Shown: in pieces, positions 1 to 37,197 of the stretch
How positions within the stretch are numbered: the stretch's first letter is position 1
How the letters are laid out: the number at the start of each line of letters is the position of its first letter
NCBI GenBank assembly: GCA_964432455.1
Contig: CAYSNO010000003.1
Coordinates: forward strand, 1-37,197
Source of the DNA: an uncultured Candidatus Saccharibacteria bacterium
GTDB taxonomy: Bacteria; Patescibacteriota; Minisyncoccia; Phycocordibacterales; UBA918
Length of the DNA stretch: 37,197 bases
Direction of reading: 5' to 3'
Translations under genes and position numbers: made by a program
The notes under the pieces: generated by a model
Databases searched by the model: none
Seen by the model: the letters and a program-made list of their open reading frames with translations, nothing else
What the model was told of the DNA's origin: nothing

Positions 1-66
1 GCGGATCAGTCGCTACGCGACCAAGTAATTCGAGCAAGCGCTATGATAAGACCACTAGATAAATGA
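1..66 (+). CDS. C-terminal fragment of an unidentified protein entering from the left edge
   Basis: Frame 1 is open from base 1 to TGA 64-66 (..ADQSLRDQVIRASAMIRPLDK*) and is followed at once by a terminator hairpin. Too short to assign. Confidence 0.3.
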   Translation, partial: ADQSLRDQVIRASAMIRPLDK

Positions 67-94
67 AAGACTATCTCAAATGAGATAGTCTTTC
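65..94. terminator. bidirectional stem-loop terminator
   Basis: gaaagactatctc-aaat-gagatagtctttc is a perfect 13-bp stem lying between convergent stops TGA 64-66 and TAA 97-99. Confidence 0.7.
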
Positions 95-96
95 AT

Positions 97-537
97 TTAT
101 TCTGGCATAATCGCGAAAAAATTTTCTACGAATTTATCTTTTGCAATTTTTTGTTCGCTGGTATATCTACCATTTCTCGGTGTCACTGAAATATATTGAT
201 CTAGAGCAAACGCGGCACGTTTTGCTTTATATGTTTGTAAATACGGCAATACTTGAATTAGCAAATCTATCGCTTGCCGACTATAAATTGCATACGTATA
301 AGCTTGAGCATGATTAAGTTTGTATACTTTTTTATTTGTAATGCGACCAGCTCCAATTACACGAGGTAGGTACTTTATAAGACTCAATTCAGTACCACTT
401 ACTGTGACAGCTAAGTGTCTGGTACCACCCTTCTGTTTTACTGAAAGAGTCACAGTGCCTTCACCATCGATAATACCCGCTATATATGCAGCCTCTGTTG
501 GTTTTAACTTATTTACTTTGGCATAAGTGCTTTCCAT
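97..537 (-). CDS. single-motif LAGLIDADG homing endonuclease (146 aa), apparently free-standing
   Basis: YIAGIIDGEGTV LAGLIDADG motif near the N-terminus; I-CreI-like size; AT-rich. ATG at 537 is preferred over the GTG at 540 in the ORF track. Confidence 0.85.
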   Translation of the reverse strand: MESTYAKVNKLKPTEAAYIAGIIDGEGTVTLSVKQKGGTRHLAVTVSGTELSLIKYLPRVIGAGRITNKKVYKLNHAQAYTYAIYSRQAIDLLIQVLPYLQTYKAKRAAFALDQYISVTPRNGRYTSEQKIAKDKFVENFFAIMPE

Positions 538-544
538 CACTTCT

Positions 545-553
545 ATTGTACCA
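545..553 (-). promoter_or_regulatory. extended -10 promoter TGGTACAAT, 7 nt upstream of the endonuclease ATG (leaderless geometry)
   Basis: The minus strand reads gacgTGGTACAATagaagtgATG. Confidence 0.55.
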
Positions 554-724
554 CGTCCAAAATGAAGGCCCGACTTCTGTTGAAATCAAAGTCAACTTTT
601 TAATGACTCGATTCTCCGTTCAAACACCCGCGATTCTGGGTTCAATTCTGCCCTCCATTTACACCCACATACTAATGTTGTACTGTACCCTCAGACATTG
701 AACAATTAGCGCTGGAGGGCGCAC

Positions 725-1318
725 ATGACAATCGTTCACAAACGCGGACAACTCTCGAAGCGCAATGACCCGAAGCGGGTCAGGCGTTCATTCAAGCGGC
801 ACGCACTACTCGTGCTCCAGCCGTTTGGAGCCACCTGCATCGTGTCCCTGATTTGGACACTCATGCACATGAGTGGTATCCATCTCGCGGGCGAAGACAC
901 TGAGCTGGTGTCGGTGGCGATCGTCAACACACTCGCCATCGTCTTCAGCCTCATCTACGCTGTGGTGCTCTCGGCCGTCTGGGACAACTACAAGAAAGTT
1001 ACCCTCTGCATCCTGCAAGAAGACAAGGAGAAGTTCCTCCTCTATCGTGACGAACGGATGCCGATTGTGATGCATCTTCTGCTGGGCGCTGCGGCCGGCG
1101 CACTTATCGGAGCTGTCGCCCTCTTGGAGTGGCATTCCAACTGGAGTGGGCTGTTCGGAGTATTCTCTGTCACATTCGTCATCTCCTTCTTTTGGATTGG
1201 CGCAACTGAACTGCAAGATCCGAAAAAGAGCCCCTGGATGGCAGAGCGTATCCCGGCGGCATGGTTCGAAGAAGATGTCGACGAACGCTTCTACGACGAC
1301 ACAGCGCCGAAACCCTAG
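725..1318 (+). CDS. polytopic membrane protein, possibly DUF4239-like
   Basis: 197-aa ORF with several hydrophobic helices. The IYAVVLSAVWDNY segment resembles the DUF4239 core as I recall it. Strong SD GGAGGG at 714-719. Confidence 0.7.
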   Translation: MTIVHKRGQLSKRNDPKRVRRSFKRHALLVLQPFGATCIVSLIWTLMHMSGIHLAGEDTELVSVAIVNTLAIVFSLIYAVVLSAVWDNYKKVTLCILQEDKEKFLLYRDERMPIVMHLLLGAAAGALIGAVALLEWHSNWSGLFGVFSVTFVISFFWIGATELQDPKKSPWMAERIPAAWFEEDVDERFYDDTAPKP

Positions 1319-1374
1319 ACAGTCCCACGAGAAGAGTCCCGCGACTCACACTCGTGGGACTCTTCATTTTATAG

Positions 1375-1923
1375 CTATCGCACCACCTCGTACCGCATCA
1401 GGACCCCACCCGTAGCAAGCGTCCGCGCTTCAAGAAGATTGAGCTCCTGGGTTGGCAAATCATCTTCAAACAGCTGTCGGCCATTGCCGAGAATCACTGG
1501 TGCAATACACAAGCGGTACTCATCAAACAATCCCGCTTTCATGAGTGAATTAGAAAGCTTGCCGCTGCCAAACACAAAGAGGTTCCCCTCACCTTCCTCT
1601 TTGAGCTTCGCGATATCAGCCACGGCGTCTTTGAGGATTTCGGTATTGTCCCAATCGGCATTCTCATGTGATGTCGAGCAGACGTACTTTTTCATACTGT
1701 TGACTCGCTCGGCCACCGGACCAGTTTCATTTTTCCAATAGGCAGCCATACCATCGTAGGTCACACTACCGTAGATAACTGCTTCGGCTGTATCAAGCTG
1801 CTCGATACTGAACTGTTCGAGCTCATCCCCATAGACCGACCCATGAAACTCCAAGTCCCATGGCTCCTCCCCTTGAAAATAGCCATCGATGGTAATCACA
1901 TTCCACATGATAAGTTTTTTCAT
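1375..1923 (-). CDS. dihydrofolate reductase-like protein (RibD C-terminal domain family)
   Basis: NLFVFGSGKLSNSLMKAGLFDEYRLCIAPVILGNGRQLF is typical of RibD_C/YwjB proteins. ATG at 1923 (MKKLIMWNV) sits 8 nt after TGGTAGCAT (1932-1940). Confidence 0.85.
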   Translation of the reverse strand: MKKLIMWNVITIDGYFQGEEPWDLEFHGSVYGDELEQFSIEQLDTAEAVIYGSVTYDGMAAYWKNETGPVAERVNSMKKYVCSTSHENADWDNTEILKDAVADIAKLKEEGEGNLFVFGSGKLSNSLMKAGLFDEYRLCIAPVILGNGRQLFEDDLPTQELNLLEARTLATGGVLMRYEVVR

Positions 1924-2064
1924 ATAAACAAATGCTACCACACCAGAGGTAGAAATAATGGCCTATCTTTACAAAACCGTCTTTTTGTGATATTATCCTA
2001 AACAGATTTGGGCTAGACTAAACCAGCCCAATTGCACTATTCACCCTTTAACAAGGACCTGCAG

Positions 2065-2445
2065 ATGACCAAACCGATACGCCTTCTCATCGCCGAAGAC
2101 GACCCTCAGAGGCTCGAACTGTTCTGTCGTTTGGCAGAACAACTGGGTTACGACTACCGTGCCGTCAACAACGGCGTGGCTGGTTGGAAGCTCATCAGGG
2201 ATGCCAAGGATGGTGAGGAGTTCAATCTGATCATCTCGGACAACGACATGCCCGTGATGGAAGGGATCGAGCTTCTGAGACTGGTCCGCGGCAACCCAAA
2301 GACCAAGTCGACGCCTTTCGTGCTCTACAGCAGCAACGACACCTGGTCGCTCAAACTCGAGGTGAGTGAGCTTGGTGCAGACTTCGAGGACAAGGCGCAG
2401 ATTTCTCCCCTTAATCTCTTGAAGAAGTACCTCCCGCTGTCCTAG
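2065..2445 (+). CDS. stand-alone response-regulator receiver (CheY-like) domain protein
   Basis: IRLLIAEDD ... LIISDNDMPVMEGIELLRLVR ... PFVLYSS receiver motifs. ATG 2065 is preceded by AAGGA. The track start at 2032 is TTG. Confidence 0.85.
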   Translation: MTKPIRLLIAEDDPQRLELFCRLAEQLGYDYRAVNNGVAGWKLIRDAKDGEEFNLIISDNDMPVMEGIELLRLVRGNPKTKSTPFVLYSSNDTWSLKLEVSELGADFEDKAQISPLNLLKKYLPLS

Positions 2446-2587
2446 GACGGCGTCCCCCCCACTAACACCCACGCCAGTCGTGGCGGAGAAAACCTCCCGC
2501 CACGAACTTCGGCGGGGTGTTTTCTTGTATTTTCTGTCCTGCTGTTGCATAGTAGCAGCGAACTAGTACGAAGCACCTGGAGGAATC

Positions 2588-3151
2588 ATGACCAGAATAC
2601 TTCAGACAATTGGTCCGCAAGGTGCTGGGAAATCCACATTTTGCGAATCACTGATGGCAGAAAAGATCGGTGGCGTCGCCTACGCCAGCAGAGACCGATT
2701 CCTTGTCGGGAGATACGGCAGCGAGGCATGGAATCCATACTCTGGTGCCATGCAAGAAGGGATGAAATATTTTTGGCAACACGTCGCCCATCTCGCAAGT
2801 GAACATCGTGTCGTCTTGCTCGAATGCTTCTGTGACGACCAGCGACACTTTAGTGACCTGCAGTGTGGCATATCGCTGGCAACGAACTGGTCGTCCACGA
2901 GACTTACTTATGAAGCGCTTTGGTTTGATACACCAAATCACATCTGCGCCGAATGGTACGTGTCGCGTGAGCAGAAAGTGCCACAAACCGAACGAGAGAG
3001 AAATCTTTCGATTTCCTTTGCTCGCAGTGCCAGTCGAGGATTTCGTCGTAGTGCCAGCAGAATACTCTGGAATTTTGAGACTATCTGGCACATCGACCCG
3101 AGACAACTACCGCTCTTTTCCTACTCCGAGATACTCGGACTACGGGCCTAG
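2588..3151 (+). CDS. P-loop NTPase / kinase-like protein (AAA_33-like)
   Basis: Walker A GPQGAGKST at the N-terminus; SD GGAGGA just upstream; no further domain recognised. Confidence 0.7.
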   Translation: MTRILQTIGPQGAGKSTFCESLMAEKIGGVAYASRDRFLVGRYGSEAWNPYSGAMQEGMKYFWQHVAHLASEHRVVLLECFCDDQRHFSDLQCGISLATNWSSTRLTYEALWFDTPNHICAEWYVSREQKVPQTERERNLSISFARSASRGFRRSASRILWNFETIWHIDPRQLPLFSYSEILGLRA

Positions 3152-3247
3152 CAGTAGGACACCAGCGCCTCCCCCCACCACACACCACACACAACGGCAC
3201 CCTGCGACCGATAAGGCCGCGGGGGTTTCTTTTTATGTGATATGTAT

Positions 3248-3646
3248 TTAATCCTGCTTTGCGAGAGCGATGAGCTTATCCCGGTGAATCCAGAGAAGAT
3301 ACAGGTTGATGAGAAGCATCACATTCCCCATCGAGGCGCCGGCGGTGAGGAGGCCGCCGTCGAGCCAGAAGTGGAACCCAACGACGTTGAGACTAATCGG
3401 CAGTGCGAGGAGTGCACCCACTACCTCACGCCGAGTCCAAAGGGCGAAGATAGCGAGGAGGTGTACGACCACCATCATATAGAGGATGTAGGCCGCAGTG
3501 TTGAGAATCTCAATAAAGGCGAAGGCTTCGTCGGTATTGTAGAGGTCGCGGGTGGCTGGTGGGAAGATGCCAGTGGCGCCAAGGACCGGCATGAGGAGAA
3601 TAAGACTAAAGAGGACCTTGGCGATGATGTGTAGATACTTTTTCAT
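3248..3646 (-). CDS. 4-TM membrane protein (DoxX-like size and topology, family uncertain)
   Basis: 132 aa with four hydrophobic segments. It is the last gene of the ArsR-SRPBCC unit. Confidence 0.65.
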   Translation of the reverse strand: MKKYLHIIAKVLFSLILLMPVLGATGIFPPATRDLYNTDEAFAFIEILNTAAYILYMMVVVHLLAIFALWTRREVVGALLALPISLNVVGFHFWLDGGLLTAGASMGNVMLLINLYLLWIHRDKLIALAKQD

Positions 3647-3696
3647 AACAATTAGTTATAGCTATACCTTAAATTATACAACAGCTTGAGATTCGG

Positions 3697-4179
3697 TTAT
3701 TTGGCAAGGAGTTCTTCGAGTTGGTTGAGACCTTGGTTGAAGCCTTCCTTCATACCCATCTCGACGAGCGTCTTGAGGCCTTCGGCGGTCGTGGTTGTGA
3801 GGACGACGCGCACGAGAGTTTCTCCCCCTTCCTCAGTAAAGGTAATCTCCCAGTCTGAACCAGGCAGCTCATCATTGATTGTCCAGTCTTGGTGGGCAAA
3901 AGCGTCTTTGGTCTTAAAAGAATCTTCGGGATGAATCTCACGATAGAGATTGATACAGTAGTGGGCGTCACCCTCTGGTCCCTGCATCACATAGTGCCAG
4001 TATCCTCCATCACGAAATTCGAAGTCCTTGGTCACGGCCTTGTATGGTGCCGGGCCCCACCAGAGATCAAGGAGCTCAGCAGTGGTGTAGTACGTCCAGA
4101 CTTTATGTTTGTCGGCCTTAAAGCGGCGCTCGGCGATGAGCTGGTTCGTCTCTTCGTTAATAGTATAAATAGTTTTCAT
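3697..4179 (-). CDS. SRPBCC / AHSA1 (Aha1-like START-fold) domain protein
   Basis: KVWTYYTTAELLDLWWGP ... FRDGGYWHYVMQGPEGDAHY pattern typical of AHSA1-family proteins, which are commonly paired with ArsR. Confidence 0.85.
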   Translation of the reverse strand: MKTIYTINEETNQLIAERRFKADKHKVWTYYTTAELLDLWWGPAPYKAVTKDFEFRDGGYWHYVMQGPEGDAHYCINLYREIHPEDSFKTKDAFAHQDWTINDELPGSDWEITFTEEGGETLVRVVLTTTTAEGLKTLVEMGMKEGFNQGLNQLEELLAK

Positions 4180-4188
4180 AACAAATGG

Positions 4189-4509
4189 TTATTTTAGTAA
4201 ATCATCAAGGGCATCAAAGCGACTCTCCCAGAGGGCTTGATACTCCGAAAGCGTACGAGCAGCGACCGCAATCGCTTTCGGGTTTGCACTAATAATCTGG
4301 TGTCTTCCCTCCCGCTTTTTGCTGATTAATCGCGCAGCCTCAAGTACACTAATGTGCTTCGCGACCGCAGCAAAGGTCAGGTGCTGATACGATTCGGCGA
4401 GCTCCCCCACAGACTGCGCCTGGCGCAAGACCCGACGAAGAATATCGCGCCGGGTGGTGTCCGCGAGAGAAGCAAAAACTGAATCGATGTTAATGGTATA
4501 TTCAACCAT
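4189..4509 (-). CDS. ArsR/SmtB-family HTH transcriptional regulator
   Basis: LADTTRRDILRRV..SVGELAE....FAAVAKHISVLEAARLISKKREGR winged-helix signature. Confidence 0.9.
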   Translation of the reverse strand: MVEYTINIDSVFASLADTTRRDILRRVLRQAQSVGELAESYQHLTFAAVAKHISVLEAARLISKKREGRHQIISANPKAIAVAARTLSEYQALWESRFDALDDLLK

Positions 4510-4518
4510 ATGGTTGAA
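4501..4518. promoter_or_regulatory. perfect 18-bp palindrome TTCAACCATATGGTTGAA, candidate ArsR operator
   Basis: The dyad is centred on the arsR start codon and lies between the arsR -10 box and the ATG, within the divergent arsR/GFA control region. Confidence 0.5.
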
Positions 4519-4526
4519 TATTAGCA
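4518..4526 (-). promoter_or_regulatory. extended -10 promoter TGCTAATAT, 8 nt upstream of the arsR ATG
   Basis: The minus strand reads catcTGCTAATATtcaaccatATG. Confidence 0.55.
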
Positions 4527-4541
4527 GATGTGTGGTTTTGG

Positions 4542-4569
4542 TGTCAAATTATTTTCCTCTTGCTATACT
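4542..4569 (+). promoter_or_regulatory. promoter TGTCAA-16-TGCTATACT, 7 nt upstream of ATG 4577
   Basis: gtgtcaaattattttcctctTGCTATACTaataaccATG, with no SD. Confidence 0.6.
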
Positions 4570-4576
4570 AATAACC

Positions 4577-4930
4577 ATGAAAACATATACCGGAGGCTGC
4601 CACTGCCAAAAAGTGCGCTACGAAGTAGATATGGAGGAACTCACCGAAGCGATGGCCTGTAACTGCTCTATCTGTAGCAAGCGCGGCTGGCTTCTTAGTT
4701 TCGTACCAGCATCATCATTTCGTCTCCTCTCAGGCGCGGACGAGGTAACCACTTACCACTTTAATAACAAGAAGATTGATCATATCTTTTGTAAGACGTG
4801 TGGGACAGCATCATATGGCTCTGGGAGCGATGGTGAAGGCAATGTCATGATGGCGATTAATGTCCGCTGTCTTGATGATGTTAATCTCGAGGCACTCAAG
4901 ATTAATCACGTCGACGGCAAGAGTTTCTAA
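4577..4930 (+). CDS. GFA (glutathione-dependent formaldehyde-activating / CENP-V-like) family zinc protein
   Basis: GGCHCQKVRYEV ... CNCSICSKRG ... FCKTCG cysteine pattern of the GFA family. The internal ATG is chosen over the upstream overlap with arsR. Confidence 0.85.
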   Translation: MKTYTGGCHCQKVRYEVDMEELTEAMACNCSICSKRGWLLSFVPASSFRLLSGADEVTTYHFNNKKIDHIFCKTCGTASYGSGSDGEGNVMMAINVRCLDDVNLEALKINHVDGKSF

Positions 4931-4935
4931 CCCGT

Positions 4936-5262
4936 ATGGAGATGAGTGACAAAGTCAAAGTGTGGCTCACCTGCCCCGAATCACATGCGGAGACAGTTCG
5001 CCTGGCGATTGGGGATGCGGGACTCGGACAGATTGGCAACTACACGCACTGCAGCTTTGTCTCAAAGGGCACCGGGTACTTTAAGCCTACAGGGGAAGCC
5101 AGCCCCCACATCGGTCAAATCGGTCAACTCGAGGCAGTGCCAGAGGTGGTGATTGAATTTGTGTGTACTCAAGAGCAGCTCCCGCTCCTTGGGGCAATCT
5201 TGAAGGAACATCATCCGTACGAAGAAGTGGCGGTGGACGTCTTCCCTCTCCTCACATTCTAA
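4936..5262 (+). CDS. COG3323-type PII-like protein (stand-alone homolog of the NIF3/YqfO insert domain)
   Basis: CPESHAETVR..GLGQIGNYTHCSF.S.GTGYF.P...A.P.IG......V.E..IEF.....L......L...HPYEEVA.DV.PL matches this family as I recall it. Confidence 0.75.
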   Translation: MEMSDKVKVWLTCPESHAETVRLAIGDAGLGQIGNYTHCSFVSKGTGYFKPTGEASPHIGQIGQLEAVPEVVIEFVCTQEQLPLLGAILKEHHPYEEVAVDVFPLLTF

Positions 5263-5333
5263 GGCTATTTACAGAACTGACTTTCTGCAGTACATTTCAC
5301 CACCAGTGTAACGCCTGCATCAAGGAGGATGAC

Positions 5334-5660
5334 ATGGGGCACATAGAAAGGACGGGGCCGAAGCCGATATCAAAGTACCAGCGTAAGCTCGAGGCCCGCA
5401 ATGCCGAAATCACCGATACGAGCGAACAAGATGAATCACCTGAAACTACCACCTGGGAGGTGACAGGGAGGATTTCGAAGATACCAACGAAGGGTTACTT
5501 CTTCGTGCAGTCGGAGGAGGCTGAACGGGTCTTCGTCGCCACCGAACTCCTTGGAGGCCACCTGACACCGCACGAACAAGACTGGCTGCGGTGCCGCGTG
5601 TTCCGCAACGAGCACGGACTTCGCGCTGAAGCAATCCTCGAGTACCGGACCGGTGCTTGA
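5334..5660 (+). CDS. hypothetical protein (108 aa), higher G+C with strong SD
   Basis: AAGGAGGA at 5322-5329 lies 4 nt before the ATG. A terminator follows. No family recognised. Confidence 0.6.
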   Translation: MGHIERTGPKPISKYQRKLEARNAEITDTSEQDESPETTTWEVTGRISKIPTKGYFFVQSEEAERVFVATELLGGHLTPHEQDWLRCRVFRNEHGLRAEAILEYRTGA

Positions 5661-5676
5661 GACCACATCAAGAGAT

Positions 5677-5707
5677 GTCCTGCCCCAAAGGCAGGACGCT
5701 TTGTTTT
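5677..5707 (+). terminator. rho-independent terminator
   Basis: gtcctgcc-ccaaa-ggcaggac followed by gctttgtttt. Confidence 0.75.
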
Positions 5708-5742
5708 ACAGGAAAGCAGTATGTCGCTATACTTATAGCTAT

Positions 5743-6348
5743 ATGCCAGAAGGAGCTCAAAAACAAGAAAATAATATAGAAATTGTAAGCCAGAAAGAAA
5801 TCCTGCGGGCGATTCAGAGGAAATTTCTCCCTTATCAAACTATCGGTAATCCAGACTCCCTTGACTACCGACCTGAAATTGGCAATACCCTAAAGGCATT
5901 TAATGCAATCGTTGCCTACTATAATGCGCACCGAAATGAAGAAGATGAAAGTAAGCAGCTTCCCGACAATTGGCATATCCTAGGCTTGTCTGAGACGCCA
6001 AAATTTTTACTCGTCAAAGAAGTCGATGGTGAATTCAAGTTTGCCACTCCAAAATTTGGTGCGCCAACACCAGAAGTATTGCTGGCGACACTGAGAAATT
6101 ATCACGAACTTTTTCATTTAAAAACAAAACAAGAAGCGATTAGCCGCGGTCTGATAAAAGCGGAAGTAACGCCGATTGATTTTGAAAAACGCAGCCAGGA
6201 CATGGGCAGACTCTGGCGAGAACGGGCCGGCATTATCGCCCCTCAGTCAGTAGAACCAGCACCAAAAGCAGCTCCGGCTGTCCTCCAAATTACTGACAGT
6301 GACGCCCCTGTCACCCCAAGGGTGATACCCCGACGACCGACAAGATAA
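5743..6348 (+). CDS. hypothetical protein (201 aa)
   Basis: ATG 5743 lies 9 nt after TATACT (5728-5733). AT-richer, coherent ORF. No family recognised. Confidence 0.65.
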   Translation: MPEGAQKQENNIEIVSQKEILRAIQRKFLPYQTIGNPDSLDYRPEIGNTLKAFNAIVAYYNAHRNEEDESKQLPDNWHILGLSETPKFLLVKEVDGEFKFATPKFGAPTPEVLLATLRNYHELFHLKTKQEAISRGLIKAEVTPIDFEKRSQDMGRLWRERAGIIAPQSVEPAPKAAPAVLQITDSDAPVTPRVIPRRPTR

Positions 6349-6355
6349 TAGGTTG

Positions 6356-6712
6356 CTATTTGTTATTGGTCGAATCCTCCTTCACTCGATACTTCACCAT
6401 TTTGGTGATGAGGGTCTTCGGAAGCGGTTTGTCGTACGGAAAGCGGACGCAACCTTTTGATGTGCTATACGGTGCAAGCTCGGTAGCAAAGGCGACTATA
6501 GCAGATGGGGTTGGGTAAAAACCAAGATGGCCTTTCATGGCAGCAAAGTAGACGAGGTCCTTGTTCCCTATCAGAGCTGGCATACCGTACTTGATCGCTT
6601 CACTGGCCTTCGGTGCGGCGGCACGGACGATATCGTACATGGTACGGAGATGTGGCTGTACGTCTTTGGCCTGCGCTTTCATATACGCGGCGACTGATGG
6701 ATAGGTTTTCAT
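6356..6712 (-). CDS. DUF1801 (YdhG-like) domain protein
   Basis: IKYGMPAL ... GHLGFYP ... STSKGCVRFPYDKPLP..LI..MV.YR pattern. ATG 6712 lies 7 nt after TATAAT (6720-6725). Confidence 0.85.
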   Translation of the reverse strand: MKTYPSVAAYMKAQAKDVQPHLRTMYDIVRAAAPKASEAIKYGMPALIGNKDLVYFAAMKGHLGFYPTPSAIVAFATELAPYSTSKGCVRFPYDKPLPKTLITKMVKYRVKEDSTNNK

Positions 6713-6916
6713 ACCAATAATTATAAAATAGAAATACAAAAGCAGCATCTCCCGACACTGCTCTATGTACATTTGAAAAACTTAGCCTTTCTTAAATTGC
6801 CCCAGATACGAGTGAGAAATGGGACGGGACCCATTTCGCAAGACCTTGCCAGCTACTTTATGAGTGAAACGAAATAAAGTGGCGACAAGGTGTACAGCTC
6901 CTGTAGGGAGGAAAAG

Positions 6917-6962
6917 AAAAATGACGCAAGTGGGACGAGATTGTCCAGCGAGCGTCATTTTT
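6917..6962. terminator. stem-loop with A/T-tract arms (bidirectional terminator downstream of the GlsB gene)
   Basis: aaaaatgacgc ... gcgtcattttt forms an 11-bp stem around a 24-nt partly paired loop. Confidence 0.55.
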
Positions 6963-7000
6963 CGTAGCCCAACAAAGTAGATGGGGTGATTTTAGGAAGG

Positions 7001-7279
7001 CTAGCCCCTAATGAGCTGCACCAACCATATAAGTGCCACTGCTCCCACCACCGACACCCCGAGACTATAGAGATTAAGTCCGGTCACTCCCGCTCCCCCA
7101 AAGAAGCCAAAGAGCCATCCACCAATTGACGCTCCAACGATTCCAACAATAATGTTGAGAATGATCCCTTGTGATGCATCGGTCTTCATAATCATCGATG
7201 CAATCCAACCTGCTAGTCCACCTAGTACGAGCCACGCAATGTATCCCATAACGGTTGTGATTTTAAAAATAATCCTCAT
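7001..7279 (-). CDS. GlsB/YeaQ/YmgE-family (transglycosylase-associated) small membrane protein
   Basis: LGGLAGWIASMIM......GIILNIIVGIVGASIGGWLF glycine-zipper pattern. Confidence 0.9.
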   Translation of the reverse strand: MRIIFKITTVMGYIAWLVLGGLAGWIASMIMKTDASQGIILNIIVGIVGASIGGWLFGFFGGAGVTGLNLYSLGVSVVGAVALIWLVQLIRG

Positions 7280-7297
7280 TTAAATTGTATACCTGTC

Positions 7298-7807
7298 CTA
7301 GCCCCCGCACAATGCCCAGTTACCGACGTCGTCAGCCGCAGCAGTACGGGCAGCTTCGTTAAAAATACCGGCATACGTGTTGTTTGGTTTGATGGTGAGG
7401 GGTCGTGCCAAGCCTGCCGCTATGATAGCCTTGTTTACAAATACTTCATCTGTTCCCTCGCCCACATAGACGTAGCGTAAGAGGCGATCATATTGGTCAC
7501 GATCTTCGGCGTCGGCGACGAGTCGCACGGTCTGGTTCTCCACGAGGGTGCGATTGAATTCGGTGGCTTCGTGACTCCCACACTCGGGGGCTCCTTCGCG
7601 GCGGGGTTCGGGGGTATCGATGCCAATATACCTGACCGTTTCTTTGTGACCACCGATATTCACGATGATAGTATCGCCGTCAATGACTGACACTACCTCA
7701 GCTACTGTATCAGCCGGAGCAGCGACCGGAGTACTCGGTGTCGAGAGCCACGGCATGAACAAACCAAGGAGGGCCATGATGAGATTGAATATGAGACTAA
7801 TATCCAT
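7298..7807 (-). CDS. membrane-anchored/secreted thermonuclease (staphylococcal nuclease, SNase family)
   Basis: N-terminal TM/signal segment, then VIDGDTIIV...ETVRYIGIDTPE... and RLLRYVY SNase motifs. Confidence 0.9.
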   Translation of the reverse strand: MDISLIFNLIMALLGLFMPWLSTPSTPVAAPADTVAEVVSVIDGDTIIVNIGGHKETVRYIGIDTPEPRREGAPECGSHEATEFNRTLVENQTVRLVADAEDRDQYDRLLRYVYVGEGTDEVFVNKAIIAAGLARPLTIKPNNTYAGIFNEAARTAAADDVGNWALCGG

Positions 7808-7820
7808 AAGCGTACGTACT

Positions 7821-7833
7821 ATTATGTCATAAT
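7821..7833. promoter_or_regulatory. two overlapping, face-to-face extended -10 boxes (TGACATAAT minus, TGTCATAAT plus)
   Basis: ATTATGTCATAAT sits in the 32-bp divergent intergenic region. The plus box is 6 nt from ATG 7840 and the minus box is 13 nt from ATG 7807. Confidence 0.55.
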
Positions 7834-7839
7834 AGTGGT

Positions 7840-8565
7840 ATGAAACGTCACCGCGGTAACATCATCCCCGCCACACTCGCAGCAAGCGCTATCCTCGGCA
7901 TGATTGCGAGTGTGAGCCTCTTGTGGTTCAAAGACACACAGCAAGCTGCCGTCGGTAACTTTAGTCTCACCCCGAGTGCAGCCGTAGTCAATACCGACAA
8001 CACCGTCACGTTCGACCTCGTTGTCACCGCAGATACAAACGTAAATGCCTTTGGCGGGACCCTCATCTTTGATGAGTCAATTCTCGCTGTCGAAAAAATC
8101 GACTACAATACCTCCATCGCTGACCTCTGGGCCAAGGCGCCCTGGTACGAAAAGGGTTCCGGGACCATCTCTTTTGGTGGTGGTACCACAAAGCCCGGTG
8201 GTTTTACAGGGCAAGGGACACTCCTCACGATTACCTTCATGGCCCGTACACCCGGCAAAGCCGCCGTATCAGTACAAGACATCCAAATCCTCGAGCATGA
8301 TGGGTACGGTACCCCACTGACCACCGATACCGAAATCGATAGCATCTTAACGATTGTTCCTCATACACCGAGTCACGAAGAAAAATCCATTGTGATTGTC
8401 CGTCCGGAGAATATCTCAAGCGACTTAAATGCCGACGGGGCTGTTTCGCTTACCGATGCAAGTATCATGCTCGGGTACCTCGCATCAGGCGACCTCCGTG
8501 GAGATCTCAATGGTGATGGCCGCGTATCGCTTGGCGACATGAGCACGCTCATGAGTAACTTCTAG
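7840..8565 (+). CDS. membrane-anchored protein with a cohesin-like domain and a C-terminal dockerin repeat pair
   Basis: N-terminal TM segment; FDLVVTAD..VNAFGGTLIFDE..L cohesin-like beta region; DLNADGAVSLTD and DLNGDGRVSLGD dockerin Ca-binding loops. Confidence 0.8.
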   Translation: MKRHRGNIIPATLAASAILGMIASVSLLWFKDTQQAAVGNFSLTPSAAVVNTDNTVTFDLVVTADTNVNAFGGTLIFDESILAVEKIDYNTSIADLWAKAPWYEKGSGTISFGGGTTKPGGFTGQGTLLTITFMARTPGKAAVSVQDIQILEHDGYGTPLTTDTEIDSILTIVPHTPSHEEKSIVIVRPENISSDLNADGAVSLTDASIMLGYLASGDLRGDLNGDGRVSLGDMSTLMSNF

Positions 8566-9740
8566 CTGACCGGGAATGATTCGGTGACCGCAAGGAGCTC
8601 GGCAGATTCGTTCGTCCGAATAACTACTCCTAATACAGCTGAATCCTGACTCGAGATAATGCCATCGCGACCGATGGTCATTTCGTTGCGATCTTCGTCA
8701 AGATCAATACCAATAGATTCTAGACCACCAAGTAAAAGTGCCCGAAGCTGTGGGCTGCGTTCGGCGGCAGTGGCGGTCAGTACCACCGCATCAAGGCCGC
8801 CCAAGGCAACGAGGTACGAACCGAGAGTCTTTTGGAAACGATAGACACACTGCTGGAAGGCAGCGACAACCGCCTCGTCCCCTAGTTCCAGCCGCGCCAG
8901 GAGGTGGCGGAAATCAGACTCACCAGTAAGGCCGACAAAGCCGCCACGAGTTTGGAGGTACGTGTGCATATCTAGCGGCTTCATGTGGTGAATGCGCATG
9001 AGTTCGAGCACGACTGCTGGTTCGATGTCACCAGTACGAGCCCCCATCATGAGTCCACTACCTGGCGCAAAGCCCATCGTCGTATCGATACTGATACCGT
9101 TTTTAAGTGCACACATACTCATACCGCTCCCGATATGGCAGACCACTACCCGCGTGGCAGTGGGCGGGAGCAGTGTTGGTAGCTGCTTGGCCAGCGATGC
9201 GTACGATAGTCCGTGGTAACCAAAGCGGTAGAGGTCATGGGTACGAATATCTTCTTGCTCAATCGCAAAAGTTCGTGCGTAGGCAGGGACCGTGCTATGG
9301 AAAGCGCTGTCTGAAACACCAACTACAACCGCGCTCGGGAGGAGGCGTAGTATCTCATCAAGTTCAGAGAGTGTATGGGGGATATGAAGGGGCGCGAGTA
9401 CGAGCGCCGTTTCGAGGCGATCGCGGTACGCGTGGTCAATCTGGCGATGGGTCGTAAAGTAGGTGCCAGGGGCCACAATTCGTAGACCAACTCGGGTGAT
9501 AGCTTCGGCGCTGGGTAAAATCTTTTCGCTAACTGCCGACGTAAGCACATACGATAGCGCCGAGGCATACTGGGTGCCCGTGATACCCGCACACAGTTGG
9601 CCCTGGCCATTATGCTCTCGGCAGACTTCGTACTGTTGTTCATTACGCTCAAAGCGGTAGGTAGCGACTGTCCGCCCAGCATCAATAAGCACGTATTTTT
9701 TTGAGGAAGAACCCGGATTAATAATTAACGTGAATGCCAT
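8562..9740 (-). CDS. ackA: acetate kinase
   Basis: LIINPGSSSKKY N-terminus, HIGSG and GF.PGSGLMMG.R.GD.. motifs. Overlaps the phosphoketolase gene by 16 nt. Confidence 0.92.
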   Translation of the reverse strand: MAFTLIINPGSSSKKYVLIDAGRTVATYRFERNEQQYEVCREHNGQGQLCAGITGTQYASALSYVLTSAVSEKILPSAEAITRVGLRIVAPGTYFTTHRQIDHAYRDRLETALVLAPLHIPHTLSELDEILRLLPSAVVVGVSDSAFHSTVPAYARTFAIEQEDIRTHDLYRFGYHGLSYASLAKQLPTLLPPTATRVVVCHIGSGMSMCALKNGISIDTTMGFAPGSGLMMGARTGDIEPAVVLELMRIHHMKPLDMHTYLQTRGGFVGLTGESDFRHLLARLELGDEAVVAAFQQCVYRFQKTLGSYLVALGGLDAVVLTATAAERSPQLRALLLGGLESIGIDLDEDRNEMTIGRDGIISSQDSAVLGVVIRTNESAELLAVTESFPVS

Positions 9741-12079
9741 GTCCAGTTGGTAATCTCGAGCGGGTCATCGCCATGTTCAATAATGTAGGCACGGTGGGAT
9801 TCGAGCTTTTCTTGGTAGATGTCATGAAGACGCTTCGCTTCTTGGGCAGTAATAACCCGTGCATCTTCGGCAATAGCAAAGGCCTCCATTGCGAGATGGT
9901 AGCGATCGACGTGGTTGCGAACCATCATGTCAAAGGCAGTGGTAGTCGAGCCACTTTCTTCGTAACCATGGACGGTAAAACGAGTAGCGTCTCCCCCGTA
10001 GTCAAAGAGTACCTGTTTGATAGTTTGTGGGTAGCCGTGGAAGTTAATGCGGACAGGTTTGTCTTCAGTAAAGTAATCTTCAAATTCATGCCGTAAGACG
10101 AGATGTTTTGAGTTACCAAGTCCTCCACCTGAGAGCGCGTTGATGTTTACATAGCGCATGCGGAAGGCCGGGATTTCGCGCCGGACAATACTGATGGCTG
10201 CCAAGGTCTCCTGGGTCGGGTAGTCACCGGCCGACGCGTAGACCATGTGTGGGTCACTGTCTGAGGCAAAGTCCCAAATAGCAATACCCATATCGATATC
10301 ACGCTTCGCTTCGGTGGCGGTACGCCAGATCGGGAGTGGTCGCTTTTCACAAACCATCACATTGATCTCGCGCTCACTATCCATCATGCGGGCGAAGGCA
10401 GCGAGGGCGAGGTTGGCGTCCGCTGGGAAATAGACATTAGTGAAATCACTCTGGCGCTGCAGCACCCCATCGATGAAGCCGGGGTTCTGGTGCGAAAAGC
10501 CGTTGTGTTCTTGGCGCCAACCGGTCGAGGTGAGGATGTAATTTAAAGACGCAATGGTACCTCGCCACGGTACTTGGCGAGCAATCTTGAGGAACTTTGC
10601 ATACTGGTCGGTCATACTCGCGACAATCTGCGCAAAGGCTTCGTATGAGACAAGGAGTCCGTGACGACCCGTGAGTACGTAGCCTTGGAGGAGTCCTTGG
10701 AGGCTGTGCTCAGAGAGCATCTCGAGGACTCGCCCATCGCGGGAGATGTCTTTGTCCCAGGGCTTTAGTGGCCAGAGGAAGGAACGAGTGGTTGTTTCAA
10801 ACACCGCGTGGATTTTGTTTGAGTAGGTTTCGTCCGGTGACATGAGACGAAGGTTCCGCCGGTCGGCATTAAGCGTCATGGTGTCACGGAGATACGCACC
10901 GATTTTTTCCATACTACTTTCCATCCCGCAAATCGGATCGTCGAGGTTACAAGTGTTCCCTGAACTATAAGCACTGGTATCTGGCAAAACGAGCTTCTGG
11001 TAGTGCGGCTGGCCACCGCGAGCGTAAGACGAATTGCCCATGCGGCGTTCTGGCTTTGGGACTAGAGATTCAATACCGGCCGTGAAGCCCTGGCCACTAA
11101 AGAGCTCATCGAAATGATAGGACTGGAGCCAGGACTCAAGCGCGTCGCGATGAGTGCTGTTGGTTTTTGCAAATTCAGCAATCACCTGGTGTGAGGTGTG
11201 GTTGTCTTCGATACGCTTGCCGTCGAGTTCGGGAATGCTGTGCCAACCTTTAGGGGTACGGAGGATAATCATCGGCCAGCGTGGTGGTTCTTTGAGATTT
11301 CCTTCACGCGCAATGTACTGAGTAAATTGAATGGCCGACACGGCAGTATCAAGTACCTCCATCATGCGGGTATGAACATCAGCTTCAGTGTACGCGTCGA
11401 CGATGTGTGGCTCGTAGCCGTAACCGGTGAAGAGCGCGGTCAACTCTTCATCACTCATCCGGCCCGCAAAAGTCGGACCGGAGATCTTGTAGCCATTGAG
11501 ATGGAGGATTGGCAGCACCGCACCATTGGTCGCTGGATCAACCAGTTTATTCAGGTGCCAGGCGGTGGCAGTAGGACCGGTTTCAAATTCGCCGTCACCA
11601 ATGAGGCAGGCGGCGATAAGGGACGGATTGTCAAGCACCGCACCATAGGCGGTGGCAAGGGCGTAGCCAAGTTCCCCACCCTCGAGAATCACGCCAGGGG
11701 CTTCGGGATTGCTGTGACTGGGGAAGCCATACGGCCAACTAAACTGACCAGCGAGATACGAGAGTCCGGCTTCCGTGCGGGGGATTTTTTCGTAATACTG
11801 GCTGAGGGTACCTTCGAGAAAAAGATTGGCTTGAATGGCGGGAAAGCCATGACCCGGACCAAGCACAAACAGCATATCGAGGTCGCGAGCCACAATCGCC
11901 CGATTGAGGTGTGCGTAGGTGAAGTTGATACCAGGGCAGGTACCCCAGTGGCCCAAGAGTCGAGTCTTGATATGTTCCGGTGCCAGCGGTTCCTCGAGGA
12001 GGAAGTTGGCTTGTAAGTAGATTTGAATGGCCGAGAGATAATCTGCGGCGCGGATATATTCCAAAAGAGCTTCGCGCAT
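9725..12079 (-). CDS. xfp: xylulose-5-P/fructose-6-P phosphoketolase
   Basis: 784 aa. LLGHWGTCPGINFTYAHLNR and the GDGEFETGP ThDP motif are characteristic of XFP. Confidence 0.95.
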   Translation of the reverse strand: MREALLEYIRAADYLSAIQIYLQANFLLEEPLAPEHIKTRLLGHWGTCPGINFTYAHLNRAIVARDLDMLFVLGPGHGFPAIQANLFLEGTLSQYYEKIPRTEAGLSYLAGQFSWPYGFPSHSNPEAPGVILEGGELGYALATAYGAVLDNPSLIAACLIGDGEFETGPTATAWHLNKLVDPATNGAVLPILHLNGYKISGPTFAGRMSDEELTALFTGYGYEPHIVDAYTEADVHTRMMEVLDTAVSAIQFTQYIAREGNLKEPPRWPMIILRTPKGWHSIPELDGKRIEDNHTSHQVIAEFAKTNSTHRDALESWLQSYHFDELFSGQGFTAGIESLVPKPERRMGNSSYARGGQPHYQKLVLPDTSAYSSGNTCNLDDPICGMESSMEKIGAYLRDTMTLNADRRNLRLMSPDETYSNKIHAVFETTTRSFLWPLKPWDKDISRDGRVLEMLSEHSLQGLLQGYVLTGRHGLLVSYEAFAQIVASMTDQYAKFLKIARQVPWRGTIASLNYILTSTGWRQEHNGFSHQNPGFIDGVLQRQSDFTNVYFPADANLALAAFARMMDSEREINVMVCEKRPLPIWRTATEAKRDIDMGIAIWDFASDSDPHMVYASAGDYPTQETLAAISIVRREIPAFRMRYVNINALSGGGLGNSKHLVLRHEFEDYFTEDKPVRINFHGYPQTIKQVLFDYGGDATRFTVHGYEESGSTTTAFDMMVRNHVDRYHLAMEAFAIAEDARVITAQEAKRLHDIYQEKLESHRAYIIEHGDDPLEITNWTWHSR
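12064..12072 (+). promoter_or_regulatory. extended -10 promoter TGCTATACT, 9 nt upstream of the SET-gene ATG
   Basis: gtgTGCTATACTctccgcgctATG. Confidence 0.55.
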
Positions 12080-12087
12080 ACATAGGT

Positions 12088-12096
12088 AGTATAGCA
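12088..12096 (-). promoter_or_regulatory. extended -10 promoter TGCTATACT, 8 nt upstream of the phosphoketolase ATG
   Basis: The minus strand reads cacTGCTATACTacctatgtATG. Confidence 0.55.
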
Positions 12097-12181
12097 GTGC
12101 TCATGACACCCGCTCTGTCACTGCTGTTCACAAAGGCGCGAGTGGAGTGAATTGCGTATCGTGTGCTATACTCTCCGCGCT

Positions 12182-12589
12182 ATGAAAAAAACAGATCACC
12201 TCGTGGTGAAGCGCGGCACACACGGACTCGGCCTTTTTACCACTGCCCCAATTGCGAAGGGTGCACTTATTATTGAATACACCGGGGAAAAAATCACGGC
12301 GGATGAGGCAAACGAACGGGGCGGCCAATACCTGTTTGAAATCAACGACAGTTACACGGTTGATGGACGTGGTCGTGAGAATACTGCCCGGTATATCAAT
12401 CACTCCTGCCGACCGAACTGCTATCCCGAAATTGATGCCGACGAAGAACACATCTTCATTTACGCTAAGCGCGCGATTAAGCCAGACGAGGAACTTACCT
12501 ACGACTACGGCAAAGAGTTTTGGAACGAATACATCAAACCAAAACAGTGTCGCTGCGATAAATGTACCGAAGCGCGAGCAAAAGCCTAA
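12182..12589 (+). CDS. SET-domain protein-lysine methyltransferase with a Cys-rich post-SET tail
   Basis: GLGLF...I.KG..I.EY.GE ... RYINHSCRPNC ... EELTYDYG ... CRCDKC. Confidence 0.9.
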   Translation: MKKTDHLVVKRGTHGLGLFTTAPIAKGALIIEYTGEKITADEANERGGQYLFEINDSYTVDGRGRENTARYINHSCRPNCYPEIDADEEHIFIYAKRAIKPDEELTYDYGKEFWNEYIKPKQCRCDKCTEARAKA

Positions 12590-12592
12590 ACC

Positions 12593-12628
12593 AAAAACTA
12601 CTCACTGTGCTGACGGTGAGTAGTTTTT
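12593..12628. terminator. bidirectional terminator shared by convergent genes
   Basis: aaaaactactcac-tgtgctgacg-gtgagtagttttt, a 13-bp stem. Confidence 0.8.
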
Positions 12629-13277
12629 AGGTAGCGGGGGTAGCTGTGGGCGCTGGTAAGGAATTGGTAGGGGTACCACCATCTCCTTGAGTAGCGTCGG
12701 GGGCAGCTTCACTAGTACCTTCGGCAGCATCTGCCGTGGCCTCCGAACTGGTAGCTGTTGAGGTGGCTGGTGTTTCAGGGGTAGGTGGAGGCGTCGGGGC
12801 ATCAGCCGGAGTGAATCCACCATTTGGTCGAACATCACTACTTTGAACCGGGACAGTTATGGTGCTCTCGCCTTCACGCACCTCGCCGCGATTAACGCGT
12901 TCGTTGCGTTCATTGACGACCGCGACCACATCAATCTGACCATTGTCACTCATCCCAATTGCGACGCCGGTACCACAGAGAATAAGGACTATACCAAGTG
13001 TCCAAACGAGTGAGCGTCGGCCGCGCGAGACAGCCTTCCGCTGTTCACGGATTGGTGTAGGGGCACGGCGAGCCGGTTCGGTGCGCTCTACCTCAACCGG
13101 AGCAGCTTCGACCGCCGGCTCAACACGCTTCCGTGGTGCCCTCGGTGCCCGTGGGGCCGGCGCTTCACCGTCAACAACAGGCGCCACCCGCTTGCGCGGC
13201 GCACGTTTTTTGGGAGCTAGGGTTTCTTCTTCAGTTGTCGTTGTTCGCGCACGCGGCATGTCAAGATATTCTAGCAT
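12627..13277 (-). CDS. single-pass membrane protein with a basic Ala/Pro/Arg/Lys-rich N-terminal region and a Pro/Thr-rich C-terminal tail
   Basis: APKKRAPRKRVAP..APRAPRAPRKRVEP repeats, TM segment LVWTLGIVLILCGTGVAIG, PTPPPTPETPATSTATS tail. The start may instead be 13259. Confidence 0.7.
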   Translation of the reverse strand: MLEYLDMPRARTTTTEEETLAPKKRAPRKRVAPVVDGEAPAPRAPRAPRKRVEPAVEAAPVEVERTEPARRAPTPIREQRKAVSRGRRSLVWTLGIVLILCGTGVAIGMSDNGQIDVVAVVNERNERVNRGEVREGESTITVPVQSSDVRPNGGFTPADAPTPPPTPETPATSTATSSEATADAAEGTSEAAPDATQGDGGTPTNSLPAPTATPAT

Positions 13278-13278
13278 T

Positions 13279-13287
13279 TGTTACACT
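13279..13287 (+). promoter_or_regulatory. extended -10 promoter TGTTACACT, 8 nt upstream of ATG 13296
   Basis: catTTGTTACACTagatacatATG. Confidence 0.5.
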
Positions 13288-13295
13288 AGATACAT

Positions 13296-14108
13296 ATGGC
13301 TACAACCCTTCTTATCAACATCTTTCTTTTTGCGCTGATTATCTTCACGATGTCGACACTTATCTTCTTATATTCGGCATACAAAGAGGATATGAGTGTG
13401 ATGGATATAGCGTATGGGCCACTATTTGCGATTGGTGCTTGGTCGGCAATGGTGATTACCGAGGGGTACTACCCGCTTACCCTCCTTGTTGCCACCCTCA
13501 TCACCCTCTGGGCAGCGCGACTTGGTATCCGTATCTGGCGCAAGAATCACGGCAAGCCCGAAGACGCTCGCTATGCTGCCTGGCGCCAAACCTGGATGCG
13601 CCAAGGTCGGCAGTACTTCCTCATGCGCAGTTACCTGCAGGTCAACTTATTTCAAGGACTCATTATCTGTATCATCGCTTTGCCGTTTATTGTTACCCTC
13701 TCGGCCGGGGACGCACATGGTACCTGGCAGACGGCGGTTGGCGCCCTCCTCATGCTCTTTGGACTCGGGTACGAGACCACCGCTGATTGGCAGCTTGACC
13801 GTTTCTTAGCTCGCAAGCGCGCTGGTACCGAACCGGCAAGCATCATGACCGCCGGACTCTTCCATTATAGTCGCCGACCAAATTACTTCGGCGAGGTCTT
13901 GATCTGGGTTGGGCTCGCCACCATGGCCTACCCACTCCCCTATGGTGAGTGGGCGGTACTGAGTCCCCTCCTCATCTGGTACATTGTGACCCGTGTCACC
14001 GGACCAATGCTCGAAAAAATCTTCCTCGAAAAATACCCCCTAGACTATCGTGCCTATATGGCCCGTACCAACTACTTCATCCCTGGGCAACCAAAAAAAA
14101 CGGTGTAG
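13296..14108 (+). CDS. DUF1295 / steroid 5-alpha-reductase-like membrane protein
   Basis: Polytopic, with GLFHYSRRPNYFGEVLIWVGLA, the family's C-terminal signature. Confidence 0.88.
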   Translation: MATTLLINIFLFALIIFTMSTLIFLYSAYKEDMSVMDIAYGPLFAIGAWSAMVITEGYYPLTLLVATLITLWAARLGIRIWRKNHGKPEDARYAAWRQTWMRQGRQYFLMRSYLQVNLFQGLIICIIALPFIVTLSAGDAHGTWQTAVGALLMLFGLGYETTADWQLDRFLARKRAGTEPASIMTAGLFHYSRRPNYFGEVLIWVGLATMAYPLPYGEWAVLSPLLIWYIVTRVTGPMLEKIFLEKYPLDYRAYMARTNYFIPGQPKKTV

Positions 14109-14121
14109 CTATAAACAAGTG

Positions 14122-14148
14122 AACGCGCTCCGGGGGGAGCGCGTTTTT
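14122..14148 (+). terminator. rho-independent terminator
   Basis: aacgcgctcc-gggg-ggagcgcgtt followed by ttt. Confidence 0.8.
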
Positions 14149-14327
14149 CACTTCAGTTTGTATGGCTTCAGATCGGCAGTGGCAAAGTGGCCGATAACCT
14201 GACCAAAAGCATCGACCACGACGTTGAGTCCATGTGCGTGATCAACCACACGACCCATCTGCCCTTGCGGACAAATCACCGTAGTGCTCGTTTTCACCAC
14301 TTTTGGCTGCACTACCGGCACCGGCAT
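14148..14327 (-). CDS. possible small protein (59 aa; start uncertain)
   Basis: Only the ORF supports this (MPVPVVQPKVVKTSTTVICPQGQMGRVVDH...). The SD is weak and the upstream TTG start in the track is unsupported. Confidence 0.3.
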   Translation of the reverse strand: MPVPVVQPKVVKTSTTVICPQGQMGRVVDHAHGLNVVVDAFGQVIGHFATADLKPYKLK

Positions 14328-14511
14328 ATGCTCTTTGTCGCGCCGCCATCTTTTGCGGACTTGATCGACCCTTGTCCAGTTTATGCTTCGCAAGAACCCC
14401 TCCCTTTTCCTGTCCCAGAATAGACTACAAAAACATTGGTGATTATGCAATCCTTACCTACATAACGCACCTTAATTGATGTGCCGGTTTATAAAGTGAG
14501 GTTATCGCATT

Positions 14512-14634
14512 TCACTTCCCCGCCTTACACCGCTCGCTGCAGTAGATGACCTGCTCCCACTGGCCGCGCAGCTTCCAACTCTTCCGGTTGGTAAATGGTT
14601 TGCCGCAGCGGACACAGAGTTTTGATTCCTTCAT
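14512..14634 (-). CDS. DUF2256-type small zinc-ribbon protein (40 aa; below the ORF-track cutoff)
   Basis: Hand translation gives MKESKLCVRCGKPFTNRKSWKLRGQWEQVIYCSERCKAGK*. The C..CG.PF..RK.W......V.YCS.RC pattern matches DUF2256 as I recall it. Confidence 0.7.
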   Translation of the reverse strand: MKESKLCVRCGKPFTNRKSWKLRGQWEQVIYCSERCKAGK

Positions 14635-14680
14635 ATATGGTGTATACAAACGTACTGTAGCATAACGCACCTATCCCCAA

Positions 14681-14709
14681 TTGACAGCCCCGACCATCGC
14701 GGTTACTAT
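14681..14709 (+). promoter_or_regulatory. sigma70-type promoter TTGACA-17-TACTAT
   Basis: aaTTGACAgccccgaccatcgcggtTACTATcg. The -35 context ATTGACAGCC is repeated at 16149-16158. Confidence 0.6.
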
Positions 14710-14766
14710 CGTCCGTTCCGCTCTACAGGTATAGAGCGGAAACATGAAGCAATGATGAGGACTAGC

Positions 14767-15024
14767 ATGTCAATAACAACGACAACACAGCCCACCATGG
14801 CCGGACCGGCCAAAACGAGGGCGCCTTGGATGGCAGTCGGAATCGCAGCGGCGATCCGCCAGTTTCACTCGATCGCTGAGTGGCGGAGACAGCGCCGGCA
14901 ACGGGCGTGGGATGCGCTGACTCGCGATCAGCAGATCGTGCAATTCGCGAAAGAGCAACGGCTCCACTGCAATGGACGGTGCCCCAGCTGCGAACACACC
15001 ATCAGGGACGTGTTTGGCGACTAG
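14767..15024 (+). CDS. hypothetical protein (85 aa, or 90 aa from ATG 14752) with C-terminal HC.GRCPSCEH knuckle
   Basis: SD GAGGA (14757-14761) lies 5 nt before ATG 14767. Higher G+C. A terminator follows. Confidence 0.55.
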   Translation: MSITTTTQPTMAGPAKTRAPWMAVGIAAAIRQFHSIAEWRRQRRQRAWDALTRDQQIVQFAKEQRLHCNGRCPSCEHTIRDVFGD

Positions 15025-15054
15025 CACCAACGCGGTGCTCATCCGAACACGACG

Positions 15055-15084
15055 CGGCCGAGGGTTTCCCCTTCGGCCGTTTTA
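15055..15084 (+). terminator. rho-independent terminator
   Basis: cggccgaggg-tttc-ccc(t)tcggccg followed by ttttattattt. Confidence 0.75.
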
Positions 15085-15192
15085 TTATTTGATTAAAACC
15101 CATTTTTTCCTTTCCAACAAAATAGCTTTACGAATACCCCCAAAAGGAGTACGGTTATAGGTAGCAACACCAATCGGATAAGGAGACCGCCG

Positions 15193-15807
15193 ATGTCTAC
15201 TCGACTGACTCACACTCCGTTCCTGGCTACGCTCTTTCTGGTCTTTGGCACCAATCCAGTCCCTGCCGATGGGCTATCTGGCCAAGTGTTCATTTTCGCT
15301 GACATGAGTGGCAGCATGTTCGGTAGTCTGCCAGATCCGGTCACCTTCCAAACGCAGGGGATATTGACCGGTATAGCGGGGTACCAAGCGCAGTGCAATG
15401 AGATTCGAGTCACCTATGTTCCTTGGGGTAACGACATCGGAACTATCATCGATGACGATCTCAGGAACAGTGCAGGGCTTGTCCGCGCTATCGAACACTC
15501 TTCCCATATCGGGCTTGGTGACACGAAACTCTTCGCGGCCTGGTCAAGTGCAGCCCATCGCTTTGACCCAACTGTGCCGACAGCAGTGGTCATACTCACC
15601 AACGGCAGTGGCAGACGGTATGTCACTGCACCGGTACCAACTGCCACCATCTACAAAGTGGCAGTGCTGAGCGAGCGAGCGTTCTACTACCTCGATAACG
15701 AGTTTCTCCCCGGCATAGGCAAAACCGTCTCAGCCAACGACGTCGAGACAATCACCAAGGTTATCGAAGCTGCCTTGCGGTCAGTCGACACACTCTGTCT
15801 CGGATGA
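15193..15807 (+). CDS. secreted VWA-fold protein (DUF1194-like)
   Basis: Signal-peptide-like N-terminus; MIDAS DMSGS in VFIFADMSGSM; VTYVPWG, ILTNGSG and YY.DN motifs resemble DUF1194. SD AAGGAGA is present. Confidence 0.75.
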   Translation: MSTRLTHTPFLATLFLVFGTNPVPADGLSGQVFIFADMSGSMFGSLPDPVTFQTQGILTGIAGYQAQCNEIRVTYVPWGNDIGTIIDDDLRNSAGLVRAIEHSSHIGLGDTKLFAAWSSAAHRFDPTVPTAVVILTNGSGRRYVTAPVPTATIYKVAVLSERAFYYLDNEFLPGIGKTVSANDVETITKVIEAALRSVDTLCLG

Positions 15808-15814
15808 GGCCTCA

Positions 15815-15847
15815 CGCCCGCCGTCTCCTCTCTAGGACCGGCGGGCG
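15815..15847 (+). terminator. stem-loop terminator
   Basis: cgcccgccg-(15 nt)-cggcgggcg followed by ctttgtgt. Confidence 0.6.
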
Positions 15848-15949
15848 CTTTGTGTATCGAGATATAATTTTGAGCAATAAAAAAAACGCGTGACGACGGG
15901 GTGGTGGCGAGCATGAGCTCCATCCACTTCCCCGTCCGTGCACGACGTC

Positions 15950-16075
15950 TTAGGCGGCCTTCGGCAATGTCAATTCGACTTGCCGAAAGTCATCGGTATG
16001 AAATGACAACTTCCGCGCCGACTCTGGCGGCTTGCTGATGGCTTTCAGCAGCGCTGGCGGCAATTCTTTGGTCAT
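15950..16075 (-). CDS. micro-ORF (41 aa) with very strong SD
   Basis: GGGAGGAAGtatcATG. Translation: MTKELPPALLKAISKPPESARKLSFHTDDFRQVELTLPKAA*. Followed on the minus strand by a hairpin plus T8 (about 15875-15925). Confidence 0.45.
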   Translation of the reverse strand: MTKELPPALLKAISKPPESARKLSFHTDDFRQVELTLPKAA

Positions 16076-16149
16076 GATACTTCCTCCCGTTGATGGACGG
16101 GCATAATGCCACAAGATTGAGTTAAGCACAAGTCCGCCCTAAAACCCGA

Positions 16150-16177
16150 TTGACAGCCTATTTTATAGGTATAGAGT
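16150..16177 (+). promoter_or_regulatory. sigma70-type promoter TTGACA-16-TAGAGT
   Basis: gaTTGACAgcctattttataggtaTAGAGTaataagATG, with the same ATTGACAGCC -35 context as 14680-14689. Confidence 0.5.
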
Positions 16178-16308
16178 AATAAGATGCCCAGCTGCCACAG
16201 GGACAGTAGAGTGGGCAGCTGCTGCGGACGACCAATGGTGCCGCACAGAAGAACCGCCCGGCCATCTGGCCGAGCAAATTGAAACCGCCAACACAATGAG
16301 GTAAACAA

Positions 16309-16485
16309 ATGGCGGACGACGCAACACAACAAAAAGACGAACCCCGACTTTCCACCCCAGTAGCCGACCCTCGCGATGCGGCTGTCGGTTACCGAATGGG
16401 ATGCTCGACCTGGGGTGGAGTGCTTGCACCGGGGGCAGAATTCCCCCAACGCAGGCCGGGCTCCGATCCCCGGTATGATCTCTGA
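16309..16485 (+). CDS. micro-ORF (58 aa; below the track cutoff), hypothetical
   Basis: GAGG SD (16298-16301) lies 7 nt before the ATG. Translation: MADDATQQKDEPRLSTPVADPRDAAVGYRMGCSTWGGVLAPGAEFPQRRPGSDPRYDL*. Terminator hairpins follow. Confidence 0.45.
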   Translation: MADDATQQKDEPRLSTPVADPRDAAVGYRMGCSTWGGVLAPGAEFPQRRPGSDPRYDL

Positions 16486-16510
16486 GGCACGAGCAAGTGC
16501 CGAACTTCAG

Positions 16511-16538
16511 GCGCGCCCCCGTGGCGCGCTTTCCTTTT
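16511..16538 (+). terminator. rho-independent terminator
   Basis: gcgcgcc-cccgt-ggcgcgc followed by tttcctttt. Confidence 0.8.
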
Positions 16539-16591
16539 ATATAAAATGCCAGACCAATGTTCTGCACCAGTCTGACCAGCAATTGAACACG

Positions 16592-16619
16592 TTGCAAATA
16601 CACACTTCTATGGTATATT
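16592..16619 (+). promoter_or_regulatory. promoter TTGCAA-16-(TGg)TATATT upstream of infC
   Basis: gTTGCAAatacacacttctaTGGTATATTtgcg. Confidence 0.65.
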
Positions 16620-16686
16620 TGCGCTACGAATTGGTAGTCACTCCACTCCTACCCTGAAGTTTGTTTATCTAGTAAGCCCACACAAT

Positions 16687-17352
16687 TTGCAAAACCAATC
16701 AAAGGACGCGTACACCCCAAAAGTAAAGACTCGTATTAATCAGGCTATCAAAGCCAAAGAGTTACGCGTGGTTGGTCCAGAAGGTGAAAACTTTGGTATT
16801 CTTTCGCTCGCCGATGCGCTCGCGAAAGCGGATGAGCTCAACCTCGACCTCATCGAGATCAGTCCAAATGCGAAGCCTCCAGTGGCCAAAATCATCGATT
16901 ACGGTAAGTATCGCTACGACACCGGTCAAAAAGAAAGTGAGATGCGTGCCAAGTCACATGTCACCGAGACAAAAAGTGTCCAGGTGAAAATCGGCACCGG
17001 AGAAAACGACCAGCTCCTTAAGGCGAGTCGGGTCGCGGAGTGGCTTGAAGAAGGCCACCGCGTGAAGGTCGACCTCTTCCTCTGGGGCCGCTACAAGTTC
17101 ATGGAACCAGCTTTCCTCAAGGAGCGTCTTGATCGCTTCCTCAAAATCATCCCGACCGAATACAAAATTGCGGACGAGATGAAAAAGAGTCCGAAGGGCT
17201 ATACCACCACCCTCGAGCGCATGCCGGGTACCAAGGTCCAAAAGCTCAAGGATGCAGCAAAGCCAGTCATCGAAGAGAAAAAAGCCCCTGCCGCCCCCCA
17301 AAAGAATAAGAAAAAGGATCTCGATTCACTCCTCGAAAGTGGCCTTATCTAG
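16687..17352 (+). CDS. infC: translation initiation factor IF-3 with a Lys-rich C-terminal extension
   Basis: RINQAIKAKELRVVGPEGENFGILSLADALAKADELNLDLIEISPNAKPPVAKIIDYGKYRY. The start is non-ATG (TTG 16687) and its exact position is uncertain. Confidence 0.92.
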   Translation: MQNQSKDAYTPKVKTRINQAIKAKELRVVGPEGENFGILSLADALAKADELNLDLIEISPNAKPPVAKIIDYGKYRYDTGQKESEMRAKSHVTETKSVQVKIGTGENDQLLKASRVAEWLEEGHRVKVDLFLWGRYKFMEPAFLKERLDRFLKIIPTEYKIADEMKKSPKGYTTTLERMPGTKVQKLKDAAKPVIEEKKAPAAPQKNKKKDLDSLLESGLI

Positions 17353-17359
17353 CCTTTCT

Positions 17360-17590
17360 ATGACCGAAAGTACCAAGAACTTCGGCGCTATAGCAATTTC
17401 AACCCTGATATTTATATTGGGTATTGCTTCAATATACAGCTTTATTATGGTGGTTGATTCCTTTTTTGCATTGGATTGGCTGGTTCTTTCCCTCGTTTTG
17501 ACCGGTATTTTTGCTATTTCGCTCCATTTTGGACAGAAATCAGAACGCATCAAAGCCGCCCTTGAATATCCCTTTACGTTTTTTGGGTAG
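17360..17590 (+). CDS. small two-TM membrane protein (76 aa) between infC and rpmI
   Basis: ATG lies 7 nt after the infC stop. Two hydrophobic helices (AIAISTLIFILGIASIYSFIMVV, LVLSLVLTGIFAISL). No family recognised. Confidence 0.5.
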   Translation: MTESTKNFGAIAISTLIFILGIASIYSFIMVVDSFFALDWLVLSLVLTGIFAISLHFGQKSERIKAALEYPFTFFG

Positions 17591-17605
17591 AGACACCAAA
17601 AACGC

Positions 17606-17634
17606 TTGATTATTTAAGGAAAATACGGTATATT
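17606..17634 (+). promoter_or_regulatory. promoter TTGATT-17-TATATT upstream of rpmI-rplT, followed by a leader of about 128 nt
   Basis: cTTGATTatttaaggaaaatacggTATATTtc. It shares the GGTATATTT -10 context with the infC promoter. Confidence 0.55.
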
Positions 17635-17768
17635 TCTGCCACCTTGCCAGATCCCCTTTTGGCAACCCGATCAATACTGTTGAGGTTTGTGATTATCAAA
17701 ACGCTTCAAATTTCCGTTTTGTAAGCACAGGCCCAACCAACTTTACTTACCCATCTAACTGCACTGGT

Positions 17769-17996
17769 ATGAAAACCAACAAATCTTTCACCAAGCGCGT
17801 CAAAGTCACCAAAAATGGAAAGGTGGTGGCTCGCAAAATTGGTCAAAACCACTTCAACGCTCGCCAGACTGGTCAGCAGCGCCTTCGCCGCAAGCGAACT
17901 CAGCTCTTGAACTTCAGTAAGCGTTTGAGTCGCCGCTTCCTTCCAGGGATGGGTGCCAAGCCATTAGCAGAAACTAACGGCACTGCCGCTAAATAA
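17769..17996 (+). CDS. rpmI: 50S ribosomal protein L35
   Basis: MKTNKSFTKRVKVTKNGKVVARK.GQNH. Confidence 0.93.
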   Translation: MKTNKSFTKRVKVTKNGKVVARKIGQNHFNARQTGQQRLRRKRTQLLNFSKRLSRRFLPGMGAKPLAETNGTAAK

Positions 17997-18005
17997 TACC
18001 TTCAT

Positions 18006-18353
18006 ATGTCACGTGTAAAGGGAGGCCTTATGGCCCAAAAGCGTCGCCGCAACATCCTCGCTGAAGTAAAGGGTTACCGCCTCCAGCGTTCAAAGAAGAA
18101 GCGCGTCGCTAAAGAAGCAATCTACCACGCACAGCTCCACGCTTTTGCACACCGCAAAGACAAGAAGAACGACTTCCGTCGTCTCTGGACTGTTCGCATC
18201 AACGCTGCACTACAAGCACTTGGTTTCAAGTACAGTTTGTTCATCCATACTTTGGATACCAAGGGGATCAAGCTCGACCGTAAGGTCCTCGCGACCCTCG
18301 CTAAAGATCGCCCAGAAGCGTTCAAGCGAGTAGTCGAAGTAGCTACCAAATAG
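18006..18353 (+). CDS. rplT: 50S ribosomal protein L20
   Basis: MSRVKGG..A.KRRRNIL...KGY...RSK..R.AKEA; FRRLW..RINAA. Confidence 0.96.
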   Translation: MSRVKGGLMAQKRRRNILAEVKGYRLQRSKKKRVAKEAIYHAQLHAFAHRKDKKNDFRRLWTVRINAALQALGFKYSLFIHTLDTKGIKLDRKVLATLAKDRPEAFKRVVEVATK

Positions 18354-18356
18354 CTC

Positions 18357-18800
18357 CTACTCCATAACAAAAGACCGTCGCCAATAGGCGCCGGTCTTTT
18401 GTCTGTGTAGCTTAACGATACCAAGGTAGACGAGATACATCCCACCGAGAATGAGTGGCCAGAGGGTCAGCTGCATCCCGAGGACACGAGCCTTGCCTGG
18501 GGTCGCTGGCGAGTAGAGACCATACGCATGGAGGCAACGACCAAGGATAACTGAGAGCGAGAACGCACCGAGAGCAAGAGCAGGTGCCCCGGAAGTTTCA
18601 AGCAGGAATAGTATAAACATCAGAAACGGCACATACTCAGCAAAGTTGCCGTGGGTACGAATACGGCGAAGCATAGTGTCGTTGCCACCATCGCCGAGGT
18701 TGGTCTTGGTGTCACGACGTGCATTGATCGTCCGCAAACTGTGGACGAAGAAGATAAGGGCGAGAACACCAGTTGTCACTAATGTAAACGGTATTTCCAT
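18357..18800 (-). CDS. MAPEG-family membrane protein
   Basis: SLRTINARRDTKTNLGDGGNDTMLRRIRTHGNFAEYVPFLMFILFLLE matches the MAPEG pattern (R....N..E). Confidence 0.8.
   Translation of the reverse strand: MEIPFTLVTTGVLALIFFVHSLRTINARRDTKTNLGDGGNDTMLRRIRTHGNFAEYVPFLMFILFLLETSGAPALALGAFSLSVILGRCLHAYGLYSPATPGKARVLGMQLTLWPLILGGMYLVYLGIVKLHRQKTGAYWRRSFVME
18369..18403 (+). terminator. rplT terminator hairpin, lying inside the 3' end of the convergent MAPEG ORF
   Basis: aaaagaccg(t)cgcc-aata-ggcg(c)cggtctttt followed by gtctgtg. Confidence 0.7.
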
Positions 18801-18810
18801 AAAATTTTAA

Positions 18811-20181
18811 TTAGAAGAGAATCTCGATTTCTTCGTTGGCATTTGGGGCTTTCGCATTTACTCCAAGGTAGTCGCGCAGGCGCTGGGTAAGGAAGAGGGA
18901 TGATCGTTCCTCCCCCATCACCACGTAGATGCCTTTGATATCTTCGGCCTTTTCTGCCCCTTGAGCCACGAGATTAATAAGCTGGTCGCGATCAGCGTGG
19001 CCGGAGAAGCCAGCGATACGAGCAATACTCGCCCGCACCTTCACTGACTTGCCATCGATAGTCACCTTCTTCGCACCATCTTGGAGAATACGACCAAGGC
19101 TCCCGGCGGCCTGGTAGCCGACGAGGAGTACGGTGGTCTTCGTGTCATCAAGGTAGTTTTGCTCGTGGCGCTGGATGCGACCACCGTGACTCATGCCTGA
19201 TCCCGCAATGATAATCTTCGCACCTTTTTCTTCATCAATCTCATGTGATTCTTTGACTGTCCGCGTAAACGAAAGGCCCGAGAAATCAAAGATATCATCT
19301 CCTCCCTTGATTTGGGCCTGGATCTCAGGCGAGAGATACTCACGGTAGCGACGATAGATATCCGTCACACTGATAGCGAGCGGTGAATCAAGGAAGACTG
19401 GCAGTGGTTTCATCGCACCACTTTCGACGAGGTTATTAATCTCAAGGAGCATCCCTTGGGTACGTTCAAGGGAGAAGGCCGGGATGATGAGTGTGCCACC
19501 CTTCTGTCTCGTTTCTTCAATATAGTGCTGCAACAGTGCGGTACGCTCTTTGACTTGCTCGTGGAGTCGATCACCATAGACACTCTCCATGACGAGGTAA
19601 TCATAGCCGGTCGGAGGGACTGGCGGGGCCAACAGTGGCTGCGGTACATTACCGATATCCCCAGTAAAGACAATCTTTTGACCACCACGTTCAAGATGCA
19701 CCATACCCGAGCCAAGGATGTGGCCTGCGTCCGTATAATGGGCAGTGACATCGTCTGGAAGACTAAAGCGTTCGTCGTACCCAACGGTCTTCCAGAGAGA
19801 CAGGGCATGGTCGATATCACCTACTTCGTAGAGGACCTCGTAGCCGTAGCGTTCGTGCTCGTACTCCATGACCTTAAGGGCGTCGCGTAACATGATGTTT
19901 GCGAGGTCTTTGGTCGGATGAGTCGAGTAAATAGTACCAGCAAAACCGTCTTTCACGAGCTTCGGGATACGACCAATATGGTCGGCATGCGCGTGGGTCA
20001 CGAGAAGGACGTCTACGTCAGCGGGGTTGTAGACAAACGGCACCGCATTTTGCTCCGCGGCAAAACGATCGCCCTGCACAAGCCCACAGTCGACAAGGAA
20101 TGCCGCATTACCCGTATCAAGCATAAAGTTCGCCCCTGTGACACTCCCTACTCCACCATAAAATCCTAACGTGCTTTTCAT
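18811..20181 (-). CDS. MBL-fold beta-CASP family ribonuclease/hydrolase
   Basis: LVTHAHADHIGRIP (HxHxDH) plus a beta-CASP-type C-terminal half. Start set at MKSTLGFYGG (20181); the track start at 20208 would overlap the upstream gene. Confidence 0.88.
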   Translation of the reverse strand: MKSTLGFYGGVGSVTGANFMLDTGNAAFLVDCGLVQGDRFAAEQNAVPFVYNPADVDVLLVTHAHADHIGRIPKLVKDGFAGTIYSTHPTKDLANIMLRDALKVMEYEHERYGYEVLYEVGDIDHALSLWKTVGYDERFSLPDDVTAHYTDAGHILGSGMVHLERGGQKIVFTGDIGNVPQPLLAPPVPPTGYDYLVMESVYGDRLHEQVKERTALLQHYIEETRQKGGTLIIPAFSLERTQGMLLEINNLVESGAMKPLPVFLDSPLAISVTDIYRRYREYLSPEIQAQIKGGDDIFDFSGLSFTRTVKESHEIDEEKGAKIIIAGSGMSHGGRIQRHEQNYLDDTKTTVLLVGYQAAGSLGRILQDGAKKVTIDGKSVKVRASIARIAGFSGHADRDQLINLVAQGAEKAEDIKGIYVVMGEERSSLFLTQRLRDYLGVNAKAPNANEEIEILF

Positions 20182-20194
20182 GTAAATATTCTTA

Positions 20195-20596
20195 TTAACG
20201 ATGCTCATCCTTCGGGCGTGTCAGTCGCATAAACTCGGTCATTGTGCGCACGAGCATGTAACCGGTCACAATACCGGTAATACCACAAACGAGGTCACCC
20301 AAGGTATCTGGCCAAAAATCGGGCTTCAGTCCCCCATAGCGTAAGATACCAAAGACTTCCCAGCCAATGAGCGCGGCACTAAAGCCTATGGCTGAAACGT
20401 ATGGCGGCAGTCGCTTCAAAGCGGGTGACATCTGACGGAGACTCGCGAACATAAACATGAGTACGATACCGCCGAGGATATGCATCGGCATATCAAGCCA
20501 TTCGTAGTGCCAGTAGAGCGATAGGGCTTCAGCGAGGGTGTGTAAAACGGCAAAGGTGACGCCGAAGATAATCGTAACTGCGTAGATCATTATCAA
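20195..20596 (-). CDS. 4-TM membrane protein, family not recognised
   Basis: 133-aa hydrophobic ORF, with TATAGT 5 nt upstream of the ATG. Confidence 0.65.
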   Translation of the reverse strand: MIMIYAVTIIFGVTFAVLHTLAEALSLYWHYEWLDMPMHILGGIVLMFMFASLRQMSPALKRLPPYVSAIGFSAALIGWEVFGILRYGGLKPDFWPDTLGDLVCGITGIVTGYMLVRTMTEFMRLTRPKDEHR

Positions 20597-20639
20597 CTAT
20601 AGTAGCATAACGCAACGAGAGTAATAAAATTCAACAACA

Positions 20640-20818
20640 AAAAAGGCCTTCTCGTGGAAGGTCTTTTTTGTGGGAACGACAGACGCATGCTCCTAGACTA
20701 AGTCCAGGTGGGCACCCTTTCCGATTCGTGTCTGAAATTTCTTGCGAATTCTCATTACTCCTCGCGACTACAGGCAGCCCTGCGTGTTAATTAACCGGAA
20801 CATACGTGATGTCGTTCC
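20640..20818 (-). ncRNA. candidate structured ncRNA (about 180 nt) of unknown class
   Basis: Bounded by its own TGGTATACT promoter and a hairpin+T6 terminator (20645-20669). The 5' GGAACGACA..ACGUAUG pairs with the 3' CAUGCGU.UGUCGUUCC (9+7 bp closing helix). No credible ORF. Confidence 0.5.
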
Positions 20819-20824
20819 TAGTAC

Positions 20825-20833
20825 AGTATACCA
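20825..20833 (-). promoter_or_regulatory. extended -10 promoter TGGTATACT for the candidate ncRNA
   Basis: The minus strand reads ctttTTGGTATACTgtactagGAACGAC, directly after the ndk terminator. Confidence 0.55.
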
Positions 20834-20837
20834 AAAA

Positions 20838-20872
20838 GTTGTCGACCCCCAAAGGGGTCGGCAACTTTTTTT
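20838..20872. terminator. bidirectional terminator downstream of ndk
   Basis: gttgtcgacccc-caaa-ggggtcggcaac (12-bp stem with one G.U pair) flanked by A5 and T7. Confidence 0.8.
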
Positions 20873-20900
20873 ATGTGAGCAACAAATTCGTTCTTAAAAA

Positions 20901-21503
20901 CTATTCGTTCTTACCATCCATATCGATGTCGTACATGATGCGTTCCTGTGCAGTGATGTACTTCATGATATCACTTTCAGTAAACCAAAGTGCGATTTCA
21001 CGTTCAGCTTCTTCAGGTGATTCTGAACAGTGAATGAGGTTGCGAACGGCACGATTTTCGTATGATGAGTGACTATATGAGTCCACAGTGAAGTCACCAC
21101 GAATTGTTCCTACGTCTGATGTCTTTGGTTCAGTGGTGCCCACGAGCTTTGTCACCACAGCAACAGCTTCATTACCTTCCCACACCATCGCAACGACTGG
21201 AGCAGCTTCCATGTAGTGCACAATGGTACGAATGATATCCTTACCATATTCAAGTGCCTCCTTTTCCACTGGGCGACCCTGACTTTGCAAGTCTTCAATA
21301 ATACGTGTCCCTTTCTTGAGGAACCAGGCATCATCTTTGTTGTAGTGTGCGAGCAAACGAGCTTCGTCAGCCATAAACATCTTCATGGCGGTGCACTTGA
21401 GGCCTGTGCGTTCAAAGCGCTTGATAACCTCGCCAATGAGTGAGCGCTGGACAGTGTCGGGCTTTAAAATAACAAAGGTGCGTTCTTGGTGTGGGTGCTT
21501 CAT
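20901..21503 (-). CDS. ndk: nucleoside diphosphate kinase, long form (200 aa)
   Basis: ERTFVILKPD.VQR.LIGEVI.RFE..GL ... NLIHCSES. Carries an internal insertion and a C-terminal extension relative to Ndk proteins of about 140 aa. Confidence 0.9.
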   Translation of the reverse strand: MKHPHQERTFVILKPDTVQRSLIGEVIKRFERTGLKCTAMKMFMADEARLLAHYNKDDAWFLKKGTRIIEDLQSQGRPVEKEALEYGKDIIRTIVHYMEAAPVVAMVWEGNEAVAVVTKLVGTTEPKTSDVGTIRGDFTVDSYSHSSYENRAVRNLIHCSESPEEAEREIALWFTESDIMKYITAQERIMYDIDMDGKNE

Positions 21504-21533
21504 GGTAAAAATAAGTTACAAAATAACGCCAGA

Positions 21534-21542
21534 ACTATACCA
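21534..21542 (-). promoter_or_regulatory. extended -10 promoter TGGTATAGT upstream of ndk (leader of about 31 nt, no SD)
   Basis: The minus strand reads acaaTGGTATAGTtctggcg. Confidence 0.5.
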
Positions 21543-21553
21543 TTGTACGGCAT

Positions 21554-21679
21554 AAAAGAAAAGACCTCCGAGGCGCGAGCAGACGCGCCTCGGAGGCAAG
21601 CAGCAGCCCTTGCGGGCTGGCGTGTGCGATCGCAGGGCAGCGACCGCGGGCAGTGTCTATCACCGAAGTGACGGACGCT
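21554..21679 (-). ncRNA. candidate GC-rich structured sRNA (about 125 nt)
   Basis: Has its own TGGTATACT promoter. Hairpins: GUCAC-UUCG-GUGAU, GCGGUCGC-UGCCCU-GCGAUCGC, CAGCCC-GCAA-GGGCUG. Ends in a 13-bp terminator (21565-21596) plus a T-run. Confidence 0.5.
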
Positions 21680-21685
21680 ACCACT

Positions 21686-21694
21686 AGTATACCA
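21686..21694 (-). promoter_or_regulatory. extended -10 promoter TGGTATACT
   Basis: The minus strand reads aaattgTGGTATACTagtgg. The 14-mer TGGTATACTAGTGG is identical to 36921-36934. Confidence 0.55.
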
Positions 21695-21702
21695 CAATTT
21701 AT

Positions 21703-21798
21703 AAAAGAAAAAAGGCCGAGCTCCAGGGGGATGAAGCTCGGCCAGGTCCAACAGGGAGGATGCCGCGCCATAACCCCGACACGACGAGGGGAATCACT
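21703..21798 (-). ncRNA. candidate sRNA (about 95 nt)
   Basis: Lies between the TTGACA-17-TACACT promoter and a 9-bp hairpin (21714-21743) plus T-run. Contains a CCCC-UCGUCGUGUC-GGGG hairpin. No stop codon occurs before the terminator. Confidence 0.45.
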
Positions 21799-21804
21799 AC
21801 ATTC

Positions 21805-21833
21805 AGTGTATGCCTCACCACACAAGCTGTCAA
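21805..21833 (-). promoter_or_regulatory. sigma70-type promoter TTGACA-17-TACACT
   Basis: The minus strand reads ttTTGACAgcttgtgtggtgaggcaTACACTgaatg. Confidence 0.6.
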
Positions 21834-21907
21834 AATAAATCTGGGATAAGCGTACATCCCCCAATCGATTAGGGTATTGTCAACGGACAGCTCCTAAAAT
21901 GAGACAC

Positions 21908-21954
21908 AAGAAAAGGCCGCCGAAAGTAAGGTGGTGACCTTTCCCTCGGCGGCC
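21908..21954 (-). terminator. long imperfect hairpin plus T-run downstream of the 205-aa gene
   Basis: The minus strand reads ggccgccga..(aaggt-cacc-acctt)..tcggcggcc followed by ttttcttgtg. Confidence 0.55.
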
Positions 21955-22073
21955 CGGTTTGGTGCCGCCAGCGCTTACGCGCGACGTCGAGCGGATGCAT
22001 CTGCATAGCTCGTCCTCCTTCTTTGTTCAAGTTGCCTTCCCCGCGCCGGTTCATTCCGCCGCGGGGTCTCTCA

Positions 22074-22691
22074 TCAGTAGTCGTAGTCGCCGTAGTCCGG
22101 CAGCTCGCTGTTAGCGCGAATCTCGTCCTCAAGCGCCTGTTGGGAACCTTCGTAGTCGTCCCAGTAGTCAGCTTCGGACGATTCATCGTCAGTGACAGCC
22201 TGGTTCAGAGACGATTCAGAACCAAAGTCCCTACGATGATCGACCTCACGGATCAGCTCCGCGAAGACGAGCCTCGTCTTCGGAGCCATGGTAGTGGGAC
22301 GAACCCAATACCACCCACCCTCCACCAGCCATTCAAACCGACGCGGGATATTCACCACAATCTTGATGTGATCGAGGTGATCGCCCTTGTGGTAGAGACG
22401 ATACTGCCCATGCCACTGCAGTCGACCTTTCCACTGATCGCAGAAGAGACGGAGCGGCAACTGCGAGACTCGCATCTGCGCCGGCAGCTCGGTATAGAGG
22501 ACCGGCTGACGCGGCGATTCAACCGGACGAATCGTCTCGGGGTGAACCAACTTCGTCCAGCGGTCACTGTCGACAATCTTCTTCTGCCGCGGACCCTTCG
22601 GGCGACGCGGCGATTCGGCCTCCTTTGACGCCTTATTCAGGTGTGCGACGAGGTCGGTGAAAGATTTCAGTCCATTGTTGTCCGTTCCCAT
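22074..22691 (-). CDS. hypothetical protein (205 aa) with a strongly acidic, Tyr/Trp-studded C-terminal tail
   Basis: SD GAAGGAG lies 8 nt before ATG 22691. Higher G+C. The tail is DDESSEADYWDDYEGSQQALEDEIRANSELPDYGDYDY*. No family recognised. Confidence 0.7.
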   Translation of the reverse strand: MGTDNNGLKSFTDLVAHLNKASKEAESPRRPKGPRQKKIVDSDRWTKLVHPETIRPVESPRQPVLYTELPAQMRVSQLPLRLFCDQWKGRLQWHGQYRLYHKGDHLDHIKIVVNIPRRFEWLVEGGWYWVRPTTMAPKTRLVFAELIREVDHRRDFGSESSLNQAVTDDESSEADYWDDYEGSQQALEDEIRANSELPDYGDYDY

Positions 22692-22905
22692 GATGGGATC
22701 TCCTTCTGCGTTGCGCTCCTTGGCGCCAGGTTGATGCAGAGCCAGTGCGCGGGATTGCGCGATGGCGATGAATAGATGAGCTGCGAGCTCATCATCCACC
22801 AGAGATCTTGGTTTCAAAAAAAAATGAGCTTCAGCTTGTCAGGACATCAGCCCTAACGTATTCGACCGCTTGAGTCCATGTGACTCACTCCTTTCATGTT
22901 AAGGA

Positions 22906-22928
22906 ACGAAAAAACGCCATCGTGGCGT
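22906..22928 (-). terminator. map terminator
   Basis: The minus strand reads acgcca-cga-tggcgt followed by tttttcg. Confidence 0.65.
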
Positions 22929-22964
22929 CCTTTGTTTCCTGCAAAAAATAGTAGCACGAATATT

Positions 22965-23741
22965 CTACTTGGTCAATATCTCCGCACCGTGCTCAGTAAT
23001 GGCAACCGTGTGTTCGAAGTGGGCGCTCCAGGTACCATCGGTGGTATAGACACTGTAGCCGTCGCCTTCATCGTCAAAATAGACATCAGCTTTTCCTAAG
23101 TTCACAATCGGTTCAATCGCGTAGACATGGCCAACTTCAATGAGCGGTCCTTGACCGGCTTTGCCAACGTTTGGAATGAGTGGCTCCTCGTGGACAGCAT
23201 ACCCTACCCCGTGGCCACAGAGGACCTCCACTGGACTCATACCACGACTGCGGACGAACTCCTCAATGGCGTGGCTAATGTCGCCGATATGATTGCCGGG
23301 CTTCGCTTCCTTAATCGCATGTGCGAGCGCCTCACGGGTGCAGGCAATGAGCGACGAGGCTTCTTTACTGATTTCACCCACACCGACAGTAATGCCGGAG
23401 TCAACAATCATTCCTTCGAGTCCAATCGACATATCAAGATTCACCACATCACCTTCTTTGAGAACGATGTCCGCTGACGGAATGCCGTGCTGGACACAGT
23501 CGTTGACCGAAATACAAACGGCGGCTGGGTACGGTGTCGGGGCAAACGATGGGTGGTAGCCAAGAAGGACAGGCTCGACCCCATATTCTTCGACCATTTC
23601 CATGGCGAGATCATCGAGATCAAGCGTTGAGACACCGGGCTTGGACGCCTCACCGAGGCGCTTGAGGATAGTCGCCAAAATCCGCCCCGCTTCGCGCAGC
23701 ACGTCGATTTCTTCTCTAGACTTCTTCTTAATACCCGACAT
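22965..23741 (-). CDS. map: type I methionine aminopeptidase
   Basis: VCISVNDCVQHGIP, GDVVNLD, GHGVG..VHE.P, EPIV... metal-ligand motifs. Confidence 0.95.
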   Translation of the reverse strand: MSGIKKKSREEIDVLREAGRILATILKRLGEASKPGVSTLDLDDLAMEMVEEYGVEPVLLGYHPSFAPTPYPAAVCISVNDCVQHGIPSADIVLKEGDVVNLDMSIGLEGMIVDSGITVGVGEISKEASSLIACTREALAHAIKEAKPGNHIGDISHAIEEFVRSRGMSPVEVLCGHGVGYAVHEEPLIPNVGKAGQGPLIEVGHVYAIEPIVNLGKADVYFDDEGDGYSVYTTDGTWSAHFEHTVAITEHGAEILTK

Positions 23742-23780
23742 AATATGGCTACTATAGAGGAAAAGGTAGCCAATAGCAAC

Positions 23781-24374
23781 TTAGTCTAATTGGAGTCCGG
23801 TGAGGATAGCGGCGTGCACTTCATCAATTGAGAGGGTGCCGTCGACGTCGTGAACCTGGGTATTTGGTCGAGTGCGGTAGTACTCGATAACCGGCAAGGT
23901 CTCTTCACGGTACCAACGGAGGCGCTCTTCGATCGAGTCACTCGTATCATCCAATCTAGCACGGCTTTCCATACGGGCACGCACCACTGCCTCAGGTGTG
24001 GCGAGATTTACCACATCAATACTTGTACGATCAAAGAATTTAAAGGCGTCATCGAGGTCCGGAATCTGGCCAACAGTTCGCGGGAAGCCGTCAATCAGGA
24101 GATGGCTCTTGTCATCAAGTTGGTCAAGCATAGCGCGGCCCCAGAGCACGGTTGTAATGAAGTCTGGCTGCAAAATACCGCTATTGAGGGTGGCAGCAAT
24201 CTTATCTTCGGCAAAGGTTTCTTGGGTGGCAGCGAGTGCACGGAAACGACGACCGGTCTGAATGTCTACCACGCGACGGCGGTCACGGGCTTCAAGCACC
24301 CCCTTTAACTTCTCAATCTGCGTCCCCTTACCACTACCCTGCGGCCCAATAAAAATGACTGTTTTGATATCCAT
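23781..24374 (-). CDS. adk: adenylate kinase (short, Cys-less lid)
   Basis: IFIGPQGSGKGTQ P-loop, LIDGFPRT, RLDD. Confidence 0.92.
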   Translation of the reverse strand: MDIKTVIFIGPQGSGKGTQIEKLKGVLEARDRRRVVDIQTGRRFRALAATQETFAEDKIAATLNSGILQPDFITTVLWGRAMLDQLDDKSHLLIDGFPRTVGQIPDLDDAFKFFDRTSIDVVNLATPEAVVRARMESRARLDDTSDSIEERLRWYREETLPVIEYYRTRPNTQVHDVDGTLSIDEVHAAILTGLQLD

Positions 24375-24414
24375 ACTGGTACAGTGTAGCGACTAATTAG
24401 ATATTGGCAAGAAA

Positions 24415-24987
24415 TTACCCCTTGAGCACATTAAAAATGTGCTCCCGGACTACCTCTGGTGATTGTGTACCGTCTATATCAATCAGCGTACCTTGTGAGC
24501 GAAAAAACTCAATCGATTTGGCGGTGTAGGTACGATACTCTTCGAGTCGCTTATCAACCGACTTTGGTGAGTCGACGATATCGCGAGCACGCTTTTCACT
24601 CCGTTCATGTACTTGTTCATCACTAATATCGAGGTTGAAGACTATGTAGGGACGATTTACCCATTCGTGAATCTCATGAAATAACTCTGCTTCGTCTGGC
24701 TTTTTAGCGACAGCTTCAAATATCACTCGGTCTTTTTCATATTGTGAGACCAAAGCATGGGTCATCCAGTATGAAGCAATCCATTCTGGGATAAGGCGAC
24801 CACTCTCGTACATCTCTTTCATTTTTTGACCAAACACGGTTGGTTGTGCAGCGGTCTCACGCACTTTATTACCGTTTGAGTATAGCGTGCCACCAAAGTT
24901 TTCTAAAATGTAGTGGGCCTGCGTACCCTTGCCTGAACAGATTTTACCCATTAAGACGATGCTCTGATATTTGGTCTCGTATTGCAT
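24415..24987 (-). CDS. second adenylate-kinase-family NMP kinase paralog
   Basis: LMGKICSGKGTQA P-loop and overall AK-like layout (190 aa), in tandem with adk. Confidence 0.8.
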   Translation of the reverse strand: MQYETKYQSIVLMGKICSGKGTQAHYILENFGGTLYSNGNKVRETAAQPTVFGQKMKEMYESGRLIPEWIASYWMTHALVSQYEKDRVIFEAVAKKPDEAELFHEIHEWVNRPYIVFNLDISDEQVHERSEKRARDIVDSPKSVDKRLEEYRTYTAKSIEFFRSQGTLIDIDGTQSPEVVREHIFNVLKG

Positions 24988-25025
24988 GACAGTACGGTAC
25001 CAATTTTATCCCATTTGCGCAATTG

Positions 25026-25034
25026 TGGTAAAAT
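25026..25034 (+). promoter_or_regulatory. extended -10 promoter TGGTAAAAT, 6 nt upstream of ATG 25041
   Basis: aattgTGGTAAAATtgaacaATG. Confidence 0.55.
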
Positions 25035-25040
25035 TGAACA

Positions 25041-26045
25041 ATGAGTGAAAAATTCCGACCGCACGACTACTCAGGAGAAACTCCCTCCCAACATCAACCT
25101 ACAGCAGCAATGGAGGGTCGACCGCGTCAAGAAACCACACCAGCACAACTCATGGTGCGAAGGTATCTTGAATCAATTAATGAAGAAACTCTCCAATCAA
25201 TCATCACTGAATACATTGGTGTAACCGGTAGAAATACTAATCACCTGAGCGGTTTTGTGCCTTTTAATGATATTCGTTTGCTGGACGACAAAAACAACCC
25301 AGGGTATGGGCGATACATGAACGGTGAGAGTTATATCGAATTGAACAGTTTTTGGCTGGCAGACAATCCTGTACAAACTCTGTACACACTTATCCATGAA
25401 GAACTTCATGCCTGTAGTAATACTATACTAGCTACTGTACATCCAGAAAGAACAAATTACACTCTGCACTCTGGTGTAGTCACTAGCTATATGAGTGTAG
25501 ACCACTCCAATAACAGAACTATAGACAGTAAAATGGAGGAGGGCACTGAAGCAAACGAAGGTATAACTGAATTATTGACTCGAGAATGCCTGCGTGAATA
25601 TTTAAAAAGAACTGGTGATTCAGCCATGTATGGGACAGTTGAAATAGAGAAGGCTTTGTATGAGAGTCGTCACGAAGATAGTTATGGAGCATACCAAAAA
25701 TCTATTGATTTTTTTGCTATGCTCATTTCAGCAGTTACAGATGTAAGTATCGATACTGTTCGAAAAGGGATTTATCGCTCATATTTTAGAAATTCTGACA
25801 TATTCTCACCAGAAATTTCAGCCTTTATTGATGATATTATCCCTGGTTCAATTCAAAAAGTACAACGATTATTACGTAATGAATTTGTGCCTCAAGATTT
25901 TGTCGAATTACAGACAGCAATTGAGAACTCTATAAAATTAAACGAGACGGAAAAAGACACATTAATCACGAACCTCAAAGGTCTGTTCGCAGAAAAATCT
26001 ATCCAAAAAGCTGACATGATTGAGCGTGGTATACTGCCCCAATGA
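25041..26045 (+). CDS. hypothetical protein with an HExxH (zincin-like) motif
   Basis: 334 aa, AT-rich. TLIHEELHAC contains HEELH, and an acidic EGTEANEGITE segment lies about 50 aa downstream. No signal peptide seen. Confidence 0.65.
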   Translation: MSEKFRPHDYSGETPSQHQPTAAMEGRPRQETTPAQLMVRRYLESINEETLQSIITEYIGVTGRNTNHLSGFVPFNDIRLLDDKNNPGYGRYMNGESYIELNSFWLADNPVQTLYTLIHEELHACSNTILATVHPERTNYTLHSGVVTSYMSVDHSNNRTIDSKMEEGTEANEGITELLTRECLREYLKRTGDSAMYGTVEIEKALYESRHEDSYGAYQKSIDFFAMLISAVTDVSIDTVRKGIYRSYFRNSDIFSPEISAFIDDIIPGSIQKVQRLLRNEFVPQDFVELQTAIENSIKLNETEKDTLITNLKGLFAEKSIQKADMIERGILPQ

Positions 26046-26674
26046 AACGGCAACACATCATCACAATTTCGGGCAAACCAGGCAGCGGGAAGTCTTCAAC
26101 GGCTGATATAGTAGCTGAACTCCTTGGGTATACTCGGCACTCGTCTGGTGATATGGTACGCCAAATTCTCGCCGATAAGGGGATGTCGCTCGCTGAATAC
26201 AACGAACGAGCCAAGAGCGACCACGCCCTAGATGACGCGGTCGACGATCGCCTCCGCGCACTGCGGACCAAAAAGGATATTGTGGTTGACTCACGCCTCG
26301 GCTTCTATTGGATACCCGAATCATTTAAAGTCTACCTCGATCTCGATATTGAAGTGGCGACCGTCCGTATCTACAAAGATGCGGTCAATAACGCGAACCG
26401 CAGTCAGACTGGTGAAGGTATTAGTTCGTTGTCTGAGGTGACAAAACAAGTGCGTTTCCGGATGGAAGAAGAACGGAGTCGCTTCCGTGAACTCTACCAC
26501 GTCGATCCGTACGACCTCGCCCACTTTGACCTCATCATCGACACCTCCCGCCACTCACCACAAACGGTAGCGCTCGTGGTCTTTGACACCTACCGCCGAT
26601 GGCTCGATGCCCAGGTTTGGAAACAGGAACGAAGTGCGATTCCAGCCGGTTACTCCTTCAAAAACCAGTATTAA
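26042..26674 (+). CDS. cmk: archaeal-type cytidylate (CMP) kinase-like protein
   Basis: IITISGKPGSGKSSTADIVAELLGY ... DIVVDSRLG ... KVYLDLDIEVATVRI resembles archaeal-type Cmk. Overlaps the previous ORF by ATGA. Confidence 0.75.
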   Translation: MKRQHIITISGKPGSGKSSTADIVAELLGYTRHSSGDMVRQILADKGMSLAEYNERAKSDHALDDAVDDRLRALRTKKDIVVDSRLGFYWIPESFKVYLDLDIEVATVRIYKDAVNNANRSQTGEGISSLSEVTKQVRFRMEEERSRFRELYHVDPYDLAHFDLIIDTSRHSPQTVALVVFDTYRRWLDAQVWKQERSAIPAGYSFKNQY

Positions 26675-26827
26675 AGGAATGTTAATTTTCCGCCATACTT
26701 TGTCAGATTTCAAAAATTAGTCTTCAATGTACACCAACGTACACCTCAGCCAAATTTTCTCATCTTTCTCGTCTGGCAAAAAAATTTCCAATTCCTTGCT
26801 AAGTCTGGAGGGGTCTCATATTCCAAA

Positions 26828-26859
26828 ACACAAAAGACCCAGTACGGGGTCTTTTGTGT
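26828..26859. terminator. bidirectional terminator
   Basis: acacaaaagaccc-agtacg-gggtcttttgtgt, a 13-bp stem. Confidence 0.75.
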
Positions 26860-26933
26860 TGTTCGTAACCTTTGATGACAACAGCCGCCAAGTTGAAAAC
26901 GTTAGAATTGCTGCAGATACTAGGCGGACAAAG

Positions 26934-26977
26934 AAAAAGAGCCAAGCTGTACTGGTTTGTACTGCGAGGCTCTTTTT
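26934..26977. terminator. secY terminator (bidirectional A/T-armed hairpin)
   Basis: aaaaagagcc-(24 nt, internally paired gtac..gtac)-ggctcttttt. Confidence 0.7.
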
Positions 26978-27020
26978 CTGAAGTCCAACAACGTAGATAC
27001 GGTGATTCTAGCGTTTTCTT

Positions 27021-28298
27021 TTAGTATTCGCGGAGGGATACCTGAGCGTCAAGACGACGGATAAGATCAAGCACTACATTCACCACAATCAGAATCGCGG
27101 TTCCACCAATGGCGAGCGCTGCGATACCGGTTGCTACCTGCAGGGCAATCGGCAGTACGGCTACAACCGCAAGGAAGAGCGCACCAACGAGAGTAAGTCG
27201 GGTAATCAAGTTACCAAGGTACTCGGCAGTGTGATCTCCTGGGCGGATACCCGGGATAAATGAACCATTGCGCTGCAAGTTCTTTGCAATCGCTTCAGGG
27301 TCAAAGGTCACCGCGGTGTAGAAGAAGGTAAAGAGGAATACGAACACGAAGTAGACCGCTCCATAGAGGATATAATCGTTCATGAAGCTCGCAATCGCTG
27401 CGTTTGCAGTCGCTACCCATGGTAAGTTAAACGCACCGAGGATATTCAAGACCATCTGTGGGAAGAGGAGGATTGAGAGCGCGAAGATGATTGGAATCAC
27501 ACCAGCCTGGTTAAGGCGCAGTGGCAAGTATGAGTTGTTACCACGAGTGGTCAACATCATGTTGCCGCGGCTCTGCTTGGCATTGGTGATTGGCACCACC
27601 CGCTCGGCTTCAGTCATCACAACTACAGCGTAGATAATACCGATAGCGAGGAAAACAAACCCAATATAGAGCGGTAGCTGGGCAGCGTTGTAGTTGTAGA
27701 TTAACTGACTGATAGTGGTTGGAAGTCCAGCCATAATACCAGCAAAGATAATCATCGACACACCGTTACCAATACCATACTCAGTCACCAGTTCACCAAG
27801 CCACATGAGCAAGGTAGCACCAGCTACTACGAGGATGACGTTTAATGCGAAGTCAAAGAAGGTCAAGTGACTAATTACTCCCTGACTTTCAAGCAAGGTG
27901 AGGAAACCAAAAGCCTGAAGAATCGCCAGGGGAAGAGACAGCATACGCGTATACTGCGTAAACTTGGCCCGACCGGCTTCGCCTTCTTCGGTGTAGAGAC
28001 TCTTCATCTTTGGTGACATCACCGTCATGAGCTGCAAGATGATAGAAGCCGTAATAAACGGACCAACACCAAGCATCACAATCGAAAGATTTGAAAGTCC
28101 ACCACCTGAGAAGATGTTGAGGAGACCAAGGAACTGGTTGTTCGCAAAGAATTGCTGCAACACTGCCTGATCAACTCCTGGAATTGGGACTGCCGCCAAA
28201 AGACGGAAGATAGCGAGTGCCCCAAGGACAAAGAGCACACGGTTACGAATGGTCTTGTCGGTAAAGACTACTTTTAATTTGTGTAGAAATGTTTGCAT
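27021..28298 (-). CDS. secY: preprotein translocase subunit SecY
   Basis: 425 aa, 10-TM layout. LFVLGALAIFRLLAAVPIPG and GGLSNLSIVMLGVGPFITASII motifs. Confidence 0.97.
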   Translation of the reverse strand: MQTFLHKLKVVFTDKTIRNRVLFVLGALAIFRLLAAVPIPGVDQAVLQQFFANNQFLGLLNIFSGGGLSNLSIVMLGVGPFITASIILQLMTVMSPKMKSLYTEEGEAGRAKFTQYTRMLSLPLAILQAFGFLTLLESQGVISHLTFFDFALNVILVVAGATLLMWLGELVTEYGIGNGVSMIIFAGIMAGLPTTISQLIYNYNAAQLPLYIGFVFLAIGIIYAVVVMTEAERVVPITNAKQSRGNMMLTTRGNNSYLPLRLNQAGVIPIIFALSILLFPQMVLNILGAFNLPWVATANAAIASFMNDYILYGAVYFVFVFLFTFFYTAVTFDPEAIAKNLQRNGSFIPGIRPGDHTAEYLGNLITRLTLVGALFLAVVAVLPIALQVATGIAALAIGGTAILIVVNVVLDLIRRLDAQVSLREY

Positions 28299-28316
28299 AT
28301 AGCACTATTCTACCGA

Positions 28317-28766
28317 TTAAAGTACCTTTCCGCCAGCTTTTTCGATTTTTGCCTTGGCAGTGGCTGACACTTCACAACCTTCGATAGTGAGCGCCTTCGT
28401 GAGTTCGCCAGTAGCGAGGATCTTCACGGTCGGAGCCTTCTTGCGAATAGTTTCAACTACGAGAGCTGCCACGAGCGTCTTTGGAGTAACGGTATCCCCC
28501 GCCTTAAAGGCAAGTTCAAGCGCACCAACATTAACTGGCATTGGGCGTACGCGTTCAGCGTTTACGGTAGCGGCTCGGTTCACACCGTGACCGCGGAGCT
28601 TTGGATACTTCTTGATGAAGTCACGCATTTCTGGACGCATACTGTTACCAGCGCGTGCAGTCTGTCCCTTCCCACCGCGACCTGAGGTCTTACCACGCTT
28701 ACCACCGCGACCAATACGCTTCTGGGCCTTCTTTTGGGTAGCTGGCTTTAATTCATGAAGCTGCAT
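28317..28766 (-). CDS. rplO: 50S ribosomal protein L15
   Basis: MQLHELKP....KKAQKRIGRGGKRGKTSGRGGKGQ. Confidence 0.96.
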   Translation of the reverse strand: MQLHELKPATQKKAQKRIGRGGKRGKTSGRGGKGQTARAGNSMRPEMRDFIKKYPKLRGHGVNRAATVNAERVRPMPVNVGALELAFKAGDTVTPKTLVAALVVETIRKKAPTVKILATGELTKALTIEGCEVSATAKAKIEKAGGKVL

Positions 28767-28767
28767 A

Positions 28768-29406
28768 TTACTTGATGTTTTTTAGGAGCTTGAGCGCCTC
28801 GACTGCAGCGCGTGCATTGTTAAGTTTGTTCTTACTACGTGAGAAAATCTTGGCAGTAACATCCTTTACTCCAGCCATTTCGAGAACGGTACGGACTGAA
28901 GAACCAGCCACGAGTCCTCGGCCTGGAGCCGGCATAATCATTACTTCACTTGAGGCATACTTGGTATGCACATCGTGTGGAAGGTGACTATCCTTGTTCA
29001 TTGGTACGACAATCATGTGCTTCTTGGCATCACGGACTGCCTTATCAATAGCGAGCTGGGTGTCACCGGCCTTACCAATACCAACACCTACCTTACCCTT
29101 CTTGTCACCGACGACCATCGCTACAGAGAAACTGAAACGACGACCACCAGCCATAACACGAGTAACGCGGCGGATACTGATAATCTTCTGATCAAACTCT
29201 GGACGAGTTCGCTCTGGACGAGCTGACCCACTGCGACGTGGACGACGATTGTTGTCACGGTTACCTCCTCGGTCATTTCCACCACGGCGAGGACGGCGAC
29301 CATCAGCTGGTACGGCGTCACTAGCGGGTGCATCGGTCGCTGGCACTTCTGGTGCCGCGATGTCTGGGGTGTTTTCCACCGCAGTTGTAGCTTCCTGCTC
29401 TGACAT
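28768..29406 (-). CDS. rpsE: 30S ribosomal protein S5 with a low-complexity N-terminal extension of about 70 aa
   Basis: IISIRRVTRVMAGGRRFSFSVAMVVGDKKGKVGVGIGKA core. The N-terminus is rich in R/N/G/P/A. Confidence 0.95.
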   Translation of the reverse strand: MSEQEATTAVENTPDIAAPEVPATDAPASDAVPADGRRPRRGGNDRGGNRDNNRRPRRSGSARPERTRPEFDQKIISIRRVTRVMAGGRRFSFSVAMVVGDKKGKVGVGIGKAGDTQLAIDKAVRDAKKHMIVVPMNKDSHLPHDVHTKYASSEVMIMPAPGRGLVAGSSVRTVLEMAGVKDVTAKIFSRSKNKLNNARAAVEALKLLKNIK

Positions 29407-29433
29407 AATTAATTCATTAGTTGAGATAAATCC

Positions 29434-29781
29434 TTAGAAGGTGAGACCATTGGCACGAGCACTATCAGCGAGCGCAGCAATGAGTCCCTGGTACTTGAAG
29501 CCACCGCGGTCAAAAACCACAGCGGTTACACCTTTGGCGACTGCTGCCTTGGCGATAGTAGCGCCTACAGCAACCGCTCCTTCGGTCATCGTGCCTTTGG
29601 TCTGACGTGAATCAGCCGCGGCCAAGGTAACACCCTTCTGGTCATCGATAAGCTGGGCGTACACAAAGCGATTACTCTTATAAATCGCGAGACGTGGACG
29701 TTCCGTAGTACCGGTAACTTTAGCGCGGATACGATTGTGTCGGACCGCACGCTTCGCATGTTTGTATTGAGTTTTTTCCAT
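29434..29781 (-). CDS. rplR: 50S ribosomal protein L18
   Basis: RHNRIRAKVTGTTERPRLAIYKSNRFVYAQLIDD. Internal ATG 29781 is chosen over the track start at 29907. Confidence 0.95.
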   Translation of the reverse strand: MEKTQYKHAKRAVRHNRIRAKVTGTTERPRLAIYKSNRFVYAQLIDDQKGVTLAAADSRQTKGTMTEGAVAVGATIAKAAVAKGVTAVVFDRGGFKYQGLIAALADSARANGLTF

Positions 29782-29791
29782 ACGTGTGGGC

Positions 29792-30322
29792 TTACACAGC
29801 CTTCTTACCTTGCTTGCGGATAATAAATTCACCTCGGTAGCGAATACCCTTACCCTTGTATGGTTCTGGCTTTCGTACCTTACGCACGTTTGCGGCAAAC
29901 TGACCAAGAAGGTCTTTGTCGTGACTTACGAGCGTAATTGCACTCTTCTCCACGGTGGCAGTGATGCCAGCTGGAATAGCGAGGAGTACTGGGTGTGAGT
30001 ACCCCATACTAAGCGAAAGATCAGTACCCTTCACTTCAGCACGGTACCCCACTCCTTCAATATCAAGAATCTTGGTGAAACCAGTAGTTACGCCAACAAT
30101 CATGTTCCGGAGGTGTGCTGCATAGGTACCCCACAATGCTTTCGCAAGAACGGTAGTACCTGGTGCAAGCGTGATCGTGTCGCCATCAATGGTGATAGTG
30201 ACATCATCGCGCATCGGTCGAACAAGTGTTCCCTTTGGTCCCTTCACGGTCAAGTGACCGTCTGCGAGTGTTACCTCGACGCCAGCTGGGATAGCCACTG
30301 GCAATTTTCCTAAACGACTCAT
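29792..30322 (-). CDS. rplF: 50S ribosomal protein L6
   Basis: MSRLGKLPVAIPAGVEV ... GYSHPV ... KGKGIRY. ATG 30322 is chosen. Confidence 0.95.
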   Translation of the reverse strand: MSRLGKLPVAIPAGVEVTLADGHLTVKGPKGTLVRPMRDDVTITIDGDTITLAPGTTVLAKALWGTYAAHLRNMIVGVTTGFTKILDIEGVGYRAEVKGTDLSLSMGYSHPVLLAIPAGITATVEKSAITLVSHDKDLLGQFAANVRKVRKPEPYKGKGIRYRGEFIIRKQGKKAV

Positions 30323-30323
30323 A

Positions 30324-30716
30324 TTACCAAATGAGGAAAAGCTGCTCACCACCGACATTCTTCGCCTTGGCCTCAACGTTTGTGAGGATACCAGCTGGAG
30401 TCGAGAGGATGAGATGCCCCTTTCCGAACTTTACTTGATGGATAGATTCGACCTTGGTGTAGAGACGACGACCTGGCTTACTGACGCGCTTAACGCCATT
30501 AATACGGTGTGCCCCATCTTCGTACTTGAGCGTTACTTCAAGTGTCTTCTGTGCAACTTTTCCTTTGGCTGTTGCTGCTTCAACGTATCCTGCCTCAACG
30601 AGCTTGTCTGCCACGGCATGACGGAGCTTTGAGTACGGCACTGAGACGGTCTTGTGACCAACTACGCCCGCATTCTTGAGACGGATGATGAAATCGCCAA
30701 TTGTATCTCCTACCAT
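30324..30716 (-). CDS. rpsH: 30S ribosomal protein S8
   Basis: [13 protein letters not shown]... and STPAGILT...A....VGGE.L..IW. Confidence 0.96.
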
Positions 30717-30895
30717 GATGATTTCTTTATACCTGGTATATGTCCTTCGTGAGCCAATTCACGGAAGCAGATACGACAAATGTCGAAATCTCGCATATAT
30801 CCGTGCTTGCGGCCACAGAGCTTGCAGCGTCGTACGACGCGTGAAGCATACTTCGGAGTACGCTGTGAGCGTACTATGACTGATGTTCGAGCCAC
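30710..30895 (-). CDS. rpsN: 30S ribosomal protein S14, type Z (zinc-binding, 61 aa)
   Basis: [41 protein letters not shown] start. Confidence 0.93.
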
Positions 30896-31065
30896 TTTTT
30901 ATTGTGTTATCTGTACGAGGCCGTATCACCGAGAAAATGGTGACGTGCCTCCTAATAAATGTGCCAAAAAGGTCATAACGAGTACCGGAAACCGGTTCTC
31001 TACCCCTCTCACACACCGCCAAGCCTAGAAATACAGTGAGTTCATAGACTTCGCAGCTGGTCGCA

Positions 31066-31093
31066 ATAGTATCAGAAAAATAAGAAATAGCAA
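31066..31093 (-). promoter_or_regulatory. candidate internal promoter TTGCTA-16-TACTAT for rpsN-...-secY
   Basis: The minus strand reads ccTTGCTAtttcttatttttctgaTACTATtgcg, just downstream of the 17-bp hairpin. Confidence 0.45.
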
Positions 31094-31100
31094 GGTTTTA

Positions 31101-31139
31101 GCAAAAACAAAGCCCCCCAAATGGGGGCTTTGTTTTTGC
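31101..31139. terminator. perfect 17-bp hairpin inside the rplE-rpsN spacer
   Basis: gcaaaaacaaagccccc-caaat-gggggctttgtttttgc. Confidence 0.7.
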
Positions 31140-31328
31140 TCTGTTTTTGAGTATTACTCAGCTTTTTGCAAAGGTAGTCACCATTTTCTAAGTATAATTT
31201 TCACTACGTTTAATTCTACTTAGAAATGCCGACCCGGCCTCGACCGTTTTTGCTCTTGGTTAGAGCAAAAACATGTCTCCGGCTCTTACCGCTTCCGGAC
31301 GAGATACTAATCTCGTCCTAAAAAGAAA

Positions 31329-31877
31329 CTAGTTCGTTTCTTTTTGAAGCGGCAAGCCGATGTGTCGCAAAAATGCTTCTGCTTCTTCTTTGGTCTTTGC
31401 GGTAGTCACAATAGTGACCGCAAATGAGAAGGAATCCTTGAGTTCATCATCAGCACATTCTGGGAAGATAGTACTGTCTTTGATACCAATGGTGATATTC
31501 CCCATCTCATCAATTGCAGTAGCCTTAAGACCACGGAAGTCGCGAGTCTGCGGAATAGCAATATGGATGAGCTTGTCAATGAAGTGAATCATGCGAGCGC
31601 CACGGATAGTTACCTGGTGCCCAATGATTTCTCCTTCACGGAGCTTAAAGGCGGCAATCGACTGCTTGGCAGGACGTGGTGATGGCTTTTGCCCAGTGAT
31701 GAGCGAGAGGCGATCCACAATCATCGCTTCGCGGTGTTTGTCCTGCACACGGCCAGTTCCCACTGACACCACGATCTTTTCGAGCTTTGGTGTCTGCATC
31801 ACATTCGTGTACCCGAAGGTACCCTTCATGGCTTCAAATGTTGAGGCGAGCTTCTGTTTGGTAGTTTCCATATGCAT
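31329..31877 (-). CDS. rplE: 50S ribosomal protein L5
   Basis: NVMQTPKLEKIVVSVGTG ... ITGQKP ... KQSIAAFKLREG. The start is 31877 or 31871. Confidence 0.96.
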   Translation of the reverse strand: MHMETTKQKLASTFEAMKGTFGYTNVMQTPKLEKIVVSVGTGRVQDKHREAMIVDRLSLITGQKPSPRPAKQSIAAFKLREGEIIGHQVTIRGARMIHFIDKLIHIAIPQTRDFRGLKATAIDEMGNITIGIKDSTIFPECADDELKDSFSFAVTIVTTAKTKEEAEAFLRHIGLPLQKETN

Positions 31878-32188
31878 TAGATTTTCTTACCGCTTGGTCG
31901 GGCGACACGCACTTTCTTCTTCTTGTCGCCTTCGCCCTCGAAGATGTAGCCGATGCGCACAGTCTTGTCTCCCTCCATGAGGGCAACATTTGATGCGTCA
32001 ATTGGCATACTCTTCTCGATAATCTGTCCCTGTGAACGCACCTGCTTACTCTTCTGGTGCTTGGTGGCAACGTTCACCCCTTCGATAACCACCTGGTTCA
32101 TGTCCTTCAAGGTCATGAGGATGGTACCGGTCTTGCCTTTATCTTTTCCGGCAATCACCTTTACGGTGTCTCCTTTCTTGAGTTTCAT
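31877..32188 (-). CDS. rplX: 50S ribosomal protein L24
   Basis: MKLKKGDTVKVIAGKDKGKTG.I KOW motif. Confidence 0.95.
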   Translation of the reverse strand: MKLKKGDTVKVIAGKDKGKTGTILMTLKDMNQVVIEGVNVATKHQKSKQVRSQGQIIEKSMPIDASNVALMEGDKTVRIGYIFEGEGDKKKKVRVARPSGKKI

Positions 32189-32208
32189 ATGATGAAATAG
32201 TTAGGCGA

Positions 32209-32580
32209 CTACACGACCTCCGGGGCCAATGAGACGATTTTCTGATAACCAGCTTCGGCCAATTCGCGTGGGATTGGACCAAAAACGCGGTTCGCTTTTG
32301 GTTCTTTCTTCACCTTGTCGACAAGCACGACGGCGTTGTCGTCAAAGCTCACGTATGAGCCATCCTTGCGACGGTAGGGCTTGACCTGGCGCACCACTAC
32401 TCCGTACACAACATCCTTCTTCTTTACTGCTTTGCGTGGTTCGGCAGTCTGTACTGAAAGTACGACCATTTCACCGAGCTCAGCGTAACGCTTCTTCGAG
32501 CCACCAAGAATCTTGAACACACGTCCGACCTTGGCACCCGAGTTGTCCGTAATCCGAACAATTGTCTGTGGCTGAATCAT
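32209..32580 (-). CDS. rplN: 50S ribosomal protein L14
   Basis: MIQPQT...I.DNSGAK....KILGGSK.RYA. Confidence 0.97.
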   Translation of the reverse strand: MIQPQTIVRITDNSGAKVGRVFKILGGSKKRYAELGEMVVLSVQTAEPRKAVKKKDVVYGVVVRQVKPYRRKDGSYVSFDDNAVVLVDKVKKEPKANRVFGPIPRELAEAGYQKIVSLAPEVV

Positions 32581-32590
32581 AGTGAATTCA

Positions 32591-32842
32591 TTACTTGGTT
32601 AAAAGGGTGAAGTGCTTGCGCTTTGACATTGGGCGAGTTTCGCGGATTTCTACAATCGCACCTTCTTTCGCCGTATTGCCTGCATCATGTACCAAGAACT
32701 TCTTGGTACGACGCATGAACTTCTTGTACTTTGGATGCATCACGTACCGCTCGACAGCGACCGTAATAGTATCCTTCATCTTCGTAGAAACGACAGTCCC
32801 TTTGAGGACACGACCGTTCTGTGTAGTTGAATCTGTTGTCAT
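32591..32842 (-). CDS. rpsQ: 30S ribosomal protein S17
   Basis: LKGTVVSTKMKDTITVAVERYVMHPKYKK....TKKF.VHD. Confidence 0.95.
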   Translation of the reverse strand: MTTDSTTQNGRVLKGTVVSTKMKDTITVAVERYVMHPKYKKFMRRTKKFLVHDAGNTAKEGAIVEIRETRPMSKRKHFTLLTK

Positions 32843-32848
32843 ATCCTA

Positions 32849-33052
32849 TTACTTGGTGTCGGCCTGACGTGCACGAGTGTTGAGTTCGGTGAGGGTACGT
32901 GCAATCGTGAGCTTTGCCTTTCTAATAACTGATGCCTTGCGGGTAAAGCGGTCTTTGAAGCGTTCACTCTGGAGTTCACCGCGAGAGGTGGTCACGAGCT
33001 CTTCGAGCTCACTCACACTCTTCTTTGCAATATCTTCGTATTTCATATGCAA
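32849..33052 (-). CDS. rpmC: 50S ribosomal protein L29
   Basis: Position between rplP and rpsQ, with an L29-like helical sequence (SVSELEELV....GEL...RF). Confidence 0.9.
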   Translation of the reverse strand: MHMKYEDIAKKSVSELEELVTTSRGELQSERFKDRFTRKASVIRKAKLTIARTLTELNTRARQADTK

Positions 33053-33058
33053 TGCTGG

Positions 33059-33499
33059 TTACTTAGCGATAGTGTCTGCCTTTGAGACTACCTTGGCTTT
33101 TAATGGGAGCTTGTTGACTGATTTGCGAAGTGCCTTACGAGCGAGTTCTTCACTCGTTGCGCCCTTCACTTCGAAGATGATGCGACCTGGTTCTACCTCA
33201 AAGACGTAGTGGTCGAGATCACCCTTACCTTTACCCATCGGTACTTCGGCAGCCTTCTTCGTAATTGGACGGTCTGGGAAAATACGGATGTATACCTGAC
33301 CAGTCTTACCAAGCGTACGAGAAATTACTCGACGAGCGGCTTCAATCTGGTTTGAACGAACACGAGAAGCAGTGGTAGCCTGGAGACCAAATTCACCAAA
33401 GGCGACTGTGGTCCCGCGGGTAGCCGGACGATTGCGCTTCTCTTCACTCTTGCGGCCAGTTTGCCACTTGCGGTGTGCTACTTTTTTTGGAAACAACAT
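33059..33499 (-). CDS. rplP: 50S ribosomal protein L16
   Basis: MLFPKKV.HRK...GR ... GEFGLQA ... QIEAARR.I.R ... PMGKGKG. Confidence 0.97.
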   Translation of the reverse strand: MLFPKKVAHRKWQTGRKSEEKRNRPATRGTTVAFGEFGLQATTASRVRSNQIEAARRVISRTLGKTGQVYIRIFPDRPITKKAAEVPMGKGKGDLDHYVFEVEPGRIIFEVKGATSEELARKALRKSVNKLPLKAKVVSKADTIAK

Positions 33500-33505
33500 A
33501 CCTGT

Positions 33506-34240
33506 TTAGCGGTTACGTGGCGCTCGGGGAGCGCTTTCTCTGGTCTCGCCGCGAGCTGGAGTTGCCTCCTGACCTGCCTTGCGATCACCAAAGATATCAC
33601 CCTTATAAATCCAGACCTTAATACCAATAGCACCGTATGGCAAGCGCGCAGTAACGCGAGCGAAGTCAATATCGGCACGGAGTGTCTGGAGTGGAATTCG
33701 ACCCTTCTTCAATTCTTCAATACGAGCCATATCAGCACCACCGAGGCGACCTGAAAGCTTGATACGAACTCCCTGTACATCACGACTGGCCATCACTTTT
33801 TCGATGGTCTGCTTCATGACGCGACGGAAGGTCATACGCTTTTCAAGGCCTTCGGCAATCATCTGACCGACAATGTTCGCACTACTTTCTGGCGTACGAA
33901 TTTCTTCAATGTCGAGCTTGATTTCTGGCTTACTGATAAGACCCGCCTTACGGAAGAGCATATCAATCTCTTGCTTGAGCTTGACCGCACCTTCACCACT
34001 ACGACCGATCACGAGACCTGGACGAGCGGTTTTGATAATGATACGAACCATCTTCTGGTTGCGCTCAATTTCAACCGTATCAACGGACATACCCTTAAGA
34101 CGCTTTTCGAGGAACTTACGAATCGCGGCGTCGACGCGAATGTACTCACGGTACTGCTTTGGATCGGTAGTGAACCAACGACTCTTCCAGTCGCGGATGA
34201 TACCGACACGCTGTACGTATGGATGTGCTACGTGTGTCAT
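33506..34240 (-). CDS. rpsC: 30S ribosomal protein S3 (with basic C-terminal extension)
   Basis: HPYV.R.GI...W.SRWF; KH domain; GRLGGADMAR.E....GR.PLQTLRADIDF. Confidence 0.97.
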   Translation of the reverse strand: MTHVAHPYVQRVGIIRDWKSRWFTTDPKQYREYIRVDAAIRKFLEKRLKGMSVDTVEIERNQKMVRIIIKTARPGLVIGRSGEGAVKLKQEIDMLFRKAGLISKPEIKLDIEEIRTPESSANIVGQMIAEGLEKRMTFRRVMKQTIEKVMASRDVQGVRIKLSGRLGGADMARIEELKKGRIPLQTLRADIDFARVTARLPYGAIGIKVWIYKGDIFGDRKAGQEATPARGETRESAPRAPRNR

Positions 34241-34243
34241 AGA

Positions 34244-34567
34244 TTATTTGGTACCGAGCTCAATAGTAATGTGACTGGCTCGCTTGTTGATGCGAGAAGC
34301 CGAACCACGAGCACGTGGCATAAAGCGCTTTAGAGTTGGTGCCTTATCAACAGACACAAACTTCACGATAAGATGATCAGGATTGGCGCCCGCCTGCTTG
34401 GCGTTTGCGACAGCTGAAGCGAGGAGCTTACCGAACTGTACGGCGGCACGCTTTTCAACGAATTGGAGTGCGTGTTGCGCGACACCAACCTTCTTACCAC
34501 GAATCACATCAGCCACGAGGCGAACCTTGCGAGGTGATTGGCGATAGTTTTTGAGAGTTGCTTTCAT
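34244..34567 (-). CDS. rplV: 50S ribosomal protein L22
   Basis: YRQSPRKVRLVADVIRGKKV..A...L.F ... GP.LKRFMPRARG.A..I.KR.SHIT. Confidence 0.96.
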   Translation of the reverse strand: MKATLKNYRQSPRKVRLVADVIRGKKVGVAQHALQFVEKRAAVQFGKLLASAVANAKQAGANPDHLIVKFVSVDKAPTLKRFMPRARGSASRINKRASHITIELGTK

Positions 34568-34572
34568 ACAGT

Positions 34573-34920
34573 TTATTTCTTCTTAGTAGCAGGTCCTGCT
34601 GATTTAGCGGCCTTGGCTGCTGCGATTTCGGCTTCCTTCTTCTTCTGTTCAAGTTCCTTCTGCATCTTACCTCCGTGACGATGGAACTTCTTCGTTGGTG
34701 AGAATTCACCAAGACGATGACCCACCATTTCTTCTGCAACAAGTACTTCGACGTGATCTTTACCATTGTGAACACCGAAAGTGAATCCGACCATTTCTGG
34801 AGAGATTGTCGAGCGGCGAGCCCAGGTTTTGATCACAGCACTCTCTCCGGGCTTTTTTCCGGCGATCTTTTTGAGGAGCTTTTCGTCTATGTATGGTCCT
34901 TTATAGAGTGATCGTGACAT
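34573..34920 (-). CDS. rpsS: 30S ribosomal protein S19 with a Lys/Ala-rich C-terminal extension
   Basis: [17 protein letters not shown] ... I.TW.RRSTI.PEMVG.T..VHNGK. Confidence 0.96.
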
Positions 34921-34962
34921 ATGTTTATATATTTGGTAACCCGCGTGCAGCAGATTTTATCG

Positions 34963-34971
34963 TATATAACA
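34963..34971 (-). promoter_or_regulatory. candidate extended -10 promoter TGTTATATA restarting the operon at rpsS
   Basis: The minus strand reads ctgctTGTTATATAcgataaaatc, about 45 nt upstream of the rpsS ATG. Confidence 0.4.
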
Positions 34972-35284
34972 AGCAGATTTGTTAGCAGTGCGCGACGCGA
35001 ACAAAAAATTTCTTGAGTCGTACTAATTTGTACGGTGAAAGTAATTTTTGTGAGCAACAAAGCAATGCTCCAAATATGGTTGTTATACGAGAAAATCCGC
35101 ACAGTGGCGGTTCATTGAGAATCCCTCGTAAAGACAGGTAACGGCCGGCCTTAACAGGGATTCCCAACATCTTTCATCCCTTTGTTTTTGACACTTCCTT
35201 GGTAACAGAACGTGCTGTTACCCGAGGTTGGAACGTGGCCAATACTACGTGAAATAAAGGGAAAAGTCAACATTTTCCGTTATT

Positions 35285-35293
35285 TGCTATACT
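35285..35293 (+). promoter_or_regulatory. extended -10 promoter TGCTATACT, 7 nt upstream of ATG 35301
   Basis: tattTGCTATACTtacctccATG. The intervening acctcc is anti-SD-like, not an SD. Confidence 0.55.
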
Positions 35294-35300
35294 TACCTCC

Positions 35301-35903
35301 ATGATCACCCCGTCGCACCTCATTTATAGCTGGGCGCTTGCCAAACGAACCGAAAAAACAACGCTCGATGGGCCGGCAAAACACCGTACAGCCGCCTTTG
35401 TGGTCGGGGCACTGCTACCAGATATTCCAGTCTATGTCTTCTTTTTGGTCTGCGGGGTACTGCTCGGCTACGGGCACGAACGACTCTGGGACGATATGTA
35501 CTTTAATTCTGGCTGGTCCGTCGCGTTTACCCTCAGTCATTCTCTGCTATTTTGGCCAGGTATCTACCTGGTGGCCAAGTACAAGCGGTGGCTTGTAGCA
35601 CAATGGGTGGCTATTTCAGCCGTTTTTCACATCGTAGTGGATTTTTGTGTTCATACGGCTGATGCCTACGCTCACTTTTGGCCGCTGACGGATTGGCGGT
35701 TTATCAGTCCTATCTCCTACTGGGACCGAGCGTCTTATGGACAGTATGTGGGGTGTTTTGATGCTTTACTCATTCTTTGCCTCCTGATTTGGCTCACCAC
35801 CCGCTACCGTGAGAGTAAGCTGCGTTTTTTAGTTTACGTACTTCTTGCTTTTGCTACCTTGCGTTTTGGATTCGAGTTTTATAACCTCCTCACCTATGCC
35901 TAG
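35301..35903 (+). CDS. membrane-bound metal-dependent hydrolase-like protein (YdjM/DUF457-like)
   Basis: Polytopic. MITPSHLIYSWAL.., LLPDIP, HSLLFWP and FHIVVDFCVHTADAYAHFWP His-rich motifs resemble DUF457 as I recall it. Confidence 0.65.
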   Translation: MITPSHLIYSWALAKRTEKTTLDGPAKHRTAAFVVGALLPDIPVYVFFLVCGVLLGYGHERLWDDMYFNSGWSVAFTLSHSLLFWPGIYLVAKYKRWLVAQWVAISAVFHIVVDFCVHTADAYAHFWPLTDWRFISPISYWDRASYGQYVGCFDALLILCLLIWLTTRYRESKLRFLVYVLLAFATLRFGFEFYNLLTYA

Positions 35904-36204
35904 ACCCCGCGGTAGCGAACACACCACCCTGACCGAGACGGCCGAACTGCTCGTTCGTGAACTCAAAAAACAATCAGGTATCAAAATGATTGCCCCTGGT
36001 GTCATCGATGCCAAGCGCTCTGGTAAGCGCCACATCACGGCGGTCTACACCTCGGCTGGTATTCACTTTATTGTCTCCGGTACCGGAGTACAAAAAATCT
36101 CGGTACACCTCGCTGATGCTGCAGCTGGACCAAAGCTGGTGGCCACCCTTAAAAACGCCAAAGCCCTCAAGCAATTTGCTTGGGGCGAGCGATACCGCGA
36201 ATAA
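35896..36204 (+). CDS. hypothetical protein (102 aa)
   Basis: ATG 35896 overlaps the stop of the previous gene, which suggests translational coupling. No family recognised. Confidence 0.6.
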   Translation: MPRPRGSEHTTLTETAELLVRELKKQSGIKMIAPGVIDAKRSGKRHITAVYTSAGIHFIVSGTGVQKISVHLADAAAGPKLVATLKNAKALKQFAWGERYRE

Positions 36205-36211
36205 ATAGTGG

Positions 36212-36916
36212 CTAGAGCGTTTCTCGTGGTGGTTTTTCTGGTTGAAATTCTTCAGTGTGTGTTTTCCAGTCAATCTCCGTATCATCTGCAGGATGAATTG
36301 AGTCCTGTGATGCGATATGTCTAGGCGCATCTCCAGCATAGGGACTCTTGAAAATTTCATTTTTTGTACCACTAGCACTGCCATCCTTAACTGAGGCAAT
36401 GATAGCCTCTTCTTTGGCCTTTTGGTAAGCCTCGAACTCTGCACTCGCAATTATCACATCACAAAGTTGATTAATATCCTGATCGGAAAAGTGCCTCGCG
36501 TTTGCAACTTTTATAAAAGCTTTAACTTCCTCCAAGGCAGCGACAGCATCAGAATTTACTGGATTCATTGCTTGTGCCAAACTTTCAAAGAGTTTAGTGC
36601 GCAGCACTGGCTGACGCTCAAGCAAACCTTTTAGATTATCGACTCGACTTGGTAGATCTGCTTTCATATACTCTTTAATTGCTGTCTCAGCAATATCTTG
36701 CCCCACCTTTTCAGCCAACTCTAGTCGGATAACACCAAATTCGGAATTATCTGACTCAGAAAATGCTAATCCATCTTTATGTTTAACTTTGATGTTGTGC
36801 AGAGCGTCTTGTTGATACGACTCTAATTTTTTTATTACATCAATTCCCTGTTCACTCTGCTCAACTTGCGCAGCTGGTGTTCTACTAAAGAGTTTTTTAC
36901 TGAATTCGAATGCCAT
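36212..36916 (-). CDS. hypothetical helical protein (234 aa)
   Basis: ATG 36916 (MAFEFSKKLF) lies 9 nt after TGGTATACT. AT-rich. The upstream part of the track ORF runs through the rplB terminator. Confidence 0.65.
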   Translation of the reverse strand: MAFEFSKKLFSRTPAAQVEQSEQGIDVIKKLESYQQDALHNIKVKHKDGLAFSESDNSEFGVIRLELAEKVGQDIAETAIKEYMKADLPSRVDNLKGLLERQPVLRTKLFESLAQAMNPVNSDAVAALEEVKAFIKVANARHFSDQDINQLCDVIIASAEFEAYQKAKEEAIIASVKDGSASGTKNEIFKSPYAGDAPRHIASQDSIHPADDTEIDWKTHTEEFQPEKPPRETL

Positions 36917-36925
36917 AATGCCACT

Positions 36926-36934
36926 AGTATACCA
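36926..36934 (-). promoter_or_regulatory. extended -10 promoter TGGTATACT, 9 nt upstream of ATG 36916
   Basis: The minus strand reads tatcTGGTATACTagtggcattATG. Confidence 0.55.
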
Positions 36935-36948
36935 GATACCCCAGAGAC

Positions 36949-36985
36949 AACACAAAACCGCCCATATGTTGGGCGGTTTTGTGTT
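36949..36985. terminator. 15-bp hairpin terminator immediately after rplB
   Basis: aacacaaaaccgccc-atatgtt-gggcggttttgtgtt. A second small hairpin gttgca-atttc-tgcaac lies at 36984-37000. Confidence 0.75.
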
Positions 36986-37011
36986 GCAATTTCTGCAACT
37001 GAGCAACAATC

Positions 37012-37197
37012 TTATGACTGTCCGCGCATCAAGCGACCTGGCTTGCGGCGAGTGACAATAAACTTGTTACTGAACTTCTTTGGTGAGCGAGTCTTTTGAC
37101 CCTTGCCCACTGGACGACCTTGCTTCGTGCGCGCACGACGGTGACCACGTGGACTGCGTCCTTCACCACCTCCGTGTGGGTGGTCCACCGCGTTCTT
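37012..37197 (-). CDS. rplB: 50S ribosomal protein L2, C-terminal 61 codons (gene runs off the right edge)
   Basis: Hand translation gives [71 protein letters not shown] is the L2 signature. Confidence 0.93.

Follow-up and report, generated by a model that had tools for sequence, protein, structure and literature searches.

The window, a whole chromosomal contig of 37,197 nucleotides from an uncultured, ultra-small Paceibacteria (Parcubacteria, CPR) bacterium of activated sludge, contains four classes of gene start: leaderless-type starts, coupled starts without a Shine-Dalgarno (SD) sequence, leadered starts without SD, and SD-led starts. About 40% of the genes lie directly behind a promoter −10 box and are probably transcribed into mRNAs without a leader, a status for which the sequence and comparative evidence argues strongly. 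The best explanation overall is very likely that the core does without SD, that the first genes of transcription units are of leaderless type, and that a small accessory set is SD-led. The first-pass annotation had proposed two coexisting initiation styles; its reading of a leaderless-type core beside a small SD-led set is supported by every available sequence-level and comparative test, though the two styles had to be widened to four classes. The organisation is of a known kind; in the literature searched there is no report of it from this lineage.

Promoter hexamers beside start codons

A sigma-70 −10 hexamer (TANNNT, consensus TGnTATACT) is positioned 6–9 nt 5′ of the ATG in 20 of the ~53 genes (Table 1). 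All 20 of these starts are ATG; infC starts with TTG and rpsZ with GTG (at 30895). TANNNT at this spacing was found for 19 of 52 curated ATG starts versus 69 of the 1106 ATGs in the window (6.2%; binomial p = 1.3e-10), and the reverse test placed an ATG 6–9 nt after 9 of 26 TATA[AC]T hexamers (1.5 expected) and 16 of 87 occurrences of TGNTANNNT (5.1 expected) in the window. A start-blind profile, which scored the hexamer spacer on ORFs of 100 aa or longer and took the first ATG of each, also peaked at 6–9 nt, with 20/49 ORFs in the window, 51/133 in close relatives and 67/267 in mid-distance relatives; the positional TATAxT-type peak implied by the first-pass annotation is present in the window as well as at 26 related loci. 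The starts themselves are backed by Pfam domains that open at residues 1–3, by tblastn alignments against relatives that begin at the same ATG (offset 0), and by the gene calls of other assemblies, which share it. At all 17 starts listed earlier the hexamer and its spacing are as quoted, and 15 of these hexamers fit TANNNT (7840 has CATAAT with TG). One start had to be withdrawn: at 7279 TATACA is present at 6 nt but the ATG is not a start, the related locus L030 having GAG there and the conserved start being 7249 (MGYIAW..., 82 aa). Four starts were added to that list, at 13259(−), 20590(−), 24987(−) and 26042(+). Where the spacer is 8–9 nt, some mRNAs may carry 1–3 nt ahead of the AUG.

The hexamers behave as promoters: they show TG or −35 hallmarks, do not precede operon-internal genes, and are conserved in orthologues. 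The extended −10 TG is present at 15 of the 20 starts, and three of the five that lack it have a good −35 at 16–17 nt (5743 TTTACA, 23741 TTGCTA, 24374 TTGCCA); among hexamer-aligned leaderless-type starts, TG is found one base 5′ of the hexamer in 55 of 158 (~9 expected). The motifs TGGTATACT and TTGACT-17-TAGTAT are also observed ahead of conserved non-coding RNAs with terminator ends. Orthologues were scored for TANNNT at 6–9 nt in L001–L017, most of the sampling in relatives falling within 10 kb of secY. The motif is kept at secY (14/17), the cytidylate-kinase-like gene (13/14, all with TG), the gene at 20590 (7/10), adk (11/15), the second adk-like gene (7/9) and map (8/15), and overall it precedes 60 of 80 unit-first genes versus 17 of 154 internal ribosomal genes. 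The inner hexamer bases differ among orthologues while TANNNT stays; at secY the 14 relatives have TAGAAT, TATACT, TACAAT, TACTAT or TAGCAT, and distant relatives have no rplO-secY spacer. The private promoters that had been proposed for secY, adk and map are borne out by this conservation. Counting against the secY promoter, it lacks both TG and a good −35, and contigs from RNA runs span the rplO-secY junction. The only metatranscriptomes with the same DNA yield thin assembled contigs (depth 2–7) that look like DNA carry-over or read-through, since coding and non-coding sequence is covered alike and the divergent 24987/25041 spacer is crossed.

Table 1. Gene starts of the window with their promoter or SD elements; the distance runs from the element to the start codon.
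Feature	Coordinates	Strand	Element	Distance (nt)	Remarks
Leaderless-type
LAGLIDADG endonuclease gene (97-537)	535..553	−	TGGTACAAT	7	ATG shared by independent gene callers
RibD_C gene	1921..1940	−	TGGTAGCAT	8	ATG; Pfam domain from residue 3
ArsR gene	4507..4547	−	TTGACA-18-TGCTAATAT	8	ATG; SRPBCC gene 9 nt behind, without SD
GFA gene	4561..4579	+	TGCTATACT	7	ATG; profile position 1 = residue 3; gene at 4936 5 nt behind, without SD
201-aa gene (5743)	5705..5745	+	TTTACA-17-TATACT	9	ATG; terminator just upstream
DUF1801 gene	6710..6725	−	TATAAT	7	ATG
Dockerin-like gene (7840)	7825..7842	+	TGTCATAAT	6	ATG; −10 opens with C; kept in L030
xfp (phosphoketolase)	12077..12096	−	TGCTATACT	8	ATG; ackA overlaps xfp end by 16 nt
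SET-domain gene	12164..12184	+	TGCTATACT	9	ATG
Lys/Ala/Pro-rich gene	13257..13276	−	TGCTAGAAT	8	ATG; start 13259, not 13277
DUF1295 gene	13279..13298	+	TGTTACACT	8	ATG
Membrane-protein gene (20590)	20588..20607	−	TGCTACTAT	8	ATG; orthologues with motif all have TG; heads operon with beta-CASP RNase (overlap 14 nt) and further gene (10 nt)
map	23739..23779	−	TTGCTA-17-TATAGT	9	ATG
adk	24372..24410	−	TTGCCA-16-TACACT	8	ATG
Second adk-like gene (24987)	24985..25002	−	TGGTACCGT	6	ATG; relatives keep TGnTAnnnT
334-aa gene	25026..25043	+	TGGTAAAAT	6	ATG
Cytidylate-kinase-like gene (26042)	26027..26044	+	TGGTATACT	6	ATG; promoter inside upstream gene
secY	28296..28312	−	TAGAAT	8	ATG; within 18-nt rplO-secY spacer
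200-aa gene	35285..35303	+	TGCTATACT	7	ATG
234-aa gene inserted between rplB and rpsS	36914..36934	−	TGGTATACT	9	ATG
Without SD, coupled or leadered
Ribosomal genes rpsS to rplE, rpsZ to rplO	28317..34920	−			No SD; stop-to-start −7 to +27 nt
rplE-rpsZ spacer	31109-31131; 31066-31093		Terminator; promoter		433 nt, exception to the spacing
Transglycosylase-associated gene (7249)	7249..7293	−	TACAAT		Leader ~27 nt, no SD
infC	16592..16689	+	TTGCAA-16-TGGTATATT		Leader ~60 nt, no SD
rpmI-rplT	17606..17771	+	TTGATT-17-TATATT		Leader ~130 nt, no SD; rplT 9 nt behind
ndk	21501..21547	−	TACAAT/TATAGT		Conserved leader ~30 nt, no SD
SD-led
197-aa membrane-protein gene	714..727	+	GGAGGG	5	ATG; dG −9.8
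Response-regulator receiver gene	2053..2067	+	AAGGA (weak)	7	Promoter 1968-1996; leader ~60 nt
P-loop kinase-like gene	2579..2590	+	GGAGGA	3	ATG; dG −9.3
108-aa gene	5322..5336	+	AAGGAGGA	4	ATG; dG −11.4; kept in L030
85-aa ORF	14757..14769	+	GAGGA (weak)	5	Promoter TTGACA-17-TACTAT at 14681-14709
204-aa clade-restricted gene	15180..15195	+	AAGGAGA	6	ATG; dG −9.3
45-codon ORF through terminator hairpin	22004..22021	−	GAAGGAGGA	6	dG −11.7
205-aa clade-restricted gene	22689..22706	−	GAAGGAGA	7	ATG; dG −8.8

Genes without and with SD sequences

Duplexes of core gene starts with ACCUCCUUA never reach a dG of −6.2 or below. For the ribosomal genes, which had been described as tightly coupled and free of SD and proved to be so, the range is −3.8 to +1.3 kcal/mol; uL30 is absent. 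Downstream cistrons in general start without SD between −16 and +27 nt from the preceding stop codon. Leaders of 20–165 nt, again without SD, are found in a minority of core units: infC, rpmI-rplT, ndk, rpsS, rpsZ and the genes at 3646 and 7249. Strong SDs occur at 1.5–5% of starts in relatives, which is the background level (3.9%).

Strong SDs, with dG from −8.8 to −11.7 kcal/mol, are found at six genes only (725, 2588, 5334, 15193, 22006 and 22691). They are what stands of ten SD starts listed earlier, together with weak SDs at 2065 and 14767; those at 16075 and 16309 belong to doubtful ORFs of 41 and 58 aa. The location of these starts in patches of higher G+C holds in part: all six strong-SD genes lie in slightly G+C-richer segments, and SD genes are ~5 points richer (Mann-Whitney p = 0.002), but G+C does not cleanly split the classes, since xfp/ackA are equally G+C-rich yet leaderless-type. 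Four of the strong-SD genes lie in segments for which a comparison with relatives could be made, and all four are accessory. SD-gene segments are missing or replaced in most relatives, yet are spanned at even depth by independent metagenome contigs, and they are better described as accessory, clade-restricted segments than as regions of higher G+C. The SD genes have dN/dS of 0.20–0.28, and their SDs are retained at dS of 1.4–1.9 where divergent homologues were found; in a homologue of the 204-aa gene with 52% protein identity, 24 of 25 positions of the 5′ UTR are identical. These comparisons indicate that the SD genes are maintained, real genes under purifying selection with conserved SDs, not mere relics.

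Competing explanations

That the hexamer is a non-SD ribosome-binding site (RBS) or translation enhancer on leadered mRNAs, in the style of GeneMarkS-2 'group B', with the real promoters further upstream, is highly improbable. Such a reading would account for an A/T-rich motif at the RBS position and for −35 boxes that are weak on average, and core genes without SD might be expected to have another signal; an RBS would, however, also sit ahead of operon-internal genes, where the motif is not found, and the TG one base upstream and its compensation with the −35 are properties of sigma-70 promoters. Non-coding RNAs are preceded by the same motif, it is not seen beside the starts of infC, rpmI and ndk, which are leadered core genes, and a divergent pair like 13259/13296, with 36 nt between its starts, leaves no space for further promoters. 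An artefact made up of chance A/T-rich matches, wrong start codons or a chimeric assembly of two organisms would find some encouragement in the wrong start at 7279 and in a G+C that varies along the window between 0.39 and 0.56. It is largely refuted, and hardly credible, given enrichment statistics that either are start-blind or take every ATG as control, orthologue conservation, starts backed by several lines of evidence, and contigs of four independent studies that cross the G+C transitions at even depth (e.g. one 16.4-kb contig over 10206-20000).

We consider it unlikely that recent horizontal transfer from SD-using bacteria left the SD motifs as non-functional relics in an organism with a single, SD-independent style and a lost 16S anti-SD. 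In favour of this reading, most relatives do not have the SD-gene segments, the SD genes are higher in G+C, their promoters have a canonical TTGACA −35 that core promoters do not have, and roughly half of Parcubacteria 16S sequences are reported to have lost the anti-SD. The homologues, however, occur in this clade only, where they occupy the same loci (a search of 5.8 billion proteins gave 6 and 5 hits), and neither the low dN/dS nor the persistence of the SDs suits relics, with the 25-nt 5′ UTR in L032 better conserved than the protein.

Known systems and a possible mechanism

At the sequence level the window's promoters do not differ from extended −10 (TGn) sigma-70 promoters, in which TG stands one base ahead of the hexamer and the −35 is dispensable, or present if TG is absent. 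Bacteroidota-type SD-independent initiation (group B) shares a core without SD, ribosomal protein genes included, but there a non-SD motif precedes all genes, internal ones as well, on leadered mRNAs, whereas the window has a promoter motif at first genes only. Haloarchaea and Sulfolobus ('group D') resemble the window in combining leaderless first genes with little or no SD elsewhere. Most leadered Haloferax mRNAs have no SD. Group D differs in its archaeal initiation factors and in using an archaeal TATA/BRE promoter, ~26 nt upstream, in place of the window's bacterial sigma-70 extended −10.

In the part of PMC6028130 drawn on here, the accepted signature of a bacterial leaderless gene is a −10 box 6–8 nt before its start. 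In that part, 'group C' (leaderless-rich bacteria: Actinobacteria, e.g. Mycobacterium tuberculosis; Deinococcus deserti) resembles the window in its Pribnow box 6–8 nt before operon-first starts, its ATG start codons and its ~25–50% of units predicted to be leaderless; it differs in that internal and leadered genes use SD, and CPR/Paceibacteria are not among the lineages it names for the group. A Parcubacteria subgroup without a detectable anti-SD (Tsurumaki et al. 2022, PMC9297842) belongs to the same phylum-level group as the window and, like it, has no uL30 and has uS5 and uL15 adjacent; of the Parcubacteria 16S sequences, only 48% showed the anti-SD motif (PMC9297842). The SD-less core genes are what anti-SD loss or disuse predicts, and that paper is silent on how translation starts. 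The anti-SD may nevertheless be retained in the window's clade, as the conserved SDs of the accessory genes argue.

In most transcription units the first gene stands immediately after a sigma-70 promoter, most often an extended −10 (TGnTAnnnT) without −35 and otherwise a −35 with a TG-less −10, the last T of the hexamer being 6–9 nt before the A of the ATG. RNA polymerase would start at this A, so that the mRNA opens with AUG, or within ~3 nt of it, and the 5′ AUG would be bound directly by the 70S ribosome, or by 30S with IF2 and initiator tRNA. Downstream cistrons would be read by termination-reinitiation or 70S scanning. For the SD genes, SD pairing may still be usable by the ribosome, or the SD-like elements may be bound by, for example, a conserved CCUCCC sRNA; under either reading the core genes are independent of SD.

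Leaderless-type starts and their promoters

The hexamers quoted in the first-pass annotation for 17 leaderless-type starts were all found at the quoted spacing. One of these positions, 7279, did not hold as a gene start: its ATG is GAG in the related locus L030, and the conserved start is 7249 (82-aa protein), so that a TACAAT promoter gives this gene a leader of ~27 nt. For the Lys/Ala/Pro-rich gene, the most likely start is 13259, behind TGCTAGAAT, and not 13277. This start and those at 20590, 24987 and 26042 are the four absent from the earlier list, and the window contains 20 leaderless-type starts among ~53 genes. All 20 use ATG, and none has a Shine-Dalgarno element (SD; duplex dG with ACCUCCUUA of -5.3 or weaker). 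The called starts are supported by the RibD_C and GFA proteins, in which the Pfam domains begin at residues 1-3; tblastn alignments to relatives open at the identical ATG (offset 0), and the gene calls of other assemblies choose the same ATG.

TANNNT is positioned 6-9 nt before 19 of the 52 curated ATG starts, compared with 6.2% of all 1,106 ATGs in the window (p=1.3e-10). In the reverse test, an ATG follows at 6-9 nt after 9 of 26 TATA[AC]T hexamers (1.5 expected) and after 16 of 87 TGNTANNNT (5.1 expected). A promoter-naive, start-blind profile, built from the first ATG of each non-overlapping ORF of at least 100 aa, exhibits a sharp peak at spacer 6-9 in the window (20/49), with a corresponding peak in the six closest related loci (51/133) and eleven mid-distance loci (67/267) and a weaker one in the most distant loci (24/139); SD cores give no positional peak anywhere in this profile, in the window or the related loci. 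The positional enrichment of TANNNT in a sequence logo, to which the proposal had been tied beforehand, is present.

Alignment of 158 leaderless-type starts on the hexamer places TG one base upstream in 55, where ~9 are expected and TG played no part in selection. This is the extended -10 arrangement, in which TG stands one base before TANNNT and the -35 box is dispensable. Within the window, 15 of the 20 starts have the TG and essentially no -35, while three of the five TG-less starts (5743, 23741 and 24374) have TTTACA, TTGCTA or TTGCCA at 16-17 nt, a trade-off that is the classical compensation rule. Additionally, TGGTATACT and TTGACT-17-TAGTAT are found ~7 nt ahead of two conserved, terminator-ended non-coding elements. 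On these three independent grounds (the TG enrichment, the -35 compensation and the same motifs before non-coding elements), we take the hexamers to be promoters. A generic sigma-70 scan returned 21 -35/-10 matches, not above the 17.9 in shuffled sequence; the promoter signal is the -10 position together with TG, not a full consensus promoter.

Orthologues in L001-L017 keep the hexamer at 6-9 nt in 14/17 cases for secY, 7/10 for gene 20590, 11/15 for adk, 7/9 for adk2, 8/15 for map and 13/14 for the cmk-like gene, every one of the last with TG, and the earlier suggestion of private promoters for secY, adk and map is thereby upheld. T1, A2 and T6 are fixed in the kept hexamers and the inner bases drift (TAGAAT, TATACT, TACAAT, TACTAT, TAGCAT). 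Eleven operon-internal ribosomal genes have a hexamer in 17/154 cases, mostly by way of a TAA or TAG stop codon, and the motif is restricted to first genes. The 18-nt rplO-secY spacer with its hexamer is a clade feature, rplO and secY abutting in distant relatives; the secY promoter is weak by sequence. For mRNAs of this type, the predicted 5' end is the A of the ATG itself or a base no more than 3 nt away, and 70S ribosomes, or 30S subunits with IF2 and initiator tRNA, are predicted to bind the 5' AUG directly. Three nucleotide-kinase paralogues adjoin one another, each with its own leaderless-type promoter.

Operon-internal genes and SD-less leaders

Within operons, stop and start codons are separated by -16 to +27 nt, and these genes lack SDs (duplex dG with ACCUCCUUA -3.8 to +2.1 kcal/mol), which bears out the earlier description of the operon-internal ribosomal genes as closely coupled and SD-less. 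This tight spacing without SDs is of the kind expected for translational coupling by termination-reinitiation, by which the downstream cistrons would be read. Other core genes have leaders without SDs (see table) and may rely on low structure or on protein S1. Among relatives, strong SDs precede 1.5-5% of ORFs, which is the background rate (3.9%).

The ribosomal-protein cluster is interrupted twice. The interruption between rplB and rpsS is also found in L003, L004 and L008, while the rplE-rpsZ spacer varies in length among relatives and gives a weak sraL-like Rfam match, below threshold.

Genes with SD-less leaders, non-coding elements and other features of the window
Feature	Coordinates	Strand	Leader or promoter	Remarks
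infC			leader ~60 nt without SD	TTG start
rpmI			leader ~130 nt without SD	
ndk			leader ~30 nt without SD	conserved
rpsS			leader without SD	
rpsZ	GTG at 30895		leader without SD	behind internal terminator and promoter
gene 3646			leader ~19 nt without SD	
tmRNA gene	1-55			contig ends within gene
LAGLIDADG endonuclease gene	97-537	(-)	own leaderless-type promoter	free-standing; G+C 0.37; 42 nt from tmRNA
Structured insert	6813-6913			~100 nt; RNA fold z-score -5.5
Phosphoketolase and acetate kinase	8562-12079	(-)	leaderless-type	two-gene operon, 16-nt overlap
Conserved non-coding element	20664-20837	(-)	TGGTATACT	~170 nt, between ndk and 20590 operon; closing helix GGAACGACA/TGTCGTTCC; terminator
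RNA after SorX-like gene			TGTGGTATACT (21681-21696)	~130 nt; long terminator
SorX-like sRNA gene	21708-21791	(-)	TTGACA-17-TACACT (21805-21833)	
Accessory segment	21883-22968	(-)		packed with small elements
adk and second adk-like gene	23781-24987	(-)	own leaderless-type promoters	nucleotide-kinase paralogues
Cytidylate-kinase-like gene	26042-26674	(+)	own leaderless-type promoter	nucleotide-kinase paralogue
rplE-rpsZ spacer	30896-31328			433 nt; terminator, promoter, hairpins
rplB-rpsS interruption	34921-37011			~2 kb; three unrelated genes and a non-coding RNA
Conserved non-coding element	~35100-35270	(-)	TTGACT-17-TAGTAT	upstream of rpsS; terminator-like end

SD-led accessory genes and a SorX-like RNA

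Ten SD-bearing starts had been listed, and at six of them (725, 2588, 5334, 15193, 22006 and 22691) the SD is strong (-8.8 to -11.7 kcal/mol), with a purine-rich motif complementary to CCUCC at spacers of 3-7 nt; the SDs at 2065 and 14767 are weak, and two more sit on doubtful ORFs of 41 and 58 aa. The proposed confinement of SD genes to higher-G+C patches stands in part: these genes are ~5 G+C points richer than the others (p=0.002), but core genes of equal G+C, such as xfp, are leaderless-type, and 'accessory' describes the SD genes better than 'G+C-rich'. The segment 21883-22968 is missing from L001-L006 (33 bp occupy its place in L003), and 13332-16590 is replaced in L006. Among 5.8 billion proteins, six homologues of the 205-aa protein and five of the 204-aa protein were found, and those on contigs long enough to show neighbours occupy the same slots in related Paceibacteria genomes. 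A simple origin by recent transfer was dropped, the homologues being only in the same clade. The SD segments show no similarity to plasmids and no PHROG matches except a generic receiver domain, and with homologues only within the clade no foreign donor can be named.

The SDs of the accessory genes are conserved in homologues. The SD-led genes have dN/dS values of 0.20-0.28 and retain their SDs at dS 1.4-1.9, and in L032 the 25-nt stretch upstream of the ATG matches at 24 positions, against 52% identity for the protein. Their promoters tend to full TTGACA -35 boxes followed by leaders of 35-125 nt. From the dN/dS values, the persistence of the SDs and the conserved 5' region, we conclude that the SD-type elements of the accessory genes are likely functional.

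In the accessory segment 21883-22968, the map stop is followed by an extended -10 with a tiny hairpin-terminator RNA (~22940) and by an SD-led mini-ORF of 8-10 codons. The 205-aa gene comes next, and then a 45-codon SD-led ORF, the 3' part of which spans a terminator hairpin; this ORF is conserved in L027 and L029, perhaps as RNA.

The SorX-like sRNA gene matches Rfam RF02784 at 61.3 bits against a gathering threshold of 46.6. The motif recurs in eight related loci (L001, L002, L003, L008, L027-L029 and L031), and across the clade the gene occupies the interval from map to ndk. In the RNA, the 5' hairpin is variable, the single-stranded CCUCCCUGUUGGAC, which is anti-SD-like, is invariant, and the terminator stem covaries between loci; some copies have two CCUCC motifs. 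SorX in Rfam is a singlet-oxygen sRNA of Rhodobacter; the likeness here consists of the Rfam score, the CCUCCC region and the terminator. An anti-SD-like sRNA is odd in a genome with SD-free core genes.

A far-reaching reading of these sequence patterns, which we consider unlikely, is that in this clade the entire core proteome is made with no SD pairing, by leaderless mRNAs, reinitiation and SD-less leaders, and that SD-type elements survive only in a small accessory regulon, whose mRNAs would be specifically controlled by the clade-conserved SorX-like sRNA, its single-stranded CCUCCC mimicking the anti-SD. If this were true, SD recognition would have shrunk from a general initiation signal to a regulatory tag in a bacterium.

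Three conserved non-coding elements, among them 20664-20837 and ~35100-35270, match no Rfam family even at a permissive threshold. The first of these two shares 96% identity with its counterpart in L003 and 80% with that in L013, and turns up in more RNA runs than the genes beside it; for the second, identity is 95% to L003 and 75-77% to L005 and L006.

Known systems, source organism and integrity of the window

For bacterial leaderless genes, the accepted signature is a Pribnow box 6-8 nt ahead of the start (PMC6028130), and the window has this bacterial type, a positionally enriched -10 element 6-9 nt before the starts of first genes. In the GeneMarkS-2 'group C', frequent in Actinobacteria and Deinococcus-Thermus, internal genes use SDs (PMC6028130); the internal and leadered core genes here, in contrast, lack the SDs that characterize group C as outlined in that source. 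Only 48% of 16S sequences from Parcubacteria yielded a detectable anti-SD motif, the consequence being left open by the authors, and anti-SD-less Parcubacteria have 16S without CCUCCU and usually lack uL1 (PMC9297842). The openly accessible literature searched contained no report of leaderless mRNAs in CPR, Patescibacteria, Parcubacteria or Saccharibacteria, nor of how the mRNAs of anti-SD-less Parcubacteria are started. An rRNA motif was found neither in the window nor in the 26 related loci scanned (L001-L026), and Rfam returned no rRNA in the window. The sequences analysed contain neither a 16S gene nor the rplA (uL1) locus.

Outside the leaderless-type starts, the core genome here is SD-free, as is largely the case in haloarchaea, while a few accessory genes keep SDs. 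Because the signature is accepted elsewhere and none is reported for CPR in the literature searched, the finding places a familiar organisation in a new lineage. CPR/Patescibacteria account for much of bacterial diversity, have hardly been cultured and possess unusual ribosomes; for one clade, promoter-adjacent AUGs and tight coupling offer a specific answer, open to testing, to how mRNAs are started, drawn from the window and ~450 kb of related loci (the surroundings of secY plus two more syntenic contigs). Gene callers that expect SDs will misplace starts, as at 13277 for 13259, at 7279 for 7249 and with GTG starts called in L030. For gene expression in these organisms, TGnTATACT-N6-9-ATG can serve directly as a design rule, and the occurrence of SD-led accessory genes in an otherwise SD-free core is relevant to the loss and retention of initiation mechanisms.

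The SecY protein is 95-97% identical to that of three metagenome-assembled genomes labelled Parcubacteria, Paceibacteria or uncultured bacterium, and 72-88% identical to 14 more, including Parcubacteria OLB19 and a 'Kaiserbacteria' MAG. The uL30 gene is absent between rpsE and rplO, which lie 1 nt apart, a CPR hallmark. Twenty runs, mostly activated-sludge, bioreactor-sludge and wastewater metagenomes, contain window DNA at 85-99% word share. The window is one complete contig of 37,197 nt. A chimeric assembly was ruled out because contigs from four independent studies cross the G+C transitions at even depth; one independent 16.4-kb contig covers 10206-20000. In metatranscriptome runs (X25-X28, X41, X42 and X44) window DNA is found as assembled contigs at depth 2-7. 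Coverage of genes is as high as that of spacers and non-coding RNAs, the divergent 24987/25041 spacer is bridged, and no 5' ends are visible; these contigs probably contain DNA.

The left third of the window is strain-variable. A co-occurring strain in bioreactor-sludge run X10 is without 1-11300 and most of 14316-15815, and run X6 has many single-base differences from the window. Extension of the left end through the LAGLIDADG gene, a candidate marker of an rRNA intron, reached tmRNA, smpB and ftsH instead of rRNA; the tmRNA gene (tag AKNSVPSPYANAFGFAPAVA) is complete in L033 at 6788-7179, next to smpB and ftsH. The structured insert at 6813-6913 is absent from L030, contigs of four metagenomes break there, and its depth reaches 3-8x the flanking level; a small repeat, multi-copy or mobile, is the probable explanation.

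Follow-up and report, generated by a model that had tools for sequence, protein, structure and literature searches.

The map-ndk gap in a freshwater Paceibacteria lineage: an accessory gene cassette, a SorX homologue and a second structured small RNA

The map-ndk gap and its contents

The window (the whole stretch of DNA that was analysed, 37,197 nt, from a lineage of freshwater Paceibacteria within the Patescibacteria/CPR) carries, between the minus-strand genes map and ndk, a single protein-coding gene, ORF205, with its leader and long 3'UTR, followed by two small-RNA genes, B and C (Table 1). Promoters, transcript ends and processing throughout this segment are predictions from sequence. 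The first-pass annotation had described 21545-22905 as an island of higher G+C with expression signals of its own, and its inventory of signals holds: the three minus-strand hairpins with U-runs (stems 21915-21954, 21714-21743 and 21565-21596), the terminator that follows map and the ndk -10 element are all present. It had seen no integrase, tRNA or direct repeats; likewise, no tRNA and no direct repeats flanking the segment were found, and its sole ORF has no recombinase signature in Pfam, PHROGs or NCBIfam.

Table 1. Features of the map-ndk gap and its flanks (coordinates in the window)
Feature	Coordinates	Strand	Description	Basis
map	22965-23741	(-)		Pfam
ORF205 cassette	~21880-22964	(-)	terminator after map, structured leader, 205-aa gene, long 3'UTR
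Intrinsic terminator just 3' of map	22906-22928	(-)	stem ACGCCA/TGGCGT, then U-run	terminator scan and sequence
ORF205 leader and upstream region	22692-22905	(-)	two conserved hairpins (22775-22793, 22741-22766), SD GAAGGAG	alignment of window, L001, L004, L023
ORF205	22074-22691	(-)	205-aa protein	dN/dS, homologues, AlphaFold2
Unit A	21905-22073	(-)	structured 3'UTR of ORF205, ending in long terminator T_A (stem 21915-21954)	alignments, RNAalifold
Promoter of small RNA B	21805-21833	(-)	sigma-70-type, TTGACA-17 nt-TACACT	promoter scan, 10/12 matches
Small RNA B	21703-21799	(-)	SorX homologue	Rfam RF02784
Small RNA C	21555-21696	(-)	extended -10 TGTGGTATACT (21686-21696), terminator T_C (stem 21565-21596)	conserved promoter and terminator
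ndk promoter	21534-21542	(-)	extended -10 TGGTATAGT	invariant block in window, L001, L005, L006, L007
ndk	20901-21503	(-)		Pfam

The compositional claim is borne out on a modest scale. The G+C fraction of 21545-22905 is 0.564, against a mean of 0.503 for the window (sd 0.030 among intervals of the same size, z=2.0), and this is the top-ranking 1361-nt interval within the 37 kb; 500-nt bins elsewhere in the window reach 0.578, so that the deviation is real but modest. The k-mer check that had been proposed gives a similar picture for 21881-22960 (z=1.7 for dinucleotides and 2.1 for tetranucleotides, ranking 22nd and 19th, respectively, among 362 intervals), with the regions at 24.7-25.3 kb and 16.8-17.3 kb exceeding it. 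The raised G+C of the segment is accounted for by a GC3-rich ORF205, G+C-rich stems and a foreign small RNA. Canonical Shine-Dalgarno (SD) motifs are also confirmed: GAAGGAG lies 7 nt upstream of ATG 22691 and AAGGAGG upstream of ATG 22006, whereas nearly all called core genes in relatives L001 and L004 are without an SD. The ndk leader has none, and the ndk promoter is part of the resident flank.

Gene order was compared in more than 80 related Paceibacteria loci. The order adk-map-ndk-tm133-bCASP is found in ~50 of them, down to 46% map identity, and judged by this distribution the map-ndk order is ancestral in the family. The expectation that infA-rpmJ-rpsM should follow map does not hold here, ndk being the next gene throughout the family; E. 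coli IF1, L36 and S13, used as queries, had no match either in the window or, for all related loci, at distances of up to 6 kb from map. (The idea that ORF205 might be an infA gene that had moved was rejected, ORF205 being accessory.) In the more distant L036, L011 and L018, other C-rich, terminator-ended sequences were seen by eye before ndk.

A SorX homologue and a second structured small RNA

SorX is the singlet-oxygen-resistance small RNA of Rhodobacter/Cereibacter sphaeroides; it represses translation of potA in an Hfq-dependent manner and is induced by singlet oxygen and peroxide. Small RNA B matches the SorX model over all 73 model positions with 61.3 bits (gathering score 46.6; E=1e-12). 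The copies in L001 and L002 score 68.6 bits and that in L006 61.7, bona fide Rhodobacterales copies 70-74 (E values across copies range from 1e-12 to 6e-15). The SorY model matches weakly. Minimum free energy folds of four CPR copies agree in having a hairpin at the 5' end, then an unpaired CCUCCCUGUUGG seed, then a terminator with U-tail, and the terminator stem shows compensatory changes. The TTGACA -35 box (21833-21828) that had been counted among the signals of the island is indeed present; it belongs to the predicted promoter of small RNA B, ~7 nt upstream of the SorX-homologous sequence, and not to a protein gene. The -10 element of this promoter is conserved in the window, L001, L004, L005, L006 and L007, and the -35 element is kept or nearly so except in L004.

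The relation to Rhodobacterales is close. Small RNA B is identical at 54 of 55 nt to the SorX copies of L171 and L127, a match that takes in both the seed and the variable 5' hairpin, and 94-97% identical to high-G+C Rhodobacterales loci over 60-67 nt; the stretch matching Rhodobacterales DNA is limited to 21727-21801. In these high-G+C loci SorX lies ~170 nt 3' of a gene for an OmpR-type regulator that is 89-93% identical to proteins of Cereibacter, Gemmobacter and Rhodobacteraceae, and whose named homologues are Rhodobacterales proteins; this arrangement agrees with the one published for SorX (PMC9438474). The CPR copies nest among Rhodobacterales stem variants. Small RNA B occurs in at least 8 independent assemblies from different projects, always in the map-ndk gap and with CPR-type promoters on either side of the locus. 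No copies were found in viral contigs or plasmids, and none of the titles and abstracts listed by literature searches reported SorX in CPR.

Small RNAs with C-rich seeds arise repeatedly in bacteria, and a generic anti-SD-like, C-rich small RNA might have converged on SorX; the weak match to SorY and the C-rich sequences before ndk in L036, L011 and L018 could be read in this way. Convergence is nevertheless extremely improbable, given an identity of 54/55 nt that runs through the variable 5' hairpin and seed, E values of 1e-12 to 6e-15, and the fact that Rhodobacterales copies are further from one another (mean 68% ungapped identity over 63 nt) than the window copy is from that of L171. Equally improbable is an assembly chimera, the locus having been reproduced in all of the assemblies just mentioned with the same kind of promoters around it. 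Nor can small RNA B be vertical, in view of the 54/55 identity and its nesting within Rhodobacterales diversity. A near-exact copy of SorX in Patescibacteria points to its having been taken from another phylum: by sequence comparison, small RNA B is almost certainly foreign and probably of Rhodobacterales origin. It would have been acquired once by the clade from a Rhodobacterales donor, staying nearly unchanged after capture in the window, L001 and L006 and decaying in L004, L005, L007, L009 and L010.

SorX arises by nuclease (RNase E) cleavage of the RSP_0847 mRNA, which encodes an OmpR-type regulator and has the small RNA in its 3'UTR (PMC9438474). Biogenesis of this type does not apply in the window, where the gene upstream is ORF205 or map and small RNA B has its own predicted promoter; the RNA (~95 nt) would be expressed directly in a "mature" form rather than cut from a 3'UTR. 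Its action is most likely SorX-like, the CCUCCCUGUUGG seed pairing with G-rich, SD-like sites so as to block translation. Neither potA nor hfq was found within the 37-kb window, and scanning all of the window, as well as 11 translation-initiation regions, for seed duplexes yielded no target above background. Predicted duplexes at the ORF205 start (-13.9 kcal/mol) and at the SD-like site of unit A (-14.2 kcal/mol) compare with a background mean of -11.1 (sd 3.6), so that neither is a convincing target, and the top-scoring site outside the RNA itself (5463-5475) falls within a coding sequence.

Small RNA C has a predicted transcript of ~125 nt (~21555-21680) with four hairpins, including UUCG and GCAA loops. 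Its promoter and terminator are kept in the window, L001, L004, L005, L006, L007, L009 and L097, and RNAalifold analysis (window, L001, L097) gives 44 pairs, 10 of them with compensatory changes. No Rfam family matched at E<=5, and no similarity to Rhodobacterales loci was found.

The ORF205 cassette

ORF205 occupies the map-ndk gap only in the window, L001-L003, L004 and L023. It is missing in the closest relatives, L005-L007 (map proteins 96-98% identical to that of the window) and L097 (~88% nucleotide identity across map-adk), where the gaps are clean and small RNAs B and C are kept; L009 too carries the small RNAs without ORF205. The junctions in ORF205-less loci are of at least three kinds: L010 keeps T_A, directly 3' of map and with compensatory changes in its upper stem; L006 resumes at TTGACAATAC; L005, L007 and L097 resume later. 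The terminator 3' of map is kept in L001, L004 and L023, is missing in L005, L006 and L007, and belongs to the variable cassette. Presence/absence polymorphism combined with atypical composition is found only for ~21880-22964.

These partial-occupancy states largely refute the reading closest to that of the first-pass annotation, of a single recent ~1.35-kb island received as one block from a G+C-richer donor and carrying ORF205 together with both non-coding units. Such an island would account for a G+C content of 56.4% vs 50.3%, for an SD-led ORF205 in an SD-poor genome, for its patchy distribution and for the foreign origin of small RNA B. It is very unlikely, since L005, L006, L007, L009 and L097 have B and C but no ORF205, and L010 has T_A but no ORF205; L004 and L023, with map identities of 89% and 75%, respectively, carry ORF205 at this very site and with the same leader; Rhodobacterales DNA is matched only at 21727-21801; relatives of ORF205 are all in Parcubacteria; and integrase, tRNA and flanking repeats are absent. 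What survives of the acquired island is thus an accessory ORF205 cassette and a foreign small RNA B, not one block, and the two non-coding units are resident small-RNA genes (21545 to ~21880) that are kept without ORF205. The presence of the arrangement, leader included, in the deeper relatives L004 and L023 goes part of the way to the ancestral alternative that the first-pass annotation had itself raised, and implies that ORF205 has either long been present in the lineage or been exchanged within it repeatedly, rather than having come in as a recent one-off import.

The leader region is 83-89% identical to that of L023 over blocks of 57-115 nt, against 75% for map, and alignment of the window, L001, L004 and L023 shows compensatory stem changes in its hairpins. 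The conservation of these hairpins suggests that ORF205 may regulate its own mRNA. No promoter for ORF205 was identified within 22692-22905. Two further reading frames were rejected: a 247-aa, TTG-start version of ORF205, the frame of which is broken by indels in L001, and a 42-aa upstream ORF in the leader, which (as read from the alignment) contains a stop codon in L001.

Unit A comprises a hairpin past the stop codon, the SD-like AAGGAGG with ATG 22006, more hairpins and an inverted repeat, I1. The small ORF at 22006 was rejected as a gene. Its SD-like motif stands as annotated; as a coding start it is unlikely, because the frame reads through T_A. Across the window, L001 and L004 substitutions in this frame are mainly non-synonymous (read from the alignment), with ~8 non-synonymous and 2 synonymous changes counted between the window and L004, and a 6-nt indel in the region falls on a hairpin loop. 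By these comparisons ATG 22006 is probably not translated. No Rfam match (E<=5) and no similarity to Rhodobacterales loci were found for unit A. T_A, the end of this 3'UTR, would probably be the original terminator of map.

The protein consists of a basic N-terminal extension, a predicted S1-like OB-fold core (~residues 66-155) and an acidic tail with a conserved tip, E.RaNSE.PDYD, at its end. Its dN/dS is 0.20-0.30. Searches of 1.8 billion representatives yielded 6, then 15 clusters of homologues, and on this sampling the family is rare, unannotated and restricted to Parcubacteria; core and C-terminal tip are conserved across 19 members, and long forms have an additional region of ~170 aa. 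That the protein is uncharacterised, as first stated, is confirmed by the lack of a match in Pfam, PHROGs, NCBIfam and PADLOC and, for its profile, in PDB sequences (E<=10). Five or more family members likewise matched nothing in Pfam and NCBIfam at E<=0.1, including IF1/eIF1A (PF01176) and S1 (PF00575). A peptide-pattern search of GTDB representative genomes found nothing, and no homologues were found in IMG/VR viral contigs, or in viruses or plasmids otherwise. The AlphaFold2 core (pLDDT 90-95) is matched by Foldseek with eIF1A/aIF1A/IF1, uS17 and the RNase R S1 domain at probabilities of 0.95-1.0; E values are weak (8e-3 to 6e-2, none <=1e-3), TM is at most 0.6 (IF1) and rmsd 4-6 A over ~80 residues, so that the predicted S1-like OB assignment would hold at the level of fold only.

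GC3 of ORF205 is 0.69, as compared with 0.44-0.59 for core genes. Family members always lie 7-12 points above their host locus in G+C (GC3 0.69-0.79), and 9 of the 11 family loci have a GGAGA-type SD ahead of the start, L004 and L089 being the exceptions at their called starts. Codon bias for high expression was rejected as the source, since ribosomal-protein genes reach only 0.44-0.53. Family members are found in ten different contexts, three of which are ribosomal-protein operons.

These properties bear on the possibility that nothing was acquired, the segment being vertical and ancestral, its G+C generated by structured RNA and unusual amino-acid/codon use, and ORF205 deleted in relatives. 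The shared arrangement in the deep relatives L004 and L023 is as expected on that account, as are a compositional z of only ~2, an ORF205 divergence between window and L004 (53%) near that of the fast-evolving neighbour tm133 (48%), and the several junction types, which fit independent deletions. It is all the same unlikely. Apart from small RNA B, the G+C excess of ORF205 family genes across their ten contexts, and their mostly being SD-led where host genes are not, make ORF205 look mobile between genomes or not ameliorated. Moreover, in a neighbour-joining tree without bootstrap L005 lies between the window and L001, yet is without ORF205 and has a different allele of small RNA B; on this tree ~5 losses or 3-4 transfers are needed for the cassette.

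Significance and relation to known systems

The map-ndk gap is best thought of as a variable hot spot in which three independent units, the ORF205 cassette, the SorX xenologue and the second structured small RNA, have come to lie side by side, and we consider this reading probable. It carries a caution for island calling, in that a compositional island may be a mosaic of units with separate histories. Regulatory small RNAs are usually limited to narrow lineages, and, to our knowledge, very few transfers of small-RNA genes across phyla have been documented; in the present case a small RNA characterised in Rhodobacter appears nearly unchanged, and re-wired to its own predicted promoter, inside a CPR bacterium. 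Small RNA B would be a testable pointer to Rhodobacterales as host or DNA donor of a clade of Parcubacteria, and a first handle on small-RNA regulation in Patescibacteria, in a genome with SD-less core genes. A more specific proposal is that Rhodobacterales (e.g. Gemmobacter, Cereibacter) are the hosts, with the captured SorX serving as a mimic that tunes host-derived or host-interacting transcripts and ORF205 as an eIF1A-like accessory translation/RNA factor for a few SD-led mRNAs. This is a long shot; if it were true and RNA passed between cells, small RNA B could act on potA-type targets of the host. ORF205 for its part defines an unannotated, Parcubacteria-restricted family of predicted OB fold, the genes of which lie repeatedly in or beside ribosomal-protein operons while their composition and SD signals stay foreign-looking.

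The predicted five-stranded barrel of ORF205 (~85 residues) finds its best structural match in IF1, aIF1A/eIF1A, uS17 and the S1 domain of RNase R, and, as in eIF1A, the barrel has a basic segment on its N-terminal side and an acidic tail on its C-terminal side. It differs from the S1-like OB proteins in having no sequence-profile similarity to them (Pfam, NCBIfam, PDB), and, being patchy and accessory, ORF205 is not a core factor, unlike proteins of the IF1/eIF1A type. With single-stranded-DNA-binding proteins of bacteria and phages (SSB, T7 gp2.5 type) it would have in common an OB domain, here predicted, followed by an acidic, disordered tail, the short conserved tip of which contains aromatics (PDYD/Y); in SSBs the acidic C-terminal tip is a partner-docking peptide. 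On the other hand, S1-like barrels outrank SSBs, of which only one (Rim1 SSB) appears, low-ranked, in the Foldseek list; the SSB profile of Pfam (PF00436) has no match; and there are no replication, phage or plasmid genes near ORF205. ORF205 most likely binds single-stranded nucleic acid, with RNA favoured, and the role of its acidic tail is probably either contact with a partner or autoinhibition of binding.

The ORF205 cassette resembles genomic islands and integrative elements in its patchy occurrence, its atypical G+C and GC3 and its expression signals unlike those of the host. It differs from them in size (~1.1 kb, a single gene), in being without integrase, tRNA target or direct repeats, and in that the occupancy states of the map-ndk gap vary between relatives. 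Small RNA B has in common with SorX the 5' hairpin, the single-stranded CCUCCCUGUUGG stretch and the terminator with its U-tail. In contrast to SorX, it resides in a Patescibacterium, between map and ndk, and has a predicted sigma-70-type promoter of its own in place of release from a 3'UTR.

The map-ndk locus and its composition

The minus-strand region treated here lies at the end of a ribosomal-protein cluster in the window. All loci retrieved by the map protein are Patescibacteria MAGs (Paceibacteria, Parcubacteria, 'Kaiserbacteria'), the nearest from river and surface-water samples, and tblastn over 84 loci gives adk-map-ndk-tm133-bCASP (the last two being genes beyond ndk) as the standing order down to ~46% map identity. 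The first-pass annotation had noted that infA follows map in most bacteria; in none of the surveyed loci does a gene for IF1, L36 or S13 occur within 6 kb of map, so that order is not ancestral here. The map-ndk gap, mostly 80-400 nt in this survey, is by sequence comparison a hot spot, filled by unrelated ORFs in L011, L018, L024, L025, L028, L031, L032, L041, L042 and L048. In a sister clade the filler is a different 106-109-aa ORF (L011 6841-7171, L018 4073-4394, L024 6818-7139; by its sequence it is SD-led in L011 and in L018), with C-rich, terminator-ended sequence between it and ndk.

Features of the window around the map-ndk gap
Feature	Coordinates	Strand	Remark
secY	27021-28298	-	
Cytidylate/dNMP-kinase-like gene	26042-26674		
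Two adk paralogues	23781-24374 and 24415-24987		between secY and map
map	22965-23741	-	upstream neighbour
ORF205	22074-22691	-	205-aa protein
Unit A	21905-22073	-	3'UTR of ORF205
Predicted small RNA B	21703-21799	-	Rfam SorX match
Predicted small RNA C	~21555-21680	-	bracketed by conserved extended -10 box and terminator
ndk	20901-21503	-	downstream neighbour
Small membrane protein gene, then beta-CASP RNase gene			beyond ndk

Nucleotide-kinase genes (ndk, the adk paralogues and the cytidylate/dNMP-kinase-like gene, which is present twice in L004) cluster within 6 kb (20901-26674). Inside the adk/cmk cluster a 334-aa orphan ORF (25041-26045, + strand; G+C 0.39, GC3 0.31) is the top tetranucleotide outlier of the window and a second indel, not found in L001 or L097; it has no match in Pfam, PHROG, NCBIfam or PADLOC. 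In relatives, accessory genes break up the ribosomal-protein operons themselves (L087 6001-8249, L091 536-2555, L004 993-1603): ORF205 homologues and a DUF2103 gene separate rplB from rpsS, L091 has a PIN-MazE pair and L004 a PemK toxin.

The DNA between map and ndk had been described as a single island of higher G+C. Its features are real. G+C of 21545-22905 is 0.564 vs 0.503 for the window (z=2.0, sd 0.030 for same-size windows), a modest effect that nevertheless makes it the top window of its size; single 500-nt bins elsewhere reach 0.578. K-mer use of 21881-22960 also deviates modestly (dinucleotide z=1.7, tetranucleotide z=2.1; ~top 6%) and is exceeded by two other segments of the window, in which 16800-17400 has the strongest dinucleotide-signature deviation. 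The contrast in expression signals holds: ORF205 carries GAAGGAG and SD sites are almost absent from called core genes of L001 and L004. The window's map, secY and cmk-like starts likewise have none. In several core genes a -10 box (TATAGT/TATACT) stands just 5-15 nt ahead of the ATG, and the sequences suggest leaderless or very-short-leader translation in this lineage. The minus-strand terminators and the ndk extended -10 box (which is conserved) are both present, and searches agree with the earlier reading that the region has no tRNA and no flanking repeats. What does not stand is the single block, which merged three units with different histories: L005, L006, L007 and L097 retain both non-coding units without ORF205.

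ORF205, an accessory gene with a predicted OB fold

ORF205 occupies the map-ndk gap only in the window, in L001-L003 (85% identical), in L004 (53%) and in L023, where a distant copy, truncated at the end of its contig, has in common with the window the map-proximal terminator, leader hairpins, SD and N-terminus MGxxNxGLK. About 1.1 kb (window ~21880-22964) is missing from the closest relatives, L005, L006, L007 and L097, despite 96-98% map identity in the first three. In an NJ tree of map and adk2 (without support values) L005 falls between the window and L001, with L004 and L023 deeper; on this tree the pattern would take either multiple losses or multiple transfers. Empty sites show at least three different junctions. 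In L010 the unit A terminator, T_A, its upper stem bearing compensatory changes, lies directly 3' of map, so that T_A is probably the original map terminator. Unit A otherwise consists of a hairpin without U-run, an SD-like AAGGAGG with ATG, and further hairpins; the frame opened by this ATG reads on across the terminator and its changes are mostly non-synonymous, and it is therefore not counted as a gene.

A dN/dS of 0.20-0.30 identifies ORF205 as a real gene. (A longer TTG-start frame and a small ORF in its leader were rejected, neither being conserved.) A word-indexed search found six homologous proteins and an exhaustive profile search, covering 1.84 billion representatives, found 15; every contig that could be placed, whether from its source name, its MAG title or its ribosomal-protein genes, belongs to Parcubacteria. 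No family name was found in Pfam, PHROGs, NCBIfam, PADLOC or PDB-sequence searches. An alignment of 19 sequences has an ~85-residue conserved core, a variable middle (~170 aa extra in 310-350-aa forms) and a conserved C-terminal tip, E.RaNSE.PDYD. From this alignment AlphaFold2 predicts a five-stranded barrel at residues 70-155 (pLDDT 90-95). Compared with PDB and BFVD by Foldseek, the model matches S1-like OB folds almost exclusively (eIF1A, aIF1A, IF1, uS17, RNase R S1, Rpb7, eIF2-alpha), with high probabilities yet weak E-values (8e-3 or worse); the assignment holds at fold level only, and the predicted OB-fold family is new. ORF205 would be an accessory RNA- or ssDNA-binding protein, its acidic tail perhaps partner-binding or auto-inhibitory, and the conserved leader may be a means of self-regulation.

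Family members lie after map (window, L001, L004, L023), between rplB and rpsS (L087, L091), beside a hibernation-factor gene and def-fmt (L089) and in unrelated places (L085, L092-L094). Their genes are 7-12 G+C points above their surroundings in 10/10 loci (GC3 0.69-0.79), and a GGAGA-type SD precedes the start in nine of 11, the exceptions being L004 and L089 at their called starts. Codon bias linked to expression does not account for this composition, since GC3 is low in ribosomal-protein genes.

Two predicted small RNAs, one of them a SorX homologue

Small RNA C has no Rfam family match and is new. Its predicted transcript (75-135 nt) differs between lineages; the window/L001/L097 type has four hairpins with 10/44 pairs compensated.

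Small RNA B covers the whole Rfam SorX model at 61.3 bits (gathering score 46.6), and relatives score 68.6 (L001, L002) and 61.7 (L006). Ahead of it stands a predicted promoter, TTGACA-17-TACACT; in predicted folds the RNA has a hairpin at its 5' end, then CCUCCCUGUUGG exposed as a single strand, then a terminator with co-varying stem. It recurs at this position in at least eight CPR assemblies that are independent of one another, its 5' part decayed or remodelled in L004, L005, L007, L097, L009 and L010. Alleles of relatives multiply the C-rich motif (L010 6860-6990, with three CCCUGU(U/A)(G/U)G repeats; L005 6841-6932; L007 6862-6953), the last two exposing extra CCUCC motifs in 5' hairpin loops. 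By analogy with SorX, small RNA B would pair through its seed with G-rich sites; the 37-kb window yielded no target. The best non-self seed duplex there is an 11-nt perfect complement to the SorX-like seed, ACAGGGAGGAU, at 5463-5475 (+), within the coding sequence of ORF 5163-5660 and not at a start site.

Scanning metagenomes for the 21-nt core of small RNA B matched at least 120 stretches, and most of the 80 loci listed have 58-74% G+C. In blastn the window RNA is 94-97% identical to Rhodobacterales-type loci over 60-67 nt, and differs from L171 and L127 at 1/55 positions (TTCCCC to GGCCG); the rest of 21400-23000 has no match to those loci. Rhodobacterales copies are more divergent from one another, owing to compensatory changes in the stem, and one of their variants encompasses the CPR copies. 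This small RNA was, as we infer, transferred from Rhodobacterales into an ancestor of the CPR clade, and such a SorX xenologue would be the most surprising element of the locus. Some Rhodobacterales loci have two tandem SorX-like copies 3' of the OmpR-type regulator gene described below (L113 1524-1796, L096 2014-2288, L129 111-406). The low-G+C contig L131 (1094 nt, G+C 0.47), with a SorY-type hairpin (GAAGG...CCTTCA) before the same seed, may be another carrier outside Rhodobacterales.

In the eight metagenome loci examined the small RNA lies ~170 nt after a gene for a 228-aa OmpR-type regulator. Named homologues of that regulator (89-93% identical) come nearly all from Rhodobacterales (Cereibacter, Gemmobacter, Falsirhodobacter, Rhodobacteraceae/Paracoccaceae), with two MAG-derived names from elsewhere. 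The position of the small RNA, downstream of an OmpR-type regulator gene, is the one published for SorX (PMC9438474).

Follow-up and report, generated by a model that had tools for sequence, protein, structure and literature searches.

The window, by which we mean the whole stretch of 37,197 nucleotides that was analyzed, encodes SecY, adenylate kinase, methionine aminopeptidase, a 200-aa Ndk, a beta-CASP ribonuclease, phosphoketolase, and acetate kinase, and the genes neighboring the locus are secY, adk, map, infC, rplT, and rpmI. On the minus strand, a noncoding stretch of 570 nt is bounded on one side by a 247-aa open reading frame (ORF; 22817-22074) and on the other by ndk (21503-20901). 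The 245 bases of interest fall between this ORF, which has no assigned function, and ndk, and they hold two small RNA (sRNA) units, both on the minus strand. From upstream to downstream, the elements of the interval are as follows.

21860-21873, no strand: palindrome CCnAATCGATTnGG, read from the sequence, about 40 nt upstream of the Unit 2 -35 element
21833-21828 and 21810-21805, minus strand: sigma-70-type promoter of Unit 2, TTGACA and TACACT with a 17-nt spacer, matching the consensus at 10 of 12 positions
21703-21798, minus strand: Unit 2, a SorX-family sRNA, with a predicted primary transcript of about 96 nt (Rfam match, 21791-21708)
21762-21791, minus strand: SorX 5' domain, with an 8-bp stem (21785-21778/21769-21762), GGGG in the loop (21777-21774), and CCCC upstream (21791-21788)
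21746-21759, minus strand: seed CCUCCCUGUUGGAC, with the anti-Shine-Dalgarno core CCUCC inside it, identical to the SorX and SorY consensus
21703-21743, minus strand: intrinsic terminator of Unit 2, with a 12-bp stem (21743-21714) and a 6-nt loop, followed by the U-tract UUUUUUCUUUU
21686-21694, minus strand: extended -10 element of Unit 1, TGGTATACT, read from the sequence and kept as TATGGTATAGT in L011, L043, and L212
21554-21684, minus strand: Unit 1, a structured sRNA of about 126 to 131 nt with three hairpins and a terminator
21682-21649, minus strand: Unit 1 hairpin 1, UUCG loop
21647-21626, minus strand: Unit 1 hairpin 2, UGCCCU loop
21622-21601, minus strand: Unit 1 hairpin 3, GCAA loop
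21597-21564, minus strand: stem of the Unit 1 terminator, 14 pairs, with a U-tract to 21554
21504-21542, minus strand: extended -10 element of ndk, TGGTATAGT (21542-21534), and ndk 5' untranslated region (UTR), read from the sequence

The contig belongs to a candidate phyla radiation (CPR) bacterium of the Paceibacteria type that lives in sludge, and it is not a chimera. This follows from the gene content given above together with three further observations. The nearest Ndk proteins (93% identity or less) come from metagenome-assembled genomes (MAGs) labeled Candidatus Paceibacteria, Pacebacteria, Parcubacteria, Kaiserbacteria, or Patescibacteria. Independent assemblies include 22 contigs that encode exactly this Ndk protein, and the intergenic cassette was identical, base for base, in all seven of the independent assemblies that were compared, which come from different studies. 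Finally, DNA of the contig recurs in metagenomes from activated sludge, wastewater, and bioreactors.

The original prediction was of two tandem sRNA genes, each with its own promoter and intrinsic terminator. These elements are present on the minus strand where they had been placed, including the TTGACA-17-TACACT promoter, which lies 7 nt upstream of the predicted start of Unit 2 and is kept in relatives. The hairpins followed by T-runs also stood, while their predicted lengths did not: the Unit 2 terminator forms 12 pairs around a 6-nt loop rather than 9 bp, and the GC-rich stem of Unit 1 forms 14 pairs rather than 13 bp. Counts of such motifs are weak evidence when taken alone, with 3 promoter-like sites in the region where 1.8 are expected and 7 terminator-like sites where 2.8 +/- 1.8 are expected. 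It is conservation that provides the decisive support for both units. We retrieved the loci of relatives from metagenomes and assemblies around relatives of ndk, that is, by synteny and not by the seed, and found a recurring CPR layout: map (sometimes with an inserted ORF), a promoter of the form TTTTGACAG..GGCATACACTGAAT, Unit 2, a promoter of the TGGTATAGT type that precedes a second sRNA slot, and finally the promoter and UTR that belong to ndk. The promoter block of Unit 2 is conserved in L011, L043, L212, L214, L218, and L221. The stems of the Unit 2 terminator differ in sequence among L011, L043, L214, and L009, with pairing maintained, and the test for covariation in homologous regions that had been proposed for the units came out in their favor, as stems are kept through compensatory changes in diverged relatives. 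The palindrome CCnAATCGATTnGG is likewise kept in L011, L014, L212, L214, and L221; it is statistically unremarkable within the window alone, and it may be an operator bound by a dimeric regulator.

Open frames do run through the units on the minus strand (21535-21864, 21500-21751, and 21699-21857), and small proteins encoded there would be another way to read the locus. We regard this as extremely unlikely, since homologs of both units differ by frame-breaking indels of 1 and 2 nt, as expected from the earlier judgment that neither is coding. Substitutions in the stems are compensatory, the frames have no Shine-Dalgarno sequence and no conserved start, and the ORF that begins with ATG starts upstream of the promoter. 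Nor is either unit one of the common housekeeping RNAs, to whose motifs the original prediction had likewise been unable to match them: ARAGORN found no tRNA or tmRNA in the window, and Rfam searches of 21400-22100 at E <= 10 found no tRNA, SRP, 6S, RNase P, or tmRNA.

A scan of the whole window against Rfam, in which the gathering threshold served as the criterion of class, identified Unit 2. It matches SorX (RF02784) across the full model (1-73) with 61.3 bits (gathering, 46.6; E = 1e-12), and this is the sole match above gathering in the window. Such a scan had been suggested along with the original prediction, which had missed that Unit 2 belongs to a described family. Relatives from the CPR also pass the SorX model, namely L011 (68.6), L214 (61.7), L218 (49.6), and L009 (48.7). 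In Rhodobacter (Cereibacter) sphaeroides, SorX (singlet-oxygen-resistance sRNA X) has a 5' stem with GGG in its loop and CCC upstream of it, a seed, and a terminator with a U-tail, and Unit 2 shares all of these: an 8-bp stem with the loop GGGGUUAU and CCCC upstream, an exact 14-nt match at 21759-21746 to the SorX seed CCUCCCUGUUGGA, and the terminator. The predicted fold of Unit 2 has an energy of -38.6 kcal/mol (z = -3.1; 2 of 200 dinucleotide shuffles were as good), and in this minimum free energy structure the seed is mostly unpaired, being closed by a 3-bp UCC/GGA helix alone. Unit 2 also resembles SorY (RF02651), which has the same module of seed and terminator and likewise has its own promoter. 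It is not a member of that family, however, with 32.4 bits in the window against a gathering threshold of 111 and good alignment limited to the seed and terminator, and its 5' hairpin resembles that of SorX rather than the GAAG...CUUCAUA type of SorY-like loci. Anti-Shine-Dalgarno loops with CCUCCUCCC are typical of the alphaproteobacterial sRNAs of the CcsR or "cuckoo" type. Unit 2 has C-rich anti-Shine-Dalgarno motifs as well, but no sequence or model match to these RNAs was found, and its seed is a linear single strand rather than a hairpin loop.

The GGGG in the loop of the 5' domain could pair with the upstream CCCC to form a candidate H-type pseudoknot, with which the loop lengths of SorX sequences are compatible. 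Among the 31 SorX sequences that could be parsed, 16 have the CCCC/GGGG form, to which Unit 2 of the window belongs, 12 have CCCG/CGGG, and 3 have U-G, with no exception to joint change; because the first two forms track clades, these counts reflect few independent events.

It could be argued that the likeness to SorX is a matter of convergence or chance. On that view, any sRNA with an anti-Shine-Dalgarno seed and a GGCC-rich terminator would obtain some score; much of the SorX score does come from these two parts, which are common to SorX and SorY, and CPR variants with other 5' domains score below gathering. Yet outside the seed, 31 of the 33 positions of the 5' domain, bases of the loop and linker among them, are the same as in Tabrizicola SorX, and the covarying CCCC/GGGG pairing of the family is present in Unit 2. 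In addition, an exact 14-mer would be expected about 3e-4 times in DNA the size of the window, as calculated from its length. We therefore find convergence highly improbable and take Unit 2, judged by its sequence, to be genuinely homologous to alphaproteobacterial SorX.

The similarity points to a particular part of the Alphaproteobacteria. The 33-nt 5' domain of Unit 2 is 94% identical (31/33) to those of Tabrizicola (L124 and L177) and of a MAG (L125), whereas the same domain of Tabrizicola SorX is 52 to 85% identical to its counterparts in other genera of Rhodobacterales. The window reads UUCCCCUCGUCGUGUCGGGGUUAUGGCGCGGCAU-CCUCCCUGUUGGAC-CUGGCCG and Tabrizicola L124 reads UUCCCCUUGUCGCGUCGGGGUUAUGGCGCGGCAU-CCUCCCUGUUGGAC-CUGGCCG. 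Based on these roughly 33 nt, the CPR copies of SorX would nest within one alphaproteobacterial sublineage. A genome scan that used one genome per species, with the exact seed and terminator pattern as query, returned at least 120 matches; among the 120 listed, 119 carry labels of Rhodobacterales (Rhodobacteraceae or Paracoccaceae) or broader labels within Pseudomonadota, and one is a Limisphaerales MAG. We found no report in the literature of SorX outside Rhodobacter. Apart from the approximately 75 nt that match mature SorX, the loci of the window and of Tabrizicola have nothing in common, SorX of L124 lying about 140 nt downstream of a gene for an OmpR-family response regulator. The Tabrizicola locus is present in sequencing runs from sludge and wastewater, and two of those studies also contain the CPR contig. 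The nested position, the unrelated flanks, and the shared habitat are most simply accounted for if the donor of the SorX gene was a Tabrizicola-like bacterium of the Rhodobacterales and the CPR lineage its recipient. We consider this the most likely history, with the direction of transfer inferred. A phage was considered as the vector and rejected: one viral contig matched the pattern, and it proved to be a high-GC prophage-like region beside a tRNA, lacking the SorX 5' domain.

Another explanation for a Rhodobacterales-like gene in a CPR contig is an artifact, in which a contaminating fragment was misjoined during assembly. The G+C content of the units, at about 64 to 66%, does exceed that of the window and contig, which is about 50%. 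An assembly error is nonetheless exceedingly improbable, given that the same junctions occur in at least seven independent assemblies from different studies and that diverged CPR relatives, on contigs that include some of 185 to 478 kb, have the same arrangement with AT-rich promoters and T-tracts of the CPR type. Moreover, what the window shares with Rhodobacterales is only the 75 nt or so of mature SorX.

The organization of the gene differs from what has been described. In R. sphaeroides, SorX adjoins an OmpR-family gene on its downstream side (PMC6238624, PMC9438474), and the canonical RNA arises through RNase E processing of the 3' UTR of this ompR-type gene, which yields a 116-nt precursor and then the 75-nt form (PMC6238624), whereas SorY has its own promoter (PMC6238624). 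Unit 2, which lies in Patescibacteria when SorX is otherwise known from Rhodobacterales, stands free between map and ndk. That its origin is not an ompR-type 3' UTR concerns its biogenesis and not its sequence homology. Because canonical SorX is derived from a 3' UTR (PMC6238624), one might suppose that the units, too, are structured 3' UTRs or processing products of an upstream mRNA, and RNA contigs from one metatranscriptome (X25) also span 21807-22060. Against this, a separate strong terminator at about 21945-21905 and the conserved consensus promoter come between the upstream ORF and Unit 2. The upstream gene, furthermore, varies among relatives, being either map or an inserted ORF of 205 to 247 aa, and the promoter and sRNA stay the same. 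The cassette is thus more than the 3' UTR of its upstream neighbor, and origin by processing is very unlikely.

Across the CPR relatives, the parts of Unit 2 have fared differently. The seed CCUCCCUGUUGGAC is exact or has one change (L014, L017, L216, and L230) in at least 13 CPR lineages, and the terminator always comes next. Since these homologs were found through synteny and not through the seed, retention of the seed is unbiased evidence that it is under selection. The 5' domain has been swapped for another hairpin in L043, L212, L221, L226, L017, and L018, partly deleted in L219 and L220 (both with an Ndk protein identical to that of L218), and lost in L230. Comparison of these sequences suggests that the 5' domain of SorX is dispensable in the CPR clade. 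In some of the variants, the 5' domain has an additional C-rich loop, such as UCUCCUCCCCCCU in L212 and AUCCUCCCUCCC in L226.

Unit 1 has a different character. Its fold is more stable than those of shuffled sequences (-70.1 kcal/mol; z = -6.3; 0 of 200 dinucleotide shuffles as good), and no Rfam family matched it when 21400-22100 was scanned at E <= 10. Like generic Rho-independent sRNAs, it has its own promoter, hairpins with UUCG and GNRA tetraloops, and an intrinsic terminator. It is unlike them in being nearly all paired, in having no obvious linear seed, in being confined to one syntenic slot of the CPR, and in diverging rapidly. Close homologs occupy the same slot in L011/L211 and L043/L044, and of the 44 pairs in the consensus structure predicted from three sequences (alifold), 10 show compensatory changes. 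R1, a covariance model derived from these sequences, found full-length matches in the same slot of L224 (E = 9e-8), L221/L222 (about 3e-5), L216 (6e-5), and L012 (4e-4). In the six clear members with three hairpins, whose alignment was fitted to the R1 model, 93% of alignment cells pair, and 29 of the 44 pairs have compensatory changes; control alignments that were slid paired at about 40%, and none of 500 shuffles reached the observed level. When 100 Rhodobacterales loci were searched with R1 and nhmmer, there was only noise (best E, 0.02; hits on both strands in GC-rich DNA), and for this reason matches weaker than about 1e-3 (L228, L042, and L037) were left out as members. The three hairpins with UUCG, UGCCCU, and GCAA loops that had been drawn by eye are therefore borne out by folding and by covariation in homologs. 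The proposed closing helix (GGUAGC/GCUUGCC) fails, with 72% of cells pairing, no compensatory change, and an overlap with the terminator stem. A four-way junction is similarly unsupported; the 5' GGUAG pairs instead with CUGCC, which lengthens hairpin 1. Our analysis supports Unit 1 as a CPR-specific structured sRNA with helices held by compensatory change while its sequence evolves fast.

The position of Unit 1 invites a comparison with cis-acting leaders. It has the same orientation as ndk, with about 10 nt between its end and the promoter region of that gene, and RNA contigs extend from it into ndk, so that it could be a riboswitch or attenuator of ndk with its terminator as the expression platform. 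Its 5' GGUAG has alternative partners, CUGCC after hairpin 1 or GCUGCY after hairpin 3, and a switch would be possible in principle. Several lines of evidence make such a role unlikely. Just downstream of Unit 1, ndk has a strongly conserved extended -10 element and a 5' UTR of its own, which lacks a Shine-Dalgarno sequence. The UTR sequence, GCGTTATTTTGTAACTTATTTTTACC, varies little or not at all between loci, even where the Ndk proteins share only 78 to 92% identity. Transcription of ndk should consequently be independent of the Unit 1 promoter, and the cassette is bounded on this side. Relatives with nearly identical ndk and UTR have unrelated sRNA-like sequences in the slot (L212, L214, and L218, as well as L228) or have it empty (L014 and L230). 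A variable slot beside a nearly constant ndk and UTR is better explained by an independent sRNA that evolves fast than by a riboswitch or leader. Homologs of Unit 1 share a structure with hardly any conservation of the few unpaired bases, unlike an aptamer, and no riboswitch or cis-regulatory family in Rfam matched it. With its unpaired bases so poorly conserved, a seed cannot be named. We take it that Unit 1 would act in trans, most likely through the loop of hairpin 2 or by binding protein, and not as a cis element of ndk. By eye, a GCC(C)UG/CUGCC motif is apparent in RNAs of the Unit 1 slot, for which we make no claim. Taken as a whole, the interval between map and ndk is a hot spot for sRNAs in which the second slot turns over fast.

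On this evidence, we consider it probable, with some reserve, that the map-ndk interval of this CPR bacterium contains two sRNA genes, one a transferred and now free-standing SorX and the other specific to the CPR. In the scenario that we propose, the ancestor of Unit 2 would have been acquired horizontally from Tabrizicola-like Rhodobacterales in the same activated-sludge habitat, and within the CPR lineage it would have become a free-standing gene driven by a promoter. Each unit would be transcribed from its own sigma-70-type promoter and end at its own intrinsic terminator, with the transcript ends placed from these elements.

Metatranscriptomes offer a view of expression. Contigs from four wastewater metatranscriptomes cover 21442-21809, three of the four have no coverage of the promoter region of Unit 2 (21794-21864), and in run X25 the bin that contains the sRNAs is the deepest of 30 across 20 kb. 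This coverage fits transcription that starts at Unit 2, and it is weakly suggestive at best, as the RNA contigs were assembled at low depth (3 to 9) and cross both terminators into ndk, which is compatible with read-through or carry-over of DNA as well.

How Unit 2 might function can be envisaged from its relatives. SorX inhibits translation of potA in an Hfq-dependent manner and is induced by oxidative stress (PMC9438474), and the seed region of SorY pairs with the ribosome-binding region of takP, again with dependence on Hfq (PMC4615379). Given this mechanism and the retention of the seed, we infer that Unit 2 represses translation through ribosome-binding regions in the manner of SorX and SorY, and both this mechanism and the nature of its targets are carried over from these RNAs. 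Through its unpaired, C-rich seed CCUCCCUGUUGGAC, the RNA would base-pair with a target mRNA in its ribosome-binding region (5'-..CAACAGGGAGG..-3'), and initiation of translation would be blocked. Searches for such targets gave negative results. Complements of the seed in the window (exact or with up to three mismatches) were no commoner than chance, the only exact match being the antisense of the gene itself. A k-mer search of about 0.5 Mb of CPR loci revealed no convincing site at ribosome-binding sites, and shuffled seeds did as well as the true seed when duplex energies with 55 start regions were compared. A short ORF just upstream that is led by a Shine-Dalgarno sequence (22006-21869) was not a significant partner of the seed, and a potA-like target site was found neither in the window nor in the 0.5 Mb of CPR loci. 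Judged from crude gene calls, the window also seems poor in Shine-Dalgarno motifs, an unexpected setting for an anti-Shine-Dalgarno regulator. In the literature we found nothing relevant on sRNAs in CPR bacteria or on Hfq in Patescibacteria.

A bolder idea is that the CPR bacterium lives as an episymbiont on Tabrizicola-like Rhodobacterales and that the captured SorX acts on transcripts of that host. The RNA would be delivered into the host, where it would shut down potA-type polyamine uptake or other targets of SorX and SorY; alternatively, it would serve as a decoy for host factors. A regulator directed at the host is compatible with a seed that is strictly kept when no target was found in the CPR, with the rarity of Shine-Dalgarno motifs, and with a donor that shares the habitat. 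Even so, we view this idea as speculative and quite unlikely to be correct.

Our findings bring a known family, SorX, to light in an unexpected host and gene organization, and they add Unit 1 as a new structured sRNA supported by covariation. The two units are well-supported sRNA genes in a Paceibacteria lineage, established through comparative evidence, in a group whose sRNAs have apparently been little studied. The history of Unit 2 likely involved the movement of a trans-acting sRNA gene across phyla, along with a shift from a product of a 3' UTR to a free-standing gene under its own promoter. Its variants amount to a natural experiment on the parts of an sRNA, in which the seed and terminator stay and the 5' domain can be dispensed with. 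Owing to its fast turnover, the second slot offers a tractable system for the origin and replacement of sRNAs. More generally, the locus hints at the partners with which uncultured CPR bacteria exchange DNA, possibly including the organisms on which they live. If the episymbiont reading were true, SorX would be both a regulator that acts across species and a molecular marker of the host.

Compared with the window (21703-21745), positions 1-60 of locus L009, from a strain whose Ndk protein is identical, hold a different terminator for Unit 2, the SorX-family sRNA. The terminator of L009, GGCCGGGCGCAAAGCCCGGCC, is akin to those of L214, an ndk/map locus of a CPR relative, and of Rhodobacterales SorX. 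This combination suggests that recombination took place inside the sRNA cassette. In the SorX 5' domain (21762-21791 in the window; loci L093-L218), the 5' tail covaries with the loop of the hairpin between CCCC/GGGG and CCCG/CGGG forms, which suggests an H-type pseudoknot, a feature that the Rfam structure line for SorX lacks.

Tandem arrangement is not confined to the window. Five Rhodobacterales loci with SorX (L093, L111, L131, L182, and L191) carry a second sRNA-like unit, 115-170 nt 3' of SorX, that shares the CCUCCCUGUUGGAC seed with SorX and has a terminator of its own; therefore, the proposed donor group also has tandem seed-sharing sRNAs. Among the matches listed, the sole seed-plus-terminator matches outside Rhodobacterales-type records were L117 and L232, and the SorX 5' domain is absent from both. 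L117 is a 3.9-kb contig from a Limisphaerales MAG that was binned to Verrucomicrobiota, possibly in error. L232, from IMG/VR, is a contig of high GC content and of viral or prophage type, with its match (8744-8765) beside a tRNA gene.

The surroundings of the RNA cluster contain the following further features:
18811-20208, minus strand: beta-CASP/metallo-beta-lactamase ribonuclease, RNase J-like, 465 aa
20638-20826, minus strand: RNA-like element of ~190 nt, directly 3' of ndk
21504-21533, minus strand: ndk 5' UTR, GCGUUAUUUUGUAACUUAUUUUUACC
21860-21873: palindrome CCnAATCGATTnGG, 5' of the Unit 2 promoter
21869-22073, minus strand: third conserved module, 5' of Unit 2

The RNA-like element is conserved nearly base for base in seven relatives (L212, L214, L218, L221, L226, L228, and L230). 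A long closing helix between 5' GGAACGACA and 3' UGUCGUUCC lends it a rod-like appearance resembling that of 6S RNA; Rfam returned no match for it. In the metatranscriptome run X26, the contig of greatest depth (12; 20439-20766) overlaps the element. It also has its own promoter-like site, TTTTTGGTATACT, and its own terminator. The ribonuclease gene sits two genes 3' of the RNA cluster, a position kept in all relatives.

On the other side of the cluster, the palindrome is a candidate operator; several relatives keep it, and a second near-match lies at 24508-24521 in the window. The third module comprises a GC hairpin and a strong GGAGG followed by an ATG (22006) that opens a putative 45-codon ORF. 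Its long terminator hairpin (GGCCGCCGA...UCGGCGGCC) encodes the conserved 'GPPR..FRRPFL' part of this putative ORF, and the same terminator is found after map in L216, L218-L220, and L224.

The ndk 5' UTR is without a Shine-Dalgarno sequence and shows stronger conservation than Ndk does, being identical in loci whose Ndk is just 78% identical. By rough gene calls (longest ORFs), only 6 of the 55 putative start regions in the window have a Shine-Dalgarno-like motif. If this rarity is real, the lineage would make little use of Shine-Dalgarno sequences.
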